A stretch of DNA of 62,666 bases from an uncultured Elusimicrobiales bacterium. GTDB lineage: Bacteria > Elusimicrobiota > Endomicrobiia > Endomicrobiales > CAIRNS01. This document shows positions 1 to 62,666 of the stretch, piece after piece. Numbering within the stretch: the first letter of the stretch is position 1; every line of letters starts with the position of its first letter. A model generated the notes under the pieces. It was given only the letters and a program-made list of their open reading frames with translations, did no database searches and was not told the origin of the DNA. The translations under genes and the position numbers were made by a program. Location of the stretch: positions 3,757-66,422 of the forward strand of contig CAZNYG010000002.1 in the NCBI GenBank assembly GCA_964577205.1, given 5' to 3'.

Positions 1-3000
1 ATGGCGGCCGCGCTGAATAAAGCAGTAGAAGGCGGAAGAGGAGAATTCGATATTAAGGTTGACCTCACTCCGTCAGAGCAGGAACTGCTGGCCATGTTGA
101 AAAGAATAAGCGGAGAGTTTTATAATGGAAAGAACGATACTTTTAACATTATGAACCTGATTAACCTTCCTTTTGGATCCCGGAACGCGGACGATTCCTT
201 TTATTCCTTCATGGAATACATGAAAAAGAAGAAGAGCAAGGAAGCGATGGTTTCCTTATGCCGTAAAATCGCGGCAAACATTGAACGTGCCGGACGTGAA
301 GCGGAACCTGAGGTCAAGGCCATGGAGGAGCGGGATGCTGCAGCGAAAGCTTTCTTTCAAAGTGTGGTTTTTAATGATCCGGAACGGCTGCTTTTTAAAC
401 CATTACATACACTGAAAGAAGTCAGATCCTTTAATGCTTCAAATGAAAGGAACTTTTATGAAACCGACCCGGAATCCGATGCAGGATTGTCGGATGCGGA
501 CGTGTTCCTGGGATTCGGCAGCAATAATGTCTGGGATTACGCAATGCGCCGCAACGCCAAAACGATGATCATTGCGGAAATCTCAGAGGAATCCCTCAGG
601 ACACAGGAGTACTTCTTTAAACCGTTGATCCTTCTGGCGGCAAACCGGGCTCAGTTCCTTTCAATGCTCGCCGGGGTGCCTATTCCTGACGGTTTGACCG
701 ATCCTCAGGAAGCAATTAAATATATTGATAAGCAAATGGAGAACATGGAAAAAGCGGTAAGGCTGGAGTATGCGGAAACAATACGGAACAAGGTACGTCT
801 GAAGATGCGTCAGCATCTGGAAAAAGATGAACAGCAGAAAGCCGATGTTTATGCCGATTACGTTTTCTATTCCCTTGTCACTGCCATTGACTGTGAAATG
901 AAGGGGGACAGGAGCAAATCCCTGTATCCCTACTTTACAGCGCGCTACAGAAAGCCGAGCAGAACTGCGCTTCAGCAGAAAACCGAAGAGTATATGAGGT
1001 ATCGGCAGCAGATTAGTACGTCCCGGCAAATACTGTCAAGGGAGGATGAGCAGCAAGAAATGGATGCTCTCGTTGAGATATGTGAGAGAAATAGCGCGCA
1101 TAAGAAGTATTCCGTATTGTCCAGCGACGAGAACTTTGCCTGGCTGAAGGGCATTTTCGACAGTGAAAACGTCCGATATGTCCTGACGGATATCAATGAC
1201 ACGGCGGAAGCGTACTCTGCGGTCAGTAAATATCTGGGCGCAGGCCGTGAAGTGAATGGTTTCTTCCTGTCCAATATTATCGATACGGAATTAAGCGAGC
1301 GCCATCCCTTCAGTGACGAATACATTTCCGGCGTGTATGTACTGGAAGGAAAAGACAAGGAAACTGCTACAGATCAGCGACCCTATCTGTCCAGACTGTA
1401 CGGATATATAAGGGACATTAAATCGATATTCCCTTCCGGAGAGTTGACCGTATATACGACCCGCATGGAAAGGGAAAAACACGGTAACCAGAGGACGAGC
1501 AGGATCATGTATGCCTTGTCATCACAAAAGGATAACTATCTTAAGTATGACTGGGTCCGTCTGAAAACAATAGATGATTTTATAGAATCAATGTCGTTGC
1601 CGCGGTTGGGAGGAATTCAGTATAACGAAGAGGAACTGAATTATGCGGTAGCTGGAGCTCAATCGGGTGGAAGATCTAAAGCCGCGATACTTCCTGGGAA
1701 TGCAGGAAGGTACTATCTCAGACTCGCGAGCGGCTGGCCGAAATGGGTGGCGGTGGCGGAGGTGGCGGTGCGGGAGTTCGTGTACCCGATCGTCAACCCC
1801 TCAAGGTTCGACGCGATGCATGGCGCGCCGAATGCAGGCCGGACAAAGGCGATCAAGGGCATGTTCTACGGATTCTGGGTTCCGGTCGTAACCGGCCTGA
1901 TCTGTTCGGTGGGCATTCTCTTTGGCCTGGGAATATCGCCGGAAATGGCTGCCTCTCTTGTTGGCATGGGGGTAACGGCCGGTTCAGCCCTCAGCCTTAT
2001 ACTTCATATCGATTACGACATGAAAGCGGCGATTCCCATGATAGCGGTGCTGATAGACAACGAAGAACAGGTGAAACGGCTGCCCGTTGAGGACGATTGT
2101 GCGACGGTAGTTATCGTCGATAAAAGTCCGGAGCCCAAAGATAATACCGGGTTAAAGAATATCGGAATAAAATGCAATGGTCGGGCGACGTACGCGGAAC
2201 TGGATAAAAGCGGCAGGCTGATCATTTACACGGATCATGCAAAAGAAATCATTACTCAACTGAACGGGTACGCTGACCCGAGCAACCGGTTGTTAGAGCG
2301 GCTCAGCGGGATATTCGGCAAAAGGCTGAACGGCGTGTTTGGCGTACGCAATATGACGAAACAGGACTTGGGGGACATGGATGTGCCCGTAGTGTCAGGG
2401 GATATGGTGAACGTCAGCGGTCGGGCGATCATCAACGAACACAATGCCTCGGTGCAGGCGGGCAAGCAGGAAGTGTCGATCGTTTGCAGCGATCCGGATA
2501 AAGTGCGGGATACGGTAAGACGGCAGCGGATAAACAAGCCGATAACTTTCCTTTTCGAAGAAATCAGGGACAAAGACGCCAGCTTCTTCCGGGACCTTCA
2601 ATCGCAGGGCAGCAATGTCTATGTGAAATATGACGGGACTGATGCGGAAGAGTTACGGGCATTGAAAGATAAAGGAGTGGATGGATTGCTTTGTCTCAAT
2701 CTGACGGAAAATGAATTGGTAAAGGCGGGCATACACGCAGAGGAACTGGGCAACAGAAATGCATGGATAGCGTCAAATGATGCTGAGAATGGCAGGAACG
2801 CATTGCGGATCACCGCCGAGAACGTGAATCCGGGCACAAAAGTGAAGGATCATTCGGTAGTTTATGTTGAGAGCGCCGTACTGGTTTATCTTGTGAAGAA
2901 GAAGATGATCAGCAGCATATTCCCCCCGAATTGTATTCTTATGGTTAACGGAGGGGAGTTCCGTGAGGTATCGCGACTGACCACGAGGGATGTGACGTTG

Positions 3001-3627
3001 ATAGAGATGTTCGGGGCGAATGTGTTGGAGTATTTGCGCGGCGAACCAGAAGGCGTGGAAGGCAAGAAGGCGTATGAAAGAGACGTAGCATACAACCTTG
3101 AGATAGGCGCGATACAGGCTGATATGGCCCTGCATCAGCAGTTGACGGAAGCGAACTATGAGGAAGTTTTCGGGTACGACAGCGCGGTGAAGGATGCGAT
3201 CAGGCTGCATTTGTCCCGGATAGGAGACGATGCGGTGAGAAAGGAAGCCTTCCTTAACTCATTGACGGAACGGCTTCATGGACGCGCGGCGCTGGCGAAG
3301 TCTGCGAATGTGGCGGGCGGGGAATACGGGTTCGCCTCGAAAGAGGACGAGAAGCTGTACTGCGAACTGCGGGCTATGGTCGCCCAAGGGTTGGTTGTAT
3401 TAACGGACAAGGACGCTATTGATCTGAACGCATATAACGGCGAAAGAGCAGCTCAGGAAATTATCGTTTTGAAGAAAAAACTGGATGCAGCGCGGCCCGA
3501 TCCGAAGACTGTTGCGGGGTTACTGGTACTGCTGGAAGTGTACGGGGAGAAGAACAAACAGGCACGTTTAGAACCAAAACGCGCCGAAGACGCACGAAAC
3601 TACAAGCGCCTGCTTGAAGCGGCGTAG
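1..3627 (+). CDS. Large hypothetical protein, 5' end cut by the window edge (at least 1208 aa), with central transmembrane helices; no family recognised
   Basis: One uninterrupted ORF runs from base 1 to the TAG at 3625-3627. Hydrophobic stretches GMFYGFWVPVVTGLICSVGILFGLGI and MAASLVGMGVTAGSALSLILHI lie at about nt 1861-2010. I can assign no catalytic or binding motif by eye. Sampled lines are less G+C rich than the rest of the window. Confidence 0.7.
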   Translation: MAAALNKAVEGGRGEFDIKVDLTPSEQELLAMLKRISGEFYNGKNDTFNIMNLINLPFGSRNADDSFYSFMEYMKKKKSKEAMVSLCRKIAANIERAGREAEPEVKAMEERDAAAKAFFQSVVFNDPERLLFKPLHTLKEVRSFNASNERNFYETDPESDAGLSDADVFLGFGSNNVWDYAMRRNAKTMIIAEISEESLRTQEYFFKPLILLAANRAQFLSMLAGVPIPDGLTDPQEAIKYIDKQMENMEKAVRLEYAETIRNKVRLKMRQHLEKDEQQKADVYADYVFYSLVTAIDCEMKGDRSKSLYPYFTARYRKPSRTALQQKTEEYMRYRQQISTSRQILSREDEQQEMDALVEICERNSAHKKYSVLSSDENFAWLKGIFDSENVRYVLTDINDTAEAYSAVSKYLGAGREVNGFFLSNIIDTELSERHPFSDEYISGVYVLEGKDKETATDQRPYLSRLYGYIRDIKSIFPSGELTVYTTRMEREKHGNQRTSRIMYALSSQKDNYLKYDWVRLKTIDDFIESMSLPRLGGIQYNEEELNYAVAGAQSGGRSKAAILPGNAGRYYLRLASGWPKWVAVAEVAVREFVYPIVNPSRFDAMHGAPNAGRTKAIKGMFYGFWVPVVTGLICSVGILFGLGISPEMAASLVGMGVTAGSALSLILHIDYDMKAAIPMIAVLIDNEEQVKRLPVEDDCATVVIVDKSPEPKDNTGLKNIGIKCNGRATYAELDKSGRLIIYTDHAKEIITQLNGYADPSNRLLERLSGIFGKRLNGVFGVRNMTKQDLGDMDVPVVSGDMVNVSGRAIINEHNASVQAGKQEVSIVCSDPDKVRDTVRRQRINKPITFLFEEIRDKDASFFRDLQSQGSNVYVKYDGTDAEELRALKDKGVDGLLCLNLTENELVKAGIHAEELGNRNAWIASNDAENGRNALRITAENVNPGTKVKDHSVVYVESAVLVYLVKKKMISSIFPPNCILMVNGGEFREVSRLTTRDVTLIEMFGANVLEYLRGEPEGVEGKKAYERDVAYNLEIGAIQADMALHQQLTEANYEEVFGYDSAVKDAIRLHLSRIGDDAVRKEAFLNSLTERLHGRAALAKSANVAGGEYGFASKEDEKLYCELRAMVAQGLVVLTDKDAIDLNAYNGERAAQEIIVLKKKLDAARPDPKTVAGLLVLLEVYGEKNKQARLEPKRAEDARNYKRLLEAA

Positions 3628-3888
3628 GAAATTGACATACGAACGCTATGCGGAACCAAGATCAACGCTCGATATCGACTTTTATATCGCGCATACAAAA
3701 GGCAATTCGAAAAGAATAGTAGAGGCTTTAAAGGAATTCGCCGGGAACGACGTTGACGCCGCAGGAAAGAATAGCGGCGGTTAATACGATAAGAAGAAGA
3801 GTGTTCCAGTTGAAAGGGATGGTTGCCGACAATGTTGTTGTAAGGCACATTACGTATGTGAAGGAATGAAACTGCAAACTCCCCCCTA

Positions 3889-4076
3889 TGTCGCGTCCGA
3901 AACAAGTTCGGACTTAGTCCCGCAGAGCGGGACTTGTTTTGCTCTGTGTGGAAGTGCTCTGCAAAACGCTCCCCGAGGGAAACCTAAGGTTTCCCTTCGG
4001 CGTTCTCCCTGCAAAGATTGGGAGAACTGAACCTTTCCTAAGTTGTTAGAACCGTGTCGCGCCGCAACAAGTTCGG
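3889..4076. repeat. Pair of ~22-nt direct repeats bracketing a cluster of stem-loops
   Basis: DR1 is tgtcgcgtccgaaacaagttcgg (3889-3911) and DR2 is tgtcgcgccgcaacaagttcgg (4055-4076); they differ by one indel and one substitution. Hairpins between them lie at 3895-3913, 3917-3933, 3965-4004 and 4003-4026. Confidence 0.6.
3917..3940 (+). terminator. Candidate intrinsic terminator downstream of the large ORF
   Basis: Stem GTCCCGC / GCGGGAC with loop aga, followed by TTGTTTTG. It lies about 290 nt after the ORF stop, so the assignment is tentative. Confidence 0.45.
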
Positions 4077-4086
4077 GTTTGAGATT

Positions 4087-4833
4087 TTAACGGGATTTCT
4101 GCAGGTAGATCTCGTAGAGAAGTACGGCGGAAGCGCAGGACGCGTTGAGGGATGAGACGGGGGACGTCTGGGGTATGGAGATCAGGTAGTCGCAGCGGTC
4201 TTTTACCAGGCGGTGAAGGCCTTCGCCTTCGCTGCCGATGACAAGGGCCATGGGGAAAGCGAACTTTTCTTCCCTGACTGATTTGCCGGCCGCGTCCGCG
4301 CCGACCACCCAGATCTGTTTCTCTTTCAGGCGGGTGACCGTTTCAGCGATGTTAGTCACCCGGGCGATGGGCATGTATTCGCTGGCGCCTGCCGATGCTT
4401 TGGCCACCGATTCCGTCAATCCCACCGACCGCCACTTGCCGATTATTACTCCGTCAGCACCCAGCGTTACCGCGTTGCGGATAATGGCTCCAAGGTTATG
4501 AGGGTCTTCGATGCCATCCAGGACGACGAGCAGGGGATTCTTTTTTTCTTTTACGCTGTTCCAAAGCTCGTCCAGATCAAGATAAGTGACCGGCGCTATC
4601 TCGGCGACTACGCCCTGATTATTTTCAATGCTCAGCCGGTCCAGGCGCTCCGCCGGCACATGGTGCACGGGAATGTTGCGTTCGCGCGCGAGGCGGTCGA
4701 TCTCCCCGATGACGTCGCCGCGGGCTTTTTCAGAGATCAAAACCTTATTGACCGTCTTATTCCCCGCCTTCAACAATTCCCTGACCGGATTCCTGCCCGA
4801 TATAATATCTTCCATGGGTTCCTTTGGAGCCAT
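4087..4833 (-). CDS. rlmB: 23S rRNA (guanosine-2'-O)-methyltransferase, SpoU/TrmH family (RlmB-like)
   Basis: N-terminal SpoU substrate-binding region (GRNPVRELLKAG). SpoU motifs LDGIEDPHNLGAIIRNA, LVIGSEGEGL and IPQTSPVSSLNASCASAVLLYE. The start may instead be Met7 at 4815, which has AAGGAA upstream. Confidence 0.85.
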   Translation of the reverse strand: MAPKEPMEDIISGRNPVRELLKAGNKTVNKVLISEKARGDVIGEIDRLARERNIPVHHVPAERLDRLSIENNQGVVAEIAPVTYLDLDELWNSVKEKKNPLLVVLDGIEDPHNLGAIIRNAVTLGADGVIIGKWRSVGLTESVAKASAGASEYMPIARVTNIAETVTRLKEKQIWVVGADAAGKSVREEKFAFPMALVIGSEGEGLHRLVKDRCDYLISIPQTSPVSSLNASCASAVLLYEIYLQKSR

Positions 4834-4874
4834 CAGCGGTCAGCTTTCAGCTGTCAGCATGAACAGTGAACAGC
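4834..4874. repeat. Heptamer 'cagc' word array abutting the rlmB start codon
   Basis: cagcggt cagcttt cagctgt cagcatgaa cagtgaa cagc. The partial inverse gctgacagc lies at 4964-4972. Confidence 0.6.
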
Positions 4875-4984
4875 ATTGCGGAAAGACATATTCGAGGGAC
4901 GAACTTTATCCCTCCTGCGAAACTCCATCAATAATCTGTCGTTGTCTTCAGCCGTTGCCTCTTGCTGACAGCTATCTGTTATCT

Positions 4985-6364
4985 TTATGCTTTTTTTATG
5001 AGCGTCGATACGCCGCCGGGGTTGTCTTCCACGCGGTAGCCGAGGGTGTCGAGCTGGGCGCGGAGAGCGTCGGAATCGGACCAGCGCTTTTCACGGCGGG
5101 CGGTTTCCCTTTTGGTTTTTAGTTCCAGCGCTTCGGCGGGAATAGCGTCAACAAGGACCGGAATTCCGAGGGAATCTTCCATCAAGCTCTTCATCGTCGC
5201 GGCCAGGACCGCCAGTTCGGCGGGAGGCTTTTTTGTCAGCCCGTTCGCCGCTTCATGTTTCAGGTCGTGCAGGACCGACAGCGCTTTTTCCGTGTTGAAA
5301 TCGTCATCCAGCATTTCGCGGAACCGGGAGATATACGCGGGATCCGGCTGTGCCGTTTCTTTCGAAGCGGCCTGCGTCAGTTTCTGATATACCTCATCAA
5401 GCCCTTCCAGCGCGCTGCGCGCTGCGACAAGCTTATCGTCAGAAAAATCCAGAGGCGTGCGGTAATGCTGCGAAAGAAGGAAGTAGCGCACCACCCGCGG
5501 ATGGTATTTCTCAAAAATTTCCCGCAGGGTAAAAAAGTTGCCGAGGGACTTGGACATCTTCTCATGGTTGATGGTCACGAAACCGTTGTGCATCCAGTAA
5601 CGGACAAAGGGTTTTCCGGTGGCCGCTTCGCTCTGGGCTATCTCGTTCTCGTGATGGGGGAAAATGAGGTCCTGCCCGCCGCCATGGATGTCCAGCGTGG
5701 GGCCGAGATAGTGAGTGGACATGACCGAGCATTCGATGTGCCATCCCGGCCTGCCTTTACCCCAGGGGCTGTCCCAGCTGACCTCGGCGGGCTCTTCCGG
5801 CTTGGTCCCTTTCCAGAGAGCGAAATCGAGCGGGTCTTTTTTCTTTTCGCCCGGATAGACGCGCGCGACCGTCTGGAGCTCTTCGATATTGCGTTTTGAA
5901 AGCGAGCCGTACGGAGCGAACTTCTTTACGGCATAATAGACATCCCCGTCCACCACGTACGCTTTTTTCTTCTGTACCAGCGTATCGATGAAGGCGACGA
6001 TCTGGGGGACCATCTCCGTGACGCGGGGATAGGCGTCCGCGCGGGCGATGTTCAGCTTGTCCATCTGCGTAAAATAGTCGGCGATGCAGGTGTCGGCCAG
6101 TGCTTTGGGAGAGATCTTCCGCTCATTCGCGCGGGCGATGATCTTGTCGTCGACATCGGTAAAATTCTGAATGTATTTGACGGTATATCCGGACCGCCCG
6201 AAATGCCGGCGGACGATATCGAAGGTCACATACACCCGGGCATGGCCCAGATGCGCCTCATCGTAAGGCGTCACGCCGCACACGTACATAGCGACACTCT
6301 TATCAGCCTGCGGGACGAAAGCTTCCTTTTTTCCCGTCAGCGTATTATGAATAGTTATGGACAT
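4985..6364 (-). CDS. cysS: Cysteine--tRNA ligase
   Basis: Class I HIGH motif (HLGHARVYV) and KMSKS motif (KMSKSLGN). The length and the WHIECS zinc-site region are typical of CysRS. Confidence 0.95.
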   Translation of the reverse strand: MSITIHNTLTGKKEAFVPQADKSVAMYVCGVTPYDEAHLGHARVYVTFDIVRRHFGRSGYTVKYIQNFTDVDDKIIARANERKISPKALADTCIADYFTQMDKLNIARADAYPRVTEMVPQIVAFIDTLVQKKKAYVVDGDVYYAVKKFAPYGSLSKRNIEELQTVARVYPGEKKKDPLDFALWKGTKPEEPAEVSWDSPWGKGRPGWHIECSVMSTHYLGPTLDIHGGGQDLIFPHHENEIAQSEAATGKPFVRYWMHNGFVTINHEKMSKSLGNFFTLREIFEKYHPRVVRYFLLSQHYRTPLDFSDDKLVAARSALEGLDEVYQKLTQAASKETAQPDPAYISRFREMLDDDFNTEKALSVLHDLKHEAANGLTKKPPAELAVLAATMKSLMEDSLGIPVLVDAIPAEALELKTKRETARREKRWSDSDALRAQLDTLGYRVEDNPGGVSTLIKKA

Positions 6365-6385
6365 GAGGGATCCCTTCCTGAAAAT

Positions 6386-6487
6386 CGTTCATTGGTTGAT
6401 TTGTTCACTTGTTCATAAGTGAGTGACATGGGAACATGTTGTTATATTGTTGTTGATTTTCCCAATGAGCCAATGAACAAATGAACG
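6386..6487. repeat. Inverted pair of gttcatt-type word arrays (family A) filling the ispF-cysS spacer
   Basis: Left arm cgttcattggttgatttgttcacttgttcat (6386-6416). Right arm ccaatgagccaatgaacaaatgaacg (6462-6487). By hand alignment, 20 of 26 positions are complementary. The left arm is an exact 31-nt copy of the reverse complement of 24085-24115. Confidence 0.8.
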
Positions 6488-6490
6488 TCT

Positions 6491-7003
6491 TTACTTCCTC
6501 CGCACTTCTTCTGCACTTTCACTGCACTTCTCTTGCACTGTTACTACAGCCATCGCCGCCATCCCCTCGCCCCGTCCGATGAAGCCGATGGCTTCGTTGG
6601 TCGTGGCTTTGATCGCGAGGCGCGTTTCGGGTACGCCGAGTTCGGCGGCAAGCAGTTCTTTCATCCGCGGGATATACGGGGCGATCTTCGGCTGCTCGGC
6701 GATCAGTGTGATGTCGGCATTGTTCACGCTGAACCCGCGTTCTTTTATGCGGGCACAGACATGCCGCAGCAGCAGCAGACTGGAAATGCCGCGGTACTTC
6801 GGATCGGTATTGGGGAAAAGATGCCCGATGTCTTCGCCTCCGGCGGCGCCGAGCAATGCGTCCATCAACGCGTGGATAAGGACGTCGGCGTCGCTGTGGC
6901 CTTCCAGGCCGTGGGTATGAGGGATCGTTACTCCGCCCAGTACCAGCGGCAGGTCTTTTTTGCAGCGGTGCACATCGTATCCGAATCCCGCGAACACGTT
7001 CAT
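6491..7003 (-). CDS. ispF: 2-C-methyl-D-erythritol 2,4-cyclodiphosphate synthase
   Basis: GFGYDVHR and HSDADVLIHALMDALLGA motifs. I prefer the start at 7003 because it gives an ATGA overlap with the ispD stop; the ORF track extends to 7021. Confidence 0.92.
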   Translation of the reverse strand: MNVFAGFGYDVHRCKKDLPLVLGGVTIPHTHGLEGHSDADVLIHALMDALLGAAGGEDIGHLFPNTDPKYRGISSLLLLRHVCARIKERGFSVNNADITLIAEQPKIAPYIPRMKELLAAELGVPETRLAIKATTNEAIGFIGRGEGMAAMAVVTVQEKCSESAEEVRRK

Positions 7004-7668
7004 TTCCTTTCGCGCAACCACAGGCGCGCGACGGCCATATCCGCCGGTTCCGTGATCTTTATGTTGTGATAGCTGCCGGGCACTACAGCGACTTTGCGGC
7101 CGGCATGTTCGACCGCCTGAGCGTCATCAGTGATGCCCGCGGGGAAACGCCGTTTGTAGGCTGCCGTGATTATGTCCCGGCGGAACGTCTGGGGTGTTTG
7201 TGCCAGCCAGACAGTAGAACGGGGTATGGTGCGCGAAACAAATGTCCCCCGGCGTGATTCCTTTATGGTATCGCGCGCGGCGACCGCTACGACCGAAGCG
7301 CCTTTGTCCCTGGCCGCGTTCAGCGCTTTGCGTATGAGTTCGGGCGTGATCAGGGGCCGCGCGGCGTCATGAATGGCAACGTATTCTACAGCCGGATCGA
7401 GACATGTCAGCCCCGCGCGGACCGAATCATATCTTTCGCTGCCCCCGGGGACCAGGACACATCCGTATTTGCGGGGGACGCTTTTCAACGAGCCCGGCAT
7501 ATCGGGGGGGACGACAAGTATGATCTGGCAGATATCCCTGACCCCGCGGAAGGCTTCGATACTCCATGAGAAGACGGGTTTTCCTTCCAGTTTCAAAAAC
7601 TGTTTCGGCACCGGGGAACCGAACCGGCGCCCCGCGCCCGCGGCGACAATGATCGCCGCCGCTTTCAT
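7000..7668 (-). CDS. ispD: 2-C-methyl-D-erythritol 4-phosphate cytidylyltransferase
   Basis: N-terminal AAGAGRRFG nucleotide-binding motif, IHDAARP and TPQTF motifs. It sits directly upstream of ispF. Confidence 0.92.
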   Translation of the reverse strand: MKAAAIIVAAGAGRRFGSPVPKQFLKLEGKPVFSWSIEAFRGVRDICQIILVVPPDMPGSLKSVPRKYGCVLVPGGSERYDSVRAGLTCLDPAVEYVAIHDAARPLITPELIRKALNAARDKGASVVAVAARDTIKESRRGTFVSRTIPRSTVWLAQTPQTFRRDIITAAYKRRFPAGITDDAQAVEHAGRKVAVVPGSYHNIKITEPADMAVARLWLRERK

Positions 7669-8690
7669 TGCGCTTTCCCGCGGGGCTGGTCGTTATGCGT
7701 GTCCCTTTCCTGTCCCGACGGCCGGCTGAAGACCATGCGCCCGGACGATGTCTGAAGGATGGACGTGACGATGACGTCGATGCGTTTGCCCACGTGTTTG
7801 CGCCCCTCTTCCACGACGACCATGGTGCCGTCATCCAGATAACCGATGGCCTGGTGGTGTTCCTTGCCTTCTTTGACAAGGAAAATAGGCATGGTCTCGC
7901 CCGGCAGGAAGACGGGCTTGAGCGCGTTGGAAAGGTCATTGATGTTCAGGACGGTCACTCCCTGCAGCGAGGCGACCTTGTTAAGGTTGAAGTCGGTCGT
8001 GATGATCTTCGCGTCGAGTTCCTTGCCCAGTTCGAGGAGCTTGGCGTCGGCGTCGTGAAGGTTCGGGAAATCCTTGTCGAAGATCTTGACCGTCGAGTTC
8101 TCGTCCTTCTGCAGTTTGGCGACGATATCCAGGCCGCGGCGCGCGCGGTTGCGTTTGTGGGCATCGCTTGAATCAGCCAGCGTCTGGAGTTCTTCCAGCA
8201 CAAAGCGCGGCACGACCAGCGCGCCCGAGATGAACCGTGTTTCCACGATGTCCGCGATGCGCCCGTCGATAACAGTGCTGGTGTCGAGAAGGATAAGATC
8301 GGCGGCCCTTTTCCGGCGCCCCCGTTTGAGGATATCCCTGTCCAGGAGGTCAAGCTCGGATTTCTTGCTGACCGCGATGACAAGGCCCAGGTAGGCAAGG
8401 ACGATCTTGATAAGCAGGGAATAGTCCTTCATGAACTCGTACAGCCGCATATTGTCCATCAGGTATACGGTGTAGTCAAGCAGTTTGGCGCCTATGAGGC
8501 CGAGAACGGCGCCGAGAACGCCGGCGACCAGCGTGTCCAGCGGGATCCTCTGGATAAGCATTTCCGCCAGGATGATGAGCAGCGAGACGGCCAATCCCAT
8601 GAGCACGCCCTGGCGGGTATGGGATATCTGGTAATAACTTATCAAGGGACCGGCTATAAGGACGAACAGACGCATCAGCCATATTAACAA
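7665..8690 (-). CDS. Membrane-anchored PIN plus TRAM domain protein (YacL-like)
   Basis: N-terminal TM helices, a PIN-like core (LLDTSTVIDGRI ... ITTDFNLNKVA) and a C-terminal TRAM-like beta region (GKRIDVIVTSILQTSSGRMVFSR). Its position upstream of ispD matches what I recall for Bacillus yacL. Confidence 0.8.
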   Translation of the reverse strand: MLIWLMRLFVLIAGPLISYYQISHTRQGVLMGLAVSLLIILAEMLIQRIPLDTLVAGVLGAVLGLIGAKLLDYTVYLMDNMRLYEFMKDYSLLIKIVLAYLGLVIAVSKKSELDLLDRDILKRGRRKRAADLILLDTSTVIDGRIADIVETRFISGALVVPRFVLEELQTLADSSDAHKRNRARRGLDIVAKLQKDENSTVKIFDKDFPNLHDADAKLLELGKELDAKIITTDFNLNKVASLQGVTVLNINDLSNALKPVFLPGETMPIFLVKEGKEHHQAIGYLDDGTMVVVEEGRKHVGKRIDVIVTSILQTSSGRMVFSRPSGQERDTHNDQPRGKAQ

Positions 8691-8703
8691 AGCAGACTCC
8701 TTT

Positions 8704-8742
8704 CAAATTTCGTGAAGCGAAGGGCGTGCGTCACGAAATTTG
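8704..8742. other. Perfect 12-bp stem-loop just upstream of the PIN/TRAM gene
   Basis: CAAATTTCGTGA (8704-8715) pairs with TCACGAAATTTG (8731-8742), with a 15-nt loop. Confidence 0.6.
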
Positions 8743-8743
8743 T

Positions 8744-8765
8744 AAAAGGGGAAACAGGCTTCCCC
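8744..8765 (-). terminator. Candidate intrinsic terminator of aroE
   Basis: On the minus strand: GGGGAA gcctgt TTCCCC followed by TTTT. Confidence 0.55.
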
Positions 8766-8804
8766 TCGGGCCCTTTTCGGGCAAAATTTTAAGAGAACAA
8801 AACT

Positions 8805-8839
8805 AATGAGCTTACGAGCTCAAGAGCTCATGAGCTAAG
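8805..8839. repeat. Octamer 'gagct' word array (family E) overlapping the aroE stop codon
   Basis: aatgagct tacgagct caagagct catgagct aag. The aroE TAG is the complement of 8835-8837. Confidence 0.65.
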
Positions 8840-9668
8840 TTGCCGCCAGCGCCTTCAGCAGCGCTTTTTTCATCACTTCTACCGGGGCTTTCATGCCGGT
8901 CATAAGCTCGAACGCGCGGGTCCCCTGGTGCAGCAGCATGCCCAGGCCTCCCCGAACGGTGCATCCGGACTTTTTTGCCTGGGCCATGAACCGCGTGGTA
9001 CGATGATAAACAAGATCGTAGGCAAACAGCCCGCGGGGCAAGCCTATCCCCGCCACCGGCGATGGATCCCCGGCCTGAAGGCCTAAAGACGTTGCGTTTA
9101 CCAGCAGGTCAGCTTCCGGGAGACGGCGCGCGATCTCTTTACGCGGGACGAACACGCCGGAACGTACTGTTTTTGCCAGCCGCCTGCCCCTGTTTTCGTT
9201 CCTGTTGACCACTAAGACCTTCTTGACACCCGCGCCATGCAGCGCGTACACTACAGCCCGCGCCGCCCCGCCAGCTCCCAGCACCATCGCGATCTTTCCC
9301 CGGGGTGAAAAACCGCCGTCCGAAAGATCCCTGAGAAAGCCTTCCGCGTCGGTGTTGTATCCGGTCAGCTTTCCCCGCGCGTTGACAATGGTGTTGACGC
9401 TGCCTATCCGCCGCGCCATGGCATCGGTGCGGTCCAGGAACGGGATCACCGCTTTCTTGTGAGGAACGGTGACGTTCACGCCGATGAAACCCAGCGTCCG
9501 GATGCCCTTTACCGCGTCCCGCAGATGGGCGGCATCCACGGGGAACGGCAGATAGACGCAGGGAATGCCCAGGGAACGGAAACCGGCATTGTGCATTGCC
9601 GGAGAAAGGGTATGCCCCAGAGGCCATCCAAGAATTCCCGCCATGGACGGTTTATCGGTTCTTTTCAT
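8835..9668 (-). CDS. aroE: Shikimate dehydrogenase
   Basis: GILGWPLGHTLSPAMHNAGF N-terminal motif, NTD motif (GYNTDAEGF) and GAGGAARA NADP-binding motif. Confidence 0.9.
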   Translation of the reverse strand: MKRTDKPSMAGILGWPLGHTLSPAMHNAGFRSLGIPCVYLPFPVDAAHLRDAVKGIRTLGFIGVNVTVPHKKAVIPFLDRTDAMARRIGSVNTIVNARGKLTGYNTDAEGFLRDLSDGGFSPRGKIAMVLGAGGAARAVVYALHGAGVKKVLVVNRNENRGRRLAKTVRSGVFVPRKEIARRLPEADLLVNATSLGLQAGDPSPVAGIGLPRGLFAYDLVYHRTTRFMAQAKKSGCTVRGGLGMLLHQGTRAFELMTGMKAPVEVMKKALLKALAAT

Positions 9669-10231
9669 TGCGCGGCGCCGGAAGGGAAATGCCTCTGTAT
9701 CTCATGGTCGTTCGGGTTCTTCCGCAGGAGTTTCTTCCACAGCTGGCGCGCTTTTTTCTTGTCGCCTTTCGCGTCATACGTGTAGGCAAGGCGTTTCATT
9801 ACTTCAGTGTTTTCCGGGTAGGCTTTCAATATCCGGTCGTATTTCTCGATCGCGCTGTCGTAGCGCTCGGTACAATGATCCTGCATCGCCATGTACATGA
9901 GGAATTTTGTCGATTCGTTCGTCCACTGGTCTTTACTCCGGATGTTCACCCACTCGGTCAGCGAAGAGAAGGCCATAAAGAGCGCCACGAAGGAAAGGCA
10001 GAAAAAAAGAATGGACAGTTTTTTCCGGTCGAGCAGGACGCGCCGGTCGTTGAAAAGCGCTTCCCGGGCGATCCGGTTCATGCTGATCACCAGGTTGGAT
10101 TTGTACAGGTACATCCACCCTAAGAAGAAAAACAGGATACCGAAAGCGAACTTTAAGAAGATCATTTTGATCCGGGCGGCGCTGGCCGGAGCAGCCGGTA
10201 CTTGTGCCCGCGCCGCGGTATTTCCGATCAT
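9665..10231 (-). CDS. Small membrane protein with C-terminal TPR-like repeats
   Basis: Two hydrophobic helices followed by AIEKYDRILKAYPENTEVMKRLAYTYDAKGDKKKARQLWKKLL. The start is uncertain; Met23 at 10165 is an alternative. It overlaps the aroE start by 4 nt. Confidence 0.55.
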   Translation of the reverse strand: MIGNTAARAQVPAAPASAARIKMIFLKFAFGILFFFLGWMYLYKSNLVISMNRIAREALFNDRRVLLDRKKLSILFFCLSFVALFMAFSSLTEWVNIRSKDQWTNESTKFLMYMAMQDHCTERYDSAIEKYDRILKAYPENTEVMKRLAYTYDAKGDKKKARQLWKKLLRKNPNDHEIQRHFPSGAAQ

Positions 10232-10352
10232 TGTACTAAAATGTGGTTGAGACTGTCAACGGATCTTTCTGAAGGAATTCCGTTAAAATTGAATATTTTT
10301 ATCAATTGCGCGATCCCCGCGCGGGACGTGCCGTCCGCGGTTTTCTCGCGGT

Positions 10353-10381
10353 TTGACATTAATAAGAGAATAAGATAGAAT
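10353..10381 (+). promoter_or_regulatory. Sigma70-like promoter for the DUF4912/GH57 genes
   Basis: TTGACA (10353-10358), a 17-nt spacer, then TAGAAT (10376-10381). Confidence 0.55.
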
Positions 10382-10476
10382 GAAATTTGAAACGATTTTT
10401 GCGGCAGGACCTCTGCCGGGGCGGGAATGCCGCGCAATGTTCGATACATTGCCGAAGGCAAGAAGGAGGGACGGTT

Positions 10477-11343
10477 ATGTATGAGAATGCCAGTTCGAAA
10501 ATGAAAGGCGCGCCGACTGCCGCGCAGTTCATCGATCAAACCGGTTTGCCGAAAACGTACGGAGAAACGAGGGTGGCTATCCTGCCCCGCGATCCCGTAT
10601 GGCTGTATTCCTACTGGGAAGTTGCCCCGGAAGCGATGAACGAAGCGCGGAAAAAAGTCGGAGAACAGCGTTTCAACGCGAGCCGGTGGGTCCTTCGCGT
10701 CCACGATGTGACGGGGGTGCGTTTCAACGGGTCGAACTCGCATCGCAATTTCGATATCATCATCAATCCTCAGTCCGACAACTGGTACGTGAACGTCGGA
10801 GAGGTCAATCGTTCCTGGTGCGTCGACCTGGGTTTCATGACGCCGGATGGTGAATTCGTTCTCATTGCCCGTTCAAATATACTGAACATGCCCCGCCAGG
10901 GCGTGTCGCCGATCACTGACGAACAGTGGGCCATCCTGCAGCAGGAGTTCGAACGCCTGCTCCGGCTTTCCGGCGTTGAACAGATAGGCAAGAGCTCGTT
11001 CGACATCGCCAAACTGATGCGGGAACGCTGGGAAGAGATCGTGTCGTTGTCTCTTCCGACGTCGCCGGGCGGCGCCAGTTCATGGCGCGGCATGACATCG
11101 GAAGAGGCCAAACCGAAAAATTTCTGGCTGAAGGCCGATACGGAACTGATCGTTTACGGCGCGACGGAGCCCGACGCGAACCTGACGGTCCAGGGGCAGC
11201 CCGTGGCGCTGCGTCAGGACGGCACGTTCTCTCTTCGGTTCTATCTGCCGGACGGCGATCAGGAATACCCGATCGAAGCCACGTCCGCCGACGGCACGAT
11301 GAAACGGCAGATCACATTCGTGGTCACGCGGGAAACGCGCTGA
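10477..11343 (+). CDS. DUF4912 domain protein
   Basis: LPKTYGETRVAILPRDPVWLYSYWEV is the N-terminal signature I associate with DUF4912. The ATG at 10477 is preceded by AAGGAGGG, so the ORF-track start at 10387 is unlikely. Confidence 0.75.
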   Translation: MYENASSKMKGAPTAAQFIDQTGLPKTYGETRVAILPRDPVWLYSYWEVAPEAMNEARKKVGEQRFNASRWVLRVHDVTGVRFNGSNSHRNFDIIINPQSDNWYVNVGEVNRSWCVDLGFMTPDGEFVLIARSNILNMPRQGVSPITDEQWAILQQEFERLLRLSGVEQIGKSSFDIAKLMRERWEEIVSLSLPTSPGGASSWRGMTSEEAKPKNFWLKADTELIVYGATEPDANLTVQGQPVALRQDGTFSLRFYLPDGDQEYPIEATSADGTMKRQITFVVTRETR

Positions 11344-11371
11344 TCCCGTGTCCCGCGCGAACGCCTCAGGG

Positions 11372-11435
11372 CAGTTACTGTTGACAGTGGGCGGCAAGCA
11401 GCTTTCAGTTGCTCTCCTTCCACTGTCACTGTTCG
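11372..11435. repeat. Inverted pair of cagt/gac word arrays (family G) in the DUF4912-GH57 spacer
   Basis: cagttactgttgacagtgg (11372-11390) and ccactgtcactgttcg (11420-11435). The 9-bp perfect core is ttgacagtg/ccactgtca. Confidence 0.6.
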
Positions 11436-11516
11436 TTAAAGAAACAACGGCGGCGAAGACTTTAATAATCGCATGAAGCGCGTTTTCCCGCTTCGTGATA
11501 CCCGGGTGAGAGTGAA

Positions 11517-13106
11517 ATGAAACCAAAAGGATACTGGTGCCTACAGCTGCACGCGCATCTGCCGTATGTCCGCCATCCCGAATACCCCGATTTTCTTGAA
11601 GAAGACTGGCTGTATGAAGGTATAACCGAGACGTACCTGCCTGTCCTGTCGATCCTCGAGCGTTTCATGGCCGAAGGCATCGATTTCCGCCTTACCATGA
11701 CGATAACGCCGTCGCTCGCGGGGATGCTGTCGGATCCGCTGCTGCAGGAACGCTATTACCGCCGGCTCAACGGCCTTATCGACCTTTCGGAAAAGGAACT
11801 GTGGCGCACGAGGAGCCTTCCGGAATTCCATCAGTCCGCGAAGATGTACGAGCGCCAGCTGAAAGAGTGCCGCCGGCTGTGGGAAAAATATCACGGCAAC
11901 ATCCTGGCCGGTTTCAAAAACCTGCAGGACGCGGGCAGGCTTGAGATCATCACCTGCTGCGCCACTCACGGTTTCCTGCCGCTGACGCTTGATAAAGCCG
12001 CGATACGCGCCCAGGTCAAGGTGGCCTGCCAGGATTATGAGCGCCATTTCGGCCGCCAGCCCCGTGGCATATGGCTCGCGGAATGCGCCTACACGCCCGG
12101 TATCGATGAGGAGCTGAAAAAGCAGGGCATCCGCTATTTCTTCCTTGAGGCGCACGGCATCCTTTACGGGACGCCGCGCCCGCGCTACGGCGTGTTCGCG
12201 CCGGTGTACTGCCCCTCGGGAGTCGCCGCTTTCGGCCGCGACATGGAAACCGCCCATCAGGTATGGAGCGCGGACACCGGGTATCCCGGCGACCCGGATT
12301 ATCGGGAATTCTACCGCGACCTCGGGTACGACCTCGATTACGATTACATCAGGCCGTACCTGCATGAAGACGGCGTGCGGCGCAATATAGGATTGAAGTA
12401 CCATCGCATCACCGGCAAAGTCGGGCTGAGCGATAAACAGCCGTACAACCCGGAGTGGGCGAAGAACAAGGCGGCGAGCCACGCCGGCAATTTCCTGTTC
12501 AACCGCGAGAAACAGATCGACTATCTTTCCGGCGTTCTCGGCCGGGAACCGATCGTTATCTCCATGTACGATGCCGAGCTGTTCGGCCACTGGTGGTTCG
12601 AAGGGCCGCAGTTCCTGGATTTCCTGTTCCGCAAGATACATCATGACCAGAACACGTTCAAGACCATAACGCCGAGCGAGTATCTTGAGAAATACCCCAA
12701 GAACCAGGTGATCACGCCCGCGGCTTCGTCATGGGGCGACAAGGGGTATTACGAGGTGTGGCTGAACGGGACCAACGACTGGATCTACCGCCATCTGCAC
12801 AAGGCGCTGGAACGCATGGTGGAACTGACCCGCGAAAATCCGTCGGCAGAAGGGCTGCGCCGCCGTTCCCTGAACCAGGCGGCGCGCGAGCTGCTGCTGG
12901 CGCAGTCGTCCGACTGGGCCTTCATCATGACTACGCGCACGATGGTCGAGTATGCCGAGAAACGCACCCGCGACCATATCGCGAACTTCACCGCTCTTTA
13001 CGAACAGATAAAGCGCGGCGCCGTCGATGAAAGGTACCTCGGTGATCTGGAATACCGTAACAATATTTTCCCGGAGATCGACTACAACGTTTTCCGGCAG
13101 GAGTGA
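11517..13106 (+). CDS. Glycoside hydrolase family 57 protein (DUF1957-type 1,4-alpha-glucan branching enzyme)
   Basis: N-terminus GYWCLQLHAHLPYVRHPE, ECAY region and EWAKNKAASHAGNF, which are typical of GH57 branching enzymes. Size is about 530 aa. Confidence 0.85.
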   Translation: MKPKGYWCLQLHAHLPYVRHPEYPDFLEEDWLYEGITETYLPVLSILERFMAEGIDFRLTMTITPSLAGMLSDPLLQERYYRRLNGLIDLSEKELWRTRSLPEFHQSAKMYERQLKECRRLWEKYHGNILAGFKNLQDAGRLEIITCCATHGFLPLTLDKAAIRAQVKVACQDYERHFGRQPRGIWLAECAYTPGIDEELKKQGIRYFFLEAHGILYGTPRPRYGVFAPVYCPSGVAAFGRDMETAHQVWSADTGYPGDPDYREFYRDLGYDLDYDYIRPYLHEDGVRRNIGLKYHRITGKVGLSDKQPYNPEWAKNKAASHAGNFLFNREKQIDYLSGVLGREPIVISMYDAELFGHWWFEGPQFLDFLFRKIHHDQNTFKTITPSEYLEKYPKNQVITPAASSWGDKGYYEVWLNGTNDWIYRHLHKALERMVELTRENPSAEGLRRRSLNQAARELLLAQSSDWAFIMTTRTMVEYAEKRTRDHIANFTALYEQIKRGAVDERYLGDLEYRNNIFPEIDYNVFRQE

Positions 13107-13166
13107 TGATGAGTTTCAGCGCGCCGCGGCCTGGTGCCGCGATGCTGTGATGTCATCCGGCCCCCT

Positions 13167-14405
13167 ATGAACATCCTGTTTATTGTCCTGCTGCTGTTGC
13201 TGATCATCACCTGGGCGGCGGTCATCCGCCAGCGGCGCATCTTCCTTCGCAAGGAGCAGAAGTACGTCAGAAAGGTCAAGGACGCGCAGTCCAGGCTTCA
13301 GGAGAATATCGCCGACCTTGACAACCTGATCGTCATGCTGGTTGGCATCCACGAGTTCGGGATGATGGCTACGGGCATCATATCCAAGGAAGAGCTGTCG
13401 CAGTCGGTCATTGATTCCGCCTGCAGGCTGATCCGGTCCGATGCCGGGTCTCTGATGATCCTGAACCGCGACACCAACGAGCTGATGATCGCCGCTTCGC
13501 GCGGCCTGCCGCAGGATGTGGTCGATTCGACCCGCATTCCGCTCGGCGAGGGTGTCGCGGGCCGCGTCGCGCAGACGGGCAAGGCGATCTTCGTCGAGGA
13601 TATAGAGACCGATGCCCGCTTCCTGCGTTCCAACAGCGCGGCGCGGTACACGTCCCGGTCGTTCATCTCGGTGCCCCTGCGGGTCAAGAACCGCATTATC
13701 GGCGTGTTGAACGTCAATTCCCCGGAAGCGGACCGCCGGTTCGAAGAGCGGGACGTCCGCCTGCTGACCATCCTTGCCGACCAGGCCGCCATAACGCTGG
13801 AAAACATCGAGCTCTACGATAACCTGCAGAACTTTTACCTGGAAATGGTGCAGACGCTTGCGCGCGCGATCGACGCGAAGGACGAGTACACGCATGACCA
13901 CGCCGACCGCGCCCGCCGTTACGCGCGCCTTATCGCCTACCGGCTCAACCTGCCGGAAGCGATGGTGCGCCATATCGAATACGCCGCGCTCATGCACGAT
14001 ATCGGCAAGATCGGCATCGATGAAAAGATCCTTCACAAACCCGGAAGGCTTACGGACGAAGAGCGGGAAATAATCAAGAAGCATCCATCCATAGGGAACC
14101 GCATAATAGCTCCCGTGGCATTCCTCTCGCCGGTGGCTCCCATGGTGCTGTATCATCAGGAATGGTATAACGGGCAGGGATATCCCGAAGGCCTGTCGGG
14201 GGAAGAGATACCGCTCGGCGCGCGCATCGTCGCCGTGATCGATACATTCGACGCGATGACATCGGACCGGCCCTACCGCAAAGCGCTTCCCCGAGAAGTC
14301 GCGATCGAAGAGCTGAAGAAAGGGTGCGGGACACAGTTCGACGCGCGCGTCGTCAACGCGTTCCTGGAGATCCTGAAGGAAGAAGAGAGACAGGAGAAGG
14401 GATAA
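13167..14405 (+). CDS. Membrane-anchored GAF plus HD-GYP domain protein (putative c-di-GMP phosphodiesterase)
   Basis: N-terminal TM helix, a GAF-like region (GVAGRVAQTGKAIFVEDIETD) and HD-GYP motifs HDHADRARRYA, HDIGKIGI and GQGYPEG. The alternative GTG start is at 13134. Confidence 0.85.
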   Translation: MNILFIVLLLLLIITWAAVIRQRRIFLRKEQKYVRKVKDAQSRLQENIADLDNLIVMLVGIHEFGMMATGIISKEELSQSVIDSACRLIRSDAGSLMILNRDTNELMIAASRGLPQDVVDSTRIPLGEGVAGRVAQTGKAIFVEDIETDARFLRSNSAARYTSRSFISVPLRVKNRIIGVLNVNSPEADRRFEERDVRLLTILADQAAITLENIELYDNLQNFYLEMVQTLARAIDAKDEYTHDHADRARRYARLIAYRLNLPEAMVRHIEYAALMHDIGKIGIDEKILHKPGRLTDEEREIIKKHPSIGNRIIAPVAFLSPVAPMVLYHQEWYNGQGYPEGLSGEEIPLGARIVAVIDTFDAMTSDRPYRKALPREVAIEELKKGCGTQFDARVVNAFLEILKEEERQEKG

Positions 14406-14443
14406 GGACTTCCGCAACCGCAGTAACCTTCCGTCCCCTCGCT

Positions 14444-15196
14444 ATGAATCAGGGAATGCTGTACATAGTTCCTACGCCCATCGGCAACCTGGACGACATC
14501 ACCTGTCGGGGCCTTTCGGTACTTCGCGATGTCGACCTGATCGTGTGCGAGGACACGCGGCAGACGGTCAAGCTTCTGAACCATTACGGCATCAAAAAGC
14601 CGCTGGTCAGTTTCTACACCCAGAACCAGTACCGGCGCCTGCCGGAGATAACGCGCCATCTGATGGAAGGCAAAAAGATCGCGCTCGTTTCCGACAGCGG
14701 CACTCCGGTCATATCCGATCCGGGGGCGGCGCTGGTGGCGAAAGCGGTCGAAGAAGGTTTCTCCGTCGTGCCGCTGCCCGGCCCCTGCGCCGCGGTTACC
14801 GCGTTGAGCGCGTCCGGGCTGCCGAGCGACGGTTTTGTCTTTCTGGGTTTTCTGAAACGCAAACCCGGCAAGATGAAGAAGGAACTGCGGGCCGCCGCCG
14901 CCGCGGGCAAGACGATCGTTTTTTATGAATCGCCGTACCGGGTAAAGAAAACGGTCTCCCTTTTGCGTGAGCTGTTCCCCGGGGAAACCCCCGTGGCGCT
15001 GGCGCGGGAGTTGACGAAAAAATTCGAAGAATTCATCAGGGGAACGCTGGATGAGGTTATTGCCGCCATCGCGGAGCGCGACCTCCCCGGCGAATTCGTG
15101 GTCCTGATAGCGCCGGTAAACAGTGACCAGTTACCAGTGGCCAGTGACCATGACGGCAACGACAACGGCGAAAGCCCCGGATCAACGGCGGAATAA
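14444..15196 (+). CDS. rsmI: 16S rRNA (cytidine1402-2'-O)-methyltransferase
   Basis: LYIVPTPIGNLDDIT and CEDTR motifs (tetrapyrrole-methylase fold). The conserved part ends near 15115. The last ~27 codons read through a heptamer repeat array. Confidence 0.9.
   Translation: MNQGMLYIVPTPIGNLDDITCRGLSVLRDVDLIVCEDTRQTVKLLNHYGIKKPLVSFYTQNQYRRLPEITRHLMEGKKIALVSDSGTPVISDPGAALVAKAVEEGFSVVPLPGPCAAVTALSASGLPSDGFVFLGFLKRKPGKMKKELRAAAAAGKTIVFYESPYRVKKTVSLLRELFPGETPVALARELTKKFEEFIRGTLDEVIAAIAERDLPGEFVVLIAPVNSDQLPVASDHDGNDNGESPGSTAE
15121..15154. repeat. Heptamer array cagtgac x5 (family G) inside the 3' end of the rsmI reading frame
   Basis: cagtgac cagttac cagtggc cagtgac catgac. Confidence 0.75.
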
Positions 15197-15208
15197 AAAG
15201 GTAAGACC

Positions 15209-16228
15209 ATGAGCAGAATAGGCATTGTAGGCATAACGGGATACACGGGCGAAGAGCTCCTGAAGATCCTTTCGCGGCATCCGGGGGTTTCCATAAGCGT
15301 CCTCGCGGGACGGTCCACCGGCGAAACGAGGCCGGTCGCGGAGATCTATCCCCATCTTGCGCATCTCGATCTCACGTGCGAGGCGCTGAACGTCAAGAGC
15401 ATGGCGGAGCGGGCGGATATCGTTTTCCTCGCGCTGCCCCACCGGGTATCTTTCGAGATCGCGCCCGCGTTGATAAAGGCGGGCTTGAAGGTTATCGATC
15501 TTTCAGCCGATTTCCGGTTGAACAGCGCCGATGAGTACGAAAAGTGGTACGGCAGCGCGCATACCGCGGCATCGCTCCTTCCGGAGGCGGTGTACGGCCT
15601 CCCTGAATTGTACCGGGACCGGATCCGGAAGGCTTCACTGATCGCTAACCCGGGGTGCTATCCAACGACGATCCTGCTGGGCTGCGCTCCGGCCATACGG
15701 CACGGCATAGTTGACCTGTCCTCCATAATCGTGGACGCGAAAAGCGGCATTTCCGGCGCGGGACGCAAAGCCGTGACGGAATACTTCAAAAGCGAGCATC
15801 CCAATCTCAGGCCGTACAATATCGCCGGAGGGCACAGGCATATACCCGAGATCGAACAGGAACTGTCGCGCATGGCGGGCAAAAAGATCGTCATCACGTT
15901 CACACCGCATATCATTCCAATGGAACGGGGCATGCTTTCGACGATATACATGAACCTGACGAAAAAAGTATCGTCCGCCGAGGCGCTGGCCTTCTATAAG
16001 GAAGCGTACCGCGGAGAGCCGTTCGTCAGGATCCTGCCGGAAGGCGAGATCCCGCGGGTCAACGCGATGGTGAACACCAATTTCTGCGACATAGGGCTCA
16101 AGGTGGACGAGCGGACCGGCAGGCTCATCGTGGTCTCATCCATCGATAACCTTGTCAAAGGAGCGTCCGGCCAGGCCGTCCAGAACATGAACATCATGCT
16201 GGGAGTAGAAGAGACAACAGCATTGTAA
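15209..16228 (+). CDS. argC: N-acetyl-gamma-glutamyl-phosphate reductase
   Basis: GITGYTGEELLKIL NAD-binding N-terminus and the catalytic-Cys motif NPGCYPT. Confidence 0.93.
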   Translation: MSRIGIVGITGYTGEELLKILSRHPGVSISVLAGRSTGETRPVAEIYPHLAHLDLTCEALNVKSMAERADIVFLALPHRVSFEIAPALIKAGLKVIDLSADFRLNSADEYEKWYGSAHTAASLLPEAVYGLPELYRDRIRKASLIANPGCYPTTILLGCAPAIRHGIVDLSSIIVDAKSGISGAGRKAVTEYFKSEHPNLRPYNIAGGHRHIPEIEQELSRMAGKKIVITFTPHIIPMERGMLSTIYMNLTKKVSSAEALAFYKEAYRGEPFVRILPEGEIPRVNAMVNTNFCDIGLKVDERTGRLIVVSSIDNLVKGASGQAVQNMNIMLGVEETTAL

Positions 16229-16327
16229 AATGAAAAATGTAAAGTGAAAATGTAAAACACAAAACGAATAAAACAAACACGAAAGGCGGAATCTGTTGCT
16301 CTGGTCGTACCATTTTTCATTTCACAC
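16224..16327. repeat. Inverted pair of atgtaaaa/atgaaaa word arrays (family D) spanning the argC-argJ spacer
   Basis: Left arm tgtaaaatgaaaaatgtaaagtgaaaatgtaaaac (16224-16258) contains the argC TAA stop. Right arm catttttcatttcacac (16311-16327). The 11-bp perfect complement is aatgaaaaatg/catttttcatt. Confidence 0.8.
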
Positions 16328-16351
16328 TCTACCTTTATAAATGAGGTTTCC

Positions 16352-17557
16352 ATGCTTCCTAAAGGGTTTATCGCGCAGGGGGTACATGGGGGGATCGCAA
16401 AAAAGAAGGACAAGAAGGATATCGCGCTTTTTTATTCGGAGCTTCCGGCGACGGTTGCCGGCATGCTGACGGGAAACCTCGTTAAGGCGGCTCCCGTCCT
16501 TGTCTGCCGGGACCGTCTTGAAAAGACAGCGGAAGGATACCGCGCGATCGTCGCGAACTCCGGATGCGCCAACGCCTGTACCGGCGGCCGGGGGCAAAAG
16601 GATGCCTTGACGATGTGCGCTGACGCCGCCGCCGCGCTGGATGTGCGGCCGGAAAACGTCCTTGTCGCGTCCACCGGCGTCATCGGGCAGCGCCTCCCGA
16701 TGGGGCGGGTACGGGACGGCATACAAGCGCTGGCGGGATCCCTCCGGGGAAAAGGATCAGACGAAACAAACGCGGTGGCGGCGATCATGACCACCGACAC
16801 GTTCCCAAAAACAGCCCGGCGTTCGGTGGTTTGCGGCGGGAAAAGAATAACGGTGTGGGGCTGCGCTAAAGGCGCGGGCATGATCCATCCGGACCTTAAG
16901 GCGCTGCACGCGACCATGCTTTCTTTCGTGCTGACGGACGCGTCTGTCGAAGCGAAGGCGCTCGACGAGGCGCTGCGCGCTGCGGCCGCCGGCTCGTTCA
17001 ACTGCGTGTCCGTCGACGGCGATACGTCCACCAATGATACCCTGCTGCTCATGGCGAACGGCGCCGCGGAGAACCGTACGGTTACCCGGAAGAGCCGTGA
17101 TTTTAAAGTGTTTTTAAACGCGGTCAGCGCCGTATGCCTTGACCTCGCGAAAATGATAGCCCGGGACGGCGAAGGCGCGACGCGCCTGGTGGAGATCCGC
17201 GTGAAGAACGCGGGCAGCGCCGCCGCCGCTCACCGTATCGCCGCGACTATCGCCACGTCGCCGCTGGTCAAGACGGCCGTATTCGGTAACGATGCCAACT
17301 GGGGGCGCGTTATCGCCGCCGCCGGAAGGGCCGGAGTGCCTTTTGATCCGGATACCGTGGATATCGCCTTATGCGGTATGACGGTCGCCCGCCGCGGCAT
17401 GGCGGTAGCGTTCTCCGAGGAAAAAGCGAAACGGCTGCTTGCCCGCAAAGAGATCTCCATCAGCGTCGACCTTCGCAAGGGCCCCGGATCCGCCGTCTAT
17501 TACACCTGTGATCTTTCGTTCGATTATGTGAAGATAAACGCGAGTTACAGGAGCTAA
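16352..17557 (+). CDS. argJ: Bifunctional ornithine acetyltransferase / N-acetylglutamate synthase
   Basis: Autoproteolytic site region ATMLSFVLTDA, GCAKGAGMIHP and the C-terminal INASYRS. Confidence 0.93.
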   Translation: MLPKGFIAQGVHGGIAKKKDKKDIALFYSELPATVAGMLTGNLVKAAPVLVCRDRLEKTAEGYRAIVANSGCANACTGGRGQKDALTMCADAAAALDVRPENVLVASTGVIGQRLPMGRVRDGIQALAGSLRGKGSDETNAVAAIMTTDTFPKTARRSVVCGGKRITVWGCAKGAGMIHPDLKALHATMLSFVLTDASVEAKALDEALRAAAAGSFNCVSVDGDTSTNDTLLLMANGAAENRTVTRKSRDFKVFLNAVSAVCLDLAKMIARDGEGATRLVEIRVKNAGSAAAAHRIAATIATSPLVKTAVFGNDANWGRVIAAAGRAGVPFDPDTVDIALCGMTVARRGMAVAFSEEKAKRLLARKEISISVDLRKGPGSAVYYTCDLSFDYVKINASYRS

Positions 17558-17650
17558 ACAGCTCATAAGCTGACAAGCTCCTAAGCTCATAAGTACAAAA
17601 CGACAGCAATTTTTGTCCGTATGCCTTTGCTTATGAGCTTATGAGCTAAC
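17551..17650. repeat. Inverted pair of gctcataa octamer arrays (family E) spanning the argJ-tsaC spacer
   Basis: Left arm gagctaaacagctcataagctgacaagctcctaagctcataag (17551-17593) includes the argJ TAA stop. Right arm gcttatgagcttatgagctaac (17629-17650) directly abuts the tsaC ATG. Perfect complementary segments are 10-11 bp long. Confidence 0.8.
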
Positions 17651-18277
17651 ATGAAAACCCTCGTCGTGAAGATAGACAGAAAACATCCGGCAGCCTCCGC
17701 CGTTGAAAGGGCCGCGTCGGTATTGCGTGAAGGCGGTGTAGTGGTCATCCCTACCGATACCGTGTACGGGCTTGCCGCGAACGCGTTTGACAGGGAAGCA
17801 CAGAAGAAAATATACCGCCTTAAAGGACGGTCGTTCCGCAAACCGCTTATCATCATGCCGCCGGATGCCGAAGCGGCGCGCATGATAGCCGAGGTCTCCC
17901 GCGACGCGGCGAAACTGATGCGCCATTTCTGGCCCGGGCCGCTGACACTGGTACTGCCCGCCACCCGTCTCGGGAAGATGTTGATGGGCGGGCGGAGCGA
18001 TCTGGGCCTTCGCGTTCCGGCCGATCCGCTGGTCCGCTCGCTGGTCCGCGCCTGCGGTTTTCCGATAGCGACGACGAGCGCGAACCCCTCGGCTCAAAAA
18101 AGCGCGGTCAACGCTTCCATGGCCCGGAATTATTTCGATGGAAAGGCCGACATGATCCTTGACGCGGGGCCCTCCGACGCCGGAAGTCCATCCACGGTGA
18201 TCGATATGCTCAGGTTCCCGTACGTGGTGCTCCGCGAAGGATGCCTGAACAGCAAAAAGCTGCTGGATCACCTATGA
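17651..18277 (+). CDS. tsaC: L-threonylcarbamoyladenylate synthase (Sua5/YrdC/YwlC family)
   Basis: VVIPTDTVYGLAANAF, KGRSFRKPL and TSANPS motifs. Confidence 0.88.
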   Translation: MKTLVVKIDRKHPAASAVERAASVLREGGVVVIPTDTVYGLAANAFDREAQKKIYRLKGRSFRKPLIIMPPDAEAARMIAEVSRDAAKLMRHFWPGPLTLVLPATRLGKMLMGGRSDLGLRVPADPLVRSLVRACGFPIATTSANPSAQKSAVNASMARNYFDGKADMILDAGPSDAGSPSTVIDMLRFPYVVLREGCLNSKKLLDHL

Positions 18278-18756
18278 AAACTGAACCTAAGCCCGTCCCG
18301 AAGAACATCCTTTTTGTATGTACCGGCAACGCCTGCCGGTCGGTCATGGCGGAAGCTATTTTTCAGTCAATGATCGAGGCCAGAAAGATAGAAGGGATAA
18401 CGGTCAGTTCCTGCGGCACGAACGCCAATCCGGCGTACCGCGTCCCTCCCGTCGTGGCGCGCCTGCTCGCCGGGAAGGAGATCGACGCCGGCCGTCACGT
18501 TTCGAAGCAGATGAACGAAGAGATGGCCGCCGCGGCCGACCTGATCCTTATCATGGACGAATCGCACCGGCAATTCATCCACACCTGTTTCCCGTCGGTT
18601 GAAGGAAGGACCTTTCTTCTCAAGAAGTATGCCGGTGAAAAGAAACCTTACGAGATCTTCGATCCCATCGGCCAGGCCGACGAAGTTTACGAAGGCACCG
18701 CCGCCGTCATCGAACGGTGCCTGAAGAAAATAATTAAAAAAATAGCAAGCGAGTAA
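18274..18756 (+). CDS. Low-molecular-weight protein phosphatase (YwlE-like arginine/tyrosine phosphatase)
   Basis: CX5R(S/T) P-loop in ILFVCTGNACRSVMAE and a DP motif (FDPIG). The ATG at 18274 overlaps the tsaC stop (ATGA). Confidence 0.85.
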   Translation: MKTEPKPVPKNILFVCTGNACRSVMAEAIFQSMIEARKIEGITVSSCGTNANPAYRVPPVVARLLAGKEIDAGRHVSKQMNEEMAAAADLILIMDESHRQFIHTCFPSVEGRTFLLKKYAGEKKPYEIFDPIGQADEVYEGTAAVIERCLKKIIKKIASE

Positions 18757-18760
18757 GAGT

Positions 18761-18982
18761 CATTGTAAATTTCAAATTGAGTCGATTGAAAAAGTCTTTT
18801 GTGTGTCATTCCCGCGAAAGCGGGAATCCATGAATACCGTCGATGATGGATCCCCGACGACTTCCATTATGTGGACATGAATGAAGTCCCGCATCCGCGG
18901 GTTAAAGACCTTCGTGGATGACAACAAGTCGAAAAGCAGGGGTTTTTCAATAGACTCAATTTGCGATTTGGAATTTGAAACG
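18761..18982. repeat. MITE-like unit: 21-bp terminal inverted repeats around a ~150-nt hairpin-rich core
   Basis: caaattgagtcgattgaaaaa (18773-18793) against tttttcaatagactcaatttg (18943-18963), with 20 of 21 positions complementary. The core contains the hairpin attcccgc gaaa gcgggaat (18808-18827). The right flank carries family-C words (ttgcgatttggaatttgaaacg). Confidence 0.7.
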
Positions 18983-19011
18983 TATTGCTACTCATATTTA
19001 AGGAGATTCAC

Positions 19012-20244
19012 ATGAGCTACATCGCCGGTCAGGACCCTGAAGTCTATGCCATCATACAGAAGGAAATGGAACGCGAGAAGAACACCCTTGAACGGATCGC
19101 TTCCGAGAACCATACCTCACTTGCCGTCATGGAAGCTCAGGGATAGGTGCTGACCAATAAATACGCCGAAGGTTATCCGGGCAGGCGTTATTACGGCGGC
19201 TGCGAGTTCGTGGACATGGCGGAGAACCTGGCCATAAAGCGGGCGAAGGAACTGTTCGGCGCCGAACATGTGAACGTCCAGCCGCATTCCGGCTCCCAAG
19301 CGAATATCGCCAGCTATTTCGCTCTTCTTAACAACGGAGATACTATTCTGGGCATGAACCTGGCGCACGGCGGCCATCTCACCCACGGCAGCCCCGTAAA
19401 TTTTTCCGGGAAGAACTACAAGATCGTTCCCTATACCGTCCGCCAGGACACGGAATGCATCGACTATGACGAAATGGAACGCCTCGCGAAAGAACACAAA
19501 CCCCGCATGATCGTTACCGGAGCGAGCGCGTATTCGCGCGTCTGGGACTGGAAGCGCATCCGTGGGATCGCAGACGGCGTCGGCGCGTACCTGTTCGCGG
19601 ACATCGCGCATTACGCCGGCCTTATCGCTGCGGGCATCTATCCTTCCGCCGTCCCGTACGCGGACGTAGTGACGACCACGACCCACAAAACGCTGCGCGG
19701 CCCGCGCGCCGGCATGATCATGTGCAGGGAACAGTACGCGAAGGCGATCGATAAAGCGGTTTTCCCCGGAACGCAGGGCGGCCCGCTGATGCATGTCATC
19801 GCGGCCAAGGCTGTCGCGTTCGGAGAGGCCCTCAAACCTGAATTCAAGACCTATCAGGAACAGGTGCTTAAAAATGCCCGCGCTTTTGCCGCCGCGCTGT
19901 CAAAAGGCGGCCTGCGCATCGTGTCCGGGGGCACTGACTGCCATATGTTCCTTGTGGACGTCCGCTCTCTCGGCATCAACGGCAGGGAAGCGCAGGACAT
20001 TCTCGAAAAAGTGCATATAACCGCGAACCGCAACGCCATACCCTACGATCCGGAGAAACCCGCGATAACTTCGGGCGTGCGCATCGGGACGCCGGCGGTC
20101 ACCACCCGCGGCATGAAAGAGCGCGATATCGAAGTCCTCGCGGACTGCATCGTGACCGCCCTGAAGGACCGCGCGGACGAGGCGAAACTGTCCGCCGTGA
20201 CCGAAAGGGTCCTCGCCCTCTGCCGCCAGTTTCCCCTTTACTGA
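19012..20244 (+). pseudogene. glyA: Serine hydroxymethyltransferase interrupted by an in-frame TAG at codon 45 (19144-19146)
   Basis: The ATG at 19012 has AAGGAG upstream. The N-terminus reads ...[41 protein letters not shown], where the SHMTs I recall have Ser at that position. Downstream is the PLP-Lys motif [14 protein letters not shown]. The ORF track only lists 19147-20244. Confidence 0.88.
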
Positions 20245-20450
20245 TAGTGAGTAAGTGAGTAGGGGAGTAAGTGAGTAAGGAACGACAATGAATAAAAGCG
20301 ATATGAGAAAACAACAACGATATTATGAGGCAGAAAAGATTTCAAGGGCAAATAATGATGTCAGTAAAGCAATTCGCCGGTGTCGCTGTTTTCTGCTTAT
20401 TTCGTTTTTGATGTCCCCTTACTCACTTACTCGCTTACTCACTTTCTCAC
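20242..20450. repeat. 34-bp imperfect inverted repeat of gtgagtaa octamers (family B) around an AT-rich ~134-nt core
   Basis: Left arm gtgagtaagtgagtaggggagtaagtgagtaagg (20247-20280). Right arm ccccttactcacttactcgcttactcactttctcac (20415-20450). By hand alignment, 31 of 34 positions are complementary. The glyA stop is the triple in-frame TGA TAG TGA at 20242-20250. Confidence 0.85.
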
Positions 20451-20463
20451 TTTTATTGTAATT

Positions 20464-21474
20464 ATGCTTTTCTTCCTTGCGTTCATGTTTGCATTGATTG
20501 GGACGGTGTTCTTTACGCCGGCCTCGGTACGCCTCGCGCGCAGGTTCGGGGTGCTGGATTATCCCATGGCCCGTAAAGTCCACCGCCAGCCGGTCCCGAG
20601 ATGGGGCGGGATCGGTATCTATTGCGGTTTTCTATCGGCCTTGACGGCGGCCACTCTGTTCTTTCCGTCTTTCCGGGACCTGCTGGCCATGAGGGGAGGA
20701 GGACTTCTCCGGCAGCTGGCGGGCATCCTGTTCGGCGGCGGTCTCGTGTTCGTCCTGGGCCTGATCGACGACCGGAAGCCCGTGAACGCCTTATCGAAAC
20801 TGCTTACCCAGATCATCGCGGCGTATATTGCCATGGATTTCGGCGTCCGTATCAGCGGGATCACACTTCCTTTTCATCAGGCATATTTCGCTTTCCCTCT
20901 TATCCTGAGCGAGGTCATAACGGTGTTCTGGATCATCGGTTTCATGAACACGATCAACCTCGTTGACGGGCTCGACGGGCTGGCGTCCGGCATCGTTGCG
21001 ATCGCGTCCGGAACGTTCTTTATCGTCGCCCTTCTCCAGCGGCAGGCCGCCACGGCGGCACTGGCCAACCAGCTGACGATGGCCGCGGTCCTTGCCGCGG
21101 GATTGACCGGAGCGTGCCTGGGATTCCTTCTGTTCAATTTTCATCCGGCGCGGGTTTTCATGGGAGATTCGGGCGCGCTGTTCCTCGGCTTCATGCTGGC
21201 CGCCATAAGCACCGTCGGCACGTTGAAGAGTACCGCGTTCATGGCGATATTCATCCCGATCACGGTCGTGGCCCTGCCGATCATGGATGTCGCTCTTTCG
21301 ATCTTCCGCAGAATGAGGCAGGGATACGGCGTCATGCAGCCGGACAAGGACCATATCCATCACCATCTGCTGCGTTTCGGCTGGACCCATCGCGAGGTGG
21401 TGCTGTTGATGTACGTCTTCACTCTGCTTCTCGCGATCGGCTCGATACTCCTGACGGTGTTCAAGGGAACGTAA
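20464..21474 (+). CDS. Glycosyltransferase family 4 (MraY/WecA/TagO-like undecaprenyl-phosphate sugar-phosphate transferase)
   Basis: Polytopic membrane protein with NTINLVDGLDGLASG and VFMGDSGALFLGF motifs. The start is placed at 20464, downstream of the repeat arm; the ORF track begins at 20380. Confidence 0.85.
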   Translation: MLFFLAFMFALIGTVFFTPASVRLARRFGVLDYPMARKVHRQPVPRWGGIGIYCGFLSALTAATLFFPSFRDLLAMRGGGLLRQLAGILFGGGLVFVLGLIDDRKPVNALSKLLTQIIAAYIAMDFGVRISGITLPFHQAYFAFPLILSEVITVFWIIGFMNTINLVDGLDGLASGIVAIASGTFFIVALLQRQAATAALANQLTMAAVLAAGLTGACLGFLLFNFHPARVFMGDSGALFLGFMLAAISTVGTLKSTAFMAIFIPITVVALPIMDVALSIFRRMRQGYGVMQPDKDHIHHHLLRFGWTHREVVLLMYVFTLLLAIGSILLTVFKGT

Positions 21475-21478
21475 GAAG

Positions 21479-21514
21479 GCATTGCAAATCGTAAATCGCA
21501 AATCGCACATTGAG
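21479..21514. repeat. gcaaatc word array (family C) just after the GT4 gene stop
   Basis: gcattgcaaatcgtaaatcgcaaatcgcacattgag. The weak inverse ttcaatttgaaatt lies at 21592-21605. Confidence 0.6.
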
Positions 21515-21627
21515 AGACAAGGCAAAGGCATTATAGAACAAAACCGGTAAGTGTTATTCTTCCTTTGCGAATAAACCATGTCGTTATGCCGTTCAATTTG
21601 AAATTATTAATGTCTCCCAGGGGTTTT

Positions 21628-22812
21628 ATGAAAAAAAAGATCATGCTGGTGTTCGGGACGCGGCCGGAGGCCATTAAAATGGCGCCGGTTATCGAGGAGT
21701 TGAAGGCCGGGAAAGAAGAGTTTTCCGTCGTCGTCTGTGTCACGGCGCAGCACCGGCAGATGCTGGACGAGGTGCTGAGCATATTCCGCATCCGCCCCGA
21801 ACACGATCTCAATATCATGCAGGACGGCCAGACGCTTTATCACATCACTTCAGCCGCTCTCTGCCGCATGGAGAAAGTCTTGAGCGGGGAAAAGCCCGAC
21901 CTGGTGCTCGTTCACGGCGATACTACGACGACGTTCGCCGCCACGCTCGCCGCGTTCTATCAGAAAATACCGGTGGGCCATGTCGAAGCGGGGCTCCGCT
22001 CGTACGACCGCCGCCAGCCGTTCCCGGAAGAGGCGAACCGCCTTTTGACGGACGCGCTGTGCGACCTGTATTTCGCTCCCACGGAGACGTCGCGCAAAGC
22101 GCTCCGGAAGGAGAATGTTCCCGACGAACGCATTTTCATCACCGGGAACACCGTCATTGACGCGCTGTACCGCGTGCTGGAACGCGGGGCGGCGTTCACG
22201 CATCCCCTGCTTAAACACCTGTTCGCGGACGGAGCGCGGCCTTTCCCCGGGAATATCATCCTGGTCACCGCTCATCGCCGGGAAAATTTCGGCGCTCCGC
22301 TCGAAAATGCTTTCCGGGCACTGCGCCGGATCGCGGAGGATCACCCCGACGTCCGCGTCTTCTATCCCGTGCATCTGAACCCCAACGTGCAGCAGCCGGC
22401 TCATGCCATTCTCGGAGGCACTGCCAATATCCATCTGCTCCCTCCCCTTTCCTATACCGACCTGGCCGGGCTTATGTCACGTTCCCATATCGTCGTTACG
22501 GATTCGGGCGGCCTGCAGGAAGAAGCTCCTTCGCTTGGCAAACCGGTGCTGGTGCTCCGCGCGGTGACCGAGCGGCCTGAAGCGGTCCGCGCAGGCACCG
22601 TAGATCTGGTCGGGACCGACGAAGAGAAAGTTTACCGGTCGATAGCGGAACTGCTGCGCGGCGGCAGGCGCCTTTCGCGCATGGCGCGGTCGGTGAACCC
22701 TTACGGCGATGGGAAAGCCGCGTCGCGGACGGTGGAAGCGATCCGGTACTATTTCAAGATGCGCCGTACCCGCCCGGCGCCGTTCATCCCCGGGAAAGCG
22801 AAGAGATCATGA
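21628..22812 (+). CDS. wecB: UDP-N-acetylglucosamine 2-epimerase (non-hydrolysing)
   Basis: KIMLVFGTRPEAIKMAPV, HVEAGLRS and TDSGGLQEEAPSLGKPVLVLR motifs. The start is chosen at the canonical N-terminus (21628). Confidence 0.92.
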   Translation: MKKKIMLVFGTRPEAIKMAPVIEELKAGKEEFSVVVCVTAQHRQMLDEVLSIFRIRPEHDLNIMQDGQTLYHITSAALCRMEKVLSGEKPDLVLVHGDTTTTFAATLAAFYQKIPVGHVEAGLRSYDRRQPFPEEANRLLTDALCDLYFAPTETSRKALRKENVPDERIFITGNTVIDALYRVLERGAAFTHPLLKHLFADGARPFPGNIILVTAHRRENFGAPLENAFRALRRIAEDHPDVRVFYPVHLNPNVQQPAHAILGGTANIHLLPPLSYTDLAGLMSRSHIVVTDSGGLQEEAPSLGKPVLVLRAVTERPEAVRAGTVDLVGTDEEKVYRSIAELLRGGRRLSRMARSVNPYGDGKAASRTVEAIRYYFKMRRTRPAPFIPGKAKRS

Positions 22813-23981
22813 AACGCATCGTTCTCAAGCCCGGTGAAGAGGAACGGTCCCTCGCGGGCCATCTGTGGGTCTTTTCGAATGAGATAGCGCGTGTCGAGGA
22901 TGCCCCTGAGGCCGGCGATATAGTTGGCATGGTATCCTCGCGCGGAGCGTTCCTGGGACAGGGATTCTACAATCCTCATTCCCTGATCTCGTTCCGTATG
23001 CTGTCGCGGGACGACCGCCCGATCGACGCCGCTTTCTGGGACGAAAAGCTTTCCCGCGCCGGCGGCCTGAGATCGCGGGCGTATCCCGGGGCGCGTTCTT
23101 TCCGGGCCGTGTTCGGGGAATCGGACGGGCTGCCGGGACTCATCGTCGATAAATATGAACAGTATCTCGCCGTGCAATTCCTGTCCGCCGGCCTTGAAAA
23201 ACATCAGGCCGCGATCGTCGCCGCGCTGCGCCGCGTGTTCGATCCTCGGGGCATCATCGCCCGCAACGATTCGGCGCTCCGCAAACTTGAAGGCCTCGAA
23301 GAGGCCGTCAAAGTGATCTCCGGCGCCGTTCCCGAACGCGTGCAGATAGAAGAGAACGGCATCCGGTATCAGGCCGATCTCAGGGGAGGCCAGAAAACGG
23401 GTTTTTTCTTTGATCAGAGAGACAACCGGCGCGTGTTCGCGCAATACTGCAAAGGGAAACGGGTGCTGGACGCTTTCTGCCATACGGGGGGCTTCGGCAT
23501 CAGCGCCGCGCTCGCGGGCGCGACTTCGGTGACCTGGATGGACGCGTCGCGGCAGGCTCTCGCGCTCGCCGAAGAGAACGCGTCGTTGAACGGACTTTCA
23601 TCGATGTTTGCCGGCATATGCGGCGACGCCATGGATTATTTTGCCGACACTCCGGCGGGTACGGGCAAATTTGATATAATCAATATCGACCCTCCGGCTC
23701 TGATAAAGAACAAAAAACATATCCCGGCGGGCTATCGCGCGTATCGTTCGTTGAACGCCCATGCCCTGATGATGCTCGACACGGGGGGCATACTTGCCGC
23801 CAGTTCCTGCTCGCATCATCTCGCTCCAGAAGATTTTCGCCGCATGCTGCGGGAAGCGGCCGGCAAAGCGCGGCGTCAGGTGCGGCTGCTCGAGCTGAGA
23901 TCGCAGGCCGGAGACCATCCCGTGATCCTGTCGATGCCCGAGACGGAATACCTGAAGTTCGCGATGGTGGAAGTCATTTAA
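22809..23981 (+). CDS. Class I SAM-dependent rRNA methyltransferase with N-terminal PUA-like domain (RlmI-like)
   Basis: N-terminus HLWVFSNEI (PUA-like), SAM fold LDAFCHTGGFG and NIDPPA. ATGA overlap with wecB. Confidence 0.8.
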   Translation: MKRIVLKPGEEERSLAGHLWVFSNEIARVEDAPEAGDIVGMVSSRGAFLGQGFYNPHSLISFRMLSRDDRPIDAAFWDEKLSRAGGLRSRAYPGARSFRAVFGESDGLPGLIVDKYEQYLAVQFLSAGLEKHQAAIVAALRRVFDPRGIIARNDSALRKLEGLEEAVKVISGAVPERVQIEENGIRYQADLRGGQKTGFFFDQRDNRRVFAQYCKGKRVLDAFCHTGGFGISAALAGATSVTWMDASRQALALAEENASLNGLSSMFAGICGDAMDYFADTPAGTGKFDIINIDPPALIKNKKHIPAGYRAYRSLNAHALMMLDTGGILAASSCSHHLAPEDFRRMLREAAGKARRQVRLLELRSQAGDHPVILSMPETEYLKFAMVEVI

Positions 23982-23982
23982 G

Positions 23983-24013
23983 GCTGTCAGCGATCAGCAG
24001 TGCGAGTGCAGAG
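23983..24013. repeat. cagc/gcag word array (family F) directly after the methyltransferase stop
   Basis: gctgtcagcgatcagcagtgcgagtgcagag. Confidence 0.5.
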
Positions 24014-24021
24014 AAAGTAAG

Positions 24022-24115
24022 GGCGTTCATTGGTTCATTAGTTCATTGGAGAGTCAACGCCATTGTAACGACCGGTTTGTACTAATGAACAAGTGAACAA
24101 ATCAACCAATGAACG
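24022..24115. repeat. Inverted pair of gttcatt word arrays (family A) upstream of queF
   Basis: Left arm ggcgttcattggttcattagttcattgg (24022-24049). The right arm contains atgaacaagtgaacaaatcaaccaatgaacg (24085-24115). 24 of 28 positions are complementary. The right arm is identical to the reverse complement of 6386-6416. Confidence 0.85.
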
Positions 24116-24131
24116 CCGTTGAGGTATAAGA

Positions 24132-24548
24132 ATGAAAAAAACAACCAGGAAAAAACTCTCCGCTTTAAGACCCGTGTTCGCGAAGGTATCCCCGTCGCTG
24201 CTTGAGGTGATGCCGTATGAGTACGCGGGCAGGACCATCGATATAGCGGTTGAAACCGACGAGTTCACCTGTCTGTGCCCCTGGTCGGGTTTGCCCGATT
24301 TCGCCCATCTTACCATTACGTACGCGCCGGCGGCAGTCGTTATCGAGCTGAAATCGCTCAAATATTATCTGCAGTCGTACCGGATGGTCGGCATGGTGCA
24401 CGAGAGCGTCGTCAACCGCATTCTTGAAGATCTCGTCGCGGTCGCTCATCCCCGCTCGATGGCCGTGGAACTGGTTTTCGGCGTGCGCGGAGGCATTACG
24501 ACAACGGTCGCGGCGCAGTATGGGGAGAAAAGCAAACATAAAATGTAA
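24132..24548 (+). CDS. queF: NADPH-dependent 7-cyano-7-deazaguanine reductase
   Basis: Catalytic Cys context EFTCLCPWSGLPDFA and the QueF motif ELKSLKYYLQSYR. Confidence 0.9.
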   Translation: MKKTTRKKLSALRPVFAKVSPSLLEVMPYEYAGRTIDIAVETDEFTCLCPWSGLPDFAHLTITYAPAAVVIELKSLKYYLQSYRMVGMVHESVVNRILEDLVAVAHPRSMAVELVFGVRGGITTTVAAQYGEKSKHKM

Positions 24549-24570
24549 AATAAAAAGTATAAAATAAAGG
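24537..24570. repeat. ataaaat/atgtaaaa word array (family D) overlapping the queF stop
   Basis: cataaaatgtaaaataaaaagtataaaataaagg. Confidence 0.55.
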
Positions 24571-24632
24571 CGAGAACGGACGGAAGTCAACGGCAGTACA
24601 GGCTGCTTTAACGCTGCTGACAGAGGAATTGA

Positions 24633-25985
24633 ATGTTTAAAAAGATCCAGCATATCCATTTTGTCGGCATCGGCGGGTCCGGTATGTCCGGTATCGCCGA
24701 AGTCCTTGTCACGCTCGGGTACCGTGTCAGCGGTTCCGATCTCAGGAAGACGGAAACGACTGAACACCTGAGGAAACAGGGCGCGAAGATATTCATCGGG
24801 CATGAGGAGAAGAACATAAAAGGCGCCGATGTCGTCGTGACGTCGACCGCGGTGGACCGCGGCAACCCCGAAGTGAAGGCCGCGGTAAAGGCGAAGGTCC
24901 CGGTCATCCCGCGCATCGAAATGCTGGCCGAACTGGCACGCCTGAAATACGCTGTCACGATCGCCGGCACGCACGGCAAGACAACGACGACGTCCCTGGC
25001 CTCGCTCATCCTCCAGAAGGGCGGCCTTGATCCGACGATCGTGATCGGCGGGAGACTGAAGAACCTGAAAAGCGGAGCGCGCCTCGGCAGGGGCGAATAC
25101 CTGGTGGCGGAGGCCGACGAGTCCGACGGTTCGTTCCTGAAACTCTCCCCGACAGTCACCGTCGTCACCAATATCGACAACGACCATCTCGACTATTACG
25201 GCACGCTCGAGAACATCAGGCGAGCTTTTGTGCGCCATATAAACAGTGTCCCATTCTACGGGTGCGCCGTGCTGTGTTCCGACGACGCGAACGTGCGCGG
25301 GATCATTCCGGAAATGAAACGCCGCTACGTCACCTACGGCCTTGAGGGAAAGCCGGATTATACGGCCGCGGAGATCAAACCCCTGGAGTGCGGTTCAAGT
25401 TTCCAGGTTATCGCCGGCGGAAAGAAAAAGGGGGCGATCGCTCTGCGCGTTCCGGGACGTCACAATATCCTGAACGCGCTCGCCGCCGCCGCGGTGGGGC
25501 TTGAACTCGGCATCCCGTTCCCAAGTATCGCCGAAGCGCTGGGCGAATATGCCGGCGTCGGCCGCCGCCTGGAGATCAAAGGCGATAAAAGCGGTGTTCT
25601 TGTTATCGACGATTACGGCCATCATCCAACCGAAATTAAAGCTACGATCGCGGCTGTCAAGGGCAGCTGGCCTCGCCGTAAACTGACCGTTCTTTTCCAG
25701 CCGCACCGCTACAGCCGTACCGCTCATCTCTACCGGGAGTTCGCCGGCGTGTTCGATGCCGCGGACAATATTCAGCTGCTTGATATCTATCCCGCGGGAG
25801 AACAACCGGTCCCCGGCGTCACCAGCCAGCTCATATACGAGATCATGAAAGACCGCGGCCTTCCCGTGGAACACTACAAGGGAGTCGAGCTTCTCGCGAA
25901 ACGCGTCACCGACGGTGACATCGTTCTCACGCTGGGAGCGGGCGACGTATGGAAACAGGGCGAAGAACTCCTCAAAATGATATAG
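24633..25985 (+). CDS. murC: UDP-N-acetylmuramate--L-alanine ligase
   Basis: HFVGIGGSGMSGIAEVL and GTHGKTTTTS motifs. Ends in TAG. Confidence 0.95.
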   Translation: MFKKIQHIHFVGIGGSGMSGIAEVLVTLGYRVSGSDLRKTETTEHLRKQGAKIFIGHEEKNIKGADVVVTSTAVDRGNPEVKAAVKAKVPVIPRIEMLAELARLKYAVTIAGTHGKTTTTSLASLILQKGGLDPTIVIGGRLKNLKSGARLGRGEYLVAEADESDGSFLKLSPTVTVVTNIDNDHLDYYGTLENIRRAFVRHINSVPFYGCAVLCSDDANVRGIIPEMKRRYVTYGLEGKPDYTAAEIKPLECGSSFQVIAGGKKKGAIALRVPGRHNILNALAAAAVGLELGIPFPSIAEALGEYAGVGRRLEIKGDKSGVLVIDDYGHHPTEIKATIAAVKGSWPRRKLTVLFQPHRYSRTAHLYREFAGVFDAADNIQLLDIYPAGEQPVPGVTSQLIYEIMKDRGLPVEHYKGVELLAKRVTDGDIVLTLGAGDVWKQGEELLKMI

Positions 25986-26869
25986 CCGCGCGTCTCGCGG
26001 AAGCTTCCGGAGGGCCGGTCCGCCGCGACGAGCCTCTCGCGCCGCTCACGACCTATCGTATAGGAGGTCCCGCGCTTTATTTCGCGGAGGCCCCTTCCCG
26101 CCGGGGCCTGGCGCTTCTGCTGCGGGCCGTCCGTACGCTTCAGCTTCCGTATGTGATTTTGGGCGGAGGCTCCAACGTACTTTTCGGCGACAACGGTTTC
26201 CCCGGCGTTGTTATACGCCTGACCGGCGATTTTAACGCCTGGCGGCTTGAAGGGGATACCCTTGTCGCGGGAGCAGGAACGCCGCTGGCGCTGCTCGTGA
26301 AAAAAACAGCGGAGCTGGGTTTCGGCGGGCTGGAACCGCTTGCCGGTATCCCGGGCACGCTGGGCGGCGCCGTTATGGGCAATGCCGGCACGAAAGAAGG
26401 ATGGATCGGCGATCTCCTTGCGGGCGTTGACATCCTCACGGAAAACGGGGAAATGCTTACCCGGAACCGTTCCGATATAAATTTTGCCTACCGTTCTTCG
26501 GGATTGGAAAACACCGTCATACTGGGCGCCTCGTTCCACTTGAAAAAGGGGCAAAAAAATGATATTGTTACTGAAATAAATAATCGCCTGTCCCGTCGTG
26601 AGGAGTCTCAGCCGCAGGGAACGGGCAATGCCGGTTCGGTTTTTAAAAATCCGCCGGGAGACAGCGCCGGGCGTTTGATCGAGTCCGCGGGGTTAAAGGG
26701 GGCTCGGTGCGGCGGCGCCGTCGTCTCCGATAAACACGCCAACTTCATCATCAACACCGGCCACGCTTCCGCCCAGGACGTACGCACGCTGATTTCCATT
26801 ATCCAAAAGAAAGTACGGGAGACGTTCAACGTCCCGCTGGAGCCGGAAATTAAAATTTTTGGAGATTGA
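25949..26869 (+). CDS. murB: UDP-N-acetylenolpyruvoylglucosamine reductase
   Basis: TTYRIGGPA, GGGSN, GNAGSVFKNP and the C-terminal EPEIKIFG. Overlaps murC by 37 nt. Confidence 0.92.
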   Translation: METGRRTPQNDIAARLAEASGGPVRRDEPLAPLTTYRIGGPALYFAEAPSRRGLALLLRAVRTLQLPYVILGGGSNVLFGDNGFPGVVIRLTGDFNAWRLEGDTLVAGAGTPLALLVKKTAELGFGGLEPLAGIPGTLGGAVMGNAGTKEGWIGDLLAGVDILTENGEMLTRNRSDINFAYRSSGLENTVILGASFHLKKGQKNDIVTEINNRLSRREESQPQGTGNAGSVFKNPPGDSAGRLIESAGLKGARCGGAVVSDKHANFIINTGHASAQDVRTLISIIQKKVRETFNVPLEPEIKIFGD

Positions 26870-26876
26870 CGCCAAA

Positions 26877-27821
26877 GTGAATATACGCCAGTGGATCAAG
26901 TCGCACAGGATAGCGGTGTTGTACGGCGGGACCTCGTCGGAAAGGGAGATCTCGCTCGCGTCGGGAAAAGCGGTGCTGAAAGCTCTTGTCGCCGCCGGCG
27001 CCGATGCCGTCGGTATCGACGCAGGACGGGACTTGCCGCTTCGGATCGCGCGGAAAAAGATCGATTTCGCGTATATCGCACTGCACGGGCCTATGGGTGA
27101 AGACGGGACGGTACAGGGGCTGCTTGAAGTGATGGGCATTCCCTATGCCGGGTGCGGTGTGCTCGCCAGCGCCATTTCGATGGACAAGGAACACACAAAG
27201 ATCGTCTGCGCCCGGGCGGGGCTCCCGACGCCCGCATGGCGGACCGTGCGCGCCGGCGAAAAGGTTCCCGCCGGGAAGCTTCCCGTCGTGGTCAAGCCGG
27301 CTTCTCAGGGTTCGGCTATCGGCGTTTCCATCGTGCGCCGGCGCAAAGAGCTCGCGGCGGCGCTAAGTGACGCGTTCCGCCACGATACGCGGGTCCTGGT
27401 CGAGGAGTATATTCCCGGCACGGAGATCACGGCCGGCATCCTGGGCGGCGCGCCCATGCCGGTGATCGAGATCGTTCCCAAAGGCTCATTCTACGATTTT
27501 GAATCGAAATATCAGCCCGGACGGTCAACGCATCTCATTCCGCCGCGCCTGCCGAAAAAGACGGTCGCGGATATTCAGAAACTGGCGCTGGCGGCGTTCC
27601 GGGCAATAGGGTGCAGGGCCATGGCGCGTGTCGATATGATCGTCGACCGCGGCCTGCGTCCGTGGATACTGGAGATCAACACAATCCCGGGCATGACTGA
27701 AACCTCACTTTTCCCAGACGCCGCCAAGGCAATGGGGATGGATTTCACCGGTCTGGTGCTGAAGATCATCGAGTGTTCGTTGCCGTCGGCGCGGCAGGAT
27801 GTCCGCCGGGCAAAAAAATGA
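26877..27821 (+). CDS. ddl: D-alanine--D-alanine ligase
   Basis: IAVLYGGTSSEREISL, KPASQGSAIGV and EINTIPGMT. The start is non-ATG. I chose the GTG at 26877, which has GGAGA upstream; the ORF track starts at the TTG at 26859. Confidence 0.92.
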   Translation: MNIRQWIKSHRIAVLYGGTSSEREISLASGKAVLKALVAAGADAVGIDAGRDLPLRIARKKIDFAYIALHGPMGEDGTVQGLLEVMGIPYAGCGVLASAISMDKEHTKIVCARAGLPTPAWRTVRAGEKVPAGKLPVVVKPASQGSAIGVSIVRRRKELAAALSDAFRHDTRVLVEEYIPGTEITAGILGGAPMPVIEIVPKGSFYDFESKYQPGRSTHLIPPRLPKKTVADIQKLALAAFRAIGCRAMARVDMIVDRGLRPWILEINTIPGMTETSLFPDAAKAMGMDFTGLVLKIIECSLPSARQDVRRAKK

Positions 27822-28684
27822 GAAAACCTCAGCGTTCACGCCGTCCTGCGCCGCGCCGTTCACGGTCAGTGGTGCTGCGTTCAAAGTTCAAACAGGAACG
27901 CCGCCACCGCTTCATGAAGGCCGCGCGGTTCCTGGTCGTCTCCGGAGTCATCATATTCGGATGGTTGTTCGTCTGGCGGACGGCCACCCGTATCCTCTTT
28001 CATTCGCCCTTTTTCGCCATAAAGTCTGTCGAGATCAGCGGGAACAGGAACGTGACGGCCGCGGAACTGATGGCGTTGGTCCCGTTCCGTCCCGGCGATA
28101 ATATTCTTACGGCCAGGGTCGCGGGAACGCAGAAGAACCTGCGCCAGTGCCGCCCGGATATGAAAAGCGTTTCCGTGTCGCGCGGCTGGCGGAAGATCGT
28201 AGTTGAAGTCCGGGAACGCGTTCCTGTCGCCTGTGTAATGCAGAACGGGCAGCGTCGGGGCATCGACCGCGATAATATCCCTTTTCCGCTGGAAGGACCT
28301 TTGTACCGCCGGAAGCTTCCCGAGATCACGGGATCGACCGAAGAGCGGGCCATGATACTCGATTTCATGCGGACCCTTGCCGGTGAAGCCAAAGAATTCT
28401 ACCCGCGCGTCGTCAGGTACATGCCGGAAGCGGTCAGCGATGTCGCTCTGATACTTAACGACGGGACCCGCGTGCGCTGGGGCGATACGGATAAGAACAG
28501 TATCCGGCCCAAACTTGCCCGCCTGTATCAGGTGTTCGCGGACGCGCGAGCCCGTTTCACCGCCGTGGAATACGTCGATCTTTGTTATTTCAGCGAAGGA
28601 CGGATCCTGGTAAAGCCGGCGGCCGCGGCGGTTCAGAGAGGCCGGACGGGACAAAAAGCCGAAGCCAGGGGATATGAGATATAA
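27818..28684 (+). CDS. ftsQ: Cell division protein FtsQ (POTRA domain)
   Basis: Arg-rich N-terminus, one TM helix, then the POTRA-like IKSVEISGNRNVTAAEL. The ATG at 27818 overlaps the ddl stop (ATGA). Position is between ddl and ftsA. Confidence 0.8.
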   Translation: MRKPQRSRRPAPRRSRSVVLRSKFKQERRHRFMKAARFLVVSGVIIFGWLFVWRTATRILFHSPFFAIKSVEISGNRNVTAAELMALVPFRPGDNILTARVAGTQKNLRQCRPDMKSVSVSRGWRKIVVEVRERVPVACVMQNGQRRGIDRDNIPFPLEGPLYRRKLPEITGSTEERAMILDFMRTLAGEAKEFYPRVVRYMPEAVSDVALILNDGTRVRWGDTDKNSIRPKLARLYQVFADARARFTAVEYVDLCYFSEGRILVKPAAAAVQRGRTGQKAEARGYEI

Positions 28685-28747
28685 CAGCTGCCCCGCAGGT
28701 GTTTAAATACTTTTATTCCGCTTTTGCGGTTAGTGAGGATGCGCATT

Positions 28748-29989
28748 ATGCCAAAAGACGAGATTCTGGCCGGTCTGGACATTGGAAGCAATCAGGTATG
28801 CTGTGTAATAGGGAAACGCTCCGAGGATAACCGCGTTATCGAGGTCATCAGCGCGGCCAGGCTTCCCTGCCGCGGTATCAAGGGAGGGGTCGTCATCAAT
28901 CTGCAGGAGACGGCGAGCGCGGTGCAACATGTCGTCGAAAAAGCGGAGGAAAAAGCGCAGGAGACTATCCGCCAGGTGTATCTCGGGCTCAGGGGCAGCC
29001 ATATCGAGTCCATGAACGCCCACGGCAAGATCAACATCTCCCGCACGGACAAGGAGATCACCGCCGAGGACGTCGCCTCCGTCATAGAGACGGCGAAGAC
29101 CATCCGCTTATCTCCAGACCGCGAGATCCTCCACACCATCCCGCAGGAATTTTCCCTGAACCATCAGGGAGGCGTGCCCAACCCGGTCGGCATGGAAGGC
29201 AATTTCCTTGAAGTCGACGTGCATATCCTGACCGCGTCCTCCAGCCACATCAACAACATTTACAAGGTCATCGCACAGGCCGGCCTTGAGATCGCCGAGC
29301 CGCTGTACGGCTGCCTCGCCGTCGGCGACCTGGTAATCACCCAGGAGGAAAAAGAGCTCGGGTGCCTGCTGATCGATTTCGGCGGGCTCACTACCGGGCT
29401 TGTCGTGTATACCGAAGGCAGCATCCGCTATTCCCGCGAGCTGCAGATCGGTTCCGATTTCATTACGCGCGACATCTCGCACAGCCTGCGCACGTCGCAG
29501 GTCGTCGCTCAGGATATTAAGGAAAAATACGGCATCTCGATGGCTAGCCTTCTCAAGGACGACAGCACGTTCGAATACATGAGCGTGGATGGACGGACCA
29601 TCCGGGAGTGCACCCGCAAACAGCTGGTGGAGATCATCCAGCCCCGGCTCGACCAGATCTTCGTGGCTCTCGAGGACGAGATAAAGAAATCGGGGTTCGC
29701 CGAAGCGATCGTCCCCGGCGGCGTCATCGTCACGGGCGGTGGTTCAAGACTTGAAGGCATTATTCAGGCGGCGGAACAGGCGCTGAGCCCGTCCGCGCGC
29801 CTGGGGCTTCCCCAGGACGTGACCGGGCCCGAGGACATCGTGTCCAACCAGGCATATTCTACGGCGATCGGCCTTCTCAAGGCTGATTCGATCGTGAGCG
29901 GCCCCGGCGGGAGCGACAAAACGCGCCCCGCGAAAAGCGGCCCTTCCCTGATCACCCGGTTTAAAGACTGGGTAAACGACGCATTTTGA
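28748..29989 (+). CDS. ftsA: Cell division protein FtsA
   Basis: Actin-fold phosphate-1 motif GLDIGSNQVCCVIG and the later VTGGGSRLEG. GAGGA lies 8 nt upstream of the ATG at 28748. Confidence 0.93.
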   Translation: MPKDEILAGLDIGSNQVCCVIGKRSEDNRVIEVISAARLPCRGIKGGVVINLQETASAVQHVVEKAEEKAQETIRQVYLGLRGSHIESMNAHGKINISRTDKEITAEDVASVIETAKTIRLSPDREILHTIPQEFSLNHQGGVPNPVGMEGNFLEVDVHILTASSSHINNIYKVIAQAGLEIAEPLYGCLAVGDLVITQEEKELGCLLIDFGGLTTGLVVYTEGSIRYSRELQIGSDFITRDISHSLRTSQVVAQDIKEKYGISMASLLKDDSTFEYMSVDGRTIRECTRKQLVEIIQPRLDQIFVALEDEIKKSGFAEAIVPGGVIVTGGGSRLEGIIQAAEQALSPSARLGLPQDVTGPEDIVSNQAYSTAIGLLKADSIVSGPGGSDKTRPAKSGPSLITRFKDWVNDAF

Positions 29990-29996
29990 ACGGCAG

Positions 29997-30034
29997 GTAA
30001 AAATGTAAAATGAAAAATGAAAAAAGTGGAAAGG
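29997..30034. repeat. atgtaaaa/atgaaaa word array (family D) in the ftsA-ftsZ spacer
   Basis: gtaaaaatgtaaaatgaaaaatgaaaaaagtggaaagg. Confidence 0.65.
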
Positions 30035-30089
30035 CAAAAAGCGGGACAACGAGATTCTTCTTCCGTCTCACGCTGTTTTTAAGGAACTT

Positions 30090-31178
30090 ATGATACGCAT
30101 TACCGTACCGAACGACACGACCGAGCATCCGGCAATTTTGAAAGTGGTGGGCGTGGGCGGCGGCGGATCCAACGCGGTCAACCGGATGATCCAGGCCGGC
30201 ATCCACGGCGTTGAATTCATTACGATCAACACGGACGTCCAGGCGCTGAGGCGGTCCACGGCGCCTACCCGCGTCCAGATCGGGGAGCAGATATCCCGCG
30301 GCCTTGGCGTGGGCGGCAATCCGACTATAGGCCAACAGGCCGCCGAAGAGAGTCGGGAGCGCATCACGGAGATGCTGCGCGGCACGGACATGGTCTTCAT
30401 CACCGCGGGCATGGGCGGAGGCACCGGCACCGGCGCCGCCCCGGTCGTCGCGGCGATCGCGCGTTCACTGGGAATTCTCACCGTCGGCGTGGTGACCAAG
30501 CCTTTCGAGTTCGAGCACCGCATCCGGCTGCTGCAGGCCGAAGAAGGCATCAAGAACCTTCGCAATTACGTTGACACTCTGATCGTTATCCCGAATGAAA
30601 AACTCTTCACGATCGTCGATGACAAGACTCCCATCGAGGATGCCTTCCGTATCGTGGACGACGTGCTGCGCCAGGCGGTGCAGTCCATCACGGACGTCAT
30701 CACGACGCCCGGCGAGATCAACGTGGACTTCGCCGACGTGCGCACCATCATGCTCGGCTCGGGCGACGCCCTGATGGGCATCGGCGAAAGCTCCGGGCCC
30801 GACCGCGCGACCGAGGCGGCGCGCAAGGCCATAAGCAGCCCGCTTCTCGACGAAATATCGATCGAAGGGGCGAAAGGCGTACTGGTCAACATCACCGGCA
30901 ACAAGAGCACGTCCATGATGGAAGTGCGCCAAGCCATGAACCTTATCAAAGACTCTGTCTCTCCAGAGGCCCATGTGTTCTACGGGCAGGTCATCGACCC
31001 CAACCTTGACGGCCGCATAAAAATAACCGTTATCGCCACGGGATTCCCGGTGCGCCGCCCGTCGCCGAAACCGGCCTCGCGGCCCGTCGAGACCGAACGC
31101 CCGGACGCGGCAGCCTCCGAAACCATCGATTTTCTCCGCCCCGCCTACACTTACTGGCGTCCCAGAAAGCTGAAGTAG
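30090..31178 (+). CDS. ftsZ: Cell division GTPase FtsZ
   Basis: [15 protein letters not shown] and the tubulin signature [11 protein letters not shown]. Ends in TAG. Confidence 0.97.
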
Positions 31179-31193
31179 GAGGAACTTTTTCAA

Positions 31194-32291
31194 ATGGAAC
31201 TCACCACTCTTCTGAAGGAAATGGCCGCCCGCGGCACGTCCGACCTGCACATCAGGGCGGACCATCCAGCGGTTCTGCGCGTAGACGGCCAGATCTTCGT
31301 CATAGGCGAACGTCTCAGCGCGCTGGAAACGGAAGCCCTGGCGAACACGCTCATGAACGATGAGCAGAAGAGCCGTTTTCAGCGGCGGCACGAGGTCGAT
31401 CTGGCCCATTCGTTCCCGGGATTCGGGCGGTTCCGCGTCAATGTGTTCCAGCAGCGGGGAATGATCAATCTGGCCATGCGCGTCGTTCCCGTAACGATAC
31501 CCACGTTCGCCGATCTGAAACTGCCGGGCGTTATCGGGACGATCGCCGACAACCAGCGCGGCCTGGTACTGGTCACCGGGACCACCGGATGCGGCAAGTC
31601 CCACACGCTTGCCGCGATGATCGGGCACATCAACGGCACGCGCGCCGAGAATATCATAACCATTGAAGACCCCATCGAATTCATCCACGAGGATAAAAGA
31701 TCGATCATCAGCCAGAGGGAACTGGGGTTCGACACGCTGACGTATATCGACGCGCTCCGGAACGTCGTGCGCCAGGACCCGGATGTGATCCTGATCGGTG
31801 AGATGCGCGATCAGGAGACCATGGCGGCGGCGATTACCGCCGCGCAGACGGGCCATCTTGTCCTTTCGACGATACATACCGTAGACGCGACGCAGAGCAT
31901 CAACCGCATCATCGACCTTTTCCCGCCTCATCAGCAGAACCAGATACGGCTGCTGCTCGCAGACACGCTGAAAGCGGTCATTTCTCAGCGCCTGCTCCCG
32001 GCCGCTTCGGGAAAAGGCCGGGTGCCCGCGGTCGAGGTCATGGTGGTGACCCCTCTCATCAAGAAGCTGATCGAAGAGAACGATCTCAGCGAGGTCGTCA
32101 ACATGATGAAGCAGGGCCAGTATTACGGCATGCAGACTTTCAACCAGGCCCTGATAAATCTCTACCAGAGCGGCGGGATCAAACTTGAGGACGCGCTGAG
32201 CGCGGCATCGAATCCCGAAGAGCTCATGTTGTCGGTCCGCGGCGTCCAGAGCAGTTCCGAAGACGCGAACAACAGCTTTTTCGAGAAGTGA
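31194..32291 (+). CDS. pilT: Type IV pilus retraction ATPase PilT family
   Basis: SDLHI N-terminal motif, Walker A GTTGCGKSHT, IGEMRD (Asp box / Walker B region) and GHLVLSTIHT (His box). Confidence 0.9.
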   Translation: MELTTLLKEMAARGTSDLHIRADHPAVLRVDGQIFVIGERLSALETEALANTLMNDEQKSRFQRRHEVDLAHSFPGFGRFRVNVFQQRGMINLAMRVVPVTIPTFADLKLPGVIGTIADNQRGLVLVTGTTGCGKSHTLAAMIGHINGTRAENIITIEDPIEFIHEDKRSIISQRELGFDTLTYIDALRNVVRQDPDVILIGEMRDQETMAAAITAAQTGHLVLSTIHTVDATQSINRIIDLFPPHQQNQIRLLLADTLKAVISQRLLPAASGKGRVPAVEVMVVTPLIKKLIEENDLSEVVNMMKQGQYYGMQTFNQALINLYQSGGIKLEDALSAASNPEELMLSVRGVQSSSEDANNSFFEK

Positions 32292-33004
32292 CCGTGTGGC
32301 TGCGGGAGCCGGATGATACAGCGTTCACATTGGCCGGATGGCCGGTACTGGCTTTGGCCACCACCCGCGCGGCGGGTGATATGCGCGACGAGGCGCGACG
32401 AGGCGTTTTTTGCCGGTCCCGCGGTATTCCTCCGGAAAGGATCGTCCGTTGCCGGCAGGTGCACGGCGCCACGGTCGTCCCCGTGACGTCAAAGCACGCA
32501 GGGCGCGAGATCCCGGATTCAGACGGCCTGATAACCGGTGAAAAGGGGCTGGCGCTGGCGATCTTTACCGCGGACTGCGTCCCGGTCGTTCTTTGCGATA
32601 CAAAAGGCTCGGCTTTGGCCGTCGTGCACGGAGGCTGGCGGGGGCTCGCCGCGGGCATTGTCCCCGTCGCGGTGCGTCTCTTTAAAGAATATTTCTGCAT
32701 CGCGCCTTCTGACCTGCGCGCGGCAGCGGGGCCCCACATACAGAAATGCTGTTATCCCGTGGGTGACGCGGTGAGAAAGGCCTTCGATCTCGGAAACGCG
32801 GAAACGCATTGCGACCTGGCCTCCGTACTCGACCGGCAACTGGCGCTCTGCGGCGTTCCTCCAGCGGAGCGTTCGGGGGAATGTACAGGGCACCGTAAAG
32901 ACCTTTTTTTCTCGTACCGCGGGGACGCGACCCCGCGCAGGATGATGACGATAGCAGGGCTGAAAGGCGTTCATGAGTTCATGAGTTCACGGGTTCATGG
33001 GTGA
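32288..33004 (+). CDS. pgeF: Peptidoglycan editing factor PgeF / YfiH (DUF152 laccase-domain protein)
   Basis: QVHGATVV, TADCVPV and HGGWRG motifs. GTG start overlapping the pilT stop. Confidence 0.85.
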   Translation: MTVWLREPDDTAFTLAGWPVLALATTRAAGDMRDEARRGVFCRSRGIPPERIVRCRQVHGATVVPVTSKHAGREIPDSDGLITGEKGLALAIFTADCVPVVLCDTKGSALAVVHGGWRGLAAGIVPVAVRLFKEYFCIAPSDLRAAAGPHIQKCCYPVGDAVRKAFDLGNAETHCDLASVLDRQLALCGVPPAERSGECTGHRKDLFFSYRGDATPRRMMTIAGLKGVHEFMSSRVHG

Positions 33005-33040
33005 ACACATTGAAAGGCATAACAGCATTACGGAGAATCC

Positions 33041-34105
33041 ATGAAACTCGAAGAGTTGCGGAAAAAGATCGATTCCACCGATGGCCGGATCCTCAAGCTC
33101 CTGAACGAACGGGCGTCATTGGCGCGCCGTATCGGGGCGCTCAAGCAGAAAGCCGGAAAGGATTTTTACATTCCGCACCGCGAGAAGAAGATCATCGCGG
33201 GACTTCTTGCCCGGAACTGCGGCCCGCTCTCTTCTGAGTCGGTCGAATCCATATATCGCGAGATCATGAACGCCTGCCGTTCGCTCGAGTCGCGGCTCAC
33301 CGTGACGTATTTCGGGCCGGAGGCGACCTTCACCCACCAGGCCGCGCTGAAGAACTTCGGAACTGCAGCCGTGTATGTGCCGGCCACTTCCATCGCCGAC
33401 GTCTTTACGGAAGTTGCGAAGAAACGGGCCGATTACGGCGTCGTGCCGATCGAGAATTCAACGGAAGGCGTGGTCAACCATACCCTGGACATGTTCATGG
33501 ATTCCGACCTGCAGATATGTTCCGAGATCAGCATGCCGATAGAGCAGTGCCTGCTGTCCCTGTCGGGAGACATTAAGCGCGTAAAGAAGGCCTATTCGCA
33601 TCCCCAGGCGCTGGTACAGTGCAGGAACTGGCTTAAGGAACATCTGCCGGGCATCCCGGTGGTCGAGACTTCTTCCACGTCGGCCGCGGCCCGCCGCGCG
33701 GTCCGCGAAAAAGACAGCGCTGCGGTCTCCTCCTACGCGGCGGCGCAGTTGTATAAACTTGAAGTGATCTCCCGGGGTATCGAAGACAACCCTGAGAACT
33801 TTACGCGTTTCCTGGTCATCGGCCGTTGCCCCGCCGATTATTCGGGGCATGACAAAACTTCCATCATGTTCGCGATCAAACACAAGGTCGGGGCGTTGTA
33901 CGAGATGCTGTCGACGTTCAAGAAACACGGCATCAACATGACCAGGATCGAATCCCGGCCGTCGCGCAAGCAGGCGTGGGAATACCTTTTCTTCGTCGAT
34001 ATTCTGGGCCACGTTTCAGAGAAACACGTGCAGACGGCCCTGAAAGGCCTCGCCGCCCACTGTTCATCTTTCAAGGTGCTGGGATCGTATCCGAAGGCCG
34101 ATTGA
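33041..34105 (+). CDS. pheA: Bifunctional chorismate mutase / prephenate dehydratase
   Basis: N-terminal CM helix LRKKIDSTDGRILKLLNERASLARRIGALK, PDT domain YFGPEATFTHQAA and ACT domain with TRIESRPSR. Confidence 0.92.
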   Translation: MKLEELRKKIDSTDGRILKLLNERASLARRIGALKQKAGKDFYIPHREKKIIAGLLARNCGPLSSESVESIYREIMNACRSLESRLTVTYFGPEATFTHQAALKNFGTAAVYVPATSIADVFTEVAKKRADYGVVPIENSTEGVVNHTLDMFMDSDLQICSEISMPIEQCLLSLSGDIKRVKKAYSHPQALVQCRNWLKEHLPGIPVVETSSTSAAARRAVREKDSAAVSSYAAAQLYKLEVISRGIEDNPENFTRFLVIGRCPADYSGHDKTSIMFAIKHKVGALYEMLSTFKKHGINMTRIESRPSRKQAWEYLFFVDILGHVSEKHVQTALKGLAAHCSSFKVLGSYPKAD

Positions 34106-34132
34106 TAGAGACAAGCGAGCGGGCACATGTCT

Positions 34133-34170
34133 ATTGCAAATCGCAAAATGCAAATTTAAAATTTGAAATA
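34133..34170. repeat. gcaaat word array (family C) upstream of hisC
   Basis: attgcaaatcgcaaaatgcaaatttaaaatttgaaata. It shares the 18-mer atcgcaaaatgcaaattt with the reverse complement of 35416-35455. Confidence 0.75.
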
Positions 34171-34226
34171 TCACCTTTGACGCCATGGAACACTCGATAA
34201 CAGCTAAGGTACCGTGCGTAAGACCA

Positions 34227-34243
34227 CTTAGTAAGTGAGTAGG
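34227..34243. repeat. gtgagta word (family B) upstream of hisC
   Basis: cttagtaagtgagtagg. The inverse copy ttttactcactgacg lies at 35461-35475. Confidence 0.55.
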
Positions 34244-34265
34244 AACGTCGCATTAATAACGGGAT

Positions 34266-35411
34266 ATGGCAATGAAAAAGAACAATAAGCGGTTCGCGAT
34301 CGAAAGATTCATACGGCCGGCGTGTGCGGGATTTCAGCCTTACGTGGCGGGCAAGCCGGTGGAAACGATAAAGAGGGAGCTGGGGCTCAAACGGGTTATC
34401 AAACTCGCATCCAACGAGAACCCGCTGGGGCCTTCCGTCAGGGCGTTGGCGGCGGTAAAGAAAGCCCTTGAGGGATTGTACTTCTATCCCGATGCCAATT
34501 CATACCTGCTGCGCCATGCCATCGCGTCAAAATTTGCCCTGCTGGCGGAGAACATCATGCTTGGCGCCGGATCGGACGAGCTGATCGCCCTTATCGGTAT
34601 GGCATTTCTCGAGCCGGACGACGAGGTGGTCGTCTCGGAGCACGCTTTCGTGCGTTACCAGATGGCGGGCCGGCTGATGGGCGCCCGCTGCGTGGCGGTC
34701 CCGATGAAAGGATTTACACACGACCTTGACGCGATGGCCGCGGCGGTCACTTCCCGCACCAAGATCGTTTTCATCGCAAACCCGAACAACCCGACCGGGA
34801 CGTACGTCACTGCCGCGGAGTTGGGACGGTTCCTGAAAACCCTGCGCGCGCGAAAGGGCATCACGCCCCCTCTGGTCGTTATGGATGAGGCGTACTACGA
34901 ATATGCCGTTACCCGCCGTGATTATCCCCGTTCGCTGTCTTTTTTGCCGGAATATCCGGGACTGATCATCCTGCGCACGTTCTCCAAGGTCCATGCCCTT
35001 GCCGGGCTGCGCGCGGGATACGGGTTCGCTTCGCGCGAAGTCGTGGATTATATCGACCGGATCCGCCCGCCGTTCAACATCAACTCGCTGGCGCAGGCCG
35101 CGGCCATCGCGAGCCTTGGCGACAGGGAGCACGTTAAAAAAGGCGTCGCCCTGGCGGAAGAGGGGAAACGGCTGGTCGGGTCGGAACTGTCGAAAATGGG
35201 GATACCGTACGTGCCGTCGGCTGCAAATTTCCTTCTCATAGATGTCAGCCCGCGGTCGGGCATGGACGTGTTCAAGGAACTGCTCCGCAAAGGCGTTATT
35301 GTCCGGCCTATGGGGGAATATGACTACCCGCGCCACGTGCGGGTAACTATAGGCCTTCCCCAGGAAAATCAATTATTCATCCGCAGTCTGAAACAGATAG
35401 TGAGCAAGTGA
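34266..35411 (+). CDS. hisC: Histidinol-phosphate / aromatic aminotransferase (class II)
   Basis: LASNENPLGPS motif and the PLP-Lys context TFSKVHALAGLRAGY. Given the aromatic-pathway context, it may act as a phenylalanine/tyrosine aminotransferase. Confidence 0.88.
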   Translation: MAMKKNNKRFAIERFIRPACAGFQPYVAGKPVETIKRELGLKRVIKLASNENPLGPSVRALAAVKKALEGLYFYPDANSYLLRHAIASKFALLAENIMLGAGSDELIALIGMAFLEPDDEVVVSEHAFVRYQMAGRLMGARCVAVPMKGFTHDLDAMAAAVTSRTKIVFIANPNNPTGTYVTAAELGRFLKTLRARKGITPPLVVMDEAYYEYAVTRRDYPRSLSFLPEYPGLIILRTFSKVHALAGLRAGYGFASREVVDYIDRIRPPFNINSLAQAAAIASLGDREHVKKGVALAEEGKRLVGSELSKMGIPYVPSAANFLLIDVSPRSGMDVFKELLRKGVIVRPMGEYDYPRHVRVTIGLPQENQLFIRSLKQIVSK

Positions 35412-35415
35412 ACGG

Positions 35416-35475
35416 CATTTCAAATTGCGATTTGAAATTTGCATTTTGCGATGCGACAGGTTTTACTCACTGACG
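35416..35475. repeat. Inverse copies of the family C and family B words downstream of hisC
   Basis: catttcaaattgcgatttgaaatttgcattttgcgatgcg (35416-35455), then ttttactcactgacg (35461-35475). Confidence 0.75.
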
Positions 35476-35503
35476 TCGTTATTTATTACAAGGAGCTGTC
35501 GCC

Positions 35504-36517
35504 ATGATCATAACATTGCGCAGGGGCGTTCCGAGAAAACAGGCGGATGTCGTCATAAAAAAGATCCGTGACATGGGTTATACGCCGCACGTGTCGCGCG
35601 GCGTGGATGTCACCATCATCGGCATGATAGGCGAACGGGCCGAACGTTACCGCGACGTGTTCGAGGCCATGGATGTCGTGGACCATATCAGCGAGATCGA
35701 AAAACCGTACAAACTTGCCAGCAGGGAATTCAAACAGGAAAACACCGTCATCAACGTGGGGAATGTAACGATCGGAGGCCCGCGGATCCCGGTCATGGCC
35801 GGACCCTGCGCCGTCGAAAAGAAAGAGGTCACACTGGAGATCGCCCGCCTGGTCAAACAGGCCGGCGCGACGATCTACCGCGGCGGAGCGTTCAAACCGC
35901 GCAGTTCGCCCTACTCGTTCCAGGGGCTCGGCGAAAAAGGGCTCAAGTTCCTCGCTGAATCGCGCGAAAAGACCGGCCTGCCCGTCATCAGCGAAGCGAT
36001 GACGGTCGAAGAGGTAGGTCTCGTAGCCAAATACTGCGATATCGTGCAGATCGGCGCGCGCAACGTGCAAAACTACGACCTGCTCAAAGCCGCCGGCCGC
36101 CAGAAGAAGCCGGTGCTGCTCAAACGCGGTATGGCAACCACCATTAAAGAGCTGCTTCTTTCGGCGGAATACATCCTTTCACAGGGCAATTATAACGTGA
36201 TACTCTGCGAGCGCGGCATACGGACGTTCGAGGAAGCCACGCGGTTCACCCTGGACCTGAACGCGGTGCCCGTGATAAAGAAATACTCCCATCTTCCCGT
36301 GGTCGTCGATCCGTCGCACGGGATCGGTATCCGGGAACATGTGCCGACGATGGCCAAGGCGGCCGTAGCGGCTGGCGCGGACGGATTGATCCTTGAAGTG
36401 CATCCTCGTCCCGAAGAGGCGCTTTCCGACGGGCCGCAAAGCCTTCTGCCCGCTCAGTTCACCCAGCTGATGAAAGAGCTGAAGGTGCTGGCGCAGGCGC
36501 TTGGGAGAAGCATATAG
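35504..36517 (+). CDS. 3-deoxy-7-phosphoheptulonate (DAHP) synthase, type I-beta with N-terminal regulatory domain
   Basis: [19 protein letters not shown] and DPSHG motifs, preceded by a ~70-aa ferredoxin-like N-terminal extension. Confidence 0.88.
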
Positions 36518-36620
36518 AAACGACTCGTAACAGATAAGACACGTGGGACGGTGACGAAACTTGTTTACGACTTTAACGGGCATCGTTACCGGTGTTGTCG
36601 TTACGTTTGTTTCCCGGAAT

Positions 36621-37505
36621 ATGAAAAAATTCAAAGTAGCCATCATCGGTGTCGGTTTGATCGGGGGATCGCTGGGCATGGCGCTGCGGTCGTGCCGGAA
36701 GAGGCGGTATCATGTCACCGGCATAGGGCGGAACGCGGAACACCTGGCCCAGGCGAAACGCCGCGGCGCGGTCGACGATGTGTCCCTTGATATCGCGGCA
36801 GGCGTAAGGGACGCCGATATCGTGGTAATCGGAACGCCGGTGGACACGATCGCCGATATGGTGAACGCCGCGGCGCCGCTGATGAAATCCGGCGCCGTCA
36901 TCACCGACGCGGGGGGCGTGAAAGAGCGCGTCGAACGCGACGTGCTCCGTTCTCTGCGGATAATGCAAAGGAAGGCTCCCTGTTTTGTCGGAGCACATCC
37001 CATGGCTGGACACGAAAGATCGGGGATAGTATACGCGGCAAAGGATATCTATGACGGAGCGGCGGTCGCCGTCGTTCCTCCTTCAGGATGCGATAAACGC
37101 GCATTTCAACGGGTTGTGACGATGTGGAAAGACGCCGGCGCGATACCGCTGGCCATGACCGCGCCCGGGCACGATACCGCGGCCGCGGTCGTAAGCCATC
37201 TGCCGCATATTATCGCGTTCGCCCTTTCACGCCAGGCGGCCGCAACGCAGCAAAAGGTCGCGGGGACGATGGCGCTCGCGGCCGGGTCGTTCAGGGACGT
37301 TACCCGCGTGGCGGATTCCTCTCCAAGGGATTGGGCGGCCATCTGCCACGCTAACCGGCGGGCGATCCGTTCCCATCTTTCCGCTCATATCCGCGCGCTG
37401 GAAAAGATACGCGCTTCGCTTGACGATCCCCGCGCGCTGGAACGCTGTTTTCTTGACGGGCACGAAAGCCGCGCGCGCCTGTACGCGGACAGGAGAAAGA
37501 AATGA
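36621..37505 (+). CDS. tyrA: Prephenate dehydrogenase
   Basis: Rossmann motif VAIIGVGLIGGSLG and HPMAG. The start is chosen at the MKKFKVAIIG N-terminus; the ORF track starts at 36561. Confidence 0.88.
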   Translation: MKKFKVAIIGVGLIGGSLGMALRSCRKRRYHVTGIGRNAEHLAQAKRRGAVDDVSLDIAAGVRDADIVVIGTPVDTIADMVNAAAPLMKSGAVITDAGGVKERVERDVLRSLRIMQRKAPCFVGAHPMAGHERSGIVYAAKDIYDGAAVAVVPPSGCDKRAFQRVVTMWKDAGAIPLAMTAPGHDTAAAVVSHLPHIIAFALSRQAAATQQKVAGTMALAAGSFRDVTRVADSSPRDWAAICHANRRAIRSHLSAHIRALEKIRASLDDPRALERCFLDGHESRARLYADRRKK

Positions 37506-38797
37506 ATGACCAATGGGTACTGGAAGCTTCCGCTCCTCTCAGGGGAACGCTGAACGTCCCGGCGGACAAATCCATCACGCACCGGGCCGTCATGATGGCA
37601 GCGGTGACCGGCGGAACTTCCAACATAGAAAACTATCTTCCTTCCGAAGACTGCCTGCGCACGGTGGACGCGTTCCGCGCGATGGGTGTCCGTGTCGATG
37701 TGTCTCCGGGACGGCTTACGGTCCACGGCGCGGGGTTTGACGGCCTCCGCGCTCCTGGGGCCGATATCCAAGCCGGCAATTCCGGGACGACGGTCCGGCT
37801 ACTTTCAGGCATCCTGGCGGGCCGGGATTTTCCCGTGAGGATCACGGGCGACGAAAGCCTTTCCCGCCGTCCCATGCGGCGCGTCATAGAGCCGCTCAGC
37901 GCCATGGGGGTCACGTTCGGCGCGGTCGACAATAACTATCTGCCTCTTACCCTGCGCGGAACGCGAAAGCTCGCCCCTCTCCGCTATCAGAGCCCTGTCC
38001 CCAGCGCGCAGGTGAAATCCTGTATACTGTTGGCGGGTATTCAGGCGGAGGGCGAGACCTCGGTGACGGAAAGCGTCCGTTCGCGCGACCATACTGAACG
38101 CATGCTGGCCGCGCGCGGGGTGGATATCCGCGTCGAAGGTAACACCGTCACAGTGCGCGGGCCTTCCCGGCTTAACGCCGTGGACACGGCCATTCCCGCG
38201 GACATTTCTTCGGCGGCTTTCTTCCTGGTGGCGGGAACGATCATACCTTCTTCAGCGCTTACGATAGAGAACGTCGGCATAAACCCGACCCGGGACGGCA
38301 TCCTTGACGTGCTCCGCCAGATGGGGGCAGCGGTGACCGTAGAAGCGCGGGCCGACCGTTCCGGCGAGCCCGCGGCGCGCCTCTCGGCGCGTCACGCGAA
38401 GCTCTCGCCGTTCCGCATGGAAGGCGGCATCATGCCCCGCCTGATCGATGAGATCCCGGTACTGGTGCTGGCGGCCTGCTGCGCCGAAGGGACGTCCGTT
38501 ATCAGCGGCGCGGGGGAACTGCGGGTCAAGGAAAGCGACCGGCTGGCGGTCATCACCGAAGAGCTCGGACGCATGGGCGCCCGCATAGAGGAAAAGCCCG
38601 ACGGATTGATCATCCACGGCCCCGTCCGCCTGAAAGGCGCGGAGGTGCGCAGCCACGGGGATCACCGGATAGCCATGACTCTTGCGGTCGCGGCCTGCGT
38701 GGCCGAAGGCAGGACCGTTATTCACGACGCGGCATGCGTCGATACATCATTTCCCGGATTTCTGGAACTGCTGCGGCCGGGTACGCCGCGGAAATAA
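37502..38797 (+). CDS. aroA: 3-phosphoshikimate 1-carboxyvinyltransferase (EPSP synthase)
   Basis: PADKSITHRA, AGNSGTTVRLL, KESDR and HGDHRIAM motifs. ATGA overlap with tyrA. Confidence 0.95.
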   Translation: MNDQWVLEASAPLRGTLNVPADKSITHRAVMMAAVTGGTSNIENYLPSEDCLRTVDAFRAMGVRVDVSPGRLTVHGAGFDGLRAPGADIQAGNSGTTVRLLSGILAGRDFPVRITGDESLSRRPMRRVIEPLSAMGVTFGAVDNNYLPLTLRGTRKLAPLRYQSPVPSAQVKSCILLAGIQAEGETSVTESVRSRDHTERMLAARGVDIRVEGNTVTVRGPSRLNAVDTAIPADISSAAFFLVAGTIIPSSALTIENVGINPTRDGILDVLRQMGAAVTVEARADRSGEPAARLSARHAKLSPFRMEGGIMPRLIDEIPVLVLAACCAEGTSVISGAGELRVKESDRLAVITEELGRMGARIEEKPDGLIIHGPVRLKGAEVRSHGDHRIAMTLAVAACVAEGRTVIHDAACVDTSFPGFLELLRPGTPRK

Positions 38798-38799
38798 CC

Positions 38800-39423
38800 A
38801 TGAGCCAGACAGTCATCGATTTCTATCGCTCGCGCGGTTACCGGCCGACCCGGCTGTTCTTTTTCGGGCGGGCCCTGTTCCGTTCCTTCTTCAGGCTGTT
38901 CTGGCGGTGTACCGTCAAGGGGAGCGAAAATATCCCCGGGACCGGCGGCGTGATCATAGCGCCGAACCACGCGAGCTATGCCGATCCGCCGCTGGTCGGA
39001 TCTTCCATGAAGCGTCCGCTGTATTTCATGGCGAAAAAAGAACTTTTCGATATGCCGGTGCTGGGCTTTCTGATCCGCCGGACCAACGCGTTCCCAGTGT
39101 CCCGCGGCAGGCAGGATATCGGGTCCGTCAGGTTTGCCGAAGCGCTTTTGAAAGACGGGCGCCCGCTGCTCATTTTCCCTGAAGGGACGAGGACACGGAC
39201 CGGCGCGTTCGGGAAAGCGCGGCCCGGTGTGGCGATGATAGCCTGTCACGCGCGGGTGCCGGTCGTTCCGGTCAGGGTCGTCAATTCGTTCTATCTCGGT
39301 TCGTTCAGGAAACTGACGGTCATATTCGGTAAACCCGTCATGCCTCCCGCGGAATGCGCCGGCCACGAGGCATACCAGGCCTTCGCCGAACGGATACTCG
39401 AGGAGATAAAGGGGCTAGCATGA
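38800..39423 (+). CDS. plsC: 1-acyl-sn-glycerol-3-phosphate acyltransferase
   Basis: HX4D motif NHASYAD and FPEGTR. Confidence 0.85.
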   Translation: MSQTVIDFYRSRGYRPTRLFFFGRALFRSFFRLFWRCTVKGSENIPGTGGVIIAPNHASYADPPLVGSSMKRPLYFMAKKELFDMPVLGFLIRRTNAFPVSRGRQDIGSVRFAEALLKDGRPLLIFPEGTRTRTGAFGKARPGVAMIACHARVPVVPVRVVNSFYLGSFRKLTVIFGKPVMPPAECAGHEAYQAFAERILEEIKGLA

Positions 39424-40313
39424 AAAAGCCGCCGCGCATCATCATCGCGAAAAGCGCGGGATTCTGTTTCGGGGTCCGCCGCGCGATCACGATGGCGGAA
39501 AAGACCGCCGGGAAATGCGACGACATCCATACGCTGGGCCCGCTGATCCACAATCCGCAGGAAGTCGCGCGGCTGGCAAAAAAAGGGATCCGTTCCGTTT
39601 CCGACCCGCTCCGCGTCACTAAGGGGACGCTGATCCTGCGGACCCACGGCATACCGGCCCGCCTGCGGGAGAAACTGGGAGCGACGCCGTTGACCCTTGT
39701 CGACGCCACCTGTCCGTTCGTCAAACGCGCGCAAGACACGGTTAAACGCCTTGCGGACGGCGACGCGCGCGTCGTTATCGTGGGTGAAAAGACGCATCCC
39801 GAAGTCGTGGCGATGGTCTCGTACGGCAAGGGAAAGTGCACGGTCGTGGAAAGCCCGGAAGACGCGCTGAAAGTCGCCGGGGAGAAGAAGATCTTCGTGG
39901 TCAGCCAGACCACGCAGACACCCGAGAATTTCCTCGCGGTGATAAAAAGGCTGAGCAGAGGCAACGGCAGCGTAAAAGCCTTCAATACCATCTGCCGCGC
40001 CACCATGGACCGCCAGAGCGCGGCCAGCCACCTGGCGCGGCGCGTGGACGTGATGGTGGTCGTCGGGGGCAAGAATTCAGGCAATACCCGGCGCCTGACC
40101 GGAATATGCGCCCGCTATACCCGCACGTACCACATAGAAACGGCGAAAGAAGTGAAGCCGTCATGGTTCCGCGGAGCGGCGGCCATCGGCCTTACCGCGG
40201 GCGCGTCGACGCCGGACTGGATTATTGAGAATGTAAAAGATACAATAGTGGATGTGACGGCGGCGGGCGGCGCCATCCCGCGCCCCCGTTCCGCCCGTGC
40301 GGTAAGAAAATAA
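39420..40313 (+). CDS. ispH: 4-hydroxy-3-methylbut-2-enyl diphosphate reductase
   Basis: GFCFGVRRAI, GPLIHNPQ and ATCPFV motifs. ATGA overlap with plsC. Confidence 0.93.
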   Translation: MKKPPRIIIAKSAGFCFGVRRAITMAEKTAGKCDDIHTLGPLIHNPQEVARLAKKGIRSVSDPLRVTKGTLILRTHGIPARLREKLGATPLTLVDATCPFVKRAQDTVKRLADGDARVVIVGEKTHPEVVAMVSYGKGKCTVVESPEDALKVAGEKKIFVVSQTTQTPENFLAVIKRLSRGNGSVKAFNTICRATMDRQSAASHLARRVDVMVVVGGKNSGNTRRLTGICARYTRTYHIETAKEVKPSWFRGAAAIGLTAGASTPDWIIENVKDTIVDVTAAGGAIPRPRSARAVRK

Positions 40314-40347
40314 GGCCCGCGAAGCGGGACCGGACAAAGAGGAAAAA

Positions 40348-42054
40348 ATGGACGAAGTAAAAGAAGTGACAAAGAACGAAAATACTCAGGACGCAGCCGG
40401 CGCATCTGAAAACGAGATGGAGATGGCCGATCTTCTCGGGCCTGAGATCCGTCTGCAGGAAGGGAAAACGGCGCATGTCCGCATCATCGCGCGCAGCGAC
40501 GAAGGCATTATGGTGGATCTCGGCATGAAGTCCGAAGGTGTCATCCCGGCTTCCGAGCTTGAGGGGATCCCCGCATCCGAGCTGGAGCCAGGAAGGGATA
40601 TCGAGGTCATGGTCGTGAAGCTCCATTCCCAGCAGGGGCATCCGATCGTCTCGTACCGCCGCGCGCGCGACGAGAGGTCATGGGAAACGCTGCAGGCGGC
40701 GCACCGCGCCGGGACGCCGGTCGAAGGTGTCATCCGGAAAAAGATAAAAGGCGGATTTTCCGTCGATGTCGGCAGCGAGGCTTTCCTTCCCGCGTCGCAG
40801 CTTGAACTGCGGTTTGTCAAAGACACGGACAAATATGTCGGACAGAAATTTCCCTTCGTCATTACCCAGATATCCCGCAGTCCCCGCAACATAGTGCTGT
40901 CGCGGCGGCAGATCCTTGAAGGGGAACAAAAGAAACGGCGTGAAGAGGTCTTCGCCACGATCAGCGAAGGGCAGGTCGTCGAGGGTACGGTCACCGGCAT
41001 AACCGATTTCGGCGCCTTTGTTGACATAGGCGGCGTCGAAGGGCTTCTCCACATCGGCGACATCACCTGGTACCATCTCAAGAGAGTGGAAGAAGTCGTA
41101 AAACCGGGGCAGCAGGTCAAGGTGCAGATCCTCAAGATCGACCGCGAGAAGGGCAAAATTTCCCTCAGCATGAAACATATCTCGCCCCGTCCGTGGGACG
41201 GCGCCGCGGAACGTTACCCGGTCGGCCTGACCATCAGGGGCAAGGTCACTTCGGTCACCGATTTCGGCGTTTTCGTCGAAGTTGAACCCGGAATGGAAGG
41301 GCTGCTGCACGTTTCCGAGGTCTCGTGGGGAGAGCATGAACGCGACCTGAAGAAGGTGTTCAAACCCGGACAGGAAGTCAAAGCGAAGATCATCGCTCTG
41401 TACCCGGCCAGGGAAAAGCTTTCCCTGTCGCTCAAACAACTGCAGGCCAATCCATGGGAAGAAGCTCACCGCTCGTATTCTCCCGGTGCCCGGGTGAAGG
41501 GAACCATCACGCATCTGACCCCGTTCGGCGCGTTCGTCCGCCTGCCGGAAGGCATCGAAGGGCTTATCCATGTCGGCGACCTCTCGTGGACAAAGAAAGT
41601 GCGGCATCCGCAGGACGTGGTGGAGGCGGGACAGGAAGTGGAAGTGGTCGTCCTTGAAGTGAACCCCAACAACGAAAAGATATCTCTTTCGCTCAAACAC
41701 ATGGCTGAAGACCCCTTCAAAAAGTACCATGTGGGCGCCGTGGTCAGGGGAACGGTTAAACGAGCCGTCGAATTCGGCGCTTTCGTTGAGCTGGAACCCG
41801 GCATCGAAGCGCTGCTCCGCAATGCCGATGTCGCCCTGCACAAGACGGAAGGCGTGCAGGAGCCGCAGCTCAAAGAAGGGCAGGAAGTGGAAGCCAAGGT
41901 CGTAAAATGCGATACGCGGGAGCACAAGATCGATATCTCGATAAAGAAGCTGGAACAGAGCCGCGAGCGCGAACTTCTCAAGAAATACGTCAACAAGGAT
42001 GAACGCCCGACGCTGGGCCAGGTGCTTGAAGAGAATAACGAAGATCGGGAATAA
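40348..42054 (+). CDS. rpsA: 30S ribosomal protein S1
   Basis: Six successive S1 OB-fold repeats, for example GxVxGxVxxITDFGAFVDIGGVEGLLHI. Confidence 0.95.
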   Translation: MDEVKEVTKNENTQDAAGASENEMEMADLLGPEIRLQEGKTAHVRIIARSDEGIMVDLGMKSEGVIPASELEGIPASELEPGRDIEVMVVKLHSQQGHPIVSYRRARDERSWETLQAAHRAGTPVEGVIRKKIKGGFSVDVGSEAFLPASQLELRFVKDTDKYVGQKFPFVITQISRSPRNIVLSRRQILEGEQKKRREEVFATISEGQVVEGTVTGITDFGAFVDIGGVEGLLHIGDITWYHLKRVEEVVKPGQQVKVQILKIDREKGKISLSMKHISPRPWDGAAERYPVGLTIRGKVTSVTDFGVFVEVEPGMEGLLHVSEVSWGEHERDLKKVFKPGQEVKAKIIALYPAREKLSLSLKQLQANPWEEAHRSYSPGARVKGTITHLTPFGAFVRLPEGIEGLIHVGDLSWTKKVRHPQDVVEAGQEVEVVVLEVNPNNEKISLSLKHMAEDPFKKYHVGAVVRGTVKRAVEFGAFVELEPGIEALLRNADVALHKTEGVQEPQLKEGQEVEAKVVKCDTREHKIDISIKKLEQSRERELLKKYVNKDERPTLGQVLEENNEDRE

Positions 42055-42095
42055 CGAACGGCGGATCCAGGACGCCGGATACCCGGCATGGCAGT

Positions 42096-42137
42096 AAAGA
42101 AAAAGATCCTCCGGACGGCCGGGGGATCTTTTTCTTT
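42096..42137. terminator. Bidirectional intrinsic terminator between convergent rpsA and mazG
   Basis: The 14-bp stem AAAGAAAAAGATCC / GGATCTTTTTCTTT places an A-run and a T-run on the two flanks. Confidence 0.7.
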
Positions 42138-42146
42138 GCCTGGCGG

Positions 42147-42578
42147 TCAAGTCCGTGGAGAACGGCGGCGGCGGGCGGCGGCGCGGGCTTTTTTTTCTCC
42201 GCGTTTGATCTCGTCCCATTGCCTGTACACGTCGTCGGCGCTGGTAAGTTTTGTCCCGCCGAACACATGAGGATGGCGGCGGATGAGTTTTTCGTTTAGC
42301 CCGCGGACCACGCCGGCGATGGTGAATCGTTTATTCTCCGCGGCCACTTGACTGTGAAATACCACCTGCAGCAGTATGTCGCCCAGTTCCTCCTCAAGGT
42401 TTTCCCAGTCTTTTTTCCTGATCGCTTCCTTAACTTCTTCGGCCTCTGAAAAAAGATGCGGCAGCAGCGATTCGTGGCCCTGTTTATGGTCCCAGGGGCA
42501 TCCTTCCGGGCCCCTGAGCTTCCGCATGATCCGTATCAATTCTCCGAACAATTGTTCCGCTTCGGGTTTCCGTGGCAT
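42147..42578 (-). CDS. mazG: MazG-type nucleoside triphosphate pyrophosphohydrolase (single-domain)
   Basis: GCPWDHKQGHESLLPHLFSEAEEVKEAI and EELGDILLQVVFH motifs. Confidence 0.8.
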   Translation of the reverse strand: MPRKPEAEQLFGELIRIMRKLRGPEGCPWDHKQGHESLLPHLFSEAEEVKEAIRKKDWENLEEELGDILLQVVFHSQVAAENKRFTIAGVVRGLNEKLIRRHPHVFGGTKLTSADDVYRQWDEIKRGEKKARAAARRRRSPRT

Positions 42579-42619
42579 GGGAGTTCCTTAAAGATCAGAT
42601 TTTTCAAATAAAAAAAGCA

Positions 42620-42648
42620 TTGACATAATCGCCTTTTAATGTTATATA
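42620..42648 (+). promoter_or_regulatory. Sigma70-like promoter for the CheY-like regulator gene
   Basis: TTGACA (42620-42625), a 17-nt spacer, then TATATA (42643-42648). Confidence 0.55.
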
Positions 42649-42728
42649 TTTTTTATCGAAAAAACAACACTCCGCGCTCTTGTTTTCCCGGCCTGTTGAT
42701 GTAAGTCGAAGGGGAGGAAAGGTAAACA

Positions 42729-43106
42729 ATGAATGGTAAAATACGAGTGCTGGTCATCGATGATGACCCTGATGTTCTTGAATTCCTGAAGACTTTTTTT
42801 GAGAACCTGGGGCATGAGATCATTTTGACCAACAATGCCGCGGAAGGGCTCAAACAGGTCGTGTTGTCCACGCCCGACCTGGTTCTTCTGGATATCATGC
42901 TGCCTCAGAAGGACGGGCTCACGATACTGAGAGAGATCAAAGATCTGGACAAGGAAGTGCCTGTGGCCATGATCACCGCGTATAAAGACGCGGAACGTGT
43001 CATCGAGGCTTTCCGCCTTGGCGCTATCGACTGCCTGCTCAAACCGTTCAACCTGGACTACATCGTCAACACCGTACTTCCCCGCGTTTCCATCCGCAAC
43101 CGGTAG
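42729..43106 (+). CDS. Stand-alone response-regulator receiver domain (CheY-like)
   Basis: VLVIDDD, the phospho-acceptor context LVLLDIMLP, AMITA, and KP near the C-terminus. There is no output domain. Confidence 0.85.
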   Translation: MNGKIRVLVIDDDPDVLEFLKTFFENLGHEIILTNNAAEGLKQVVLSTPDLVLLDIMLPQKDGLTILREIKDLDKEVPVAMITAYKDAERVIEAFRLGAIDCLLKPFNLDYIVNTVLPRVSIRNR

Positions 43107-43109
43107 TAA

Positions 43110-43138
43110 TTGCCAATCCCGGATAACTTTGCTATAAT
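43110..43138 (+). promoter_or_regulatory. Near-consensus sigma70-like promoter between the regulator stop and its terminator
   Basis: TTGCCA (43110-43115), a 17-nt spacer, then TATAAT (43133-43138). Confidence 0.4.
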
Positions 43139-43143
43139 GACCC

Positions 43144-43183
43144 GACCGGACAGGTCAGTCATGTCCGGTCTGTTCTTTTTTTT
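43144..43183 (+). terminator. Intrinsic terminator
   Basis: Stem GACCGGACA (43144-43152) / TGTCCGGTC (43162-43170), followed by TGTTCTTTTTTTT. Confidence 0.75.
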
Positions 43184-43197
43184 GCCGTTGCTTTTAT

Positions 43198-43227
43198 GGT
43201 CATTGGTCACTGATTAGTGGTCAATGT
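43198..43227. repeat. ggtcact/ggtcatt word array (family G) just upstream of tRNA-Leu
   Basis: tggtcattggtcactgattagtggtcaatg. Confidence 0.55.
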
Positions 43228-43233
43228 TTCAGC

Positions 43234-43317
43234 GCCGAGGTGGTGGAATTGGCAGACACGCAGGTCTCAGAAGCCTGTGGCCGCAAGGCTATGCGGGTTC
43301 AAGTCCCGCCCTCGGCA
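43234..43317 (+). tRNA. tRNA-Leu (anticodon CAG), class II with long variable arm; CCA not encoded
   Basis: Hand-folded. Acceptor GCCGAGG/CCTCGGC. Anticodon stem CAGGT/GCCTG with loop CTCAGAA. Variable arm TGGCCGCAAGGCTAT. T-arm GCGGG TTCAAGT CCCGC. Discriminator A. Confidence 0.95.
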
Positions 43318-43365
43318 TATAAAGACAGTGCAACTAAAGTGCAAAGACAGTGCGGGGGTAGTAAA

Positions 43366-43477
43366 GGCGTTCATTTGTTCACTCGTTGATTGGTTCATTA
43401 GTTAAGCGGTACAAAGGAATAGGTGTTGACTTTAACTAATGAACTAATGAACCAATGGACCGGTGAACGCCTTTTTT
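43366..43477 (+). repeat. ~40-bp imperfect inverted pair of gttcatt words (family A) ending in a T-tract; candidate terminator after tRNA-Leu
   Basis: Left arm ggcgttcatttgttcactcgttgattggttcattagttaag (43366-43406). Right arm ttaactaatgaactaatgaaccaatggaccggtgaacgcc (43432-43471). 31 of 40 positions are complementary by hand alignment, with the outer 8 and inner 13 perfect. TTTTTT follows at 43472-43477. Confidence 0.75.
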
Positions 43478-43487
43478 GCGGGGATGT

Positions 43488-43943
43488 ATGAAACAAAATG
43501 TTGTTACTACCAACCGGAAGGCCTTCCATAATTATACCATTCTCGAGACGCACGAAGCCGGGCTTCTGCTCGCCGGGTACGAGGTGAAATCGCTGCGCAA
43601 GGGCGACGCCAATCTTACCGACGGGTTCGTCAGTTTCCGCGGCGACGAGGCTTTTATCGACAACATCCACATCCCTCCTTATGCCTGGCAGTCCACCCAC
43701 GTCCAGGAATATGATTCGCGCCGCCGGCGCAAACTGCTTCTGAATAAACGCGAGATCGTCAGCCTTTCCGCCAAAGTGCGTGAAAAGGGCCTTACGGTCG
43801 TGCCCCTGGAGCTGTATTTCAACGAACGCGGTATCGCCAAGCTTGAGATCGGGCTGGCAAAGGGAAAGCGTACCGTAGATAAACGCGAAACCCTGAAACG
43901 CCGCGATATTGACCGCGAGACCCGGCGCGAATTGCGTTCCTGA
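43488..43943 (+). CDS. smpB: SsrA-binding protein
   Basis: NRKAFHNYTILETHEAGLLLAGYEVKSLR and a C-terminal basic tail. Confidence 0.93.
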   Translation: MKQNVVTTNRKAFHNYTILETHEAGLLLAGYEVKSLRKGDANLTDGFVSFRGDEAFIDNIHIPPYAWQSTHVQEYDSRRRRKLLLNKREIVSLSAKVREKGLTVVPLELYFNERGIAKLEIGLAKGKRTVDKRETLKRRDIDRETRRELRS

Positions 43944-43956
43944 TCATCCGATAACA

Positions 43957-45654
43957 ATGAACATCCCATTTTACTCCTATCACGGGCTTACGATAAAGCT
44001 CCTGACCGCAAGCCGCGCTGTCCTGTCCGGAGGCCTGTTCGTATTTTTTCTGTGCGCGGGCGCGGACGCGCGGGAAAAAGCAGTGGTCACCTGGTACGGT
44101 GCGGCGGGACGGGTGTCCGGTTCAATGGCGGTAGTCCGGGTCTCTTCGCACGCGGTTATGATCGACTGCGGCAGTTTTTACGCCGAAGAAAGCAATGATC
44201 AGAACACGGAGAAAGAAGGTTCTGGTGCCGATGCGAACGCGGCGCTGCCGTTCCCGGCGCGGTCCATCGATGCCGTCATACTGACCCATGCCCATCTGGA
44301 CCACAGCGGACGGCTGCCCCTGCTGGTCTCACGTGGATTCCGCGGGCCTGTATGGTGCTCAAAACCTACCGCCTTGTTCCTGGGGGAACTCCTTCTTTCC
44401 CAGGCAAAATTCGATACATCGGCCCGTGCGTGGGTTTATTCGCGACGCGGCGTCAAGGCCCGGGATAACGGCAGGCCTTTCGTCACGGCCCACTGGCGTG
44501 GCGATTGCCCGTGGAGGAAGAACATCTCCCCTTCAAATACCGTGCGTGAAAAGGGAACGCTGCGGGATGTTGAACGGCGCACGGGTATCGAGATCAGTCC
44601 CTGCAGGTCCTGCGCGGAGCAGGAGATCAGGCCGGTCATCACACTGCTCAAGCCTGTAGCTTTAGATACGGACATCGCTTTATCCAGGGGACTCAACTTC
44701 CATCTTTACCCGACGGGTCATATCCCCGGAGCCGCTTCCGTGTTGTTGACCGCCGCCCGGGGCGGAGAAAGGGTCAGGCTTTTTTTCTCGGGGGATATCG
44801 GGAGCCGGATCTCCGCTCTTCAGGCCCCGCCGCCACCCGCGCCGCCCGCTGACGCCTTATGGGTCGAGACGACGTATGGCGGCGTTATCCGGGCCGGCGA
44901 TATCGGCCGGGAACGCGAACGGTTCCGACGTGAAGTGGGCGATGCCGTGCGCGGCGGAGGGATCGCGTGGATACCCGCGGCCGCTCTCGACCGCACGCAA
45001 AAGGTTTTGTTCGAGCTGCGGCTGGCGCGGGAGGAGGGGGCTCTCCCCGCGGGCGTCCCTGTCATCTGCCCGTCTCCGAGCGCCAAAGCGTTTACCGGAT
45101 GGTATGAGAACGAATTGCGTCACCCCGGCGCGCCTCCCTGGTTCAGAAAGGAACTGTACGCGTCGGGGCGGACACTTCTTCCAGGCGGGTATACCGATTC
45201 ATTCCGGGGGGTAAAGAAAAAGATCCCGCGTCCAGCGGTGCTGGTCACTACCAGCGGCATGATGGATAAGGCGTTTTCGCGCAGCCTTGTGCCCGTGTTG
45301 CTTCCGGACGCCCGAACAACGGTCTTCCTTACCGGCTACCAGGCCCCGGGGACCCCGGGCGGGGCGTTGAAGAAAGGGGCCGCGCGGATAGAGCTTGACG
45401 GGAAATCCTTCGATGTCAGGGCCGCGGTGCGTGTCCATGATATTTTTTCCGGGCACGGCGACACCGAGGATGTCTCACGCCTGCTCTCGCTGCAGTCCCG
45501 GGACGCGATGGTCGTGCTGGTCCATGGCGAACCCGCGTCCCTTATACGTCAGCAACAGGCGTTGGGACAACGTGGGTATTCCCGCGTAGCCGTGGAAGAG
45601 GGGGCCGTCGCGCGGGAGATCCCTTTTCGCTTTGACACTGCCGGGGGAAAGTAA
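43957..45654 (+). CDS. MBL-fold metallo-hydrolase of the beta-CASP type, with N-terminal hydrophobic segment
   Basis: HAHLDHSG (HxHxDH), PTGHIPGAASV, FSGDIG, FSGHGD and VLVHGE, in the order expected for beta-CASP nucleases. The N-terminus has VLSGGLFVFFLCAGA. A Cys-containing insert lies at about 44491-44625. Confidence 0.8.
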   Translation: MNIPFYSYHGLTIKLLTASRAVLSGGLFVFFLCAGADAREKAVVTWYGAAGRVSGSMAVVRVSSHAVMIDCGSFYAEESNDQNTEKEGSGADANAALPFPARSIDAVILTHAHLDHSGRLPLLVSRGFRGPVWCSKPTALFLGELLLSQAKFDTSARAWVYSRRGVKARDNGRPFVTAHWRGDCPWRKNISPSNTVREKGTLRDVERRTGIEISPCRSCAEQEIRPVITLLKPVALDTDIALSRGLNFHLYPTGHIPGAASVLLTAARGGERVRLFFSGDIGSRISALQAPPPPAPPADALWVETTYGGVIRAGDIGRERERFRREVGDAVRGGGIAWIPAAALDRTQKVLFELRLAREEGALPAGVPVICPSPSAKAFTGWYENELRHPGAPPWFRKELYASGRTLLPGGYTDSFRGVKKKIPRPAVLVTTSGMMDKAFSRSLVPVLLPDARTTVFLTGYQAPGTPGGALKKGAARIELDGKSFDVRAAVRVHDIFSGHGDTEDVSRLLSLQSRDAMVVLVHGEPASLIRQQQALGQRGYSRVAVEEGAVAREIPFRFDTAGGK

Positions 45655-45713
45655 TATAATGGGCATGTATGGCGCCGCGAGACGGGGGAGATCCTCCGGG
45701 GAAAGGGGAACGA

Positions 45714-46076
45714 ATGAGCTCAATTCTTGTTATCGACGATGAACAGCCGGTCCTGGATTTTCTGGGATCTTTCATACGCCGAATGGGGTTCAACGCGTTG
45801 ACCGCCGCGTCCGGAGCCGAGGGCATTGAGGTGTTCCGGAAGGAAATGCCGGATGTCGTTTTCCTTGACATAATCCTGCCCGACATGCCCGTGGAGAAAG
45901 TGTTTTCCTCGTTGAAAAGCATCAACGGCGCCGTCATTATTTATTTCATCAGCGGTTCGGACAGCGAACTGCAGCGCCTGCATGACCTTAAGCTGGACGC
46001 TAAAGGTTTTTTCAACAAGCCGGTTTTCGTAGACGAGGTCCGGCGCATTCTCGAAGATATCGACCCTTCGGCATAG
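45714..46076 (+). CDS. Stand-alone response-regulator receiver domain (CheY-like)
   Basis: ILVIDDE, VVFLDIILPDM and FNKP. The ATG at 45714 is preceded by GAAAGGGGAA. Confidence 0.8.
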   Translation: MSSILVIDDEQPVLDFLGSFIRRMGFNALTAASGAEGIEVFRKEMPDVVFLDIILPDMPVEKVFSSLKSINGAVIIYFISGSDSELQRLHDLKLDAKGFFNKPVFVDEVRRILEDIDPSA

Positions 46077-46275
46077 TTGACGCTTCCCATTAACTTGCTT
46101 TATGCGCGTTGCCGGGAAGACGCTTGAAGAAGTACCCGAACCGGTGCATTCCGGACAATCGTCATCAGGAGGAAATGGTATGGGAAGCAGGATACTGGCT
46201 TTGTGTTCGCTTGCCGTCATGATCGTATCCGGGCCGTATGTCCCCGCGGCGAGAGTATCAGCTGAGGAGACCGCC

Positions 46276-46797
46276 ATGAACCCGGCTTTGAAAACTATTT
46301 TTTCTCGCAAAAGCGTCCGCGCTTACAAGAATACGCCGGTTCCCGACGAAACATTCACGCTGCTGGTGAAAGCCGGCATGGCGGCGCCGACCGCCGTGGA
46401 CAAACGCCCCTGGGAATTCGTCATAATAACTGACCGGCCGCTGCTCAAACAGCTGGCGGCCGCACTGCCTTACGCCAGAATGGCGGAGCAGTCCGCGGGG
46501 GTGATCATCGTTTCCGGGGATATTGAACGCCAGTTCGGCGGGCCGGATTCGCAGTTCTGGATCATGGACTGCAGCGCGGCGACCGAGAACATTCTGCTCG
46601 CTGCTGAATCACTGGGCCTCGGAGCTGTTTGGACCGCGGTCTATCCGGATAACGGCCGGGTCGCCGCCATACGGAAGATCCTCGGCATGCCGGACAGGAT
46701 CATCCCGCTGAGCCTGATCCCGGTCGGGGTGCCCGAGGGTAACCCTAAGCCGAAAGACAAGTATAACGCGGCACAGATACACCGTAACCGCTGGTGA
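46276..46797 (+). CDS. Nitroreductase family protein
   Basis: IFSRKSVRAYK N-terminal motif and the WTAVYP region. The ATG at 46276 (GAGGAG upstream) gives a canonical cytoplasmic N-terminus. The upstream ATG at 46180 (AGGAGG upstream) would add a signal-peptide-like extension. Confidence 0.75.
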   Translation: MNPALKTIFSRKSVRAYKNTPVPDETFTLLVKAGMAAPTAVDKRPWEFVIITDRPLLKQLAAALPYARMAEQSAGVIIVSGDIERQFGGPDSQFWIMDCSAATENILLAAESLGLGAVWTAVYPDNGRVAAIRKILGMPDRIIPLSLIPVGVPEGNPKPKDKYNAAQIHRNRW

Positions 46798-46873
46798 ACC
46801 GGTACTGCTCCCTTCGTATGACTCCCCTCCTTTTCAAAGAAGGGCCGGGGAAGTCAAGCAGATCCGGCAGTCC

Positions 46874-46902
46874 TTGACAACAGCCCGGAGTTATGGTATC
46901 GT
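46874..46902 (+). promoter_or_regulatory. Possible promoter of a leuA leader transcript
   Basis: TTGACA (46874-46879), a 17-nt spacer, then TATCGT (46897-46902). Confidence 0.4.
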
Positions 46903-46911
46903 AGTAATACC

Positions 46912-47019
46912 ATGACGCATACGGCAATGAACACCAGCGCGCTTTTTCTTTCTCTTGACCTGCTCCGACTTGTCGGGCAGGGAGAAAGGGGAGGTGCGTT
47001 TTCATTCATTGCATGGTAG
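46912..47019 (+). promoter_or_regulatory. Candidate Leu-rich leader peptide ORF (35 codons) upstream of leuA
   Basis: MTHTAMNTSALFLSLDLLRLVGQGERGGAFSFIAW has six Leu among codons 11-20. The ATG sits about 10 nt after the putative -10, with no SD. An intrinsic terminator follows. Confidence 0.35.
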
Positions 47020-47049
47020 CGAACTGACGTAAGCCGGCAAATGGATTAG

Positions 47050-47089
47050 AACCACCACCTTTCAGGGTCGGTGGTTTTTTTATTTTTTC
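47050..47089 (+). terminator. Intrinsic terminator / attenuator upstream of leuA
   Basis: ACCACCACC tttcag GGTcgGGTGGT, followed by TTTTTTTATTTTTT. Confidence 0.7.
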
Positions 47090-47237
47090 CGCAGGGGAAA
47101 ATAAACCTGAACGCAGTCGAAGGGTATACGCGCGGTACAGGTTAACCACTCTGGAAAGGATGTGTCCCGAACCCCTATGCGGTAAGTCGAAGGCCGGGTC
47201 CGAACCATATTCGGATGAGAAATAAAGGAGACTGATC

Positions 47238-48911
47238 ATGTGCAACGCCAAAGAGCCGTCCCGAAACGCGGCAAAGTATCATCCGTACCCGGCGGTGGAT
47301 CTGGAAAACCGCGCCTGGCCCGGCAGAGTGATTGAACGGGCCCCTGCGTGGTGCAGCGTCGATCTTCGTGACGGTAACCAGGCGTTGAGCGTCCCGATGA
47401 GCCTGGACGAGAAGATCAGGATGTTCAGCTTTCTGGTAAAGACCGGCTTCAAGGAGATCGAAGTGGGATTTCCTTCGGCTTCGGCGGTAGAATACGAGTT
47501 CGTCCGCGCTCTGATCGAGCGTGATCTTATTCCGGAGGACGTGACGATCCAGGTCTTGACCCAGGCGCGGGAACACCTGATCCGTTCCACGGTCGCTTCG
47601 CTGAAGGGGGCGCGCAAAGCCATCATCCACGTCTATAACTCCACGTCGCCGGTCCAGAGGGAAGTCGTTTTCGGAAAAAACCGCGAGGAGGTTACGGGTG
47701 TCGCGGTGGAAGGCGTCCGGCTTATACGCGAGCTGGTCAGCGACGCGGGTATCGCTGATCCCCGTCTGGAATACTCGCCGGAAAGCTTTACGGCGACAGA
47801 GCTTGATTACGCACTGGAGATATGCCACGCGGTCATGGACGTATGGCAGCCCGCCCCCGGACGGGAGATCATCCTGAACCTGCCGTCCACCGTGGAGATG
47901 TCGACACCGAACGTGTTCGCCGACCGTATCGAGTGGTTCTGCCGGCGCGTGCGCGGCCGTTCGTGCGTCATTATCAGCGTGCATCCGCATAATGACCGCG
48001 GTACCGCGGTGGCCGCGGCGGAGCTGGCCGTCATGGCGGGCGCCGACCGCGTGGAAGGTTCGCTGTTTGGCAACGGAGAACGGTGCGGCAACCTGGATAT
48101 TATCACAATGGCCATGAACCTGTTCAGCAGGGGCATAGATCCGTGCCTGGACTTCACCGATATCGACGCGGTGCGGAATACTTATACCGGCTGCACGCGC
48201 ATGCCCATCCATCCGCGGCACCCTTACGCGGGCGACCTGGTATACACGGCCTTTTCAGGGTCGCACCAGGATGCCATCAGCAAGGGGATGAAAGCGTACG
48301 CGAAAAAAAAGGATAAGGCATGGGACGTGCCTTATCTGCCGATAGACCCGGCGGACGTGGGGAGGACGTATGAGGCCATCATCCGGATAAACAGCCAGTC
48401 GGGCAAAGGCGGCGTCGCCTACATTATGGAAACGGAATACGGTATCCAGATCCCGAAATGGATGCAGCCTGAGTTCGGCCGCGTCATTCAAAAGATTACC
48501 GACGGCACCGGCAGGGAACTGAAGAACACGGAAATTCGGGATTGTTTCGAAAAGACTTATCTCGGAACGGGCGGCGCTTACCGGCTGGAAAAATGCCACT
48601 GTGATATGAACGGCGGCGCGCGCGTTGCCGCGGAAGTGGTGGGTCCCGATGGCGCCATGACATTTGAAGCGGAAGGGAACGGCCCGCTGGACGCGTTCGT
48701 CAAAGGATTTCGAAAAGCCGCCGGCTTGACGTTCACGCTGGACCATTATGCGGAACATGCTCTGTCCGAAGGTTCGGACGCCCGGGCGATCGCCTTTGCG
48801 GGTATACGGGATCAGAAGGGAGTGGCATGGTGCGGTTCCGGGACGGACGCGAATATCGGTACCGCTTCGATCAAAGCCGTTCTGAGCGCGGTCAACCGTA
48901 CGGAGGATTGA
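47238..48911 (+). CDS. leuA: 2-isopropylmalate synthase (long form)
   Basis: DLRDGNQ, HPHNDRGTAVAAAELAVMAGADRVEG and a C-terminal LeuA dimerisation/regulatory region. Confidence 0.93.
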   Translation: MCNAKEPSRNAAKYHPYPAVDLENRAWPGRVIERAPAWCSVDLRDGNQALSVPMSLDEKIRMFSFLVKTGFKEIEVGFPSASAVEYEFVRALIERDLIPEDVTIQVLTQAREHLIRSTVASLKGARKAIIHVYNSTSPVQREVVFGKNREEVTGVAVEGVRLIRELVSDAGIADPRLEYSPESFTATELDYALEICHAVMDVWQPAPGREIILNLPSTVEMSTPNVFADRIEWFCRRVRGRSCVIISVHPHNDRGTAVAAAELAVMAGADRVEGSLFGNGERCGNLDIITMAMNLFSRGIDPCLDFTDIDAVRNTYTGCTRMPIHPRHPYAGDLVYTAFSGSHQDAISKGMKAYAKKKDKAWDVPYLPIDPADVGRTYEAIIRINSQSGKGGVAYIMETEYGIQIPKWMQPEFGRVIQKITDGTGRELKNTEIRDCFEKTYLGTGGAYRLEKCHCDMNGGARVAAEVVGPDGAMTFEAEGNGPLDAFVKGFRKAAGLTFTLDHYAEHALSEGSDARAIAFAGIRDQKGVAWCGSGTDANIGTASIKAVLSAVNRTED

Positions 48912-48936
48912 GGAGAGCCGGTCGATCGCGCCGCGT

Positions 48937-48965
48937 TTGACAGACGGCAGTGCCGATGATATAAT
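48937..48965 (+). promoter_or_regulatory. Consensus sigma70 promoter upstream of the amidase gene
   Basis: TTGACA (48937-48942), a 17-nt spacer, then TATAAT (48960-48965). Confidence 0.6.
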
Positions 48966-49039
48966 GCCGGAAAGACAACGGATCCGTTTCCGATGGCAGC
49001 GTTGTCACAGCTATTCAAATGGGACCGTCACGACATGCC

Positions 49040-50941
49040 ATGAAAAGAATATTGATTGTCATATGCCTGTTAGGTACCGGTTTTTCCGTTTTTGCCGGGC
49101 CCGCTGTTCGCGGCGCGGCACATTCTCCGGACGGCTTGTCACGGATATTGCCGTCTACCGGAACCATACCGGGGGCGCCCTCGCTGCCCCCCGCCGGTAC
49201 ACCGGCCATTCGTCAGCCGCGCGAAGGCGCGCGTTTACCGCGGCTGAGGCAGACGTTCGTATTCGGCGCCGCCGATCCGCGGGGAAGCCTTACCATAAAC
49301 GGAGAACCCGTTGAGATACATCCGGACGGCGGTTTCCTGACAATGGTCAGCCTTTCTTCAGGAACGTTCGCCATAACCGCGGAACTCGCGCTGGGAGCCA
49401 CTGCTTATGCGGCCCGCCGTACGGTGTTTGTCGCCGGTCCGGAACAGCCTTCCCCGAAAGAACCGCTGGCCATCGAATGGATCTCCCCCGATGTCGATAT
49501 TGAGGCTCTGCCCGGCGAGGAGGTGGAGGTTTCATGTAAAGGCAGCCCGGGTATGAGCGCGTGGTTTACCGTTGGAAAGTCGAAAGAAAGATATTTCCTG
49601 CGCGAAACCGTCGAATATCCCGGCGGCATCTATCGCGGCCTGTTCGTTATCCCCGCCGCCGGCGAGTTGAAAAACGCCCGGATCACCGTCACGCTGTCAG
49701 ATGAAAAGGAACACAAAAAGATCTCACGTCCGGGCGAACATGCCGTCTCGCGGTTTTCAGACACGGCCCCGGTCATGGCCGAAGTGGTGTCGCCGAACGC
49801 GGTGCTCCGCGCGGGCCCGGTCACAGGCGGCGATGACAAGGCCGGATACGTCATTTTCCCACCCGTCGGCACTCGGCTGCGCGTTACCGGCAGAAGGGGG
49901 GATGAACTCCGCGTGCGCCTTTCTCCCGGCCGGGCGCTTTGGACGGGATCGAACGATGTGCGCCTTTTGCCGGAGGGTACGCTTTCGTCTAAAGCGGCCG
50001 CGGGCAGTGTTACCGTGGAAGGGAACGATCGCGTATCCCGTGTTTCGCTGACACTGGGACGCCGCGTGCCTTTTGATATCGTGCCCGACGTTTCGGGCGC
50101 GTATGTAGATATCACGCTTTACGGAGTGGTGTCAAATACGGATTGGATATCGCTGCCGGCGGCCGGAGCGATAGATCAGGTGCGCTGGTTCCAGGACGAC
50201 GAGGAAACGTACCGATTGAGGGTATATACCCGAAATATCTGGTGGGGATACGATGCCCGCTATGAGGGCTCGGCGTTCATCTTCGAATTGCGTTGCCCGC
50301 CGCCCCCGGGCGGGAACCACTCGCCGTTGTCTGGTATTACCGTCGTGCTGGATCCGGGGCATTATCCGGACACCGGCGCTGTCGGGCCCACCGGGCTGGA
50401 AGAGAAGGACGCGAACCTCGCCTCGGGGTTCGCGCTGCGGAAAAAGTTGGAAGGCAAAGGGGCCCGGGTTGTCATGACGCGCCGGGGGAACGAGGCCGTG
50501 GCGCTGCATGACCGTCCCAGGATAGCCGGGCGGGCGGAAGGAGACATACTTATCAGCCTGCACAATAACGCTGTCGGGGTAAGCGAAGATCCCCTGAAGA
50601 AGAACGGATACGGGGTATATTATTTTCAGCCGCTCAGCCTTCCTCTGGCCCGGGACATCCATACGGCGTACGGCGAAGCATTCGGCCCCGGGAACCGGAA
50701 CGGCATGGCATTGCGCGACGACGGCATTCATTACGGCAATCTTGTGCTGGTCAGGACAACGTACATGCCTTCGGTCCTGATCGAGTCAGCTTATATCATT
50801 GTTCCGCGGGAGGAAGCCCTGCTGAAGCGGTTCTCTTTTCACGATGCCTGTGCCGATGCGGTCGTCCGCGGACTGGAAAAATATCTGAGCCGGCTGCGCC
50901 AAGCGGCCGCGGGGCCGCTTCCGGCCCGGCGTAAGAAATAG
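49040..50941 (+). CDS. Secreted N-acetylmuramoyl-L-alanine amidase (Amidase_3) with a ~400-aa N-terminal region of unknown function
   Basis: Signal peptide MKRILIVICLLGTGFSVFA. C-terminal VVLDPGHYPDTGA ... EKDANL ... ISLHNNA ... LIESAYI, typical of AmiC/CwlD-type amidases. Confidence 0.85.
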   Translation: MKRILIVICLLGTGFSVFAGPAVRGAAHSPDGLSRILPSTGTIPGAPSLPPAGTPAIRQPREGARLPRLRQTFVFGAADPRGSLTINGEPVEIHPDGGFLTMVSLSSGTFAITAELALGATAYAARRTVFVAGPEQPSPKEPLAIEWISPDVDIEALPGEEVEVSCKGSPGMSAWFTVGKSKERYFLRETVEYPGGIYRGLFVIPAAGELKNARITVTLSDEKEHKKISRPGEHAVSRFSDTAPVMAEVVSPNAVLRAGPVTGGDDKAGYVIFPPVGTRLRVTGRRGDELRVRLSPGRALWTGSNDVRLLPEGTLSSKAAAGSVTVEGNDRVSRVSLTLGRRVPFDIVPDVSGAYVDITLYGVVSNTDWISLPAAGAIDQVRWFQDDEETYRLRVYTRNIWWGYDARYEGSAFIFELRCPPPPGGNHSPLSGITVVLDPGHYPDTGAVGPTGLEEKDANLASGFALRKKLEGKGARVVMTRRGNEAVALHDRPRIAGRAEGDILISLHNNAVGVSEDPLKKNGYGVYYFQPLSLPLARDIHTAYGEAFGPGNRNGMALRDDGIHYGNLVLVRTTYMPSVLIESAYIIVPREEALLKRFSFHDACADAVVRGLEKYLSRLRQAAAGPLPARRKK

Positions 50942-50992
50942 AATTCACAGCGTGTGTTCACGGTGGTTTAATACGAGTTCAAAGGGCAGGCC

Positions 50993-52843
50993 ATGGAAAG
51001 ATCTATCGCAGGAGCGGAAGCGGTCCGGTGGGACCTTGCCGCGCTGTATGCCGGGATCGATGATCCCAGGATCGACGAAGACCGGGACCGGCTGACGGAG
51101 AAGCTCAGTGATTTCAACAGGTCGTTCAAGGGAAAGCTTGCTGAAGCGCCCGGGCAGGCGGTCGCGGCGTACGCCGACATCCGCATGCTCGAGGACAAGA
51201 TCATGCTGTACCTGTATCTTCTGTTGAGCACGAATGTCGCCGAAGCGTCCGTGAAGGCGAAAATAGCCGAAACGGAACGCATGCTGAGCGGCGCCTTCGG
51301 CGAGTATATGTCTTTTTTCAAGATCGAAATGGCCGCGATAGACGATAAAACGCTCGAACGCTGGTACAGGGATGATCCCGTCGTCGCCCGCCACCGTCCC
51401 TGGATCGAGCATGAACGCGTGTTCAAACCGCATCTGCTCAGCGAAGCCGTCGAGTCTGCGCTCATCAAACGCTCGCCTTTCGGGCCGTCGGCGTGGAGTG
51501 AATTTTTCGACGAACTGGAAGCCGATATCGAAGCGGAATACCTTGGGGAGAAAAAAACGCTGACGGAACTCCTGCACCTGCTGGCCGAATCAGGGGATGC
51601 CGGAGAAAGGGCCGCGGTGCTGCGCATTATCGACGACAGCCTGAAGGGCGCGTTCGCCAGGTATTCCGCCCAGGCCCTGTACATGGTGGCCGGTTCGGCC
51701 TCGGTCGAGAACCGCGAACGTTCCTACCGGAACCCGATGGACGCGCGGAACAAGTCCAACCGCATCCCCGACGAAGTGGTCGACGTGCTCCATCAGGTGA
51801 TCGTAGACGCCGCGGGCCCGGTCGCCCGGCGGTATTACCGCCTCAAGGCCGCTCATCTCGGGATGAAGACGCTGAAGTGGAGCGACCGCAACGCGCCGAT
51901 GCCGTTCGCCGACACGGCGGTCATCCCCTTCGAAGAGGCGCGGGAGACCGTCATCGCGGCGTACCGGAGTTTCAGTCCGGAGCTCGCCCGGCTGGCGCAA
52001 AGTTTCTTTGACGAAAAACGCGTCGACGCTCCCGCGCTGAAGGGGAAACGGAGCGGCGCCTTCAATTATTCCGTCGTGCTTCCGGGGAACGCGCCGATAT
52101 CCTTTGTGTTCATGAACTATCTCGGTTCGAACCGGGATGTCATGACGCTGGCGCACGAGCTGGGCCACGGGGTCCACGGCCTGCTCGCGGGCGGGGCGCG
52201 GGGCGCGCTGATGGCGCAGGCTCCCATAGCGTATGCCGAAACCGCTTCGGTATTCGGAGAAATGACGACGTTCAGGTTCCTGCGGGAACGGCTGGAGAAG
52301 AAGAACGACCGGCAGTCGCGGCTCGCGCTGCTTATGGGTAAGATAGACGATGTGCTGAACACGCTGGTGCGCCAGATCAGCTTTTCCCTTTTCGAGCGCC
52401 GGCTGCACGGGTTCGACGAGGCGGAAAATACCTGGAAGCCCCCGGAAAAAATGCCGGTCGCCGGCATCAACCGGCTCTGGCTCGAGTCTACGAAACAGCT
52501 CTACGGCGACGACGGCGACGTGTTCACGTATGAGAACGCCGATCATCTCTGGTCATATATATCGCATTTTCACAGCCCGTTCTACGTTTATGGATACGCG
52601 TTCGGCGAACTGCTGACGCAAAGCCTGTACGCTCAGCGCTCCCGCGTCGGCGAACGTTTCGAACCGCTCTACATCGATCTGCTGAGCTCCGGCTCGACGA
52701 AGAACGTGTTCGAGCTGCTCAAACCGTTCGATCTTGATCCGGGCGACAGAGGTTTCTGGTCTTACGGGATCGACAACGGCCTCGGCGCGCTCGTCGCTGA
52801 AGCGGAAGATCTTTCGCGGGACGCGGGCGTCCGTGTCAAATGA
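50993..52843 (+). CDS. pepF: Oligoendopeptidase F family (M3B)
   Basis: Zinc motif HELGHGVH with a downstream ETASVFGE glutamate. Length is about 615 aa. Confidence 0.9.
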   Translation: MERSIAGAEAVRWDLAALYAGIDDPRIDEDRDRLTEKLSDFNRSFKGKLAEAPGQAVAAYADIRMLEDKIMLYLYLLLSTNVAEASVKAKIAETERMLSGAFGEYMSFFKIEMAAIDDKTLERWYRDDPVVARHRPWIEHERVFKPHLLSEAVESALIKRSPFGPSAWSEFFDELEADIEAEYLGEKKTLTELLHLLAESGDAGERAAVLRIIDDSLKGAFARYSAQALYMVAGSASVENRERSYRNPMDARNKSNRIPDEVVDVLHQVIVDAAGPVARRYYRLKAAHLGMKTLKWSDRNAPMPFADTAVIPFEEARETVIAAYRSFSPELARLAQSFFDEKRVDAPALKGKRSGAFNYSVVLPGNAPISFVFMNYLGSNRDVMTLAHELGHGVHGLLAGGARGALMAQAPIAYAETASVFGEMTTFRFLRERLEKKNDRQSRLALLMGKIDDVLNTLVRQISFSLFERRLHGFDEAENTWKPPEKMPVAGINRLWLESTKQLYGDDGDVFTYENADHLWSYISHFHSPFYVYGYAFGELLTQSLYAQRSRVGERFEPLYIDLLSSGSTKNVFELLKPFDLDPGDRGFWSYGIDNGLGALVAEAEDLSRDAGVRVK

Positions 52844-53933
52844 CCCGTTGCGCCTCCGCCGCTTTCATGAGGGTTTCCGTCTCTCTGCGGATGATGTCGG
52901 ATTCGTCCAGCGCGTTGATGTAGAAATGCCTTTGTGAACGGGCCGAGGTGATCCGCAGGACGTCCCTGCCGCTGTTCCACGGCATTTCGTCGAGATTGAT
53001 GCCGAGGAATGCCATGTCTTTCGCCAGCTGATAGATGATCTGGTTGAGATGGCCAGCGTAACAGCCGGCGAAAACGATCGCGCCGAGTCCGCGCAGCAGA
53101 GACATGTAATCTCCGATATATTTGAGGATTTGATTACGGTACACGTCGAACGCGAGGGTCACCGCCTCGTCCTTCCCGTACAGTGTGGCCAGTTCGTTCA
53201 GCGGGAGATCGAATCCCGTCATGCCGAGAAAACCGCTTTTTTTCTTCAGCAGTTCGTCGATCTTGTACATCGAGTATCCCTGCTCCTTCATCAGATAGAC
53301 TATGATGCCCGGATCGATGTCCCCGCAGCTTTTCGCGGACATGATGCCCTCCAGCGGCGTGTAGCCCAGGCTGACCGCCACGGGCTTTCCTTTGGCGATA
53401 GCGCAGACCGTCGTCTGCCGGTCCAGCACCACTGAAATGATCTTCTCTTCGCCGGGAAACAGCTTCGCGTGTTCACCGTGGAATATCCCGTGGTATCCCT
53501 GTTTGACGACACTGCTGTCCCGGTAATAGGTATGCGCCAGGGGATAGAGCGTCTCGCTCGCCGGAAGCCCTGAAAAGAACGATGTCTCGAAGAAGGCGAA
53601 CTGGGGGATGTCCTTCAGGGTTTCGACGAACAGGCCGAGGACAGCGCAGGCCGAAGGTATATACAGGGGAAAATCTCCCGCGCGCCGCGCGAGAGCGGCG
53701 ATGAATTGATCCGTCACGCGGGCCGGTTCCCCGCCGGCGTCGCCGCCGAAATGCAGATGGAATGAACACGCCTCCACCGGTTCGTCGCCCGCGAGGCGGC
53801 GGATGATGTCGCGGAGTTGTCCGGCGCGGCTGCCGGCATGGCGGTCGGCCCTCCATTCGTGTGTCGAGACGCTCCGCGCGCCGAAAGCTCTGAACGATAT
53901 TTTTCCTGGTAATGGTTCGACGACAATTATCAT
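52836..53933 (-). CDS. Divergent acetate/propionate-kinase-family paralog with substituted catalytic motifs
   Basis: Clearly alignable to the adjacent AckA (GYHGIFH, SLGYTPLEGIMSAKSCGDID, SGFLGMTG). However, the phosphate-1 motif is VVEPLPGKISF instead of VINCGSSSLKY, and HLGSGGS is replaced by VLDRQTT. ATGA overlap with the ackA stop. Confidence 0.7.
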   Translation of the reverse strand: MIIVVEPLPGKISFRAFGARSVSTHEWRADRHAGSRAGQLRDIIRRLAGDEPVEACSFHLHFGGDAGGEPARVTDQFIAALARRAGDFPLYIPSACAVLGLFVETLKDIPQFAFFETSFFSGLPASETLYPLAHTYYRDSSVVKQGYHGIFHGEHAKLFPGEEKIISVVLDRQTTVCAIAKGKPVAVSLGYTPLEGIMSAKSCGDIDPGIIVYLMKEQGYSMYKIDELLKKKSGFLGMTGFDLPLNELATLYGKDEAVTLAFDVYRNQILKYIGDYMSLLRGLGAIVFAGCYAGHLNQIIYQLAKDMAFLGINLDEMPWNSGRDVLRITSARSQRHFYINALDESDIIRRETETLMKAAEAQRVI

Positions 53934-55162
53934 TGCTGTGCACCTCGGTAAGAAACCGCGTTGTAGGATTCGCGGGCTATCATGATCTCCTCGTTAGTCG
54001 GGACCGCGAGGACCCTTGTTTCCGAACCGGCGCCGGTGATGTCGGCGTTCCGGTACGCGGAAGTGCGGTTCTTTTTTCCATCAAGGGCGATGCCGAAGCA
54101 TTCAAGCCCCTCGCAGGCGCTCAGCCGCACCTCGGGCAGTTCGATGCCCAGAGTGTCGGTGAACACCAGAATATCGGCTTTTTTAAGCAGCAGCGAATAA
54201 TAGCCGATATACTTCCTGACCCTGCGCACGTACATGTCGAAAGTGACGCGCGCTTTCGGGTCGGTATCCCTGTGGCGGGCGACGTCCCTCATATCCGACG
54301 ACGTGCTGAACACGCCTAGGATGCCGCTTTTGAAGTTGAGCATTCTCTCGGCGTCTTCCGGCGAAAGATTGTTCTTTGCCATGACCTGGAAGAGCACGCC
54401 GATGTCGAGGTCGCCGCAGCGGGTGTTCATCATTAGCCCTTCAAGCGGGGTGTACCCCATGGAGTTGTTGATCGAAACGCCGTTCCTGATAGCGCAGACG
54501 CTCGAACCTCCGCTGCCCAGATGGCAGCTGATGATCTTCTGCGTGGCGGGGTCCCTTCCGAGGAACCTGCACGCTTCCTGGGCGATGTACTGATGCGATA
54601 TGCCGTGAAAACCGATCTTTTTGAGATGGTGCTGCCTGACCAGCTTGCCCGGCAGGGCGTACGCGGCGTACTCCGCGGGGATCGTGCTGTGGAAAGCTGT
54701 GTCGAACACCGCGTACTGGGGGATATCCCTGTATTCCCGTGCGCACGTTTCTATGAGGTCGAGGGAAACCTTGTTGTGTATCGGAGCGAGGCTGACGGTT
54801 TTTTTCAACCTGGCGATCGCGCGCTGGTCGATCCTGACGGTGCGCTTGAACGACGGCCCCGGATGAACGTACCGGTGCGCGAAACAGTCACAGGCCGGGC
54901 AGTCCCCGTTCTTCGATCCTTCGTTCAGCAGGGCAATGACTTCCCGGAACGCGGCCGCGTGGTCGGGAAGGGGCACGGTGACCTTTCGTTCCTTTCCTCC
55001 CGCGGAGTGCAGGATGGCGGACGGTTCGCTGCCGAGCATGCCGACGCGCACCGCTTCGCCGCGGGCGCATTCCTCTTCGCCGGGCATCCGGATGACGCGG
55101 TATTTCAGCGACGAGCTGCCGCAGTTGATGACAAGGATGGCGGCGCCGCGTTCAGATCTCAT
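53930..55162 (-). CDS. ackA: Acetate kinase
   Basis: ILVINCGSSSLKY, VFDTAFH, GFHGISHQY, HLGSGGSSVCA, TPLEGLMMNTRCGDLD and PTNEE. Confidence 0.93.
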   Translation of the reverse strand: MRSERGAAILVINCGSSSLKYRVIRMPGEEECARGEAVRVGMLGSEPSAILHSAGGKERKVTVPLPDHAAAFREVIALLNEGSKNGDCPACDCFAHRYVHPGPSFKRTVRIDQRAIARLKKTVSLAPIHNKVSLDLIETCAREYRDIPQYAVFDTAFHSTIPAEYAAYALPGKLVRQHHLKKIGFHGISHQYIAQEACRFLGRDPATQKIISCHLGSGGSSVCAIRNGVSINNSMGYTPLEGLMMNTRCGDLDIGVLFQVMAKNNLSPEDAERMLNFKSGILGVFSTSSDMRDVARHRDTDPKARVTFDMYVRRVRKYIGYYSLLLKKADILVFTDTLGIELPEVRLSACEGLECFGIALDGKKNRTSAYRNADITGAGSETRVLAVPTNEEIMIARESYNAVSYRGAQQ

Positions 55163-56357
55163 CGGAGGACCACCCGAACGTCGGTACGCCGATATTCCTG
55201 TGGAGCATCATCGCCTGCCCGTACACCGCTTTTTTGACCGTCTCGAAACCGGAGGCCTCGGTGGCGGATTCCATCGAAGGGCCGAACCCGAATGTCGGGA
55301 TGCCGAGCTCGCCGAACGTGTAGGAGCCTTCGGTCATTGTGTTCTTCCAGTACCCGGTGCCGGGGGTAAATCCGTTGTCGGTCAACGCCTGCAGGGACCG
55401 CAAAACGAACGGATGGCTGGGTTCCATCGACCACGGTTTGATCTCTTTCTCTGAGACGACATTCGTCCCGGCGATCGTCTTGATGTTCTCCCGGGCCACG
55501 GCGGTCTCCACCAGGACGCTCTGTTCTCCACGGTAGACCGACTGCGCGATCATTTTCGCGCGTTCGAGTATGTTCTCCTGCTGTTCCTCCGGCACGAACG
55601 TCCTGTCTACGATCACTTTGAACTCGTTCTCTTTGTCCAGAGGCTGCGTCCCGCAGAAATGGACGTCCTTGATCTTCAGGCTGGAGCCGCCCATGGAATT
55701 ATTCAGCGGAAGATTGCGGGAAAGGTTTTCCAGCTCGTGGATGAGAGGGAACATGGTGCCCAGGATATTGATGCCGCGGCTTTCAACGAAACCGTTGCCC
55801 AGCCGCACTTTTACGACGATCTCGTATTCCATCCTGCCTTTGTGCCCGAGATAGACGTTCATGTCCGTGGGTTCGCACAGGATGATGCCTTTCAGCCGAT
55901 TGACGCGCTTCCTGAGATAATAATCGAAGAGGTATTTGATCCCGAAGCCGCAGCATCCCGAGCGGGGCACGCCGCATACCAGCACGTCGCCTACCAGCGG
56001 AAGGAGCGTCCTTTTCAGGACGGCGGCGGAATAGAGCGCGGAGATGATCCCCTGGTCGTAGCTGCCGATGCTGTTGCCGTACGGGGCCGTTTCGCCGGGT
56101 TTTCTTCCCTGGGCGTAGTCCAGGTGGAACACGAGGGCGATATCCTGCTCCTGCCGGTAACCGTTCATCGTCCCGACGATGTTGTCGAAGCGGTCGGTCT
56201 CGGAGGAATCGAAATCGAGGGATCTCATCTCGTCGAGGATCAGCCCGTTGAACTGCCCGGCGTCGCCGCCGTCCGTTTTGCATTCTTTGAGTTTTTTCCC
56301 GAACTGCTTCATCGGTTCGCTCAGGCCTTCAAGTTTACTCTGAATAAGCTGCTGCAT
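55152..56357 (-). CDS. M20 (ArgE/DapE/CPG2)-like protein with non-canonical metal/catalytic positions
   Basis: The order FHLDYA ... GSYDQG ... CEPTD ... GHKG resembles M20 peptidases. Where the DEE motif is expected, the sequence reads VPRSGCCGFG. The start at 56357 has AGGAGG 5 nt upstream; the ORF track extends to 56450. Confidence 0.6.
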   Translation of the reverse strand: MQQLIQSKLEGLSEPMKQFGKKLKECKTDGGDAGQFNGLILDEMRSLDFDSSETDRFDNIVGTMNGYRQEQDIALVFHLDYAQGRKPGETAPYGNSIGSYDQGIISALYSAAVLKRTLLPLVGDVLVCGVPRSGCCGFGIKYLFDYYLRKRVNRLKGIILCEPTDMNVYLGHKGRMEYEIVVKVRLGNGFVESRGINILGTMFPLIHELENLSRNLPLNNSMGGSSLKIKDVHFCGTQPLDKENEFKVIVDRTFVPEEQQENILERAKMIAQSVYRGEQSVLVETAVARENIKTIAGTNVVSEKEIKPWSMEPSHPFVLRSLQALTDNGFTPGTGYWKNTMTEGSYTFGELGIPTFGFGPSMESATEASGFETVKKAVYGQAMMLHRNIGVPTFGWSSDEI

Positions 56358-56422
56358 ACATGCCTCCTGTGTAGTATAGATTAACAATGTGAAATATTTG
56401 TAAACACCAATGGCAAATTTTT

Positions 56423-56974
56423 TTAGAACGTAGGGGGGGTGACCACCCATATCGCTTCGCTTTCCTCCTTGCCTGTATTCTTAAATGAATGGGGAGTGCT
56501 GGCGTTGAAGTAGATGCTGTCGCCCTTTTTCAGGACGTATACCGCGTCGTTGAGCGTCACTTCGAGCGTTCCTTTGATGACCAGGATGAACTCCTGGCCG
56601 AAATGTTTGTACATGTTCTCGCCGGAAGCCGCTTTCGGATTGAGCTTGAAAAGCAGGGGTTCCATCTGTTTGTTCGGTTCAGGCGTCGTCAGCAGGTAAA
56701 GGTTGATGCCGTTGCCGATCTCGTCAAGGTGTTTCCGTTCTTCGACGCGCATGACCGGCGATCCCGACCCGGCCTGGTTTTCACCGATCAGATTGCCGAC
56801 CGTGGATGAAAGGCTGTTGGCGATATTCTTCAGCGTTTCCAGCGACGGCTGCGCCTTTCCCGTTTCGATCTGCGAGAGAAAGCTCGGGCTGATATTCACG
56901 CTTTTGGCCAGCGTACGCAGGGTTATTCTCTTTTCCTCGCGCAGCCGTTTGATGTTGACCCCAATGATCTTCAT
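56423..56974 (-). CDS. XRE-family HTH transcriptional regulator with C-terminal cupin domain
   Basis: HTH region ITLRTLAKSVNISPSFLSQIETGK and cupin beta-barrel region EFILVIKGTLEVTL ... GDSIYFNASTPHSF. The start is chosen at MKIIGVNIKRLREE. Confidence 0.85.
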   Translation of the reverse strand: MKIIGVNIKRLREEKRITLRTLAKSVNISPSFLSQIETGKAQPSLETLKNIANSLSSTVGNLIGENQAGSGSPVMRVEERKHLDEIGNGINLYLLTTPEPNKQMEPLLFKLNPKAASGENMYKHFGQEFILVIKGTLEVTLNDAVYVLKKGDSIYFNASTPHSFKNTGKEESEAIWVVTPPTF

Positions 56975-57090
56975 GGCATAAGTATATCCTGAAATCGGCC
57001 AAAAGTCAAGTGGTATCAAACAAAAATAAGTATATGTAAACACATAAACTGCTAAAAAAATCAAATAATTCCACTTTTTATCGGGATGCC

Positions 57091-57119
57091 TTGCCTCGGG
57101 CGGCGGATATAAGTATAAT
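57091..57119 (+). promoter_or_regulatory. Sigma70-like promoter placing the transcription start within a few nt of the 57129 ATG
   Basis: TTGCCT (57091-57096), a 17-nt spacer, then TATAAT (57114-57119). The ATG is at 57129. Confidence 0.5.
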
Positions 57120-57128
57120 GATGATATT

Positions 57129-57620
57129 ATGACGGTATTCGTGCTGATCCCCGCTTTGCTGCAATTCCTGAAACTTCACGTCTTTACCGTCATCCTCAAC
57201 CATTTCGTCAATATCCCTCTCTCCATCATTTTCGGTTTCGGCAAGTACGCGGCTTTTGTAATAGCGCTGATCATGGACATTGTGCAGATCGTTGTTTACT
57301 TCAACGTGCTGAACAAGACGTCGATCGGCAAACGGTTCGGCTGGATCGTGGACGACAAGATGATCAAGGAGTACCGTGAGCCCGAATTCGTCGTCCGCAT
57401 GCAGAATAAGGGGATGTACTACTGGGCGGTCATGTCCCTTTCGCTACTGCCGGTGTATTTCGGAGGGATATTCGTCGCCGTGTTCACTTCGCACATGCTG
57501 AAACTGGATAAAAGAAAGAGCGCGATATACATCTTCATCGGAAGCCTTATCGGCTGCTTTATCTGGACCATCGGCATCTGGAACCTCGTCGAACTGGTGA
57601 TCACTTCGTTCAGGCGCTGA
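57129..57620 (+). CDS. Small polytopic membrane protein, function unknown
   Basis: Four hydrophobic helices, for example AAFVIALIMDIVQIVVYFNVL and YWAVMSLSLLPVYFGGIFVAVF. No motif recognised. Confidence 0.5.
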   Translation: MTVFVLIPALLQFLKLHVFTVILNHFVNIPLSIIFGFGKYAAFVIALIMDIVQIVVYFNVLNKTSIGKRFGWIVDDKMIKEYREPEFVVRMQNKGMYYWAVMSLSLLPVYFGGIFVAVFTSHMLKLDKRKSAIYIFIGSLIGCFIWTIGIWNLVELVITSFRR

Positions 57621-57824
57621 TCCCTCCCGGTAAAAATGAAAACTCCGGACCTCATTAGATTCCCCGGTACCGCCGGTGCGCGTTTCGTCATGGCGCGCCA
57701 GCTGCGCTACAGCGCGGGTACATACGGGGTGCAGTTCGCCGCGAAAAGAGGGGAAATATCCTTCATGGCGGGCACGAAGGTCGTCATAGCGACCGACGGC
57801 TTGACGATCCCCCTATAGCAAAGA

Positions 57825-57847
57825 GGCGTTCATTTGTTCATTCAGCG
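57825..57847. repeat. Single gttcatt word copy (family A) upstream of the LtaS-family gene
   Basis: ggcgttcatttgttcattcagcg has the same ggcgttcatt head as 24022 and 43366. Confidence 0.6.
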
Positions 57848-57865
57848 AAAGGATATACGATAAGC

Positions 57866-59980
57866 ATGGCTGGCTCCCTGCCGTCCCCCGATGTGCCCAT
57901 TGCTGAAGCTCCTTCTGTACGGACGATCACGTTCGGCACGGTCTTTTTCACCGTGAAGGAGCTGATTGCCCTGAACGCGGTGTTCCTTCTGGGCATGACT
58001 CTTTTCCGCGCTGCTTTCTTTTTATTTTTCGCGCGCTTAGGGGACTTTAAAGGCATGTACCTCTCGGTGGCCGAGGCGTTTTTCCTCGGGTTCCGGTTCG
58101 ACCTTTCCGTCGCGGCGTACATCAATACGCTGGTCACGCTGACGCTTCTGATCGTGTGGGCCGTCAACAGCAGGCGCGTGTTCGAATACTGGGCGCGCGC
58201 CCTCGTCTTTTACTATACCGCGCTGTATACCGTCGTCCTGCTGGTGCTCATCGTCGATCTCGGTTTTTTCTCCTATTTCAAGACGCATATCAACAGCATG
58301 ATCTACGGCTTTTTCGAAGACGATACCATGGCGCTGGTCCGGACCATCGCGCAGAACCACCTGTTCATTCCCGCGTTCGCGGCCCTGTGCGGCCTTGTGG
58401 CTTTGATCTTCCTGTGGTGCCGCAGGAACAGTGTGCGCATCCGGAAAGGATACGCCGCCGCGCGGCCCGTTCCGTTCCGTCCATGGATGAAGATCGTCTT
58501 TGTCATTGTGCTGGTGAGCCTGAATGGGCTTGCCGCCCGCGGGTCCCTGCGGATGTTCCCGCTGAGCCCCATTTATGCCGAGATATCATCCGACCCGTTT
58601 ATCAACAAATTGAGCCTGAACGGCATTTTCGCCCTCGGGGAAGCCATGAAGCTCCGCGGGGAGAACAATCAATCCGCTTTCAACCTCGCCCGCCAGTTCG
58701 GATACGAAGGGGACCTGCCTCGCGCTTTTTCGGATTTCACCGGAGAGGGTACGCGAAACTCAGATGGCGCGACTCTTATGGAACGGCTCAGGAAAGTCAC
58801 GCCGGTCAATAAGACGGCTGAACGGCTGCGCCCTGATGTCGTCGTCATCATCATGGAAAGCTTTGGAGGCAACCTTCTGCGCTACGACCGTCCGGATTTC
58901 GACCTCCTGGGGGAACTGCGCCGTCATATTGATGACGGGTATATGTTCCATCGGTTCCTCCCCGCGGGCCTGATCACGATCCATGCCGTGGAATCGATCG
59001 TGCTTAACATCCCTCAGCGTCCGTTCAACCTTTCGGTAACCCAGTCCGAGTATGCCATGCTGCCGTTCCCAACGGCGGCGACGCTTCCGTATAAGCGCGC
59101 CGGGTACGCGACGGCCTTCGTTTACGGCGGAAGCCTCGGGTGGCGTCAGATGGACACGTTCCTCCGGGCGCAGGGATTCGATACGGTGCTGGGGGAAGGC
59201 GCGATGCCCGCGGCTCAGAAAAACCAGTGGGGCGTGTACGATGAATACCTTTTTGATGCCGCTTACAGGGAATTGAATTCGGGCGGAGCGCCGAAGTTCG
59301 TCATGATCATGACCACGACGAATCATCCGCCGTATTCCGTGCCCGCCTCATACAGGCCCGGCCCGCTGAACATCCCGGAGGATCTGGCGCGCGTCATGAC
59401 GAACGACCGTTCGCTGGCGATGAAGCGTTTCGTCACGTATCAGTACGGGAACCAGAAACTGGGCGAATTCATCTCCCGGATCAGGCGGTCGGAAAGAGGG
59501 AGACGCGCCATAATCGCGGTGACCGGCGACCACAATTTCTGGGACGTGTTCAACTACGGCCCGCGCGAACTTTTCTACCGTTACAGCGTTCCCTTCTATC
59601 TTTTCATCCCGGACGAGCTGAAGCCCGCGAAAGTGGACGCCTCTGTCGCGGGAAGCCACATGGACATCATGCCGACCCTTTATCATCTCTCTCTTTCTCA
59701 CCGCGAGTATTACGCGATGGGCAGCGATCTCCTCGGCGCGAAGGCGCCGGCATATGCTTTAGATTCGGAAGGCCTCGTCATTTCCCGGGACGGCGCGGCC
59801 CTTTTCCTTCCTGAAACAGGCCAGGCCGCCGGCTATGCCTGGGACCCCTCTTCTCCCGGCATGCTCCTGCCGGCTCCCTCCATGAATACCGACGGACAGG
59901 CCCGCTATTACAAGGCCGCGTCCGTCGTATCCGAATTCGTGATCAAAAACACCCGCCGTGCCGTTCAAACAGGGCGATAA
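57866..59980 (+). CDS. LTA synthase family protein (membrane-anchored sulfatase / phosphoglycerol-transferase fold)
   Basis: Five N-terminal TM helices followed by an alkaline-phosphatase-superfamily domain with VVVIIMESFGG, TTNHPPYSVP and VTGDHNFW. Confidence 0.85.
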   Translation: MAGSLPSPDVPIAEAPSVRTITFGTVFFTVKELIALNAVFLLGMTLFRAAFFLFFARLGDFKGMYLSVAEAFFLGFRFDLSVAAYINTLVTLTLLIVWAVNSRRVFEYWARALVFYYTALYTVVLLVLIVDLGFFSYFKTHINSMIYGFFEDDTMALVRTIAQNHLFIPAFAALCGLVALIFLWCRRNSVRIRKGYAAARPVPFRPWMKIVFVIVLVSLNGLAARGSLRMFPLSPIYAEISSDPFINKLSLNGIFALGEAMKLRGENNQSAFNLARQFGYEGDLPRAFSDFTGEGTRNSDGATLMERLRKVTPVNKTAERLRPDVVVIIMESFGGNLLRYDRPDFDLLGELRRHIDDGYMFHRFLPAGLITIHAVESIVLNIPQRPFNLSVTQSEYAMLPFPTAATLPYKRAGYATAFVYGGSLGWRQMDTFLRAQGFDTVLGEGAMPAAQKNQWGVYDEYLFDAAYRELNSGGAPKFVMIMTTTNHPPYSVPASYRPGPLNIPEDLARVMTNDRSLAMKRFVTYQYGNQKLGEFISRIRRSERGRRAIIAVTGDHNFWDVFNYGPRELFYRYSVPFYLFIPDELKPAKVDASVAGSHMDIMPTLYHLSLSHREYYAMGSDLLGAKAPAYALDSEGLVISRDGAALFLPETGQAAGYAWDPSSPGMLLPAPSMNTDGQARYYKAASVVSEFVIKNTRRAVQTGR

Positions 59981-60097
59981 CAAAAAAGCCTTGAAATCTC
60001 CGTAAATCTGCATTAGACTTAAAATGTATTTCCCCCGGCTTGATGGGAATGCGTTCCCGTGAATATGGCGATTGCGATTATTCCGCTGCGGGTGCAC

Positions 60098-60131
60098 AAA
60101 ACCGAAATGCCGGTTCATTTCGGTTTTTTTT
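60098..60131 (+). terminator. Intrinsic terminator ending 10 nt before the SRPBCC gene start
   Basis: ACCGAAAT (60101-60108) / ATTTCGGT (60117-60124), followed by TTTTTTTT. The GGAGA RBS and the ATG at 60141 follow immediately. Confidence 0.7.
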
Positions 60132-60140
60132 CTGGAGATC

Positions 60141-60581
60141 ATGATGACCGAATTTACTTTTTCAACAGTTGTCGCGAGGGATCCTGAAGAGGTATTTGTG
60201 GTGCTCAGGGATATCGAAAGATATCCCGTGTTCATGGGCGATGTCAAATCTGTCCATGTTGAAAGTCTGGGAGCCAATAACGCGCGCGTCTCCCGGTGGC
60301 ACATCGATGTCGACGGTACTTCCATAAAGTGGACCCAGGAAGACACTATTGACGACAATGACCGGACTATCATGTTCAGGAGCATCAAGGGTGATTACCT
60401 CTACGAAGGCGACTGGCGCGTCGCCCCGATATCCGGCGGCGCCCGTCTTACCGTGCGCGCGCGTTTTGACTGGGGAGTGCCGAATTTTGAAAAGTATTTC
60501 GGCGACGTGTACGCGAAAAAAGCGCGGCATGCGGTCAAAAGCATGCTGATCGCTCTGAGGCGGAGGCTCGTCCATGGATAA
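60141..60581 (+). CDS. SRPBCC superfamily protein (polyketide cyclase/dehydrase-like lipid-binding fold)
   Basis: About 146 aa, with the pattern VVARDPEEVFVVLRDIERYPVFMGDVKSV ... W ... GDWRV ... typical of Polyketide_cyc2/CoQ10-like START folds. Assigned by eye only. Confidence 0.6.
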   Translation: MMTEFTFSTVVARDPEEVFVVLRDIERYPVFMGDVKSVHVESLGANNARVSRWHIDVDGTSIKWTQEDTIDDNDRTIMFRSIKGDYLYEGDWRVAPISGGARLTVRARFDWGVPNFEKYFGDVYAKKARHAVKSMLIALRRRLVHG

Positions 60582-61665
60582 ATTCGCTTTTCTTTACCAT
60601 CCCTACGACCTGGACAGCCTATACGTCAAAGGCATCATAGAGCCTTCCGTAAGGAATAAAGACCGTCGTTTTGTGGAACGCACCCTGCGCTGGCTTCCTC
60701 CCATTAAGACCGAATCGACGGTCATTACGTCGAAGACCGGCGCTTCAGTCATCGGCGAAATGATACTGGTGCCTCTTATCTGCGATCAGATCATGAATAT
60801 GGAACCTAAATTCGTCCTGGATAAAACAGTCAAGGGCGCGCAGCTTGCCGAGAATCTGGGAGCGCGCATCGCCGGCCTCGGGGCTTATCTCTCCCCTGTC
60901 GGAAGGCGGGGTGCGCTCGTGGCGAAAGCGGTCAGTATCCCTGTAACATCCGGCACGACTTACACGATAGCCACCGCGATAGACGCGACGATCCGGGCGG
61001 CGGAATATGCCGGCCTGCCCATCGGCGAGGCGACCGTTTCCATAGTCGGCGCGACGGGAGCTATCGGCAGGGTGTGCGCGCAGGTGCTGTCGGAAAAAGT
61101 GAATAAGCTGATCCTCGCGGCGCGCACGATGGAGCGCCTTGAAACGCTTCGCCGTGAGATCATTGAAACAAACGACGTCGCGGGAGAAATACTGTGCAAC
61201 AACGATATCAAGGCAGCAGTCGGCGACAGTGATATTGTCGTGATCTCCACGAACACGCCGCTGGAGATCCTCAGCGCGCGTGATTTTCCACCGGGGTGCA
61301 TCGTATGCGATATATCGGTGCCGCATAACATTTCGCAGGAAGACGCCCTGGGTTCTGATGTTCTTATCGTAGATGGAGGATTGGTACAGCCTTTTAGTGA
61401 CGTAGATTTCCAGTATCTCGGGCTGCCTCCAAAGGTGGCCTACGCGTGCCTTTCGGAAGTCATGCTCCTGGCGCTGGATGGACGGTTTGAGAATTTTTCC
61501 ACCGGCGGCGGGATATCATACGGAAAAGTCCGGGAAATCCAGCGGATCGCCGATAAACACGGTTTTTCGCTCGCCCGGTTCAAAAGCTTCGGTGTTGCCG
61601 TAACGGATGAACAGATCGACAGGATCCGGAACGCGCGCGGATGCCGCAAAAGGCGCGCGTCCTGA
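60574..61665 (+). CDS. NAD(P)-dependent oxidoreductase resembling long-chain acyl-[ACP] reductase (AAR family)
   Basis: Colinear by-eye similarity to the cyanobacterial acyl-ACP reductase I recall: FAFLYHP (vs FGLIGHL), TSGTTYT (vs TTGNTHT), ATVSIVGATGAIGRV (vs ATVAVVGATGDIGSA), LILAARTMERLETL (vs LILTARNQERLDNL), ACLSEVMLLALDG (vs ACFAEAMLLEFEG, the catalytic Cys region) and KHGF (vs RHGF). Overlaps the SRPBCC gene by 8 nt. Confidence 0.65.
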   Translation: MDKFAFLYHPYDLDSLYVKGIIEPSVRNKDRRFVERTLRWLPPIKTESTVITSKTGASVIGEMILVPLICDQIMNMEPKFVLDKTVKGAQLAENLGARIAGLGAYLSPVGRRGALVAKAVSIPVTSGTTYTIATAIDATIRAAEYAGLPIGEATVSIVGATGAIGRVCAQVLSEKVNKLILAARTMERLETLRREIIETNDVAGEILCNNDIKAAVGDSDIVVISTNTPLEILSARDFPPGCIVCDISVPHNISQEDALGSDVLIVDGGLVQPFSDVDFQYLGLPPKVAYACLSEVMLLALDGRFENFSTGGGISYGKVREIQRIADKHGFSLARFKSFGVAVTDEQIDRIRNARGCRKRRAS

Positions 61666-62666
61666 TGTGGTATTTCTTTGCGGTTTCTTCCCTGCTGGCC
61701 GGCATCATATGCGGTTTTTTGGGAATATTCGTTTACGGGAAGCACCGGGAGCATGAGCATAACAGGACGTTCGCTGTCGTCAGTATCCTCATTGGGATCT
61801 GGAGTCTTTTTCCCTTCGTGACCGCGATCGCTCCTGATCCTGCTTCCGCTCTCCGCAACGGTCGTATAGTTTATCTTGCGGCATTGTTCGCGCCCGCCGC
61901 CTTCTTTCATTTCGTTTTCACGATCCTCGGTGTTTTTAAGCGTAAGATCATCCGCCGCGCGATCTATGCCTTTTACGCCGTTTCGCTGCTCTTCCTGCCT
62001 TTCCTGTTCTCCCCTCATCTCATCAGGGGGGTCATAGCCCGCTCTCCCGGTTCGTCCGTGGTCCCCGGCCCCCTGTATCCGTTCTACATCGCATTTTTCA
62101 TCGCGCTGTGCCCTTACGCGATCTATCAGATGTACGTGATCTATCGTTCGTCGAGCGGCTACCGCAAGGAACAGCTCAAATTCCTTTCGCTGGGGTTTTT
62201 TGTCGCCATGGTCGCCGGTGGCATGCATCTTTTTTCGGCGTACGCGCCTATCGAGGTCATACCGCACGACCTGTTGCTGATCGCATGGGCATGCATCATC
62301 GCGTACGCGATAGTCAGGCATAAATTTCTCGATATCCGCACAGTGCTTACGAACGCCGGCATATTCCTTCTTCTGTACACACTGGTCCTGGGTATACCTT
62401 TCTGGCTGGGATTCGGGCAGGGACGATGGAAACTTTCGACATTCCTCATGGCGGTGCTGGCCAGCGGGGGGCCGTTCATTTATCTGGGTCTGAAAAAGAA
62501 AGCGGAAAATATCCTTCTTGCCGAGCAGAAAAGATACCAGAGGGTCCTCCTTCAGGCGTCGGAAGGGATGGTACGGCAGCATAGTCTCGATAAGTTGCTG
62601 AAACTGATCGTCCATATCATCAAGAGGGCGGTGCAGCTGGATTACGCGGCGGCTTATATTGACGAC
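61665..62666 (+). CDS. Membrane sensor protein, N-terminal 7TM domain followed by the start of a GAF-like domain; 3' end cut by the window edge
   Basis: My own translation from the ATG at 61665 (overlapping the preceding TGA) runs 334 codons without a stop to the window end. It shows seven hydrophobic helices (MWYFFAVSSLLAGIICGFLGIFVYG ... LSTFLMAVLASGGPFIYLGL), then LLAEQKRYQRVLLQASEGM ... LDKLLKLIVHIIKRAVQLDYAAAYIDD. It is not in the supplied ORF track, which instead lists an antisense ORF at 61440-62615. Confidence 0.65.
   Translation, partial: MWYFFAVSSLLAGIICGFLGIFVYGKHREHEHNRTFAVVSILIGIWSLFPFVTAIAPDPASALRNGRIVYLAALFAPAAFFHFVFTILGVFKRKIIRRAIYAFYAVSLLFLPFLFSPHLIRGVIARSPGSSVVPGPLYPFYIAFFIALCPYAIYQMYVIYRSSSGYRKEQLKFLSLGFFVAMVAGGMHLFSAYAPIEVIPHDLLLIAWACIIAYAIVRHKFLDIRTVLTNAGIFLLLYTLVLGIPFWLGFGQGRWKLSTFLMAVLASGGPFIYLGLKKKAENILLAEQKRYQRVLLQASEGMVRQHSLDKLLKLIVHIIKRAVQLDYAAAYIDD

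Follow-up and report, generated by a model that had tools for sequence, protein, structure and literature searches.

Low-GC sequence at the edge of an Elusimicrobiota window probably forms the 3' quarter of a fast-evolving, mosaic giant-protein gene

Features of the locus

The window, a stretch of 62,666 nt from an uncultured Elusimicrobiales bacterium, opens with a plus-strand open reading frame (ORF) for 1208 aa whose 5' end lies outside the window. Convergent to it, on the minus strand, lies a housekeeping block, rlmB-cysS-ispF-ispD. NCBIfam models matched all four products (RlmB, CysS, IspF, IspD), in agreement with the initial annotation, which had named these genes as a conserved neighbouring block. 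The spacer between the two (3628-4086) contains small hairpins and one terminator-like site, and matched no Rfam family. Periodic word arrays are absent from its 459 nt, as had already been noted by eye. The features are as follows.

1..3627 (+): ORF open at the 5' edge, read here as the last 1,208 codons and stop of one giant gene (its 3' quarter)
268..1497 (+): module A, a DUF7790-type domain (phmmer, A1 profile, AF2, Foldseek)
505-540 (+): module A motif FLGFGSNNVWDY
565-585 (+): module A motif MIIAEIS
1177-1200 (+): module A motif YVLTDIND
1261-1284 (+): module A motif FFLSNIID
1444-1464 (+): module A motif LTVYTTR
1684-1716 (+): pre-hairpin motif AILPGNAGRYY, in the conserved-motif region 1684..1824
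1801-1824 (+): pre-hairpin motif SRFDAMHG, in the same region
1879..2010 (+): transmembrane (TM) hairpin of two helices, aa 627-670 (Kyte-Doolittle scan; two long helices in AF2)
2005-2019 (+): conserved H-x-x-YD motif after the hairpin (HIDYD)
about 2032-2232 (+), within 2032..2979: beta-rich subdomain (AF2)
about 2326-2979 (+), within 2032..2979: TIM-barrel-like alpha/beta domain (AF2, Foldseek, profile search)
2983..3027 (+): most conserved tail motif, TRDVTLIEMFGANVL (family consensus RD(I/V)T....FG.N(L)L)
3055..3624 (+): helical C-terminal region (AF2 helices)
3601-3624 (+): family tail motif YKRLLEAA at the C-terminal end
3628..4086: convergent intergenic spacer, 459 nt, GC 0.479
3897-3911 and 4062-4076: 15-nt direct repeat in the spacer
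3916-3934 (+): terminator-like hairpin in the spacer
3976-3996: perfect palindrome in the spacer
4087..4833 (-): rlmB (NCBIfam TIGR00186, E 3e-67), the synteny anchor

One gene across two assembly breaks

The ORF continues far beyond the window. A 10-N scaffold gap (C2:3747-3756) directly precedes the window start, and upstream of it the reading frame stays open for 3.7 kb, up to the end of the contig, where the giant ORF abuts contig C24 of the same metagenome-assembled genome (MAG). The whole gene reads as G000:C24:7827..1 (minus strand) followed by C2:1..7383. No sequence overlap was found between the ends of C24 and C2; the join is based on colinearity with one homologue at 32% identity, P0004 (MBF0594681.1), a 3,244-aa giant protein from a Candidatus Omnitrophica MAG. 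Its alignment with the giant protein is one unbroken BLASTP HSP (query 2076-4368) that crosses the N gap as well as the junction of C24 with C2. Because this alignment is gap-free across both breaks, we place the whole gene at about 15.2 kb, stop-free throughout, and its product at about 5,069 aa. Codon GC3 is alike in the two halves (0.566 and 0.559). On the sequence as bridged, the window starts within the last quarter of a single gene, and the giant protein of more than 1208 aa that had been anticipated from the open 5' edge is borne out by upstream extension.

Modules of the giant protein

Profile searches of the window part of the ORF returned no Pfam or NCBIfam family above threshold. 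The initial view that it has no recognisable domains is nevertheless partly overturned, as phmmer, AF2 and Foldseek point to DUF7790-type Rossmann-like and TIM-barrel-like domains. Both fold assignments are weak (Foldseek E about 1e-2, query-relative TM-scores <0.4).

Module A is predicted to fold as a Rossmann-like alpha/beta core into which a large helical segment is inserted (AF2 pLDDT 88, pTM 0.87). Its best structural match is PDB 6ULO, an uncharacterised protein of Leptospira interrogans, followed by weak class-I methyltransferase matches. An exhaustive phmmer search recovered dozens of stand-alone relatives of about 400 aa, mostly with N-terminal signal-like segments, and several of these homologues reach the Pfam threshold for DUF7790 (PF25046). 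The A1 profile finds the ORF at E 5e-81, whereas the window protein scores 17.9 bits against DUF7790 itself, under the cut-off of 23. Unlike the secreted stand-alone proteins, module A is fused inside a giant protein.

Module A is one part of a middle cassette of about 2,300 aa that also carries an ABC1/UbiB-like kinase fold, embedded in the giant protein outside the window. The upstream half of the gene matches Pfam ABC1 (PF03109) with an E-value of 5e-10 and a score of 39.3 bits (cut-off 22.9). Of the 244 model positions only 128-217 are matched; they hold the catalytic loop of the ABC1/UbiB/COQ8 family, and HADLHPGN and D-x-G are kept there as judged by eye. The UbiB equivalog model gives 45 bits against a cut-off of 487, and phmmer found no solved COQ8 or UbiB relative of the domain. 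The ABC1-bearing stretch recurs in 11 of 300 genomes, at only 22–27% identity.

Downstream of module A, the columns LP....YL and FD..HG of the pre-hairpin region are conserved in alignment A2 (15 homologues). Two or three TM helices had been expected at about nt 1861-2070; two are found, inside that range, at nt 1879-2010. They form one of three TM hairpins in the protein, and their stretch is 35% identical over 110 aa to another hairpin that comes earlier in the protein, on C24. The tail module that follows alternates strands and helices in its AF2 model (pLDDT 73, pTM 0.69). Its top Foldseek matches are OMP decarboxylase, IGP synthase, type I dehydroquinase, HpcH aldolase and an EAL domain (E about 1e-2, target TM-score 0.4–0.5), and the best match in a profile search of the PDB is a designed TIM barrel (E 0.0024). 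The TRDVTLIEMFGANVL motif connects the barrel-like domain to the helical end, in a linker modelled with low confidence (model residues 395-407, pLDDT <50). Two of its residues, D398 and G406, do not vary in alignment A2.

A lineage-wide family of giant genes

The giant gene is a member of a lineage-wide, multi-copy family of giant modular proteins. The family is recognised by its head, about 600 aa following the signal sequence, which is common to about 20 giant paralogs in this genome and to most Endomicrobiales and which matched no Pfam family or solved structure. The N-terminal ~550 aa are common to at least 14 giant ORFs here, and 23 profile matches correspond to about 20 genes, which together take up 106 kb or more (5% of the genome). 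The head is encoded at 324 or more loci in public genomes, nearly all in MAGs of Endomicrobiales or other Elusimicrobiota, and most of these loci are open ORFs of >3,900 aa. Across the phylum, 82 of 300 other genomes have the head, with ORFs of up to 11,814 aa.

The ends of these genes are also alike. In other Elusimicrobiota, giant ORFs that carry the head and stop within the fetched DNA mostly terminate in [KR]x[ILM]LxAA, as do several giant ORFs of the window's genome. Head and tail module B occur in one uninterrupted ORF in L032, L030 and L053 and in G001:C7. A member of the family begins with an N-terminal signal or anchor and the conserved ~600-aa head, continues with variable enzyme-like modules between TM hairpins, and closes with a C-terminal part whose last residues fit [KR]x[ILM]LxAA. 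Within the family, the C-terminal part is conserved and the variable part is internal.

Sequence change in the giant gene is very fast. On scaffold L111 of a close relative, the tail of the giant gene is 48% identical to ours while the adjoining convergent rlmB is 92% identical, an extreme divergence relative to the neighbouring gene. This bears out the early suggestion of a fast-evolving giant-protein gene. The giant gene is not at this site in every relative: it is syntenic on L111, and no giant gene lies beside rlmB or obg in G001, a genome of the same family.

Base composition and lateral exchange

The giant gene is compositionally deviant. GC is 0.500 in 1-3627, 0.479 in the spacer and 0.579 in 4087-62666, and 4-kb windows across the genome average 0.560 (sd 0.025). 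The 4-kb windows over the giant gene, from C2:1 to C2:3001, have GC 0.466–0.491 and are among the 26 lowest of 1682. Tetranucleotide distance places the window part of the ORF at the 95th percentile and the upstream half at rank 7 of 985 windows. Codon GC3, at 0.56, is below the genome mean of 0.67. The G+C counts first made by hand were exact (29, 30 and 19 G+C in the 60-nt lines of 1-180; 39 at 12001-12060). Along the gene, GC starts at 0.524 in the head, falls to its minimum of 0.465 in the middle cassette and recovers to 0.529 in the tail, against 0.56 for the flanks; the trough is centred on the cassette that the Omnitrophota protein shares. Depressed GC is also common to the ~20 paralogs in the genome.

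Is the gene then a recently acquired island, carried by a mobile element and inserted beside rlmB-cysS-ispFD? Low GC and deviant tetranucleotide use would fit this, as would the site without a giant gene in G001 and the module A profile, which matched 0 of 200 other Elusimicrobiota genomes. The cassette's best homologue, P0004, is moreover a complete gene from another phylum, on a mobile-element-like contig with a resolvase, AbiEii/DUF6088 and a PRiA4_ORF3 protein as neighbours. However, neither tRNA nor integrase was seen at the flanks examined, the giant gene and its immediate surroundings likewise showed none of these and no tandem repeats, and the flanking genes are housekeeping genes. Head and tail are hallmarks of the lineage, present in ~20 paralogs here, and GC climbs toward the genome value in both, dipping only in the cassette. 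Finally, in the close relative with the 92%-identical rlmB this site is already occupied by a giant gene, whose part of the scaffold is low in GC too (0.458 versus 0.527). These observations weaken the recent-island reading for the whole gene, which now seems unlikely, and led us to reject a classical, discretely inserted island.

What survives of the proposed horizontal acquisition concerns the middle ~2,300 aa, which look laterally exchanged, given the Omnitrophota best homologue and the GC minimum, between a lineage-typical head and tail. Protein-level homologues of the giant protein are 48–51% and 32–40% identical. Any exchange with the sampled Omnitrophota lineage would be old, because identity is 32–40%, and would be insufficient alone to account for today's low GC3. 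The sequence comparisons show a mosaic make-up of the gene.

Comparison with known giant and toxin systems

The suggestion that the product is a surface, toxin or adhesin-like protein was not supported. Such a protein could resemble polymorphic toxins, with a variable warhead at the C-terminus, or be a fibre of RTX/Ig repeats. Polymorphic toxin systems, in which a variable C-terminal toxin is followed by an immunity gene (Zhang et al. 2012, PMC3482391), resemble this family in being multi-copy large proteins with a conserved N-terminal region, swapped downstream modules and rapid diversification; giant size, a signal-like N-terminus and the signal-like N-termini of stand-alone DUF7790 homologues also fit. 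In contrast to those systems, the C-terminal module here is conserved and the internal part variable, and no small immunity-like gene follows, the next gene being the convergent rlmB. Pfam and NCBIfam gave no toxin or peptidase domain. We rejected an adhesin or known toxin on the lack of tandem or Ig/cadherin/RTX repeats, the lack of toxin or RTX/Ig domains and the presence of three TM hairpins, and consider the secreted or surface reading in general to have a low probability.

An assembly chimera or decaying pseudogene is very improbable: the MAG is fragmented (130 scaffolds), the gene crosses two assembly breaks (the scaffold gap and the contig end), and scaffolding could have been misled by paralogous heads, but 15.2 kb run without a stop, a homologue is colinear across both breaks, module A gives a confident domain model (pLDDT 88), and homologues exist at protein level at the identities above.

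Among the closest parallels are the giant membrane proteins of the archaeovorin type in Omnitrophota (West-Roberts et al. 2023, bioRxiv 10.1101/2023.11.21.568195). Both have a domain-less N-terminal signal region, many TM helices, strings of divergent enzyme-like domains and uncertain topology, and both come from small genomes of PVC-related uncultured bacteria. A direct link to Omnitrophota giants is P0004, which aligns with the middle 2,300 aa but lacks the giant protein's head and ...ILxAA tail. The protein differs from archaeovorins in its length (5,069 aa here against 30,000 aa or more) and in having ~20 copies in the genome. Searches gave no SecA-DEAD, HEAT, glycosyltransferase or C39/S8 peptidase domains, and the neighbourhood examined showed neither secretion-system nor pilZ genes.

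Huge proteins (>5,000 aa) are described as enriched in Elusimicrobiota, where they are unannotated and have no COG assignments (PLoS Comput Biol 2024, PMC11573180), and on that description our giant gene encodes one of them. That work is a statistical survey, and the passages of it that we searched do not describe the head, tail motif, paralog family or module exchange.

A model for the giant gene

We consider it likely (roughly 70%) that window 1-3627 is the 3' quarter of a ~15.2-kb gene for a polytopic membrane protein of ~5,069 residues, a fast-evolving mosaic member of the giant family. The window portion would cover the DUF7790-like domain, the last TM hairpin and the tail module, with its beta subdomain, TIM-barrel-like domain and helical end. 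Low GC may be the mark of a hypervariable gene class recombined among paralogs and probably weakly expressed. The cassette would have been exchanged laterally at some time, rather than having arrived in a recently landed island. By analogy with a proposal for Omnitrophota giant proteins, the product may be a membrane-anchored scaffold carrying several enzyme-like modules at the cell envelope.

Pointers to topology run in both directions. The signal-like N-terminus and the secreted stand-alone DUF7790 homologues point to the outside of the cell. An inside location is suggested by the ATP- or SAM-type folds and by the positive charges around the last hairpin.

A giant gene, probably split across two contigs

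Over its first 3,627 nt the window carries, on the plus strand, 1,208 codons of an ORF whose 5' edge is open and abuts a 10-N scaffold gap. On the far side of the gap, another 3.7 kb stay open in the same direction and reach the end of contig C2. The initial annotation had described a large ORF running off the 5' edge and encoding more than 1,208 aa, and upstream extension bears this out: the frame is open to the contig end and, by the join set out here, is taken up on a second contig, C24, for a total of about 5,069 aa. The transmembrane (TM) helices first noted in the middle of the window ORF are likewise present, as two hydrophobic helices at aa 627–670 (nt 1879–2010).

Word-indexed homologue searches returned nothing for the window part of the full protein, nor for its DUF7790-like domain (module A) alone, and relatives of the window part emerged only from exhaustive phmmer searches. 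One of these, the 3,244-aa Omnitrophota protein P0004, is colinear with the C2 ORF across the N gap, and its N-terminal part matches the minus strand at the end of C24. Joining the C24 ORF (2,609 aa from the first Met) to the C2 ORF (2,460 aa) gives a protein that aligns with P0004 in a single BLASTP HSP over residues 2076–4368, with no gap at junction 2609/2610. The two contig ends share no sequence overlap, so we infer the join from colinearity with P0004, backed by near-equal GC3 in the two gene halves. The contigs appear to be adjacent: the giant ORF reaches the start of C24 (1–7827, minus strand) still open and would continue at C2:1. Given this join, the gene would measure about 15.2 kb.

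The gene is flanked on one side by L21, obg and a nitroreductase gene in the same orientation, and on the other by a convergent minus-strand block of rlmB, cysS, ispF and ispD, the genes first annotated there. The 459-nt spacer 3' of the ORF has no Rfam match. A search for a sigma-70-like promoter 5' of the gene start on C24 came back empty, and a small membrane-protein gene with a terminator upstream of the head was not evident in this genome.

A family of giants with a common head and tail

We operationally define an Endomicrobiales family of head-and-tail giant proteins, of which we found no description in the literature searched. The giant gene displays its three features: a head preceded by a signal or anchor segment, a TM hairpin plus the tail module (module B) within a head-bearing ORF, and a C-terminus of the form [KR]x[ILM]LxAA. 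The locus thereby gives the giant family a concrete anatomy of common head, common tail ending and swappable enzyme-like cassettes.

The N-terminus consists of a signal-like hydrophobic segment and a head domain of ~600 aa with the motifs IQDLHCHPEVQ, LEG and GGFHTEG, whose invariant parts include QDLH, EG and GGFH. The head profile (A3) detects the C24 ORF at E 9e-234, and the C24–C2 join ties this head to the window ORF. The head matched nothing in Pfam or, by profile search of PDB sequences, among solved structures; Pfam scans of 11 heads at E up to 10 yielded no family common to more than two members. By eye, we suspect a Tiki/TraB/EreA-like fold.

The tail module spans ~540 aa, and its profile (A2) matches the window ORF at E 3e-195. 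It opens with motifs that precede the hairpin; after the hairpin come a beta subdomain and a TIM-barrel-like domain, which a linker connects to the helical end with YKRLLEAA. Like endings occur in head-bearing ORFs elsewhere and in giant ORFs of the same genome. The linker carries an invariant RD(V)T...FGxN motif. No motif of the tail module is more conserved than the one at window 2983–3027 (TRDVTLIEMFGANVL). It sits in a linker where AF2 pLDDT stays under 50, and may be a site of processing or interaction.

The giant protein contains three TM hairpins, at about aa 792–840, 1559–1610 and 4486–4531, and the second and third, with the residues that follow them, are 35% identical. We considered the TM-hairpin cassette as a family-wide "punctuation" element and dropped the idea because its HMM matched only itself in this genome (G000); the hairpins demonstrably akin in sequence are only the two inside the giant protein. 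On L111, a metagenome scaffold from a close relative, the hairpin region matches aa 572–674 (window numbering) twice, about 1 kb apart (58–309 and 1033–1161), with a 10-N gap between the copies, so the cassette appears to be duplicated there.

Head genes are abundant in G000, a 2.1-Mb MAG with 13 ORFs longer than 2,000 aa, many of which reach contig ends. The head is common to at least 14 of its ORFs, and the head profile matches 23, which amount to ~20 genes; these take up at least 106 kb (5%) of the genome. Examples are C59:4597-12528, C50:1-10188, C43:7642-17256, C30:2320-9558 and C16:23084-29710. Many head paralogs run off contig ends, and are thus probably behind much of the fragmentation of this assembly and, as a practical matter, of such MAGs. 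The genome also holds two plus-strand giant ORFs to which the head profile does not match, one of low GC (C22:12551-27766, 5,072 aa, 0.522) and one of high GC (C4:10284-20996, 3,571 aa, 0.603).

Beyond this genome, at least 324 loci encoding the head turned up when one genome per prokaryotic species was scanned; almost all are labelled Endomicrobiales, Endomicrobia or Elusimicrobia, which also identifies the lineage of the source organism. Nearly all open giant ORFs, most of which are still open 3,900 codons downstream; those that end inside the fetched DNA mostly finish with [KR]x[ILM]LxAA. Head and module B stand in one uninterrupted ORF at L032, L030, L053 and G001:C7, the last in a genome of the same family. 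The C-terminal motif (window 3601–3624; L030, L032, L045, L052, L053, L066–L068, L080, L083, L087 and L091) is kept across the family even where the remaining tail has no detectable similarity, and this short sequence may be a sorting or recognition signal.

Among 300 other Elusimicrobiota genomes sampled, 82 carry the head, including most non-reduced genomes of the same order, and head-bearing ORFs in this sample reach 11,814 aa. Many ~1 Mb genomes of one genus lack the head. In one Endomicrobiales genus (g11 of family f10), many genomes of 0.6–1.3 Mb have no head family or just 1–4 copies, and ~2 Mb relatives hold 12–35 first-look candidates, which suggests that the family was lost during genome reduction. 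An enrichment of Elusimicrobiota in huge, unannotated proteins is on record (PMC11573180; bioRxiv 10.1101/2023.11.21.568195).

Enzyme-like modules

The initial annotation saw no recognisable domains in the window ORF. No Pfam or NCBIfam family indeed scores above threshold there, but homologues and structural models allow modules A and B to be recognised. Upstream of the window, the ABC1 atypical-kinase model aligns through its catalytic-loop half with residues 976–1067 of the C2 part (PF03109; 39.3 bits against a threshold of 22.9, covering only model positions 128–217 of 244). The UbiB equivalog model (TIGR01982) scores 45 bits, below its cut-off of 487, and phmmer with the ABC1-like stretch found no COQ8/UbiB structures.

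Module A (window 268–1497, aa ~90–500) has many homologues that stand alone as proteins of ~400 aa, most of which begin with a signal-like segment. It scores 17.9 bits (E 0.0021) against DUF7790 (PF25046), short of the gathering threshold of 23 bits, and several of its phmmer homologues (E down to 6e-27) exceed that threshold with 40.5, 37 and 35.7 bits. Module A is thus a divergent DUF7790 relative, not a member by Pfam's rule. The neighbourhoods of two stand-alone DUF7790-like genes gave no hint of function.

Structure prediction on parts of the ORF produced a confident model of module A (AF2 pLDDT 88) with a small Rossmann-like sheet and a large helical insertion; the structural matches found with it by Foldseek are weak. 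Here 6ULO, from an uncharacterised protein of Leptospira, ranks first, and methyltransferases come next at E of at least 0.2 and TM-score below 0.2, the modelled piece having ended before the last strands. The fold of class I SAM-dependent methyltransferases is a Rossmann-like sheet of seven strands, in which a Gly-rich loop follows strand 1 and strand 2 ends on an acidic residue. By eye, the module A motifs FLGFGSNN and MIIAEIS fit this pattern.

In a TIM (beta/alpha)8 barrel, eight alternating strand-helix units close into a barrel. The AF2 model of the TIM-barrel-like domain in module B (pLDDT 73) alternates strands and helices, and its Foldseek matches to OMPDC, IGPS and DHQase are weak (E ~1e-2, target TM-score 0.4–0.5). 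Profile searches of PDB sequences returned no significant match for module A or B. The DUF7790-like and TIM-barrel-like domains are predicted to be compact and to fold well, and could be expressed and assayed, so what giant genes of this kind do becomes approachable piecewise.

A compositional trough and a mosaic gene

The first reading of the window proposed a low-GC island holding a horizontally acquired or fast-evolving gene. Its hand counts of G+C were exact on recount, and GC, tetranucleotide and codon-usage analyses all revealed a deviation. The ORF has GC 0.500 and the spacer 0.479, against 0.579 for the remaining window; 4-kb windows of the genome average 0.560 (sd 0.025), and windows from the giant gene fall in the lowest few percent. 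Codon GC3 is 0.56 in the giant gene versus a genome mean of 0.67. Tetranucleotide distance puts the part inside the window at the 95th percentile and ranks the ORF's upstream half 7th of 985 windows. GC shifts gradually within the gene and reaches its minimum in the middle cassette.

Base composition along the giant gene
Flanking DNA: GC 0.56, GC3 not given
Head: GC 0.524, GC3 0.629
aa 620–2075: GC 0.509, GC3 0.567
Cassette shared with P0004 (aa 2076–4368): GC 0.465, GC3 0.529
Module B: GC 0.529, GC3 0.628

The coding strand of the giant gene is also strongly purine-rich over window 1–4000 (GC skew +0.11 to +0.22, AT skew +0.07 to +0.18), clearly more so than in most of the window.

These features do not make a discrete island. 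GC changes gradually, the flanks are housekeeping genes (L21, obg and the nitroreductase gene; rlmB and cysS), and no tRNA or integrase was found in the gene or at the flanks examined. Tandem repeats over 7.4 kb are limited to one 31-nt array of 2.1 copies, and self-BLAST at E ≤0.01 detected no internal repeats. An adhesin finds no footing either, as Pfam scans returned no RTX, Ig-like or cadherin arrays and no repeat families; a toxin is equally unsupported.

Horizontal acquisition is plausible for the middle cassette and not for the rest of the gene. The best relative of aa 2076–4368 is P0004 (MBF0594681.1), from a Candidatus Omnitrophica MAG, at 32–40% identity, and the segment values place the compositional trough in this lineage-foreign part. 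The result is a cross-phylum sequence link between an Elusimicrobiota giant protein and Omnitrophota giant proteins. The P0004 gene (GC 0.445) is complete, with its own signal peptide and a C-terminus unlike that of the giant protein. On its contig (L105, JADFWR010000038.1; flanking genes at 157–872 and 13041–17312) it is flanked by resolvase and DUF6876 genes and by PRiA4_ORF3, DUF6088 and AbiEii genes, a setting that looks mobile-element-like given the resolvase, AbiEii/DUF6088 and PRiA4_ORF3. With 32–40% identity, the donor lineage as sampled lies too far off to account for GC3 as it is now; one has to assume either a closer source that escaped sampling or a compositional bias that such cassettes retain.

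In G000, profile searches place modules A and B in the giant gene alone, and the module A profile has no match in 200 other Elusimicrobiota genomes. The ABC1-bearing stretch recurs at 22–27% identity in 11 of 300 genomes, always within other giant ORFs.

Fast evolution is well borne out. The closest relative of module B, P0003 (51% identity), is encoded on the 3.8-kb scaffold L111, where a giant-gene tail 48% identical to ours is followed by a convergent rlmB 92% identical to ours. The site is thus common to two close relatives, and offers a natural rate experiment. As the sequences compare, the giant gene is diverged, or replaced by recombination, far beyond its neighbour rlmB. The giant part of L111 is likewise of low GC (0.458 versus 0.527), and the sequence 5' of its tail has no match to module A. 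L111 thus has a giant gene at the same site; G001, from another genus of the same family, has none beside rlmB or obg. Two metagenome scans found no closer relatives.

A proposed scaffold, its topology and a possible display system

Omnitrophota encode Archaeovorin-type giant proteins, which differ from ours in length and domains. They reach at least 30,000 aa, versus ~5,069 aa here. Their SecA-DEAD, HEAT and glycosyltransferase domains did not appear in Pfam scans of any part of the giant protein. The likeness lies in the signal-like N-terminus, the three TM hairpins, and the ABC1-like, DUF7790-like and TIM-barrel-like modules. From architecture alone we infer a scaffold function: the giant protein is best read as a membrane-anchored scaffold bearing several enzyme-like modules, as proposed for the Omnitrophota giants. 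The family-specific head and tail would probably serve export, anchoring or assembly.

On which side of the membrane the modules would lie, the indications diverge. The signal-type N-termini of the giant protein, P0004 and the stand-alone DUF7790 relatives suggest a location outside the cell. What suggests the cytoplasm is the kinase-like or Rossmann-like character of the folds, together with positive charges beside the last hairpin.

A bolder possibility, to which we give about one chance in four, is that the head-and-tail giant genes of Endomicrobiales make up an undescribed system that displays enzymes as exchangeable cargo. In it, export, anchoring or sorting would fall to the conserved head and the ...ILxAA tail. 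Mobile elements would carry internal enzyme cassettes from paralog to paralog, and even across the divide between Elusimicrobiota and Omnitrophota; modules would be freed by processing at the invariant RD(I/V)T...FGxN linker. If so, ~5–10% of these small genomes would be given over to a diversifying set of tools for the cell surface or for interaction.

Follow-up and report, generated by a model that had tools for sequence, protein, structure and literature searches.

Gaps between same-direction genes in the DNA analysed here (62,666 nucleotides from an uncultured Elusimicrobiales bacterium, referred to as the window) hold real, lineage-wide variants of known bacterial intergenic repeats. The reading favoured for them, at a probability of roughly 55%, is that they are REP/REPIN- or MITE-like palindromic elements whose arms are built of simple-sequence repeats and which are transcribed in operons as long hairpins. 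The spacers would then contain small palindromic elements (~80-220 nt) that belong to several dispersed families, each arm consisting of a 7-8-nt word repeated a few times in tandem, with a period-11 module added in family A; copy numbers are extrapolations from 62 kb of genome.

The intergenic DNA of the window (4.3 kb) was screened using a lag-self-match test (threshold at least 16 of 21), and 11 arrays of period 7 or 8 (3 and 8, respectively) were found against ~0.06 expected (0.04 and 0.02 in dinucleotide shuffles), while periods 4-6 and 9-12 gave none. Array density in coding DNA was 10-30 times lower. TRF placed period-7/8 arrays at 4833, 6462, 8808, 15121, 16224, 17560, 17629, 20246, 20418, 21484, 24025, 29997, 35415 and 43434, at or a few bases from positions in the original prediction, whose arrays are thus real, although some of the sites it listed hold only one or two units (35461, 57825 and 23983). 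The word GTTCATTNGTTCA was matched 20 times with at most one mismatch (0.23 expected) and GTGAGTAAGTGAGTA 7 times with at most two (0.01 expected). Independent assemblies (JGI, Logan, NCBI) also carry arrays, which are therefore not assembly artefacts. The arms are mostly AT-rich, although the genome is 58% GC.

Nearly every spacer had been said to carry arrays. Of the 22 co-directional spacers that are 80 nt or longer, 12 held strong arrays and 5 more weak ones (16-nt test), but the five divergent or convergent spacers held none, and beyond 44 kb the window has almost none. The described placement of the arms was borne out: they often adjoin the ancestral stop codon on one side and on the other run to just short of the downstream Shine-Dalgarno sequence and start.

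Reverse-complement arms, previously aligned by hand, were confirmed by computed pairs at 20246-20280/20417-20451 (35 nt, 91% complementary), 24019-24045/24094-24120 (27 nt, 89%), 43363-43405/43432-43474 (43 nt, 81%), 17576-17593/17630-17647 (18 nt, 94%) and 16228-16239/16311-16322 (12/12). The proposal that each spacer folds over its whole length with both arms inside it survives in part. About eight spacers fold far more stably than shuffles (z -2.3 to -9.5), several of them into very stable predicted RNA hairpins that span the spacer, but six (16229, 21475, 24549, 29990, 34106 and 35412) fold no differently from shuffles and the spacer at 6365 reaches only z=-1.4; some partner arms sit one spacer further on, with a gene in between (families C and B, 34133/34227 with 35416/35461). 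In approximately half of the array-bearing spacers there is no significant fold or the partner arm is absent. The sense strand is favoured over the antisense in 11 of 18 folding comparisons (G-U pairs 72 vs 57), and because this asymmetry is weak it does not establish selection at the RNA level.

The hairpins had been taken to be locus-specific; their words instead belong to families that are scattered over several loci in near-identical copies, as seen in family A (features here and below lie on the + strand unless stated otherwise). Three copies of this family align over ~180 nt as a composite whose modules follow one order and face the same way with respect to transcription, and identity between copies is 75-94% in the arms, 22-47% in the loops and 21-32% in the flanks; most copies have unrelated loops. 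Constraint within the word is uneven: over 44 family-A units, positions 1-7 hold 1.25-2.0 bits and position 8 holds 0.2 bits, the latter usually being mismatched between arms. Near ispF, where the local genes and the element lie on the - strand, the 5' arm in transcript sense (6462..6492, TRF period 8) begins at the ispF stop codon and the 3' arm (6381..6416; on the + strand GTTCATTG GTTGATTT GTTCACTT GTTCAT) pairs with 6466-6492. The period-11 AGTGC module of this composite (6493..6540, - strand; TRF period 11/22 and composite alignment) encodes the final 14, non-conserved codons of ispF, and IspF homology stops at residue 162 of 176. Upstream of queF, a left module (GGCTGTCAGC..AGTGCGAGTGCAGAGAAAGTAAG, 23982..24018; composite alignment) is followed by a 5' arm (GGCGTTCATTG GTTCATTA GTTCATTGG, 24019..24049; TRF, inverted pair and word enrichment) and a 3' arm (24078..24120) whose final AATGAACGCC stands 11 nt ahead of the queF start; the site previously listed for family F at 23983 falls inside this left module. 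Positions 6386-6416 are identical at 31 of 31 nucleotides, irregular unit variants included, to the reverse complement of 24085-24115, at loci that lie 18 kb apart and differ in their flanks. Immediately after tRNA-Leu, a period-11 AAAGACAGTGC composite module (43318..43362) precedes a 5' arm (43363..43405; inverted pair, spacer fold z=-9.3) and a 3' arm with a T run after it (43432..43474; TRF, inverted pair and fold). An array of 3-4 copies of AAAGGCGTTCATGA (32963..33004, TRF period 8) forms the last 12 codons and stop of a yfiH-like gene, and a half-element (AGGCGTTCATTTGTTCATT, 57821..57845) has no partner arm.

In family B, the left arm (AGTGAGTA x4, 20246..20280) begins 1 nt past the glyA stop and the right arm (CTTACTCA x4, 20417..20451; TRF and inverted pair) ends 12 nt ahead of the glycosyltransferase-4 (GT4) ATG at 20464, the spacer fold having z=-9.5; a short copy of ~2 units (34227..34243) has its complement at 35459-35470, on the far side of an aminotransferase gene. 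Family C-like arms at 18762..18793 and 18943..18974 (32 nt, 84% complementary) lie in a structured 228-nt spacer upstream of glyA (fold z=-5.5). A family C array (GCAAATC x3.4, 21479..21510; TRF, fold not significant) has no partner in its own spacer, whereas that at 34133..34170 shares a 23-nt stretch of 96% complementarity with 35430-35452, within the inversely oriented array at 35416..35452 (TRF), across the 1.1-kb aminotransferase gene. Family D comprises a TGTAAAA/TGAAAAA x5 array with the argC stop codon in its first unit (16224..16260, TRF) and a short right arm (16305..16325, 12/12 complement, spacer fold not significant), an array without partner in the ftsA-ftsZ spacer (29997..30027, TRF) and a weak array across the queF stop codon (24537..24565). 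The left arm of family E (AGCTCATA x4, 17551..17593; TRF, fold z=-7.4) contains the argJ stop codon in its first unit and the right arm (17626..17650; TRF, inverted pair) ends at the sua5 start codon; a second, self-folding array (GAGCTCNN x3.6, 8805..8838, - strand; TRF) adjoins the aroE stop codon. Family F (TCAGCTG x3.7, 4833..4860, - strand; TRF) sits beside the start of a SpoU-type methyltransferase gene and pairs with ~4960-4976 (z=-2.5). A family G array (CAGTGAC x5, 15121..15154; TRF) lies in the non-conserved C-terminal tail of an rsmI-like gene, and a G-like inverted repeat (TGACAGTGG.. / ..CCACTGTCA, 11382..11428) is weakly periodic and gave no array in the periodicity test.

The same junctions were compared in other genomes, although the databases hold no close relatives (best ArgC identity 74%). 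In syntenic relatives the junctions are 4-20-nt spacers or hold other word families, and stop codons stand at conserved positions between the window and relatives L085 and L081. The argC-argJ and argJ-sua5 spacers measure 4-17 nt in both of these; the glyA-GT4 spacer is 7 nt in L085 and carries GTTCAAT arrays in L081, GTTCAG in L086 and family B in the window, while the argC-argJ junction holds family D in the window, family A in L086 and ACAAAT in L084. Family A occupies different gene junctions in related genomes and is kept in genomes whose proteins are ~70% identical. Arrays were also found in L011 and in the Elusimicrobia contig L013, where a hairpin stands at essentially every junction and entire hairpins are repeated at further loci (84 nt with 87% identity, and 30/30), with no flanking duplication seen around them.

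The original interpretation, that locus-specific hairpins evolved in place by selection as insulators, RNase processing sites or terminators combined with stop cassettes, now appears unlikely. It would account for arms that begin at ancestral stops (with the argC and argJ stops inside the first unit), for the very stable folds, and for a single architecture built from three different self-complementary words in the glyA-GT4 spacer of three genomes, but not for (near-)identical arms and composite modules shared by unrelated loci and by other genomes, nor for the many arrays without a partner. Three-frame stops were confirmed in families D, E and F and in the left arm of B, but families A, C and G lack them, as do most right arms, those of B and D included, so that a frame-independent stop cassette is not general (4 of 7 families); mononucleotide shuffling of B and D does not make such stops rarer (P about 0.3). 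They look like a by-product, since they arise whenever a word containing TAA, TGA or TAG repeats with a period that is not a multiple of three. A terminator role is not upheld, as classical terminator features are absent and terminator-like sites are no commoner than in shuffles, with none at arrays.

It is likewise improbable that the arrays are a neutral by-product, with 5-11-nt simple-sequence repeats (SSRs) expanding by slippage in AT-rich non-coding DNA, heptamers favoured, inverted partners made or corrected by intrastrand template switching, and neither mobility nor function. Among the long SSRs of prokaryotes, heptamer units are the most frequent according to the summary of Mrazek et al. 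2007 given in PMC4679880, and, in agreement, 1.3 Mb of unrelated loci hold more arrays of period 7 than of any other period (36 vs at most 13). The LSSR5-11 of that summary resemble the present arrays in being mostly non-coding, with units that are not multiples of three kept out of genes, as purging from coding DNA would produce; unit numbers vary between copies, and L013 has an 11-unit GGCAGTA array with 94% matching. However, the summary describes LSSRs as single arrays expanding in place, whereas here the arrays are paired, belong to dispersed families and show unequal constraint on unit positions. Slippage cannot make irregular units match 31/31 between two loci, nor copy whole hairpins, and it leaves unexplained the variable eighth position next to a conserved heptamer, the persistence of family A at ~70% protein identity and the lack of arrays in divergent and convergent spacers.

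Least probable is that the arrays are multimeric sites for a sequence-specific RNA-binding regulator or nucleoid protein recognising GTTCA-type words at 7-8-nt spacing, with arm pairing secondary: conservation is position-specific (in family A, GTTCATT is kept next to a free, unpaired base), a GTTC core reappears with period 7 or 8 in the window, in L081 and L086 and in NC10 loci, and S1, Csp or CsrA binding has been proposed for TAACTGA repeats upstream of start codons (PMC4679880), but at least seven unrelated word families with the same period and architecture in a 62-kb window would need many factors, family B and the L013 GGCAGTA array have no free position, 7-8-nt spacing fails to phase sites on a single face of duplex DNA, and no candidate protein was found.

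The original prediction had set the arrays apart from classical REP/BIME elements, but occurrence as dispersed families is typical of REP/BIME/REPIN and MITE elements. Like REP/BIME/REPIN, the repeats of the window are short, lie between genes, fall into several families in one genome and form mosaics of modules in which inverted pairs are joined by variable linkers; both lack target-site duplication and stand between co-directional genes, where those of the window would likewise be transcribed in operons as mRNA stem-loops. REP is a 20-40-nt imperfect palindrome, whereas the arms here are tandem 7-8-nt words, AT-rich against their genome, with no GTAG or CGTC head and no RAYT gene seen in the window. 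As in MITEs, there are terminal inverted repeats, a rod-like whole-element fold, multiple dispersed copies and insertion into gene 3' ends; unlike in MITEs, no target-site duplication was found, there is no known parent insertion sequence and loops are mostly unrelated. Arms made of tandem sub-repeats are also a feature of eukaryotic foldback elements.

The combination had been thought undescribed, but heptamer SSRs (PMC4679880) and inverted heptamer arrays in Xanthomonas (PMC4692102) are known, the latter and the Haemophilus influenzae hmw hairpin, which RNase III cuts, being the nearest precedents. Intergenic tandem heptamer arrays occur in Xanthomonas, as 70-75 convergent close pairs of GGGAATC arrays able to form stem-loops or cruciforms, and in Nostoc, as GGGGA(C/T)T arrays (Rehm et al. 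2015, PMC4692102); those use one G-rich, G-quadruplex-forming word, whereas here at least seven mostly AT-rich families of periods 7 and 8 occupy most operon junctions. In the hmw 5'-UTR, a long RNA hairpin cleaved by RNase III has a transcribed (ATCTTTC)n array as one of its arms, and transcription and the hairpin drive change in unit number (PMC12721329); hmw is a single phase-variable virulence locus with a G-rich, non-repeat right arm, whereas here both arms are arrays, at many loci between housekeeping cistrons. TAACTGA repeats of Beggiatoaceae and cyanobacteria resemble the present words in their short heptamer runs and patchy phylogenetic distribution, and stand in 2-6 copies directly upstream of start codons in many operons, but they are one word in 169 direct sets vs 1 inverted, without hairpin architecture (PMC4679880).

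Under the preferred reading of dispersed palindromic elements, these would have been added to formerly 4-20-nt intercistronic gaps of co-directional housekeeping operons, which would explain why the left arm adjoins the stop and the right arm ends before the Shine-Dalgarno sequence. Some copies would have hit the final codons of a gene and now provide its tail and stop codon; the IspF, YfiH and RsmI tails are array-encoded. Copies probably spread or were homogenised among loci without target-site duplication, in a manner that resembles REP/REPIN elements, ssDNA-hairpin transposition or gene conversion, with unit number altered by slipped-strand events and arms conserved far more strongly than loops; since most family-A loops are unrelated, the arms alone might be gene-converted, or a common binding factor might have made them converge. 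The window contains neither a transposase nor a RAYT gene, and no mobilising mechanism was found. In polycistronic mRNA the elements are predicted to fold into imperfect stems of 25-45 bp, which would loop the insert out and bring the stop codon and the next start near in space. By analogy with hmw, where an RNase III role has experimental precedent, such stems could be RNase III or 3'-exonuclease-blocking sites that tune the stability of individual cistrons.

The tandem words in the spacers of the window are real: TRF recovered period-7 and period-8 arrays where the original prediction had placed them, with units of 7-8 nt arranged head to tail in 3-5 copies. In a lag-self-match test, 4.3 kb of intergenic DNA was found to contain 3 period-7 and 8 period-8 arrays (11 in total), compared to 0.04 and 0.02 respectively in dinucleotide shuffles, and zero arrays with periods of 4-6 or 9-12; array density in coding DNA was 10-30 times below the intergenic value in the same test. 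Word dimers were 90-700 times above chance. The arrays are restricted to co-directional junctions, and the claim that nearly every spacer carries them stands only for these: under a uniform test, strong arrays were present in 12 of 22 co-directional spacers and weak ones in 5 more, with none in the 5 divergent or convergent spacers (Fisher p=0.047, strict criterion).

Arm pairs (reverse-complementary arrays that could fold into a hairpin) were 18-43 nt long and 78-94% complementary in the window, with loops of 17-136 nt, and the inverted arms aligned by hand in the original prediction were reproduced (35 nt at 91%, 27 nt at 89%, 43 nt at 81% and 18 nt at 94%). A single arm (e.g. GTTCATTN x3-4) is not self-complementary, and the hairpin is formed from the arm pair only, as in a REPIN doublet. 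Folding was predicted to be clearly better than in shuffles for eight spacers, namely those from 20245 (z -9.5), 43340 (z -9.3), 17558 (z -7.4), 18757 (z -5.5), 8691 (z -3.5), 23982 (z -3.0), 4834 (z -2.5) and 11344 (z -2.3); the spacer at 6365 reached z=-1.4 only, and those at 16229, 21475, 24549, 29990, 34106 and 35412 folded no better than shuffles. Strong predicted hairpins are present in about half of cases. When strands were compared, the sense strand folded slightly better in 11/18, with 72 G-U pairs compared to 57 on the antisense strand, and the four largest hairpins favoured the sense strand by 7-12 kcal/mol, although the test overall is not decisive for RNA-level selection. Directly upstream of glyA, approximately 150 nt of strongly structured DNA (18794-18942) enclosed by family-C-like (GCAAATC) arms was observed, with no Rfam match, which could be element cargo or an unrecognised leader.

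The arrays had also been read as frame-independent stop cassettes. Stops in all three frames are present in the left arm of family B (arms at 20246-20280 and 20417-20451), in family D (TGTAAAA/TGAAAAA), in family E (at the argJ and aroE stops) and in family F (TCAGCTG), but are absent from families A (GTTCATT-type), C and G (CAGTGAC) and from the right arms of B and D; those of B and D were equally frequent in shuffles. The stop cassette looks like a by-product.

The original prediction of locus-specific hairpins was contradicted by copies shared between loci. Family A was found at 5 loci in 62 kb, C at 5, D at 3-4 and B and E at 2-3 each; B, C and D, too, recur at 2-5 loci. The arm at 6386-6416 is the reverse complement of 24085-24115 at 31/31 positions, a match which takes in the irregular units GTTCATTG-GTTGATTT-GTTCACTT-GTTCAT and breaks off precisely where the arrays do. 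The complete loci of family A are three (23960-24135, the reverse complement of 6361-6560, and 43300-43480); over approximately 180 nt they align as a composite with a common module order, consisting of a period-11 AGTGC array, GTAAAGGC, GTTCATTN x3-4, the loop, NAATGAAC x4 and GCC(T/G)TT, and have the same orientation to transcription in 3/3. The ends of family A are (A)AAGGCGTTCA and TGAACGCC(T/G)TT, and other families end differently. The period-11 arrays GCAGAGGAAGT (6493-6539) and AAAGACAGTGC (43321-43353), a third periodicity not listed previously, are in each case located on the 5' side of the family-A hairpin. Between copies in the window, arms were 75-94% identical, loops 22-47% and flanks 21-32%, so the arms are more conserved than the loops; unit numbers differ between copies. 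On these alignments, and on the comparisons with syntenic relatives and other genomes below, the arrays are dispersed repeat families.

No close relative of the window was present in the collections searched, which limits evolutionary inference: one NCBI protein, on a 69-kb contig, is 100% identical to the ArgC of the window, and all other ArgC proteins were at most 74% identical (the named ones being from Elusimicrobia or Endomicrobia), and a contig search with GlyA, which gave the 1.3-Mb background set, likewise returned relatives of at most 74% identity. Syntenic relatives with ArgC 68-70% identical to that of the window were compared. In L085, the spacers of the corresponding operon block are 4-20 nt long and without arrays, and in L081 those at argC-argJ and argJ-sua5 are 9-17 nt long, with GTTCAAT arrays at glyA-GT4. 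In L086, family A (GGCGTTCATT...AATGAACGCC) occupies the argC-argJ junction, where the window has family D, and GTTCAG arrays occupy glyA-GT4, where the window has family B; L084 carries yet other words, and family A is found in both L086 and L081. Stop codons lie at conserved positions relative to these relatives. The short spacers and the conserved stop positions show that the elements were added to tiny ancestral gaps, and this trivially accounts for the contact between arm and stop codon and for the arm ends shortly before the Shine-Dalgarno sequence.

Three elements lie within the end of a gene and supply a tail that is not conserved (IspF residues 163-176, the last 12 YfiH codons and the RsmI tail). 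A mechanically called glycosyltransferase-4 ORF takes GTG 20380 as its start, so that the stretch 20380-20463, with the right arm of family B, is read as coding, while comparison with L081 places the true start at ATG 20464; arrays can therefore mislead start-codon calling, and gene callers applied to Elusimicrobiota MAGs would be expected to report such extended or false starts as well as array-encoded C-terminal tails (ispF, yfiH, rsmI).

The densest case was seen in L013, an Elusimicrobia MAG contig (JAHJSU010000307.1, 1-17332), where 17 kb contain 13 arrays. An inverted partner exists for 11 of these, and virtually all junctions of a block of 13 co-directional genes have one hairpin each. 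Its arm pairs consist of purine-rich/pyrimidine-rich heptamers (AGGGTAT/ACCCTCT, TAGTAGG/CCTACTA), and it also bears an 11-unit GGCAGTA array. On the evidence of these assemblies, the phenomenon is lineage-wide. The commonest array period in 1.3 Mb of unrelated loci was 7, and long period-7 GTTGAAC/GTGGAAC arrays were observed in two NC10 (Methylomirabilota) MAGs (L028 14880-15715 and L043 12784-13645), which have the GTTC/GAAC core in common with family A despite belonging to a different phylum. A metagenome scan with a three-unit family-A pattern returned six loci of mixed GC content with no genes in common with the window. One of these scanned contigs (OBEQ010972796.1, 59% GC; L091 564-640) has a near-perfect family-A hairpin (GGCGTTCATT x4, AGCT loop, AATGAAC x4), and another (L092) resembles an ordinary microsatellite. 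No family-A arrays were found in viral contigs.

Long simple sequence repeats (LSSR5-11), tandem units of 5-11 nt, longer than chance and mostly non-coding, describe the window arrays, and heptamers are reported to be more abundant in prokaryotes than any other long SSR unit (Mrazek 2007 as cited in PMC4679880). In Xanthomonas, 70-75 convergent GGGAATC array pairs form potential stem-loops (PMC4692102); closely spaced convergent intergenic heptamer arrays are likewise present in the window, but the Xanthomonas type uses one G-rich, G-quadruplex-capable word and the window at least seven families, mostly AT-rich, although the L013 words (AGGGTAT, TAGTAGG) are G-rich. TAACTGA runs lie upstream of start codons in Beggiatoaceae (PMC4679880). 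At the Haemophilus hmw locus, unit numbers change only where RNase III, transcription and an RNA hairpin that has a heptamer arm come together (PMC12721329). Hairpins of this type are defined by an array that makes up one arm of a transcript duplex of at least 20 bp and by RNase III cleavage that affects expression; the predicted stems in the window, of 25-45 bp (z as low as -9.5), agree with the first of these. The present case differs from these heptamer/SSR systems in its many coexisting word families, in having arrays as both arms, in the composite nature of family A and in operon junctions that are almost saturated, which holds for at least two genomes of Elusimicrobia. Slippage in place would account for the varying unit numbers, yet the same irregular arm is found at loci far apart, and among family-A units (n=44) positions 1-7 (GTTCATT) carry 1.25-2.0 bits and position 8 is nearly random (0.2 bits) and mostly mismatched between arms. 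As simple slippage would copy position 8 equally faithfully, either the heptamer (or its 7-bp helix segment) is constrained or it is recognised by a copying mechanism. No such free position is seen in family B or in the GGCAGTA array of L013, which resemble young arrays that slippage has produced.

REP, BIME and REPIN units are 20-40-nt imperfect palindromes which form families of many dispersed intergenic copies; one end of a REP bears a conserved tetranucleotide, GTAG or CGTC, and the associated RAYT gene, which REPs flank, encodes a Y1 HUH transposase. The window elements share the dispersed intergenic copies in families (within 62 kb), but lack the defining features of a REP, the arms being tandem arrays rather than palindromic units and the GTAG/CGTC head being absent. 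No transposase-like Pfam domain was found in the 40 window proteins scanned. MITEs have terminal inverted repeats, a target-site duplication, whole-length homology and a related autonomous insertion sequence. Terminal inverted repeats (arms of 18-43 nt) are also a property of the window elements, and whole hairpins recur elsewhere on the L013 contig (84 nt at 87% including the loop; 30/30). In the window, arms are 75-94% identical and loops only 22-47%. Target-site duplication is lacking, as no direct repeat flanks the family-A copies or the two L013 hairpin copies, and no related insertion sequence was seen.

Intrinsic (Rho-independent) terminators, which have a short GC-rich stem, a loop of 3-8 nt and a U tract, had been proposed in the original prediction and do not fit: a scan of 15-35 kb gave 18 sites compared to 22.5 in shuffles, none of them at arrays, and a T6 tract lies 3' of an arm pair only at 43363-43474. 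Promoters were not enriched at arrays, and the sole Rfam match at gathering score was tRNA-Leu (43234-43317). Where the rpsA and mazG-like genes converge, there is a classical bidirectional terminator hairpin, GC-rich and A/T-flanked (42096-42137; 19-bp arms, 95% complementary, 4-nt loop), so the organism does use ordinary terminators. CRISPR loci, with 24-48-nt direct repeats separated by unique spacers of similar length, were rejected, as in the original prediction (units of 7-8 nt head to tail, no spacers), as were integron attC sites (syntenic housekeeping genes, wrong core-site orientation), DNA uptake sequences (many words, in tandem), an assembly artefact (same architecture in independent assemblies) and a tRNA T-loop resemblance of GGTTCA (nothing in support). 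A literature search for such repeats in Elusimicrobia gave three papers, and in none of them does the title or the beginning of the abstract deal with them.

The setting of these elements is a series of housekeeping operons (58% GC), whose Pfam-identified genes include cysS, ispF/ispD, aroE, argC/argJ, sua5, murC/murB/ddl/ftsQAZ, pheA, DAHP synthase, tyrA, aroA, ispH, rpsA and smpB; glyA, queF and some further genes take their names from synteny with annotated relatives. The glyA gene (serine hydroxymethyltransferase, 19012-20244) contains an in-frame TAG (19144-19146) at a conserved Ser of the relatives' motif, which may reflect recoding, a pseudogene or an error in sequencing or assembly. 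A 1208-aa ORF beginning at the window edge (1-3627) has no Pfam match and a GC content of 49-51%, below that of the rest of the window, and may on these grounds be foreign or lineage-specific. The adjoining 459-nt spacer between convergent genes (3628-4086) is without word arrays and contains several GC-rich palindromes, e.g. ccgaaacaagttcggac and gtcccgcagagcgggac, including one of 21 nt at 3976-3996 with similar motifs again near 4056, which may be a different repeat family. A 440-nt spacer without arrays upstream of a leuA-like gene (46798-47237; no Rfam match at gathering score) may be a leader or small-RNA region. Two acetate-kinase-family genes lie side by side at 52836-55162, the downstream one (52836-53933) covering only part of the Pfam model, and a 432-aa protein without Pfam match (55152-56450) shares an operon with these paralogues and an HTH-cupin regulator.

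We infer that the elements are REP/REPIN- or MITE-like palindromes, selfish or domesticated, which were probably copied between loci. Their stems would loop the insert out and keep stop and start juxtaposed, a possible reason why translationally coupled operons tolerate them, and may also serve as RNase III or exonuclease-blocking sites; slippage would afterwards alter unit numbers. The fullest reading, to which we give roughly one chance in five, is that Elusimicrobiota, and perhaps NC10 and others, harbour undescribed mobile hairpin elements with SSR arms, whose machinery reads heptamer words (e.g. GTTCATT) and which colonise operon stop-to-start junctions, the stems coupling cistrons spatially and giving RNase III/stability control as a genome-wide modular intercistronic regulation. 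If the elements are mobile and RNA-active, the link between SSR slippage, RNA hairpin and RNase III, so far shown at one Haemophilus locus, could be tied to a genome-wide phenomenon. The REP/REPIN concept would then reach a phylum that has been little studied and would include arms built on another principle, that of tandem words; orthogonal hairpin modules would be available as a natural library, and it would become apparent how a compact genome can tolerate insertions of 100-200 nt at nearly every operon junction.

Follow-up and report, generated by a model that had tools for sequence, protein, structure and literature searches.

Two kinds of described acetate kinase bear on the locus analysed here: the canonical ATP-dependent enzymes (AckA, TdcD and PduW; PDB 1G99 from M. 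thermophila and 2IIR from T. maritima), which belong to a dimeric family, and the Pi/PPi-dependent enzyme of Entamoeba histolytica (EhACK; PDB 4H0O; EC 2.7.2.12), a homodimer encoded by a stand-alone eukaryotic gene. The hallmark residues of EhACK have been defined (PMC5517563 and PMC4390882), and when EhACK residues were put into ATP-dependent kinases, ATP use went down and no PPi use was gained (PMC5517563 / PMC4390882). Putative non-ATP ACKs with an extra PHOSPHATE2 Gly and Asp330 have been described from Anaerolineaceae (Ornatilinea, Longilinea, Flexilinea and Leptolinea), and the donor of such bacterial look-alikes was left open as PPi, ATP or other (PMC5517563). As for catalytically dead paralogs, the trypanosomatid prozymes of AdoMetDC and deoxyhypusine synthase are described as obligate partners of an active or impaired enzyme (PMC5201418, PMC3663545).

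The window, a 62,666-nucleotide stretch of DNA from an uncultured Elusimicrobiales bacterium, contains a real four-gene operon on the minus strand, with all four reading frames present as proposed in the sequence-only reading. It runs from an XRE-family HTH plus cupin regulator (56423..56974; 183 aa) through an M20-like, YgeY-related protein (55152..56357; 401 aa from its likely start) and an accessory, Entamoeba-type acetate kinase, termed A2 (53930..55162; 410 aa), to a catalytically degenerate acetate-kinase paralog, termed PA (52836..53933; 365 aa). Reading frames overlap along the operon: the M20-like stop at 55152 produces an 11-nt overlap with A2, and A2 and PA share a 4-nt ATGA overlap, both as previously claimed. 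The longest open reading frames of the first two genes are too long, extending to 56450 for the M20-like gene and to 57064 for the XRE gene; homologs of ∼405 and ∼183 aa, together with an AGGAGG 5 nt upstream of the M20-like ATG, place the true starts at 56357 and 56974, respectively. A search of the literature found no published description of this four-gene operon.

The gene order was retained in ∼45 of 53 loci from at least six phyla, most of the remaining loci being interrupted by contig ends, which confirmed that the arrangement is conserved and not pseudogenised in relatives. The carriers belong to many phyla of uncultured anaerobes and include Endomicrobiales/Elusimicrobia, Omnitrophota, Firestonebacteria, Raymondbacteria, Fibrobacteres, Marinamargulisbacteria, Brevinematales and one Geofilum isolate, and the flanking genes differ and are unrelated between loci. 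The M20/A2 overlap is 11 nt in 27 of 35 loci, and the A2/PA overlap is 17 or 4 nt in 36 of 45. Within its own phylum the module is patchy, with two strong and two weak matches in 151 genomes.

A2 exceeded the cut-offs of the acetate/propionate kinase family models (PF00871, 347.6 against 22; TIGR00016, 350.9 against 293.4) and fell below those of all species-level equivalog models. Kinase residues were mapped by MAFFT alignment with M. thermophila AckA (PDB 1g99). The catalytic set of A2 is intact (N7, S10, S12, K14, R91, H123, D148, H180, H208, R241, D283, R285 and E384), as is the acyl pocket (V93/I122/F179/P232, the reference L122 being Ile in A2), and for N7, S10, S12, K14, R91, H123, D148, H180, R241, E384 and the pocket, conservation extends to 44 or more of the 46 A2 family members. 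As judged from its residues, A2 is the sole module protein with a complete catalytic set. A2 had first been taken for a canonical kinase, a description that does not hold: it is atypical at the nucleotide site and falls in the EhACK (Pi/PPi-type) clade, and the canonical ackA of the host (532 bits) lies on another contig (C67). A higher-scoring canonical AckA was present in all 15 of the hosts checked.

A2 shares with canonical AckA the fold, the dimeric family, the catalytic residues and the acetate pocket, but differs at N211, G239, A330, G331, E334 and N335, as well as in the length of the loop. Its PHOSPHATE2 motif reads HLGSGGSS, compared with HLGTGGSS in EhACK and HLGN-GSS in M. thermophila, giving an extra Gly and N211S; in the family (n = 46), position 211 is Thr in 37 members, Ser in 8 and Ala in 1. 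The sequence MNTRCGD carries the EhACK-type change G239N. The ADENOSINE motif is FTDTLGIE, compared with FTDQMGLE in EhACK and FTAGIGEN in M. thermophila, and contains A330D, G331T, I332L and N335E. All 46 members have Asp330 and either Ser or Thr at 331; at 335, 30 have Gly and 10 have Glu, the residue of the window protein. A2 therefore shows the EhACK-type pattern: the PHOSPHATE2 loop is lengthened by a second Gly and carries N211T/S, residues other than Gly occupy 239 and 331, Asp330 and Glu335 are present, 332 is Leu or Met, and the catalytic residues are kept. Over residues 205–361, EhACK (4h0o) is its closest match in the PDB, and the loops of the two are equally long. In the maximum-likelihood tree, EhACK, A2 and the A2b kinases of distant module versions form a clade (100/99) apart from 28 canonical AckAs; inside it the EhACK–A2 sister link is weak (84/61), and overall the A2 profile gives higher scores with the enzymes of T. 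maritima and M. thermophila than with EhACK. A2 also differs from EhACK in always being trailed by the dead paralog and preceded by the M20-like gene, and in TPLEG where EhACK has STLAG. The Anaerolineaceae enzymes differ from A2 in having Asp at 331, and PMC5517563 reports no dead-paralog or M20 gene context for them.

Two positions point away from a Pi/PPi enzyme: 331, which is Thr/Ser and not the Gln of EhACK, and 335, which is mostly Gly in the family.

A2 could alternatively still depend on nucleotides as an acetate/propionate kinase whose NTP preference is altered or whose affinity is lowered. The module would then provide a second Ack, regulated to serve a particular growth condition, with PA and the M20-like protein as regulators. 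All phosphoryl-transfer residues are retained, as is R285, which in the M. thermophila enzyme stacks on adenine; G331 and N211 substitutions in that enzyme lower ATP use without abolishing it (PMC4390882), and the open donor of the bacterial look-alikes (PMC5517563) would leave room for such a kinase. We consider this unlikely, however, as five independent EhACK-type changes occur together and are (nearly) invariant in the A2 family, among them the otherwise very rare extra PHOSPHATE2 Gly and Asp330, and as A2 sits in the EhACK clade in a host that already has a canonical AckA. A2 would most likely interconvert acetyl phosphate plus Pi with acetate plus PPi, rather than use ADP/ATP. This reaction would supply a PPi economy, and the host genome encodes an H+-PPase and PPDK.

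PA matched PF00871 with 157 bits over profile positions 91–386 only and scored 147 on TIGR00016, below the cut-off of 293; of its likeness to the acetate kinase family, just the fold and the Pfam match are left. The motif substitutions proposed by eye were upheld in the alignment with 1g99, the window protein having N7E, S10P, S12K, R91H, H123Y, D148E, H152F, H208V, G210D, N211R, G212Q and R241S. Nearly all catalytic residues of canonical AckA, itself a separate gene in the host, are thus missing. Lost across the PA family are N7, S10, S12, H123, D148, H208, N211, R241 and E384; the last of these is Leu, Val or Ile across the family, and Glu in the window according to the MAFFT alignment. The replacements are themselves conserved (n = 51; Glu148 in 46, Phe152 in 51, Tyr123 in 48, Asp210 in 49 and Thr214 in 51), and the alignment contains 28 invariant and 54 near-invariant columns. 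PA proteins form a discrete family (bit scores of at least 220, compared with at most 150 for ordinary AckA) with 37–73% identity across at least six phyla, and in the maximum-likelihood tree they are a deep long-branch lineage, not a recent A2 duplicate. The AF2 model (pLDDT 87) has the full two-domain acetate-kinase fold, with TM scores of 0.68–0.77 to solved AckA structures.

On this evidence PA is predicted to be catalytically dead and unable to transfer phosphate. As PA is without its catalytic and phosphate-binding residues yet evolves under strong purifying selection, a pseudo-enzyme partner, one of the two roles suggested in the sequence-only reading, is the most plausible; the other, a new substrate specificity, is unsupported because the Mg2+ and phosphate ligands are missing. 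PA would be an obligate non-catalytic partner of A2, possibly a prozyme-like heterodimer half replacing the usual AckA homodimer or, alternatively, an allosteric or ligand-binding subunit; its AckA fold is complete, and the residues newly fixed in what was the active-site cleft are conserved. PA should not be required for Pi/PPi chemistry as such, since EhACK works as a homodimer on its own. The parallel with the prozymes is one of concept between unrelated protein families, the heteromer being shown for the prozymes and presumed for PA.

The M20-like protein had zero Pfam matches, and its scores on NF009555 (YgeY; 131.7) and TIGR03526 (107.5) lie far below the cut-off of 321, which places it outside the YgeY family. 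Alignment with E. coli YgeY using hhalign nevertheless gave a probability of 99.7, and the AF2 model (pLDDT 84.6) has the M20 two-domain fold, its top Foldseek matches being the M20 enzymes 5k8m, 7uoi and 7ljh (E = 1e-20; TM 0.66–0.72). With YgeY and the ArgE/DapE deacylases it shares this fold, HxD, EPT and the Cys of EEDCDG, but it lacks their bridging Asp, general base and terminal His. Of the M20 metal ligands, the window protein retains only two, the HxD His and the EPT Glu; the Asp of HxD is kept as well. With the bridging Asp, the two Glu of the EE pair and the final His all lost, the five metal ligands and general-base Glu of an M20 metallopeptidase are not assembled. The absence of the DEE motif noted earlier was thereby borne out, both in the hhalign alignment and in a table of 139 family members: the bridging Asp, general base and final His occur in 0 of 139, the ligand Glu in 99 (Gly in the window), the HxD His in 121 and the EPT Glu in 138. 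The HxD His is replaced by Asn or Pro in ∼12% of the family, and the ligand Glu is missing in 29%. Most members may still hold a single metal ion through His, the EPT Glu and, in 99 of 139, the ligand Glu. Lys or Arg occupies the bridging-Asp position in 59 of 139 members, and the PR-motif Arg, just ahead of the lost general base, is invariant in a 36-sequence alignment. Sequence identity is 34–82% across at least six phyla, with dozens of invariant columns. A module-specific C-terminal tail, GW(S/T)xD(E/D)I, which is absent from E. coli YgeY, is conserved (GWSSDEI in the window) and disordered in the AF2 model. The suggested thiol-based chemistry is unsupported, as one Cys of the window CC pair aligns with the Cys of E. 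coli YgeY (EEDCDG) and the positions beside it vary within the family.

Lost catalytic motifs in both proteins, and a truncated lone PA relic at locus L056, where the other three genes are absent, might suggest decaying pseudogenes beside a working kinase. PA and the M20-like protein are, however, full-length, stop-free and conserved across at least six phyla, with confident fold predictions and conserved translational coupling; the conservation data effectively refute decay, to which we attach next to no probability.

Distant, apparently ancestral versions of the module have an intact M20. Locus L074 consists of M20, A2b and PAb, locus L082 has the same trio adjoining a sigma-54 activator, and locus L083 contains M20, Pta, A2b and PAb, the Pta-like acyltransferase being divergent and tying the kinase pair to acetyl-phosphate metabolism. 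The intact M20 relatives in L074 and L082 reach 218 on the YgeY model. The M20-like lineage thus appears catalytic in distant versions and is without its dinuclear metal centre here, where it would serve as a non-hydrolytic binding or scaffolding subunit that possibly docks via its C-terminal tail. These fully intact YgeY-like proteins, one accompanied by the acyltransferase, would also suit a short pathway that breaks down an N-acylated or N-carbamoylated compound, on the logic of YgeW/YgeY/YqeA, in which the M20-like protein still cleaves or binds substrate by altered chemistry (mono-metal, Arg-/Cys-assisted or phosphorolytic) and PA has a new enzymatic or channelling role. In the window clade the acidic ligands have given way to basic or invariant residues that could form an anion or phosphate site, and a ligand-sensing cupin or V4R regulator goes with the module. 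Against this, the would-be ligand positions of the M20-like protein vary within the family, which speaks against conservation of a catalytic metal site, PA has no Mg2+ and phosphate ligands, and comparison of the flanks of the loci found no transporter or further catabolic gene consistently linked to the module; we regard such a pathway as quite unlikely.

The regulator scored above the gathering thresholds of HTH_3 (47.8 bits, N-terminal) and Cupin_2 (68.2 bits, C-terminal) and is an XRE-cupin, PuuR-like protein, with 52–74% identity across phyla. It is not PuuR itself, the PuuR equivalog score being 68.5 against a cut-off of 211. Directly upstream lies a sigma-70-type promoter (56981..57009, minus strand), with −35 TTGACT at 57009–57004, a 17-nt spacer and −10 TATACT at 56986–56981, ending 6 nt ahead of the XRE ATG. 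Of 31 loci with enough upstream sequence, 28 could be anchored on CTTGAC, and ACTTGACAA-17-TAtacT occurs at the same place in these 28, of which 27 belong to other genomes. Two operator-like repeats, TGTGTTTACATATACTTAT and TTGTTTGATACCACTTGAC, lie at 57006..57045 (minus strand), the second overlapping the −35; the 28-locus consensus is tgTTAAgt..t..TTaA, then after ∼16 nt TGTTAA.TaATACTTGACAA, of which the window copy is a diverged version. We infer that the regulator binds these repeats; it would repress its own promoter via the two conserved operators, one across the −35, until a small ligand in the cupin domain releases repression.

An XRE-cupin so unusually conserved for a local regulator, in an accessory module where two of its three partners are pseudoenzymes, could also indicate an acetyl-phosphate/acetate sensing or signalling device that carries no flux, the pseudoenzymes being ligand receptors in the same complex as the XRE-cupin. 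The complete catalytic apparatus of A2 is under strong selection and neither an output domain nor target genes are linked, and we judge a sensing device very improbable. A2, PA and the M20-like protein might instead constitute one obligate hetero-oligomeric enzyme in which the acyl-phosphate substrate is bound or produced at the remodelled dead sites, what was the M20 metal site serving as a basic anion site, the PA cleft being refilled by conserved aromatic and acidic residues, and phosphorolytic cleavage of an acylated metabolite providing a possible route. We hold this to be distinctly doubtful. If true, the module would conserve energy directly as PPi and would fill the role of the missing acetyl-phosphate-making partner of Entamoeba ACK, for which, to our knowledge, no protein has yet been identified.

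Our preferred reading, to which we give roughly an even chance, is a ligand-derepressed accessory module in which A2 would be the sole catalyst, forming acetate and PPi, with the two pseudoenzymes as its obligate partners. The operon itself is best explained as a self-contained, accessory and self-regulating unit moving between phyla, in which an extra Entamoeba-like kinase is always inherited together with a dead kinase copy and a peptidase-like protein whose metal site has disappeared.

The operon comprises four successive genes on the minus strand of the window, as judged by ORF listing, and these correspond, overlaps included, to those of the sequence-only reading: an XRE-cupin regulator (xre; HTH_3 plus Cupin_2; 56423-56974), a YgeY-related M20-like protein (55152-56357, with its stop at 55152), an acetate-kinase-family enzyme, here A2 (53930-55162, 410 amino acids), and a degenerate paralog, PA (52836-53933, 365 amino acids). 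The M20-like and A2 genes overlap by 11 nt, and A2 and PA share a 4-nt ATGA overlap. The longest ORFs are too long for the M20-like and XRE genes. Their homologs have lengths near 405 and 183 amino acids, respectively, an AGGAGG lies 5 nt upstream of the ATG at 56357 of the M20-like gene, and XRE homologs start with MKI(I/V)GVNIKR; the true genes were therefore placed at 55152-56357 and 56423-56974, the latter agreeing with the gene end assigned previously. A promoter, TTGACT-17-TATACT, could be read from the sequence upstream of the XRE ATG (57009-56981, minus strand). The plus-strand gene for PepF, an M3-family oligoendopeptidase (50993-52843; TIGR02290 451 bits against a cut-off of 562), is convergent with the operon; 8 nt at its 3' end are shared with the PA stop codon region, and the two genes leave no space for a terminator. 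On the other side, the XRE gene diverges from that of a small polytopic membrane protein (57129-57620, plus strand; PF06695, Sm_multidrug_ex, 37 bits), which is unlinked to the cassette in other genomes and hence probably lies outside the module.

A2 belongs to the acetate/propionate kinase family (TIGR00016 351, above the cut-off of 293). For residue mapping, 16 ordinary AckAs, 46 A2 and 51 PA sequences were aligned with M. thermophila AckA, whose numbering was verified against the PDB 1g99 alignment. A2 retains N7, S10, S12, K14, R91, H123, D148, H180, H208, R241, D283, R285 and E384, as well as the acyl pocket. In the same mapping, family-wide changes were seen in the nucleotide site: G95 to P, N211 to T/S with a one-residue Gly insertion, G239 to N, A330 to D, G331 to S/T, E334 to V/I/T and N335 to G/E. 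On direct comparison, the unusual residues of A2 match the hallmarks of EhACK, the Pi/PPi-dependent acetate kinase of Entamoeba histolytica, which Ingram-Smith and colleagues gave as a PHOSPHATE2 motif longer by an extra Gly, Asn211 to Thr, Gly239 to Ser, Asn335 to Glu and an Asp ahead of a non-Gly residue at 331 (PMC5517563, PMC4390882). As of 2017, the extended PHOSPHATE2 loop had been seen only in Entamoeba and four Anaerolineaceae (PMC5517563). The window's A2 has HLGSGGSS in PHOSPHATE2, MNTRCGD in LOOP3 and FTDTLGIELPEVR in ADENOSINE, whereas EhACK has HLGTGGSS, MSTRCGD and FTDQMGLEVWQVR, respectively; the two also differ at residue 331. The best PDB match for this A2 region is EhACK (4h0o). 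In a maximum-likelihood tree (LG+C20, 78 sequences), EhACK, A2 and its distant relatives (A2b) formed one clade (support 100/99) apart from the 28 canonical AckAs included, and PA-type proteins formed deep, long-branch lineages outside it.

The operon's kinase had been regarded as canonical, and this did not hold: A2 is EhACK-type, and the ordinary ackA lies on contig C67, the top match (532 bits) among the three PF00871 genes of the window's genome. All 14 other carriers examined likewise hold a higher-scoring canonical AckA, and two of them, G154 (contigs C25 and C4) and G160 (C38 and C92), each encode two separate A2-PA pairs plus a canonical AckA. In seven carriers (G153, G156-G159, G163 and G164), the housekeeping AckA may diverge at its C terminus: the best "canonical" match there comes from ORFs of 364-403 amino acids and spans profile positions of only about 1-347 (of 392). 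In the window's genome, the stretch C67:7582-10176 holds the housekeeping ackA and, about 900 nt downstream of it, only a weak PTA_PTB match (25.9 bits); this assembly, 96% complete, yielded no strong Pta, and an H+-PPase and a PPDK are encoded.

PA matched PF00871 only at profile positions 91-386 and scored far under the TIGR00016 cut-off. Alignment of the 51 PA sequences to M. thermophila AckA bore out the substituted catalytic motifs, with losses (replacements in parentheses) of N7 (D/E), S10, S12, H123 (Y), D148 (E), H152 (F), H208 (V), G210 (D), N211 (K/R), G212 (Q), R241 (S) and E384 (L/V/I). The replacement residues are also conserved, the alignment holding 28 invariant and 54 near-invariant columns, and the AF2 model (pLDDT 87) shows the whole two-domain AckA fold, N-terminal sheet included, with TM scores of 0.68-0.77 to solved AckAs. 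Given these conserved replacements and the complete fold, PA is a remodelled pseudo-kinase and not a decaying gene. The family is discrete, with about 85 clusters scoring at least 220 bits versus at most 150 for ordinary AckA, and comprises about 31 clusters at 50% identity. No fusions of PA with A2 or M20 occurred among the top 150 PA-profile matches in a library of 1.84 billion proteins; long matches (538-799 amino acids) were single-domain, and all except one retained the canonical residues. Further short AckA-like lineages (about 345-375 amino acids; library matches P0377-P0494) carry E148, F152 and C208 and do not have E384; degenerate acetate-kinase paralogs are therefore broader than the window's PA family. 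One locus (L056, 7001-7705) has a truncated PA-type gene, covering residues 123-357 only, alone in a 512-kb contig; no xre, M20 or A2 gene lies upstream, and it looks like the remnant of a decayed cassette. Directly downstream of an AMP-dependent synthetase/ligase gene, another locus (L085, 5324-6538, minus strand) encodes an atypical, non-EhACK-type Ack-like protein with FEPSFH (D148E), no H90-R91 pair and a canonical FTGGIGEH motif.

The M20-like protein gave no Pfam matches and scored 132 bits with YgeY models (cut-off 321), and it aligns over its full length with E. coli YgeY (hhalign probability 99.7). Its model (pLDDT 84.6) matches M20 structures; in searches of the PDB, the window sequence alone gave no match and the family profile a weak DapE match only. 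Among 139 members, the HxD His is kept in 121, the EPT Glu in 138 and the adjacent ligand Glu in 99 (Gly in the window). The general-base Glu, whose loss the missing DEE motif had indicated, the terminal His and the bridging Asp (mostly Lys, Gly or Arg instead) are kept in none, and an invariant Arg stands just ahead of the lost general base in a 36-sequence alignment. A canonical dinuclear hydrolase site is impossible in this protein. Thiol-based chemistry, which the sequence-only reading considered possible, found no specific support: of the "CC" in the window, one Cys falls on the Cys in EEDCDG of YgeY, and adjacent positions vary in the family. Selenocysteine, considered through the YgeY link, was rejected; apparent in-frame stops in some homologs lay past the true gene ends. 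The C-terminal eight residues, FGWSSDEI, are strongly conserved and disordered in the model, as would be typical of a docking tail.

A genome-collection scan found a PA-type gene in 53 loci, and the arrangement is kept in relatives: the order xre, m20, A2, PA was the same in every locus with sufficient upstream sequence (about 45). Carriers include Endomicrobiales/Elusimicrobia, many Omnitrophota, Firestonebacteria, Raymondbacteria, Fibrobacteres, Marinamargulisbacteria, Brevinematales and a cultured Bacteroidota isolate, Geofilum sp. OHC36d9 (L049). At 90% identity, the A2 kinase comprises at least 120 clusters and the M20-like protein at least 134. The overlaps are kept as well (M20/A2, 11 nt in 27 of 35 loci; A2/PA, 17 or 4 nt in 36 of 45). 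Flanking genes vary; clustering of the flanking ORFs of about 50 loci gave no recurrent neighbours beyond the four genes, and Hyf/Nuo-like membrane subunits follow the operon in only about 6 loci. The module is rare in the window's phylum (2 strong and 2 weak matches in 151 genomes) and absent from one same-family genome. Fixed order, varied flanks, patchy spread and the extra canonical AckA together mark it as a cassette both self-contained and accessory, with probable horizontal transfer. A PADLOC scan of the four proteins gave generic HTH matches only, so a role as a defence system is unsupported. An apparent lone A2 without PA (G155:C33) is in fact a different, non-EhACK-type Ack-like protein and so no counter-example to A2-PA pairing.

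Upstream of xre, 28 loci anchored on CTTGAC (of 31 with sufficient upstream sequence) gave the consensus tgTTAAgt..t..TTaA, about 16 nt, TGTTAA.TaATACTTGACAA, 17 nt, TAtacT, which holds a pair of operator-like repeats; the second one overlaps the -35. In Geofilum, the TGTTAA/TTGACA architecture is replaced by a perfect inverted repeat, AATTCAGTATTCATTA...TAATGAATACTGAATT, and a Bacteroidetes-type -7 box; judged from this sequence, the operator appears to have been re-invented together with the host's promoter type.

The module was also found in older versions: M20, A2-type kinase and PA-type paralog in a Spirochaetes MAG (L074), this trio next to a sigma-54 V4R activator (L082), and the trio with a Pta gene between M20 and the kinase (L083). 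Their M20 proteins score 218 bits with YgeY models, have every ligand, the terminal His and both Glu of the EE pair, and carry the same C-terminal GW(T/S)xD(D/E)(I/V) tail; their kinases have HLGSGG and FTDTIGE. These trios therefore identify the kinase and dead-paralog pair as the old core, tied to acetyl-phosphate metabolism via the Pta of L083. Only in the window's clade has the M20 protein lost its metal site and the XRE-cupin repressor been recruited.

PA and the M20-like protein were shown to have lost catalytic residues yet to be under purifying selection. From sequence comparison, we slightly favor a reaction in which A2 would form acetate and PPi from acetyl phosphate and Pi. PA and the M20-like protein may be physical, non-catalytic partners of A2, a proposal we hold to be evenly balanced, and the XRE-cupin protein would quite likely be an autorepressor released by a ligand. 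Counting against these readings, EhACK is active without partners, A2 departs from it at residue 331, and transplanting EhACK residues by mutation failed to confer PPi use. EhACK is the sole characterised Pi/PPi-dependent acetate kinase, and its physiological role and source of acetyl phosphate are still unsettled (PMC9983610).

In the literature searched on PPi-dependent acetate kinases, YgeY and acetate-kinase pseudokinases, paralogs or heterodimers, neither the cassette nor a dead AckA paralog is described, and an EhACK-type acetate kinase in such a three-protein context likewise goes undescribed there. Module genes are named "acetate/propionate family kinase", "acetate kinase" or "hypothetical protein" in databases, and, applied to A2 and PA, such names could lead metabolic reconstruction of Omnitrophota and Elusimicrobiota astray. 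A large bacterial clade now stands around EhACK, and the gene context of its A2 kinases is fixed, with a dead kinase paralog and a YgeY-like M20 protein in every case and Pta in some, in hosts that encode an H+-PPase and PPDK. Clade and context lead to testable hypotheses on donor specificity, on a prozyme-like acetate-kinase heterodimer, of which we know of no description in this family, and on the route by which an M20 hydrolase came to be a subunit without metal. Geofilum sp. OHC36d9, as a cultured carrier, makes experiments feasible.
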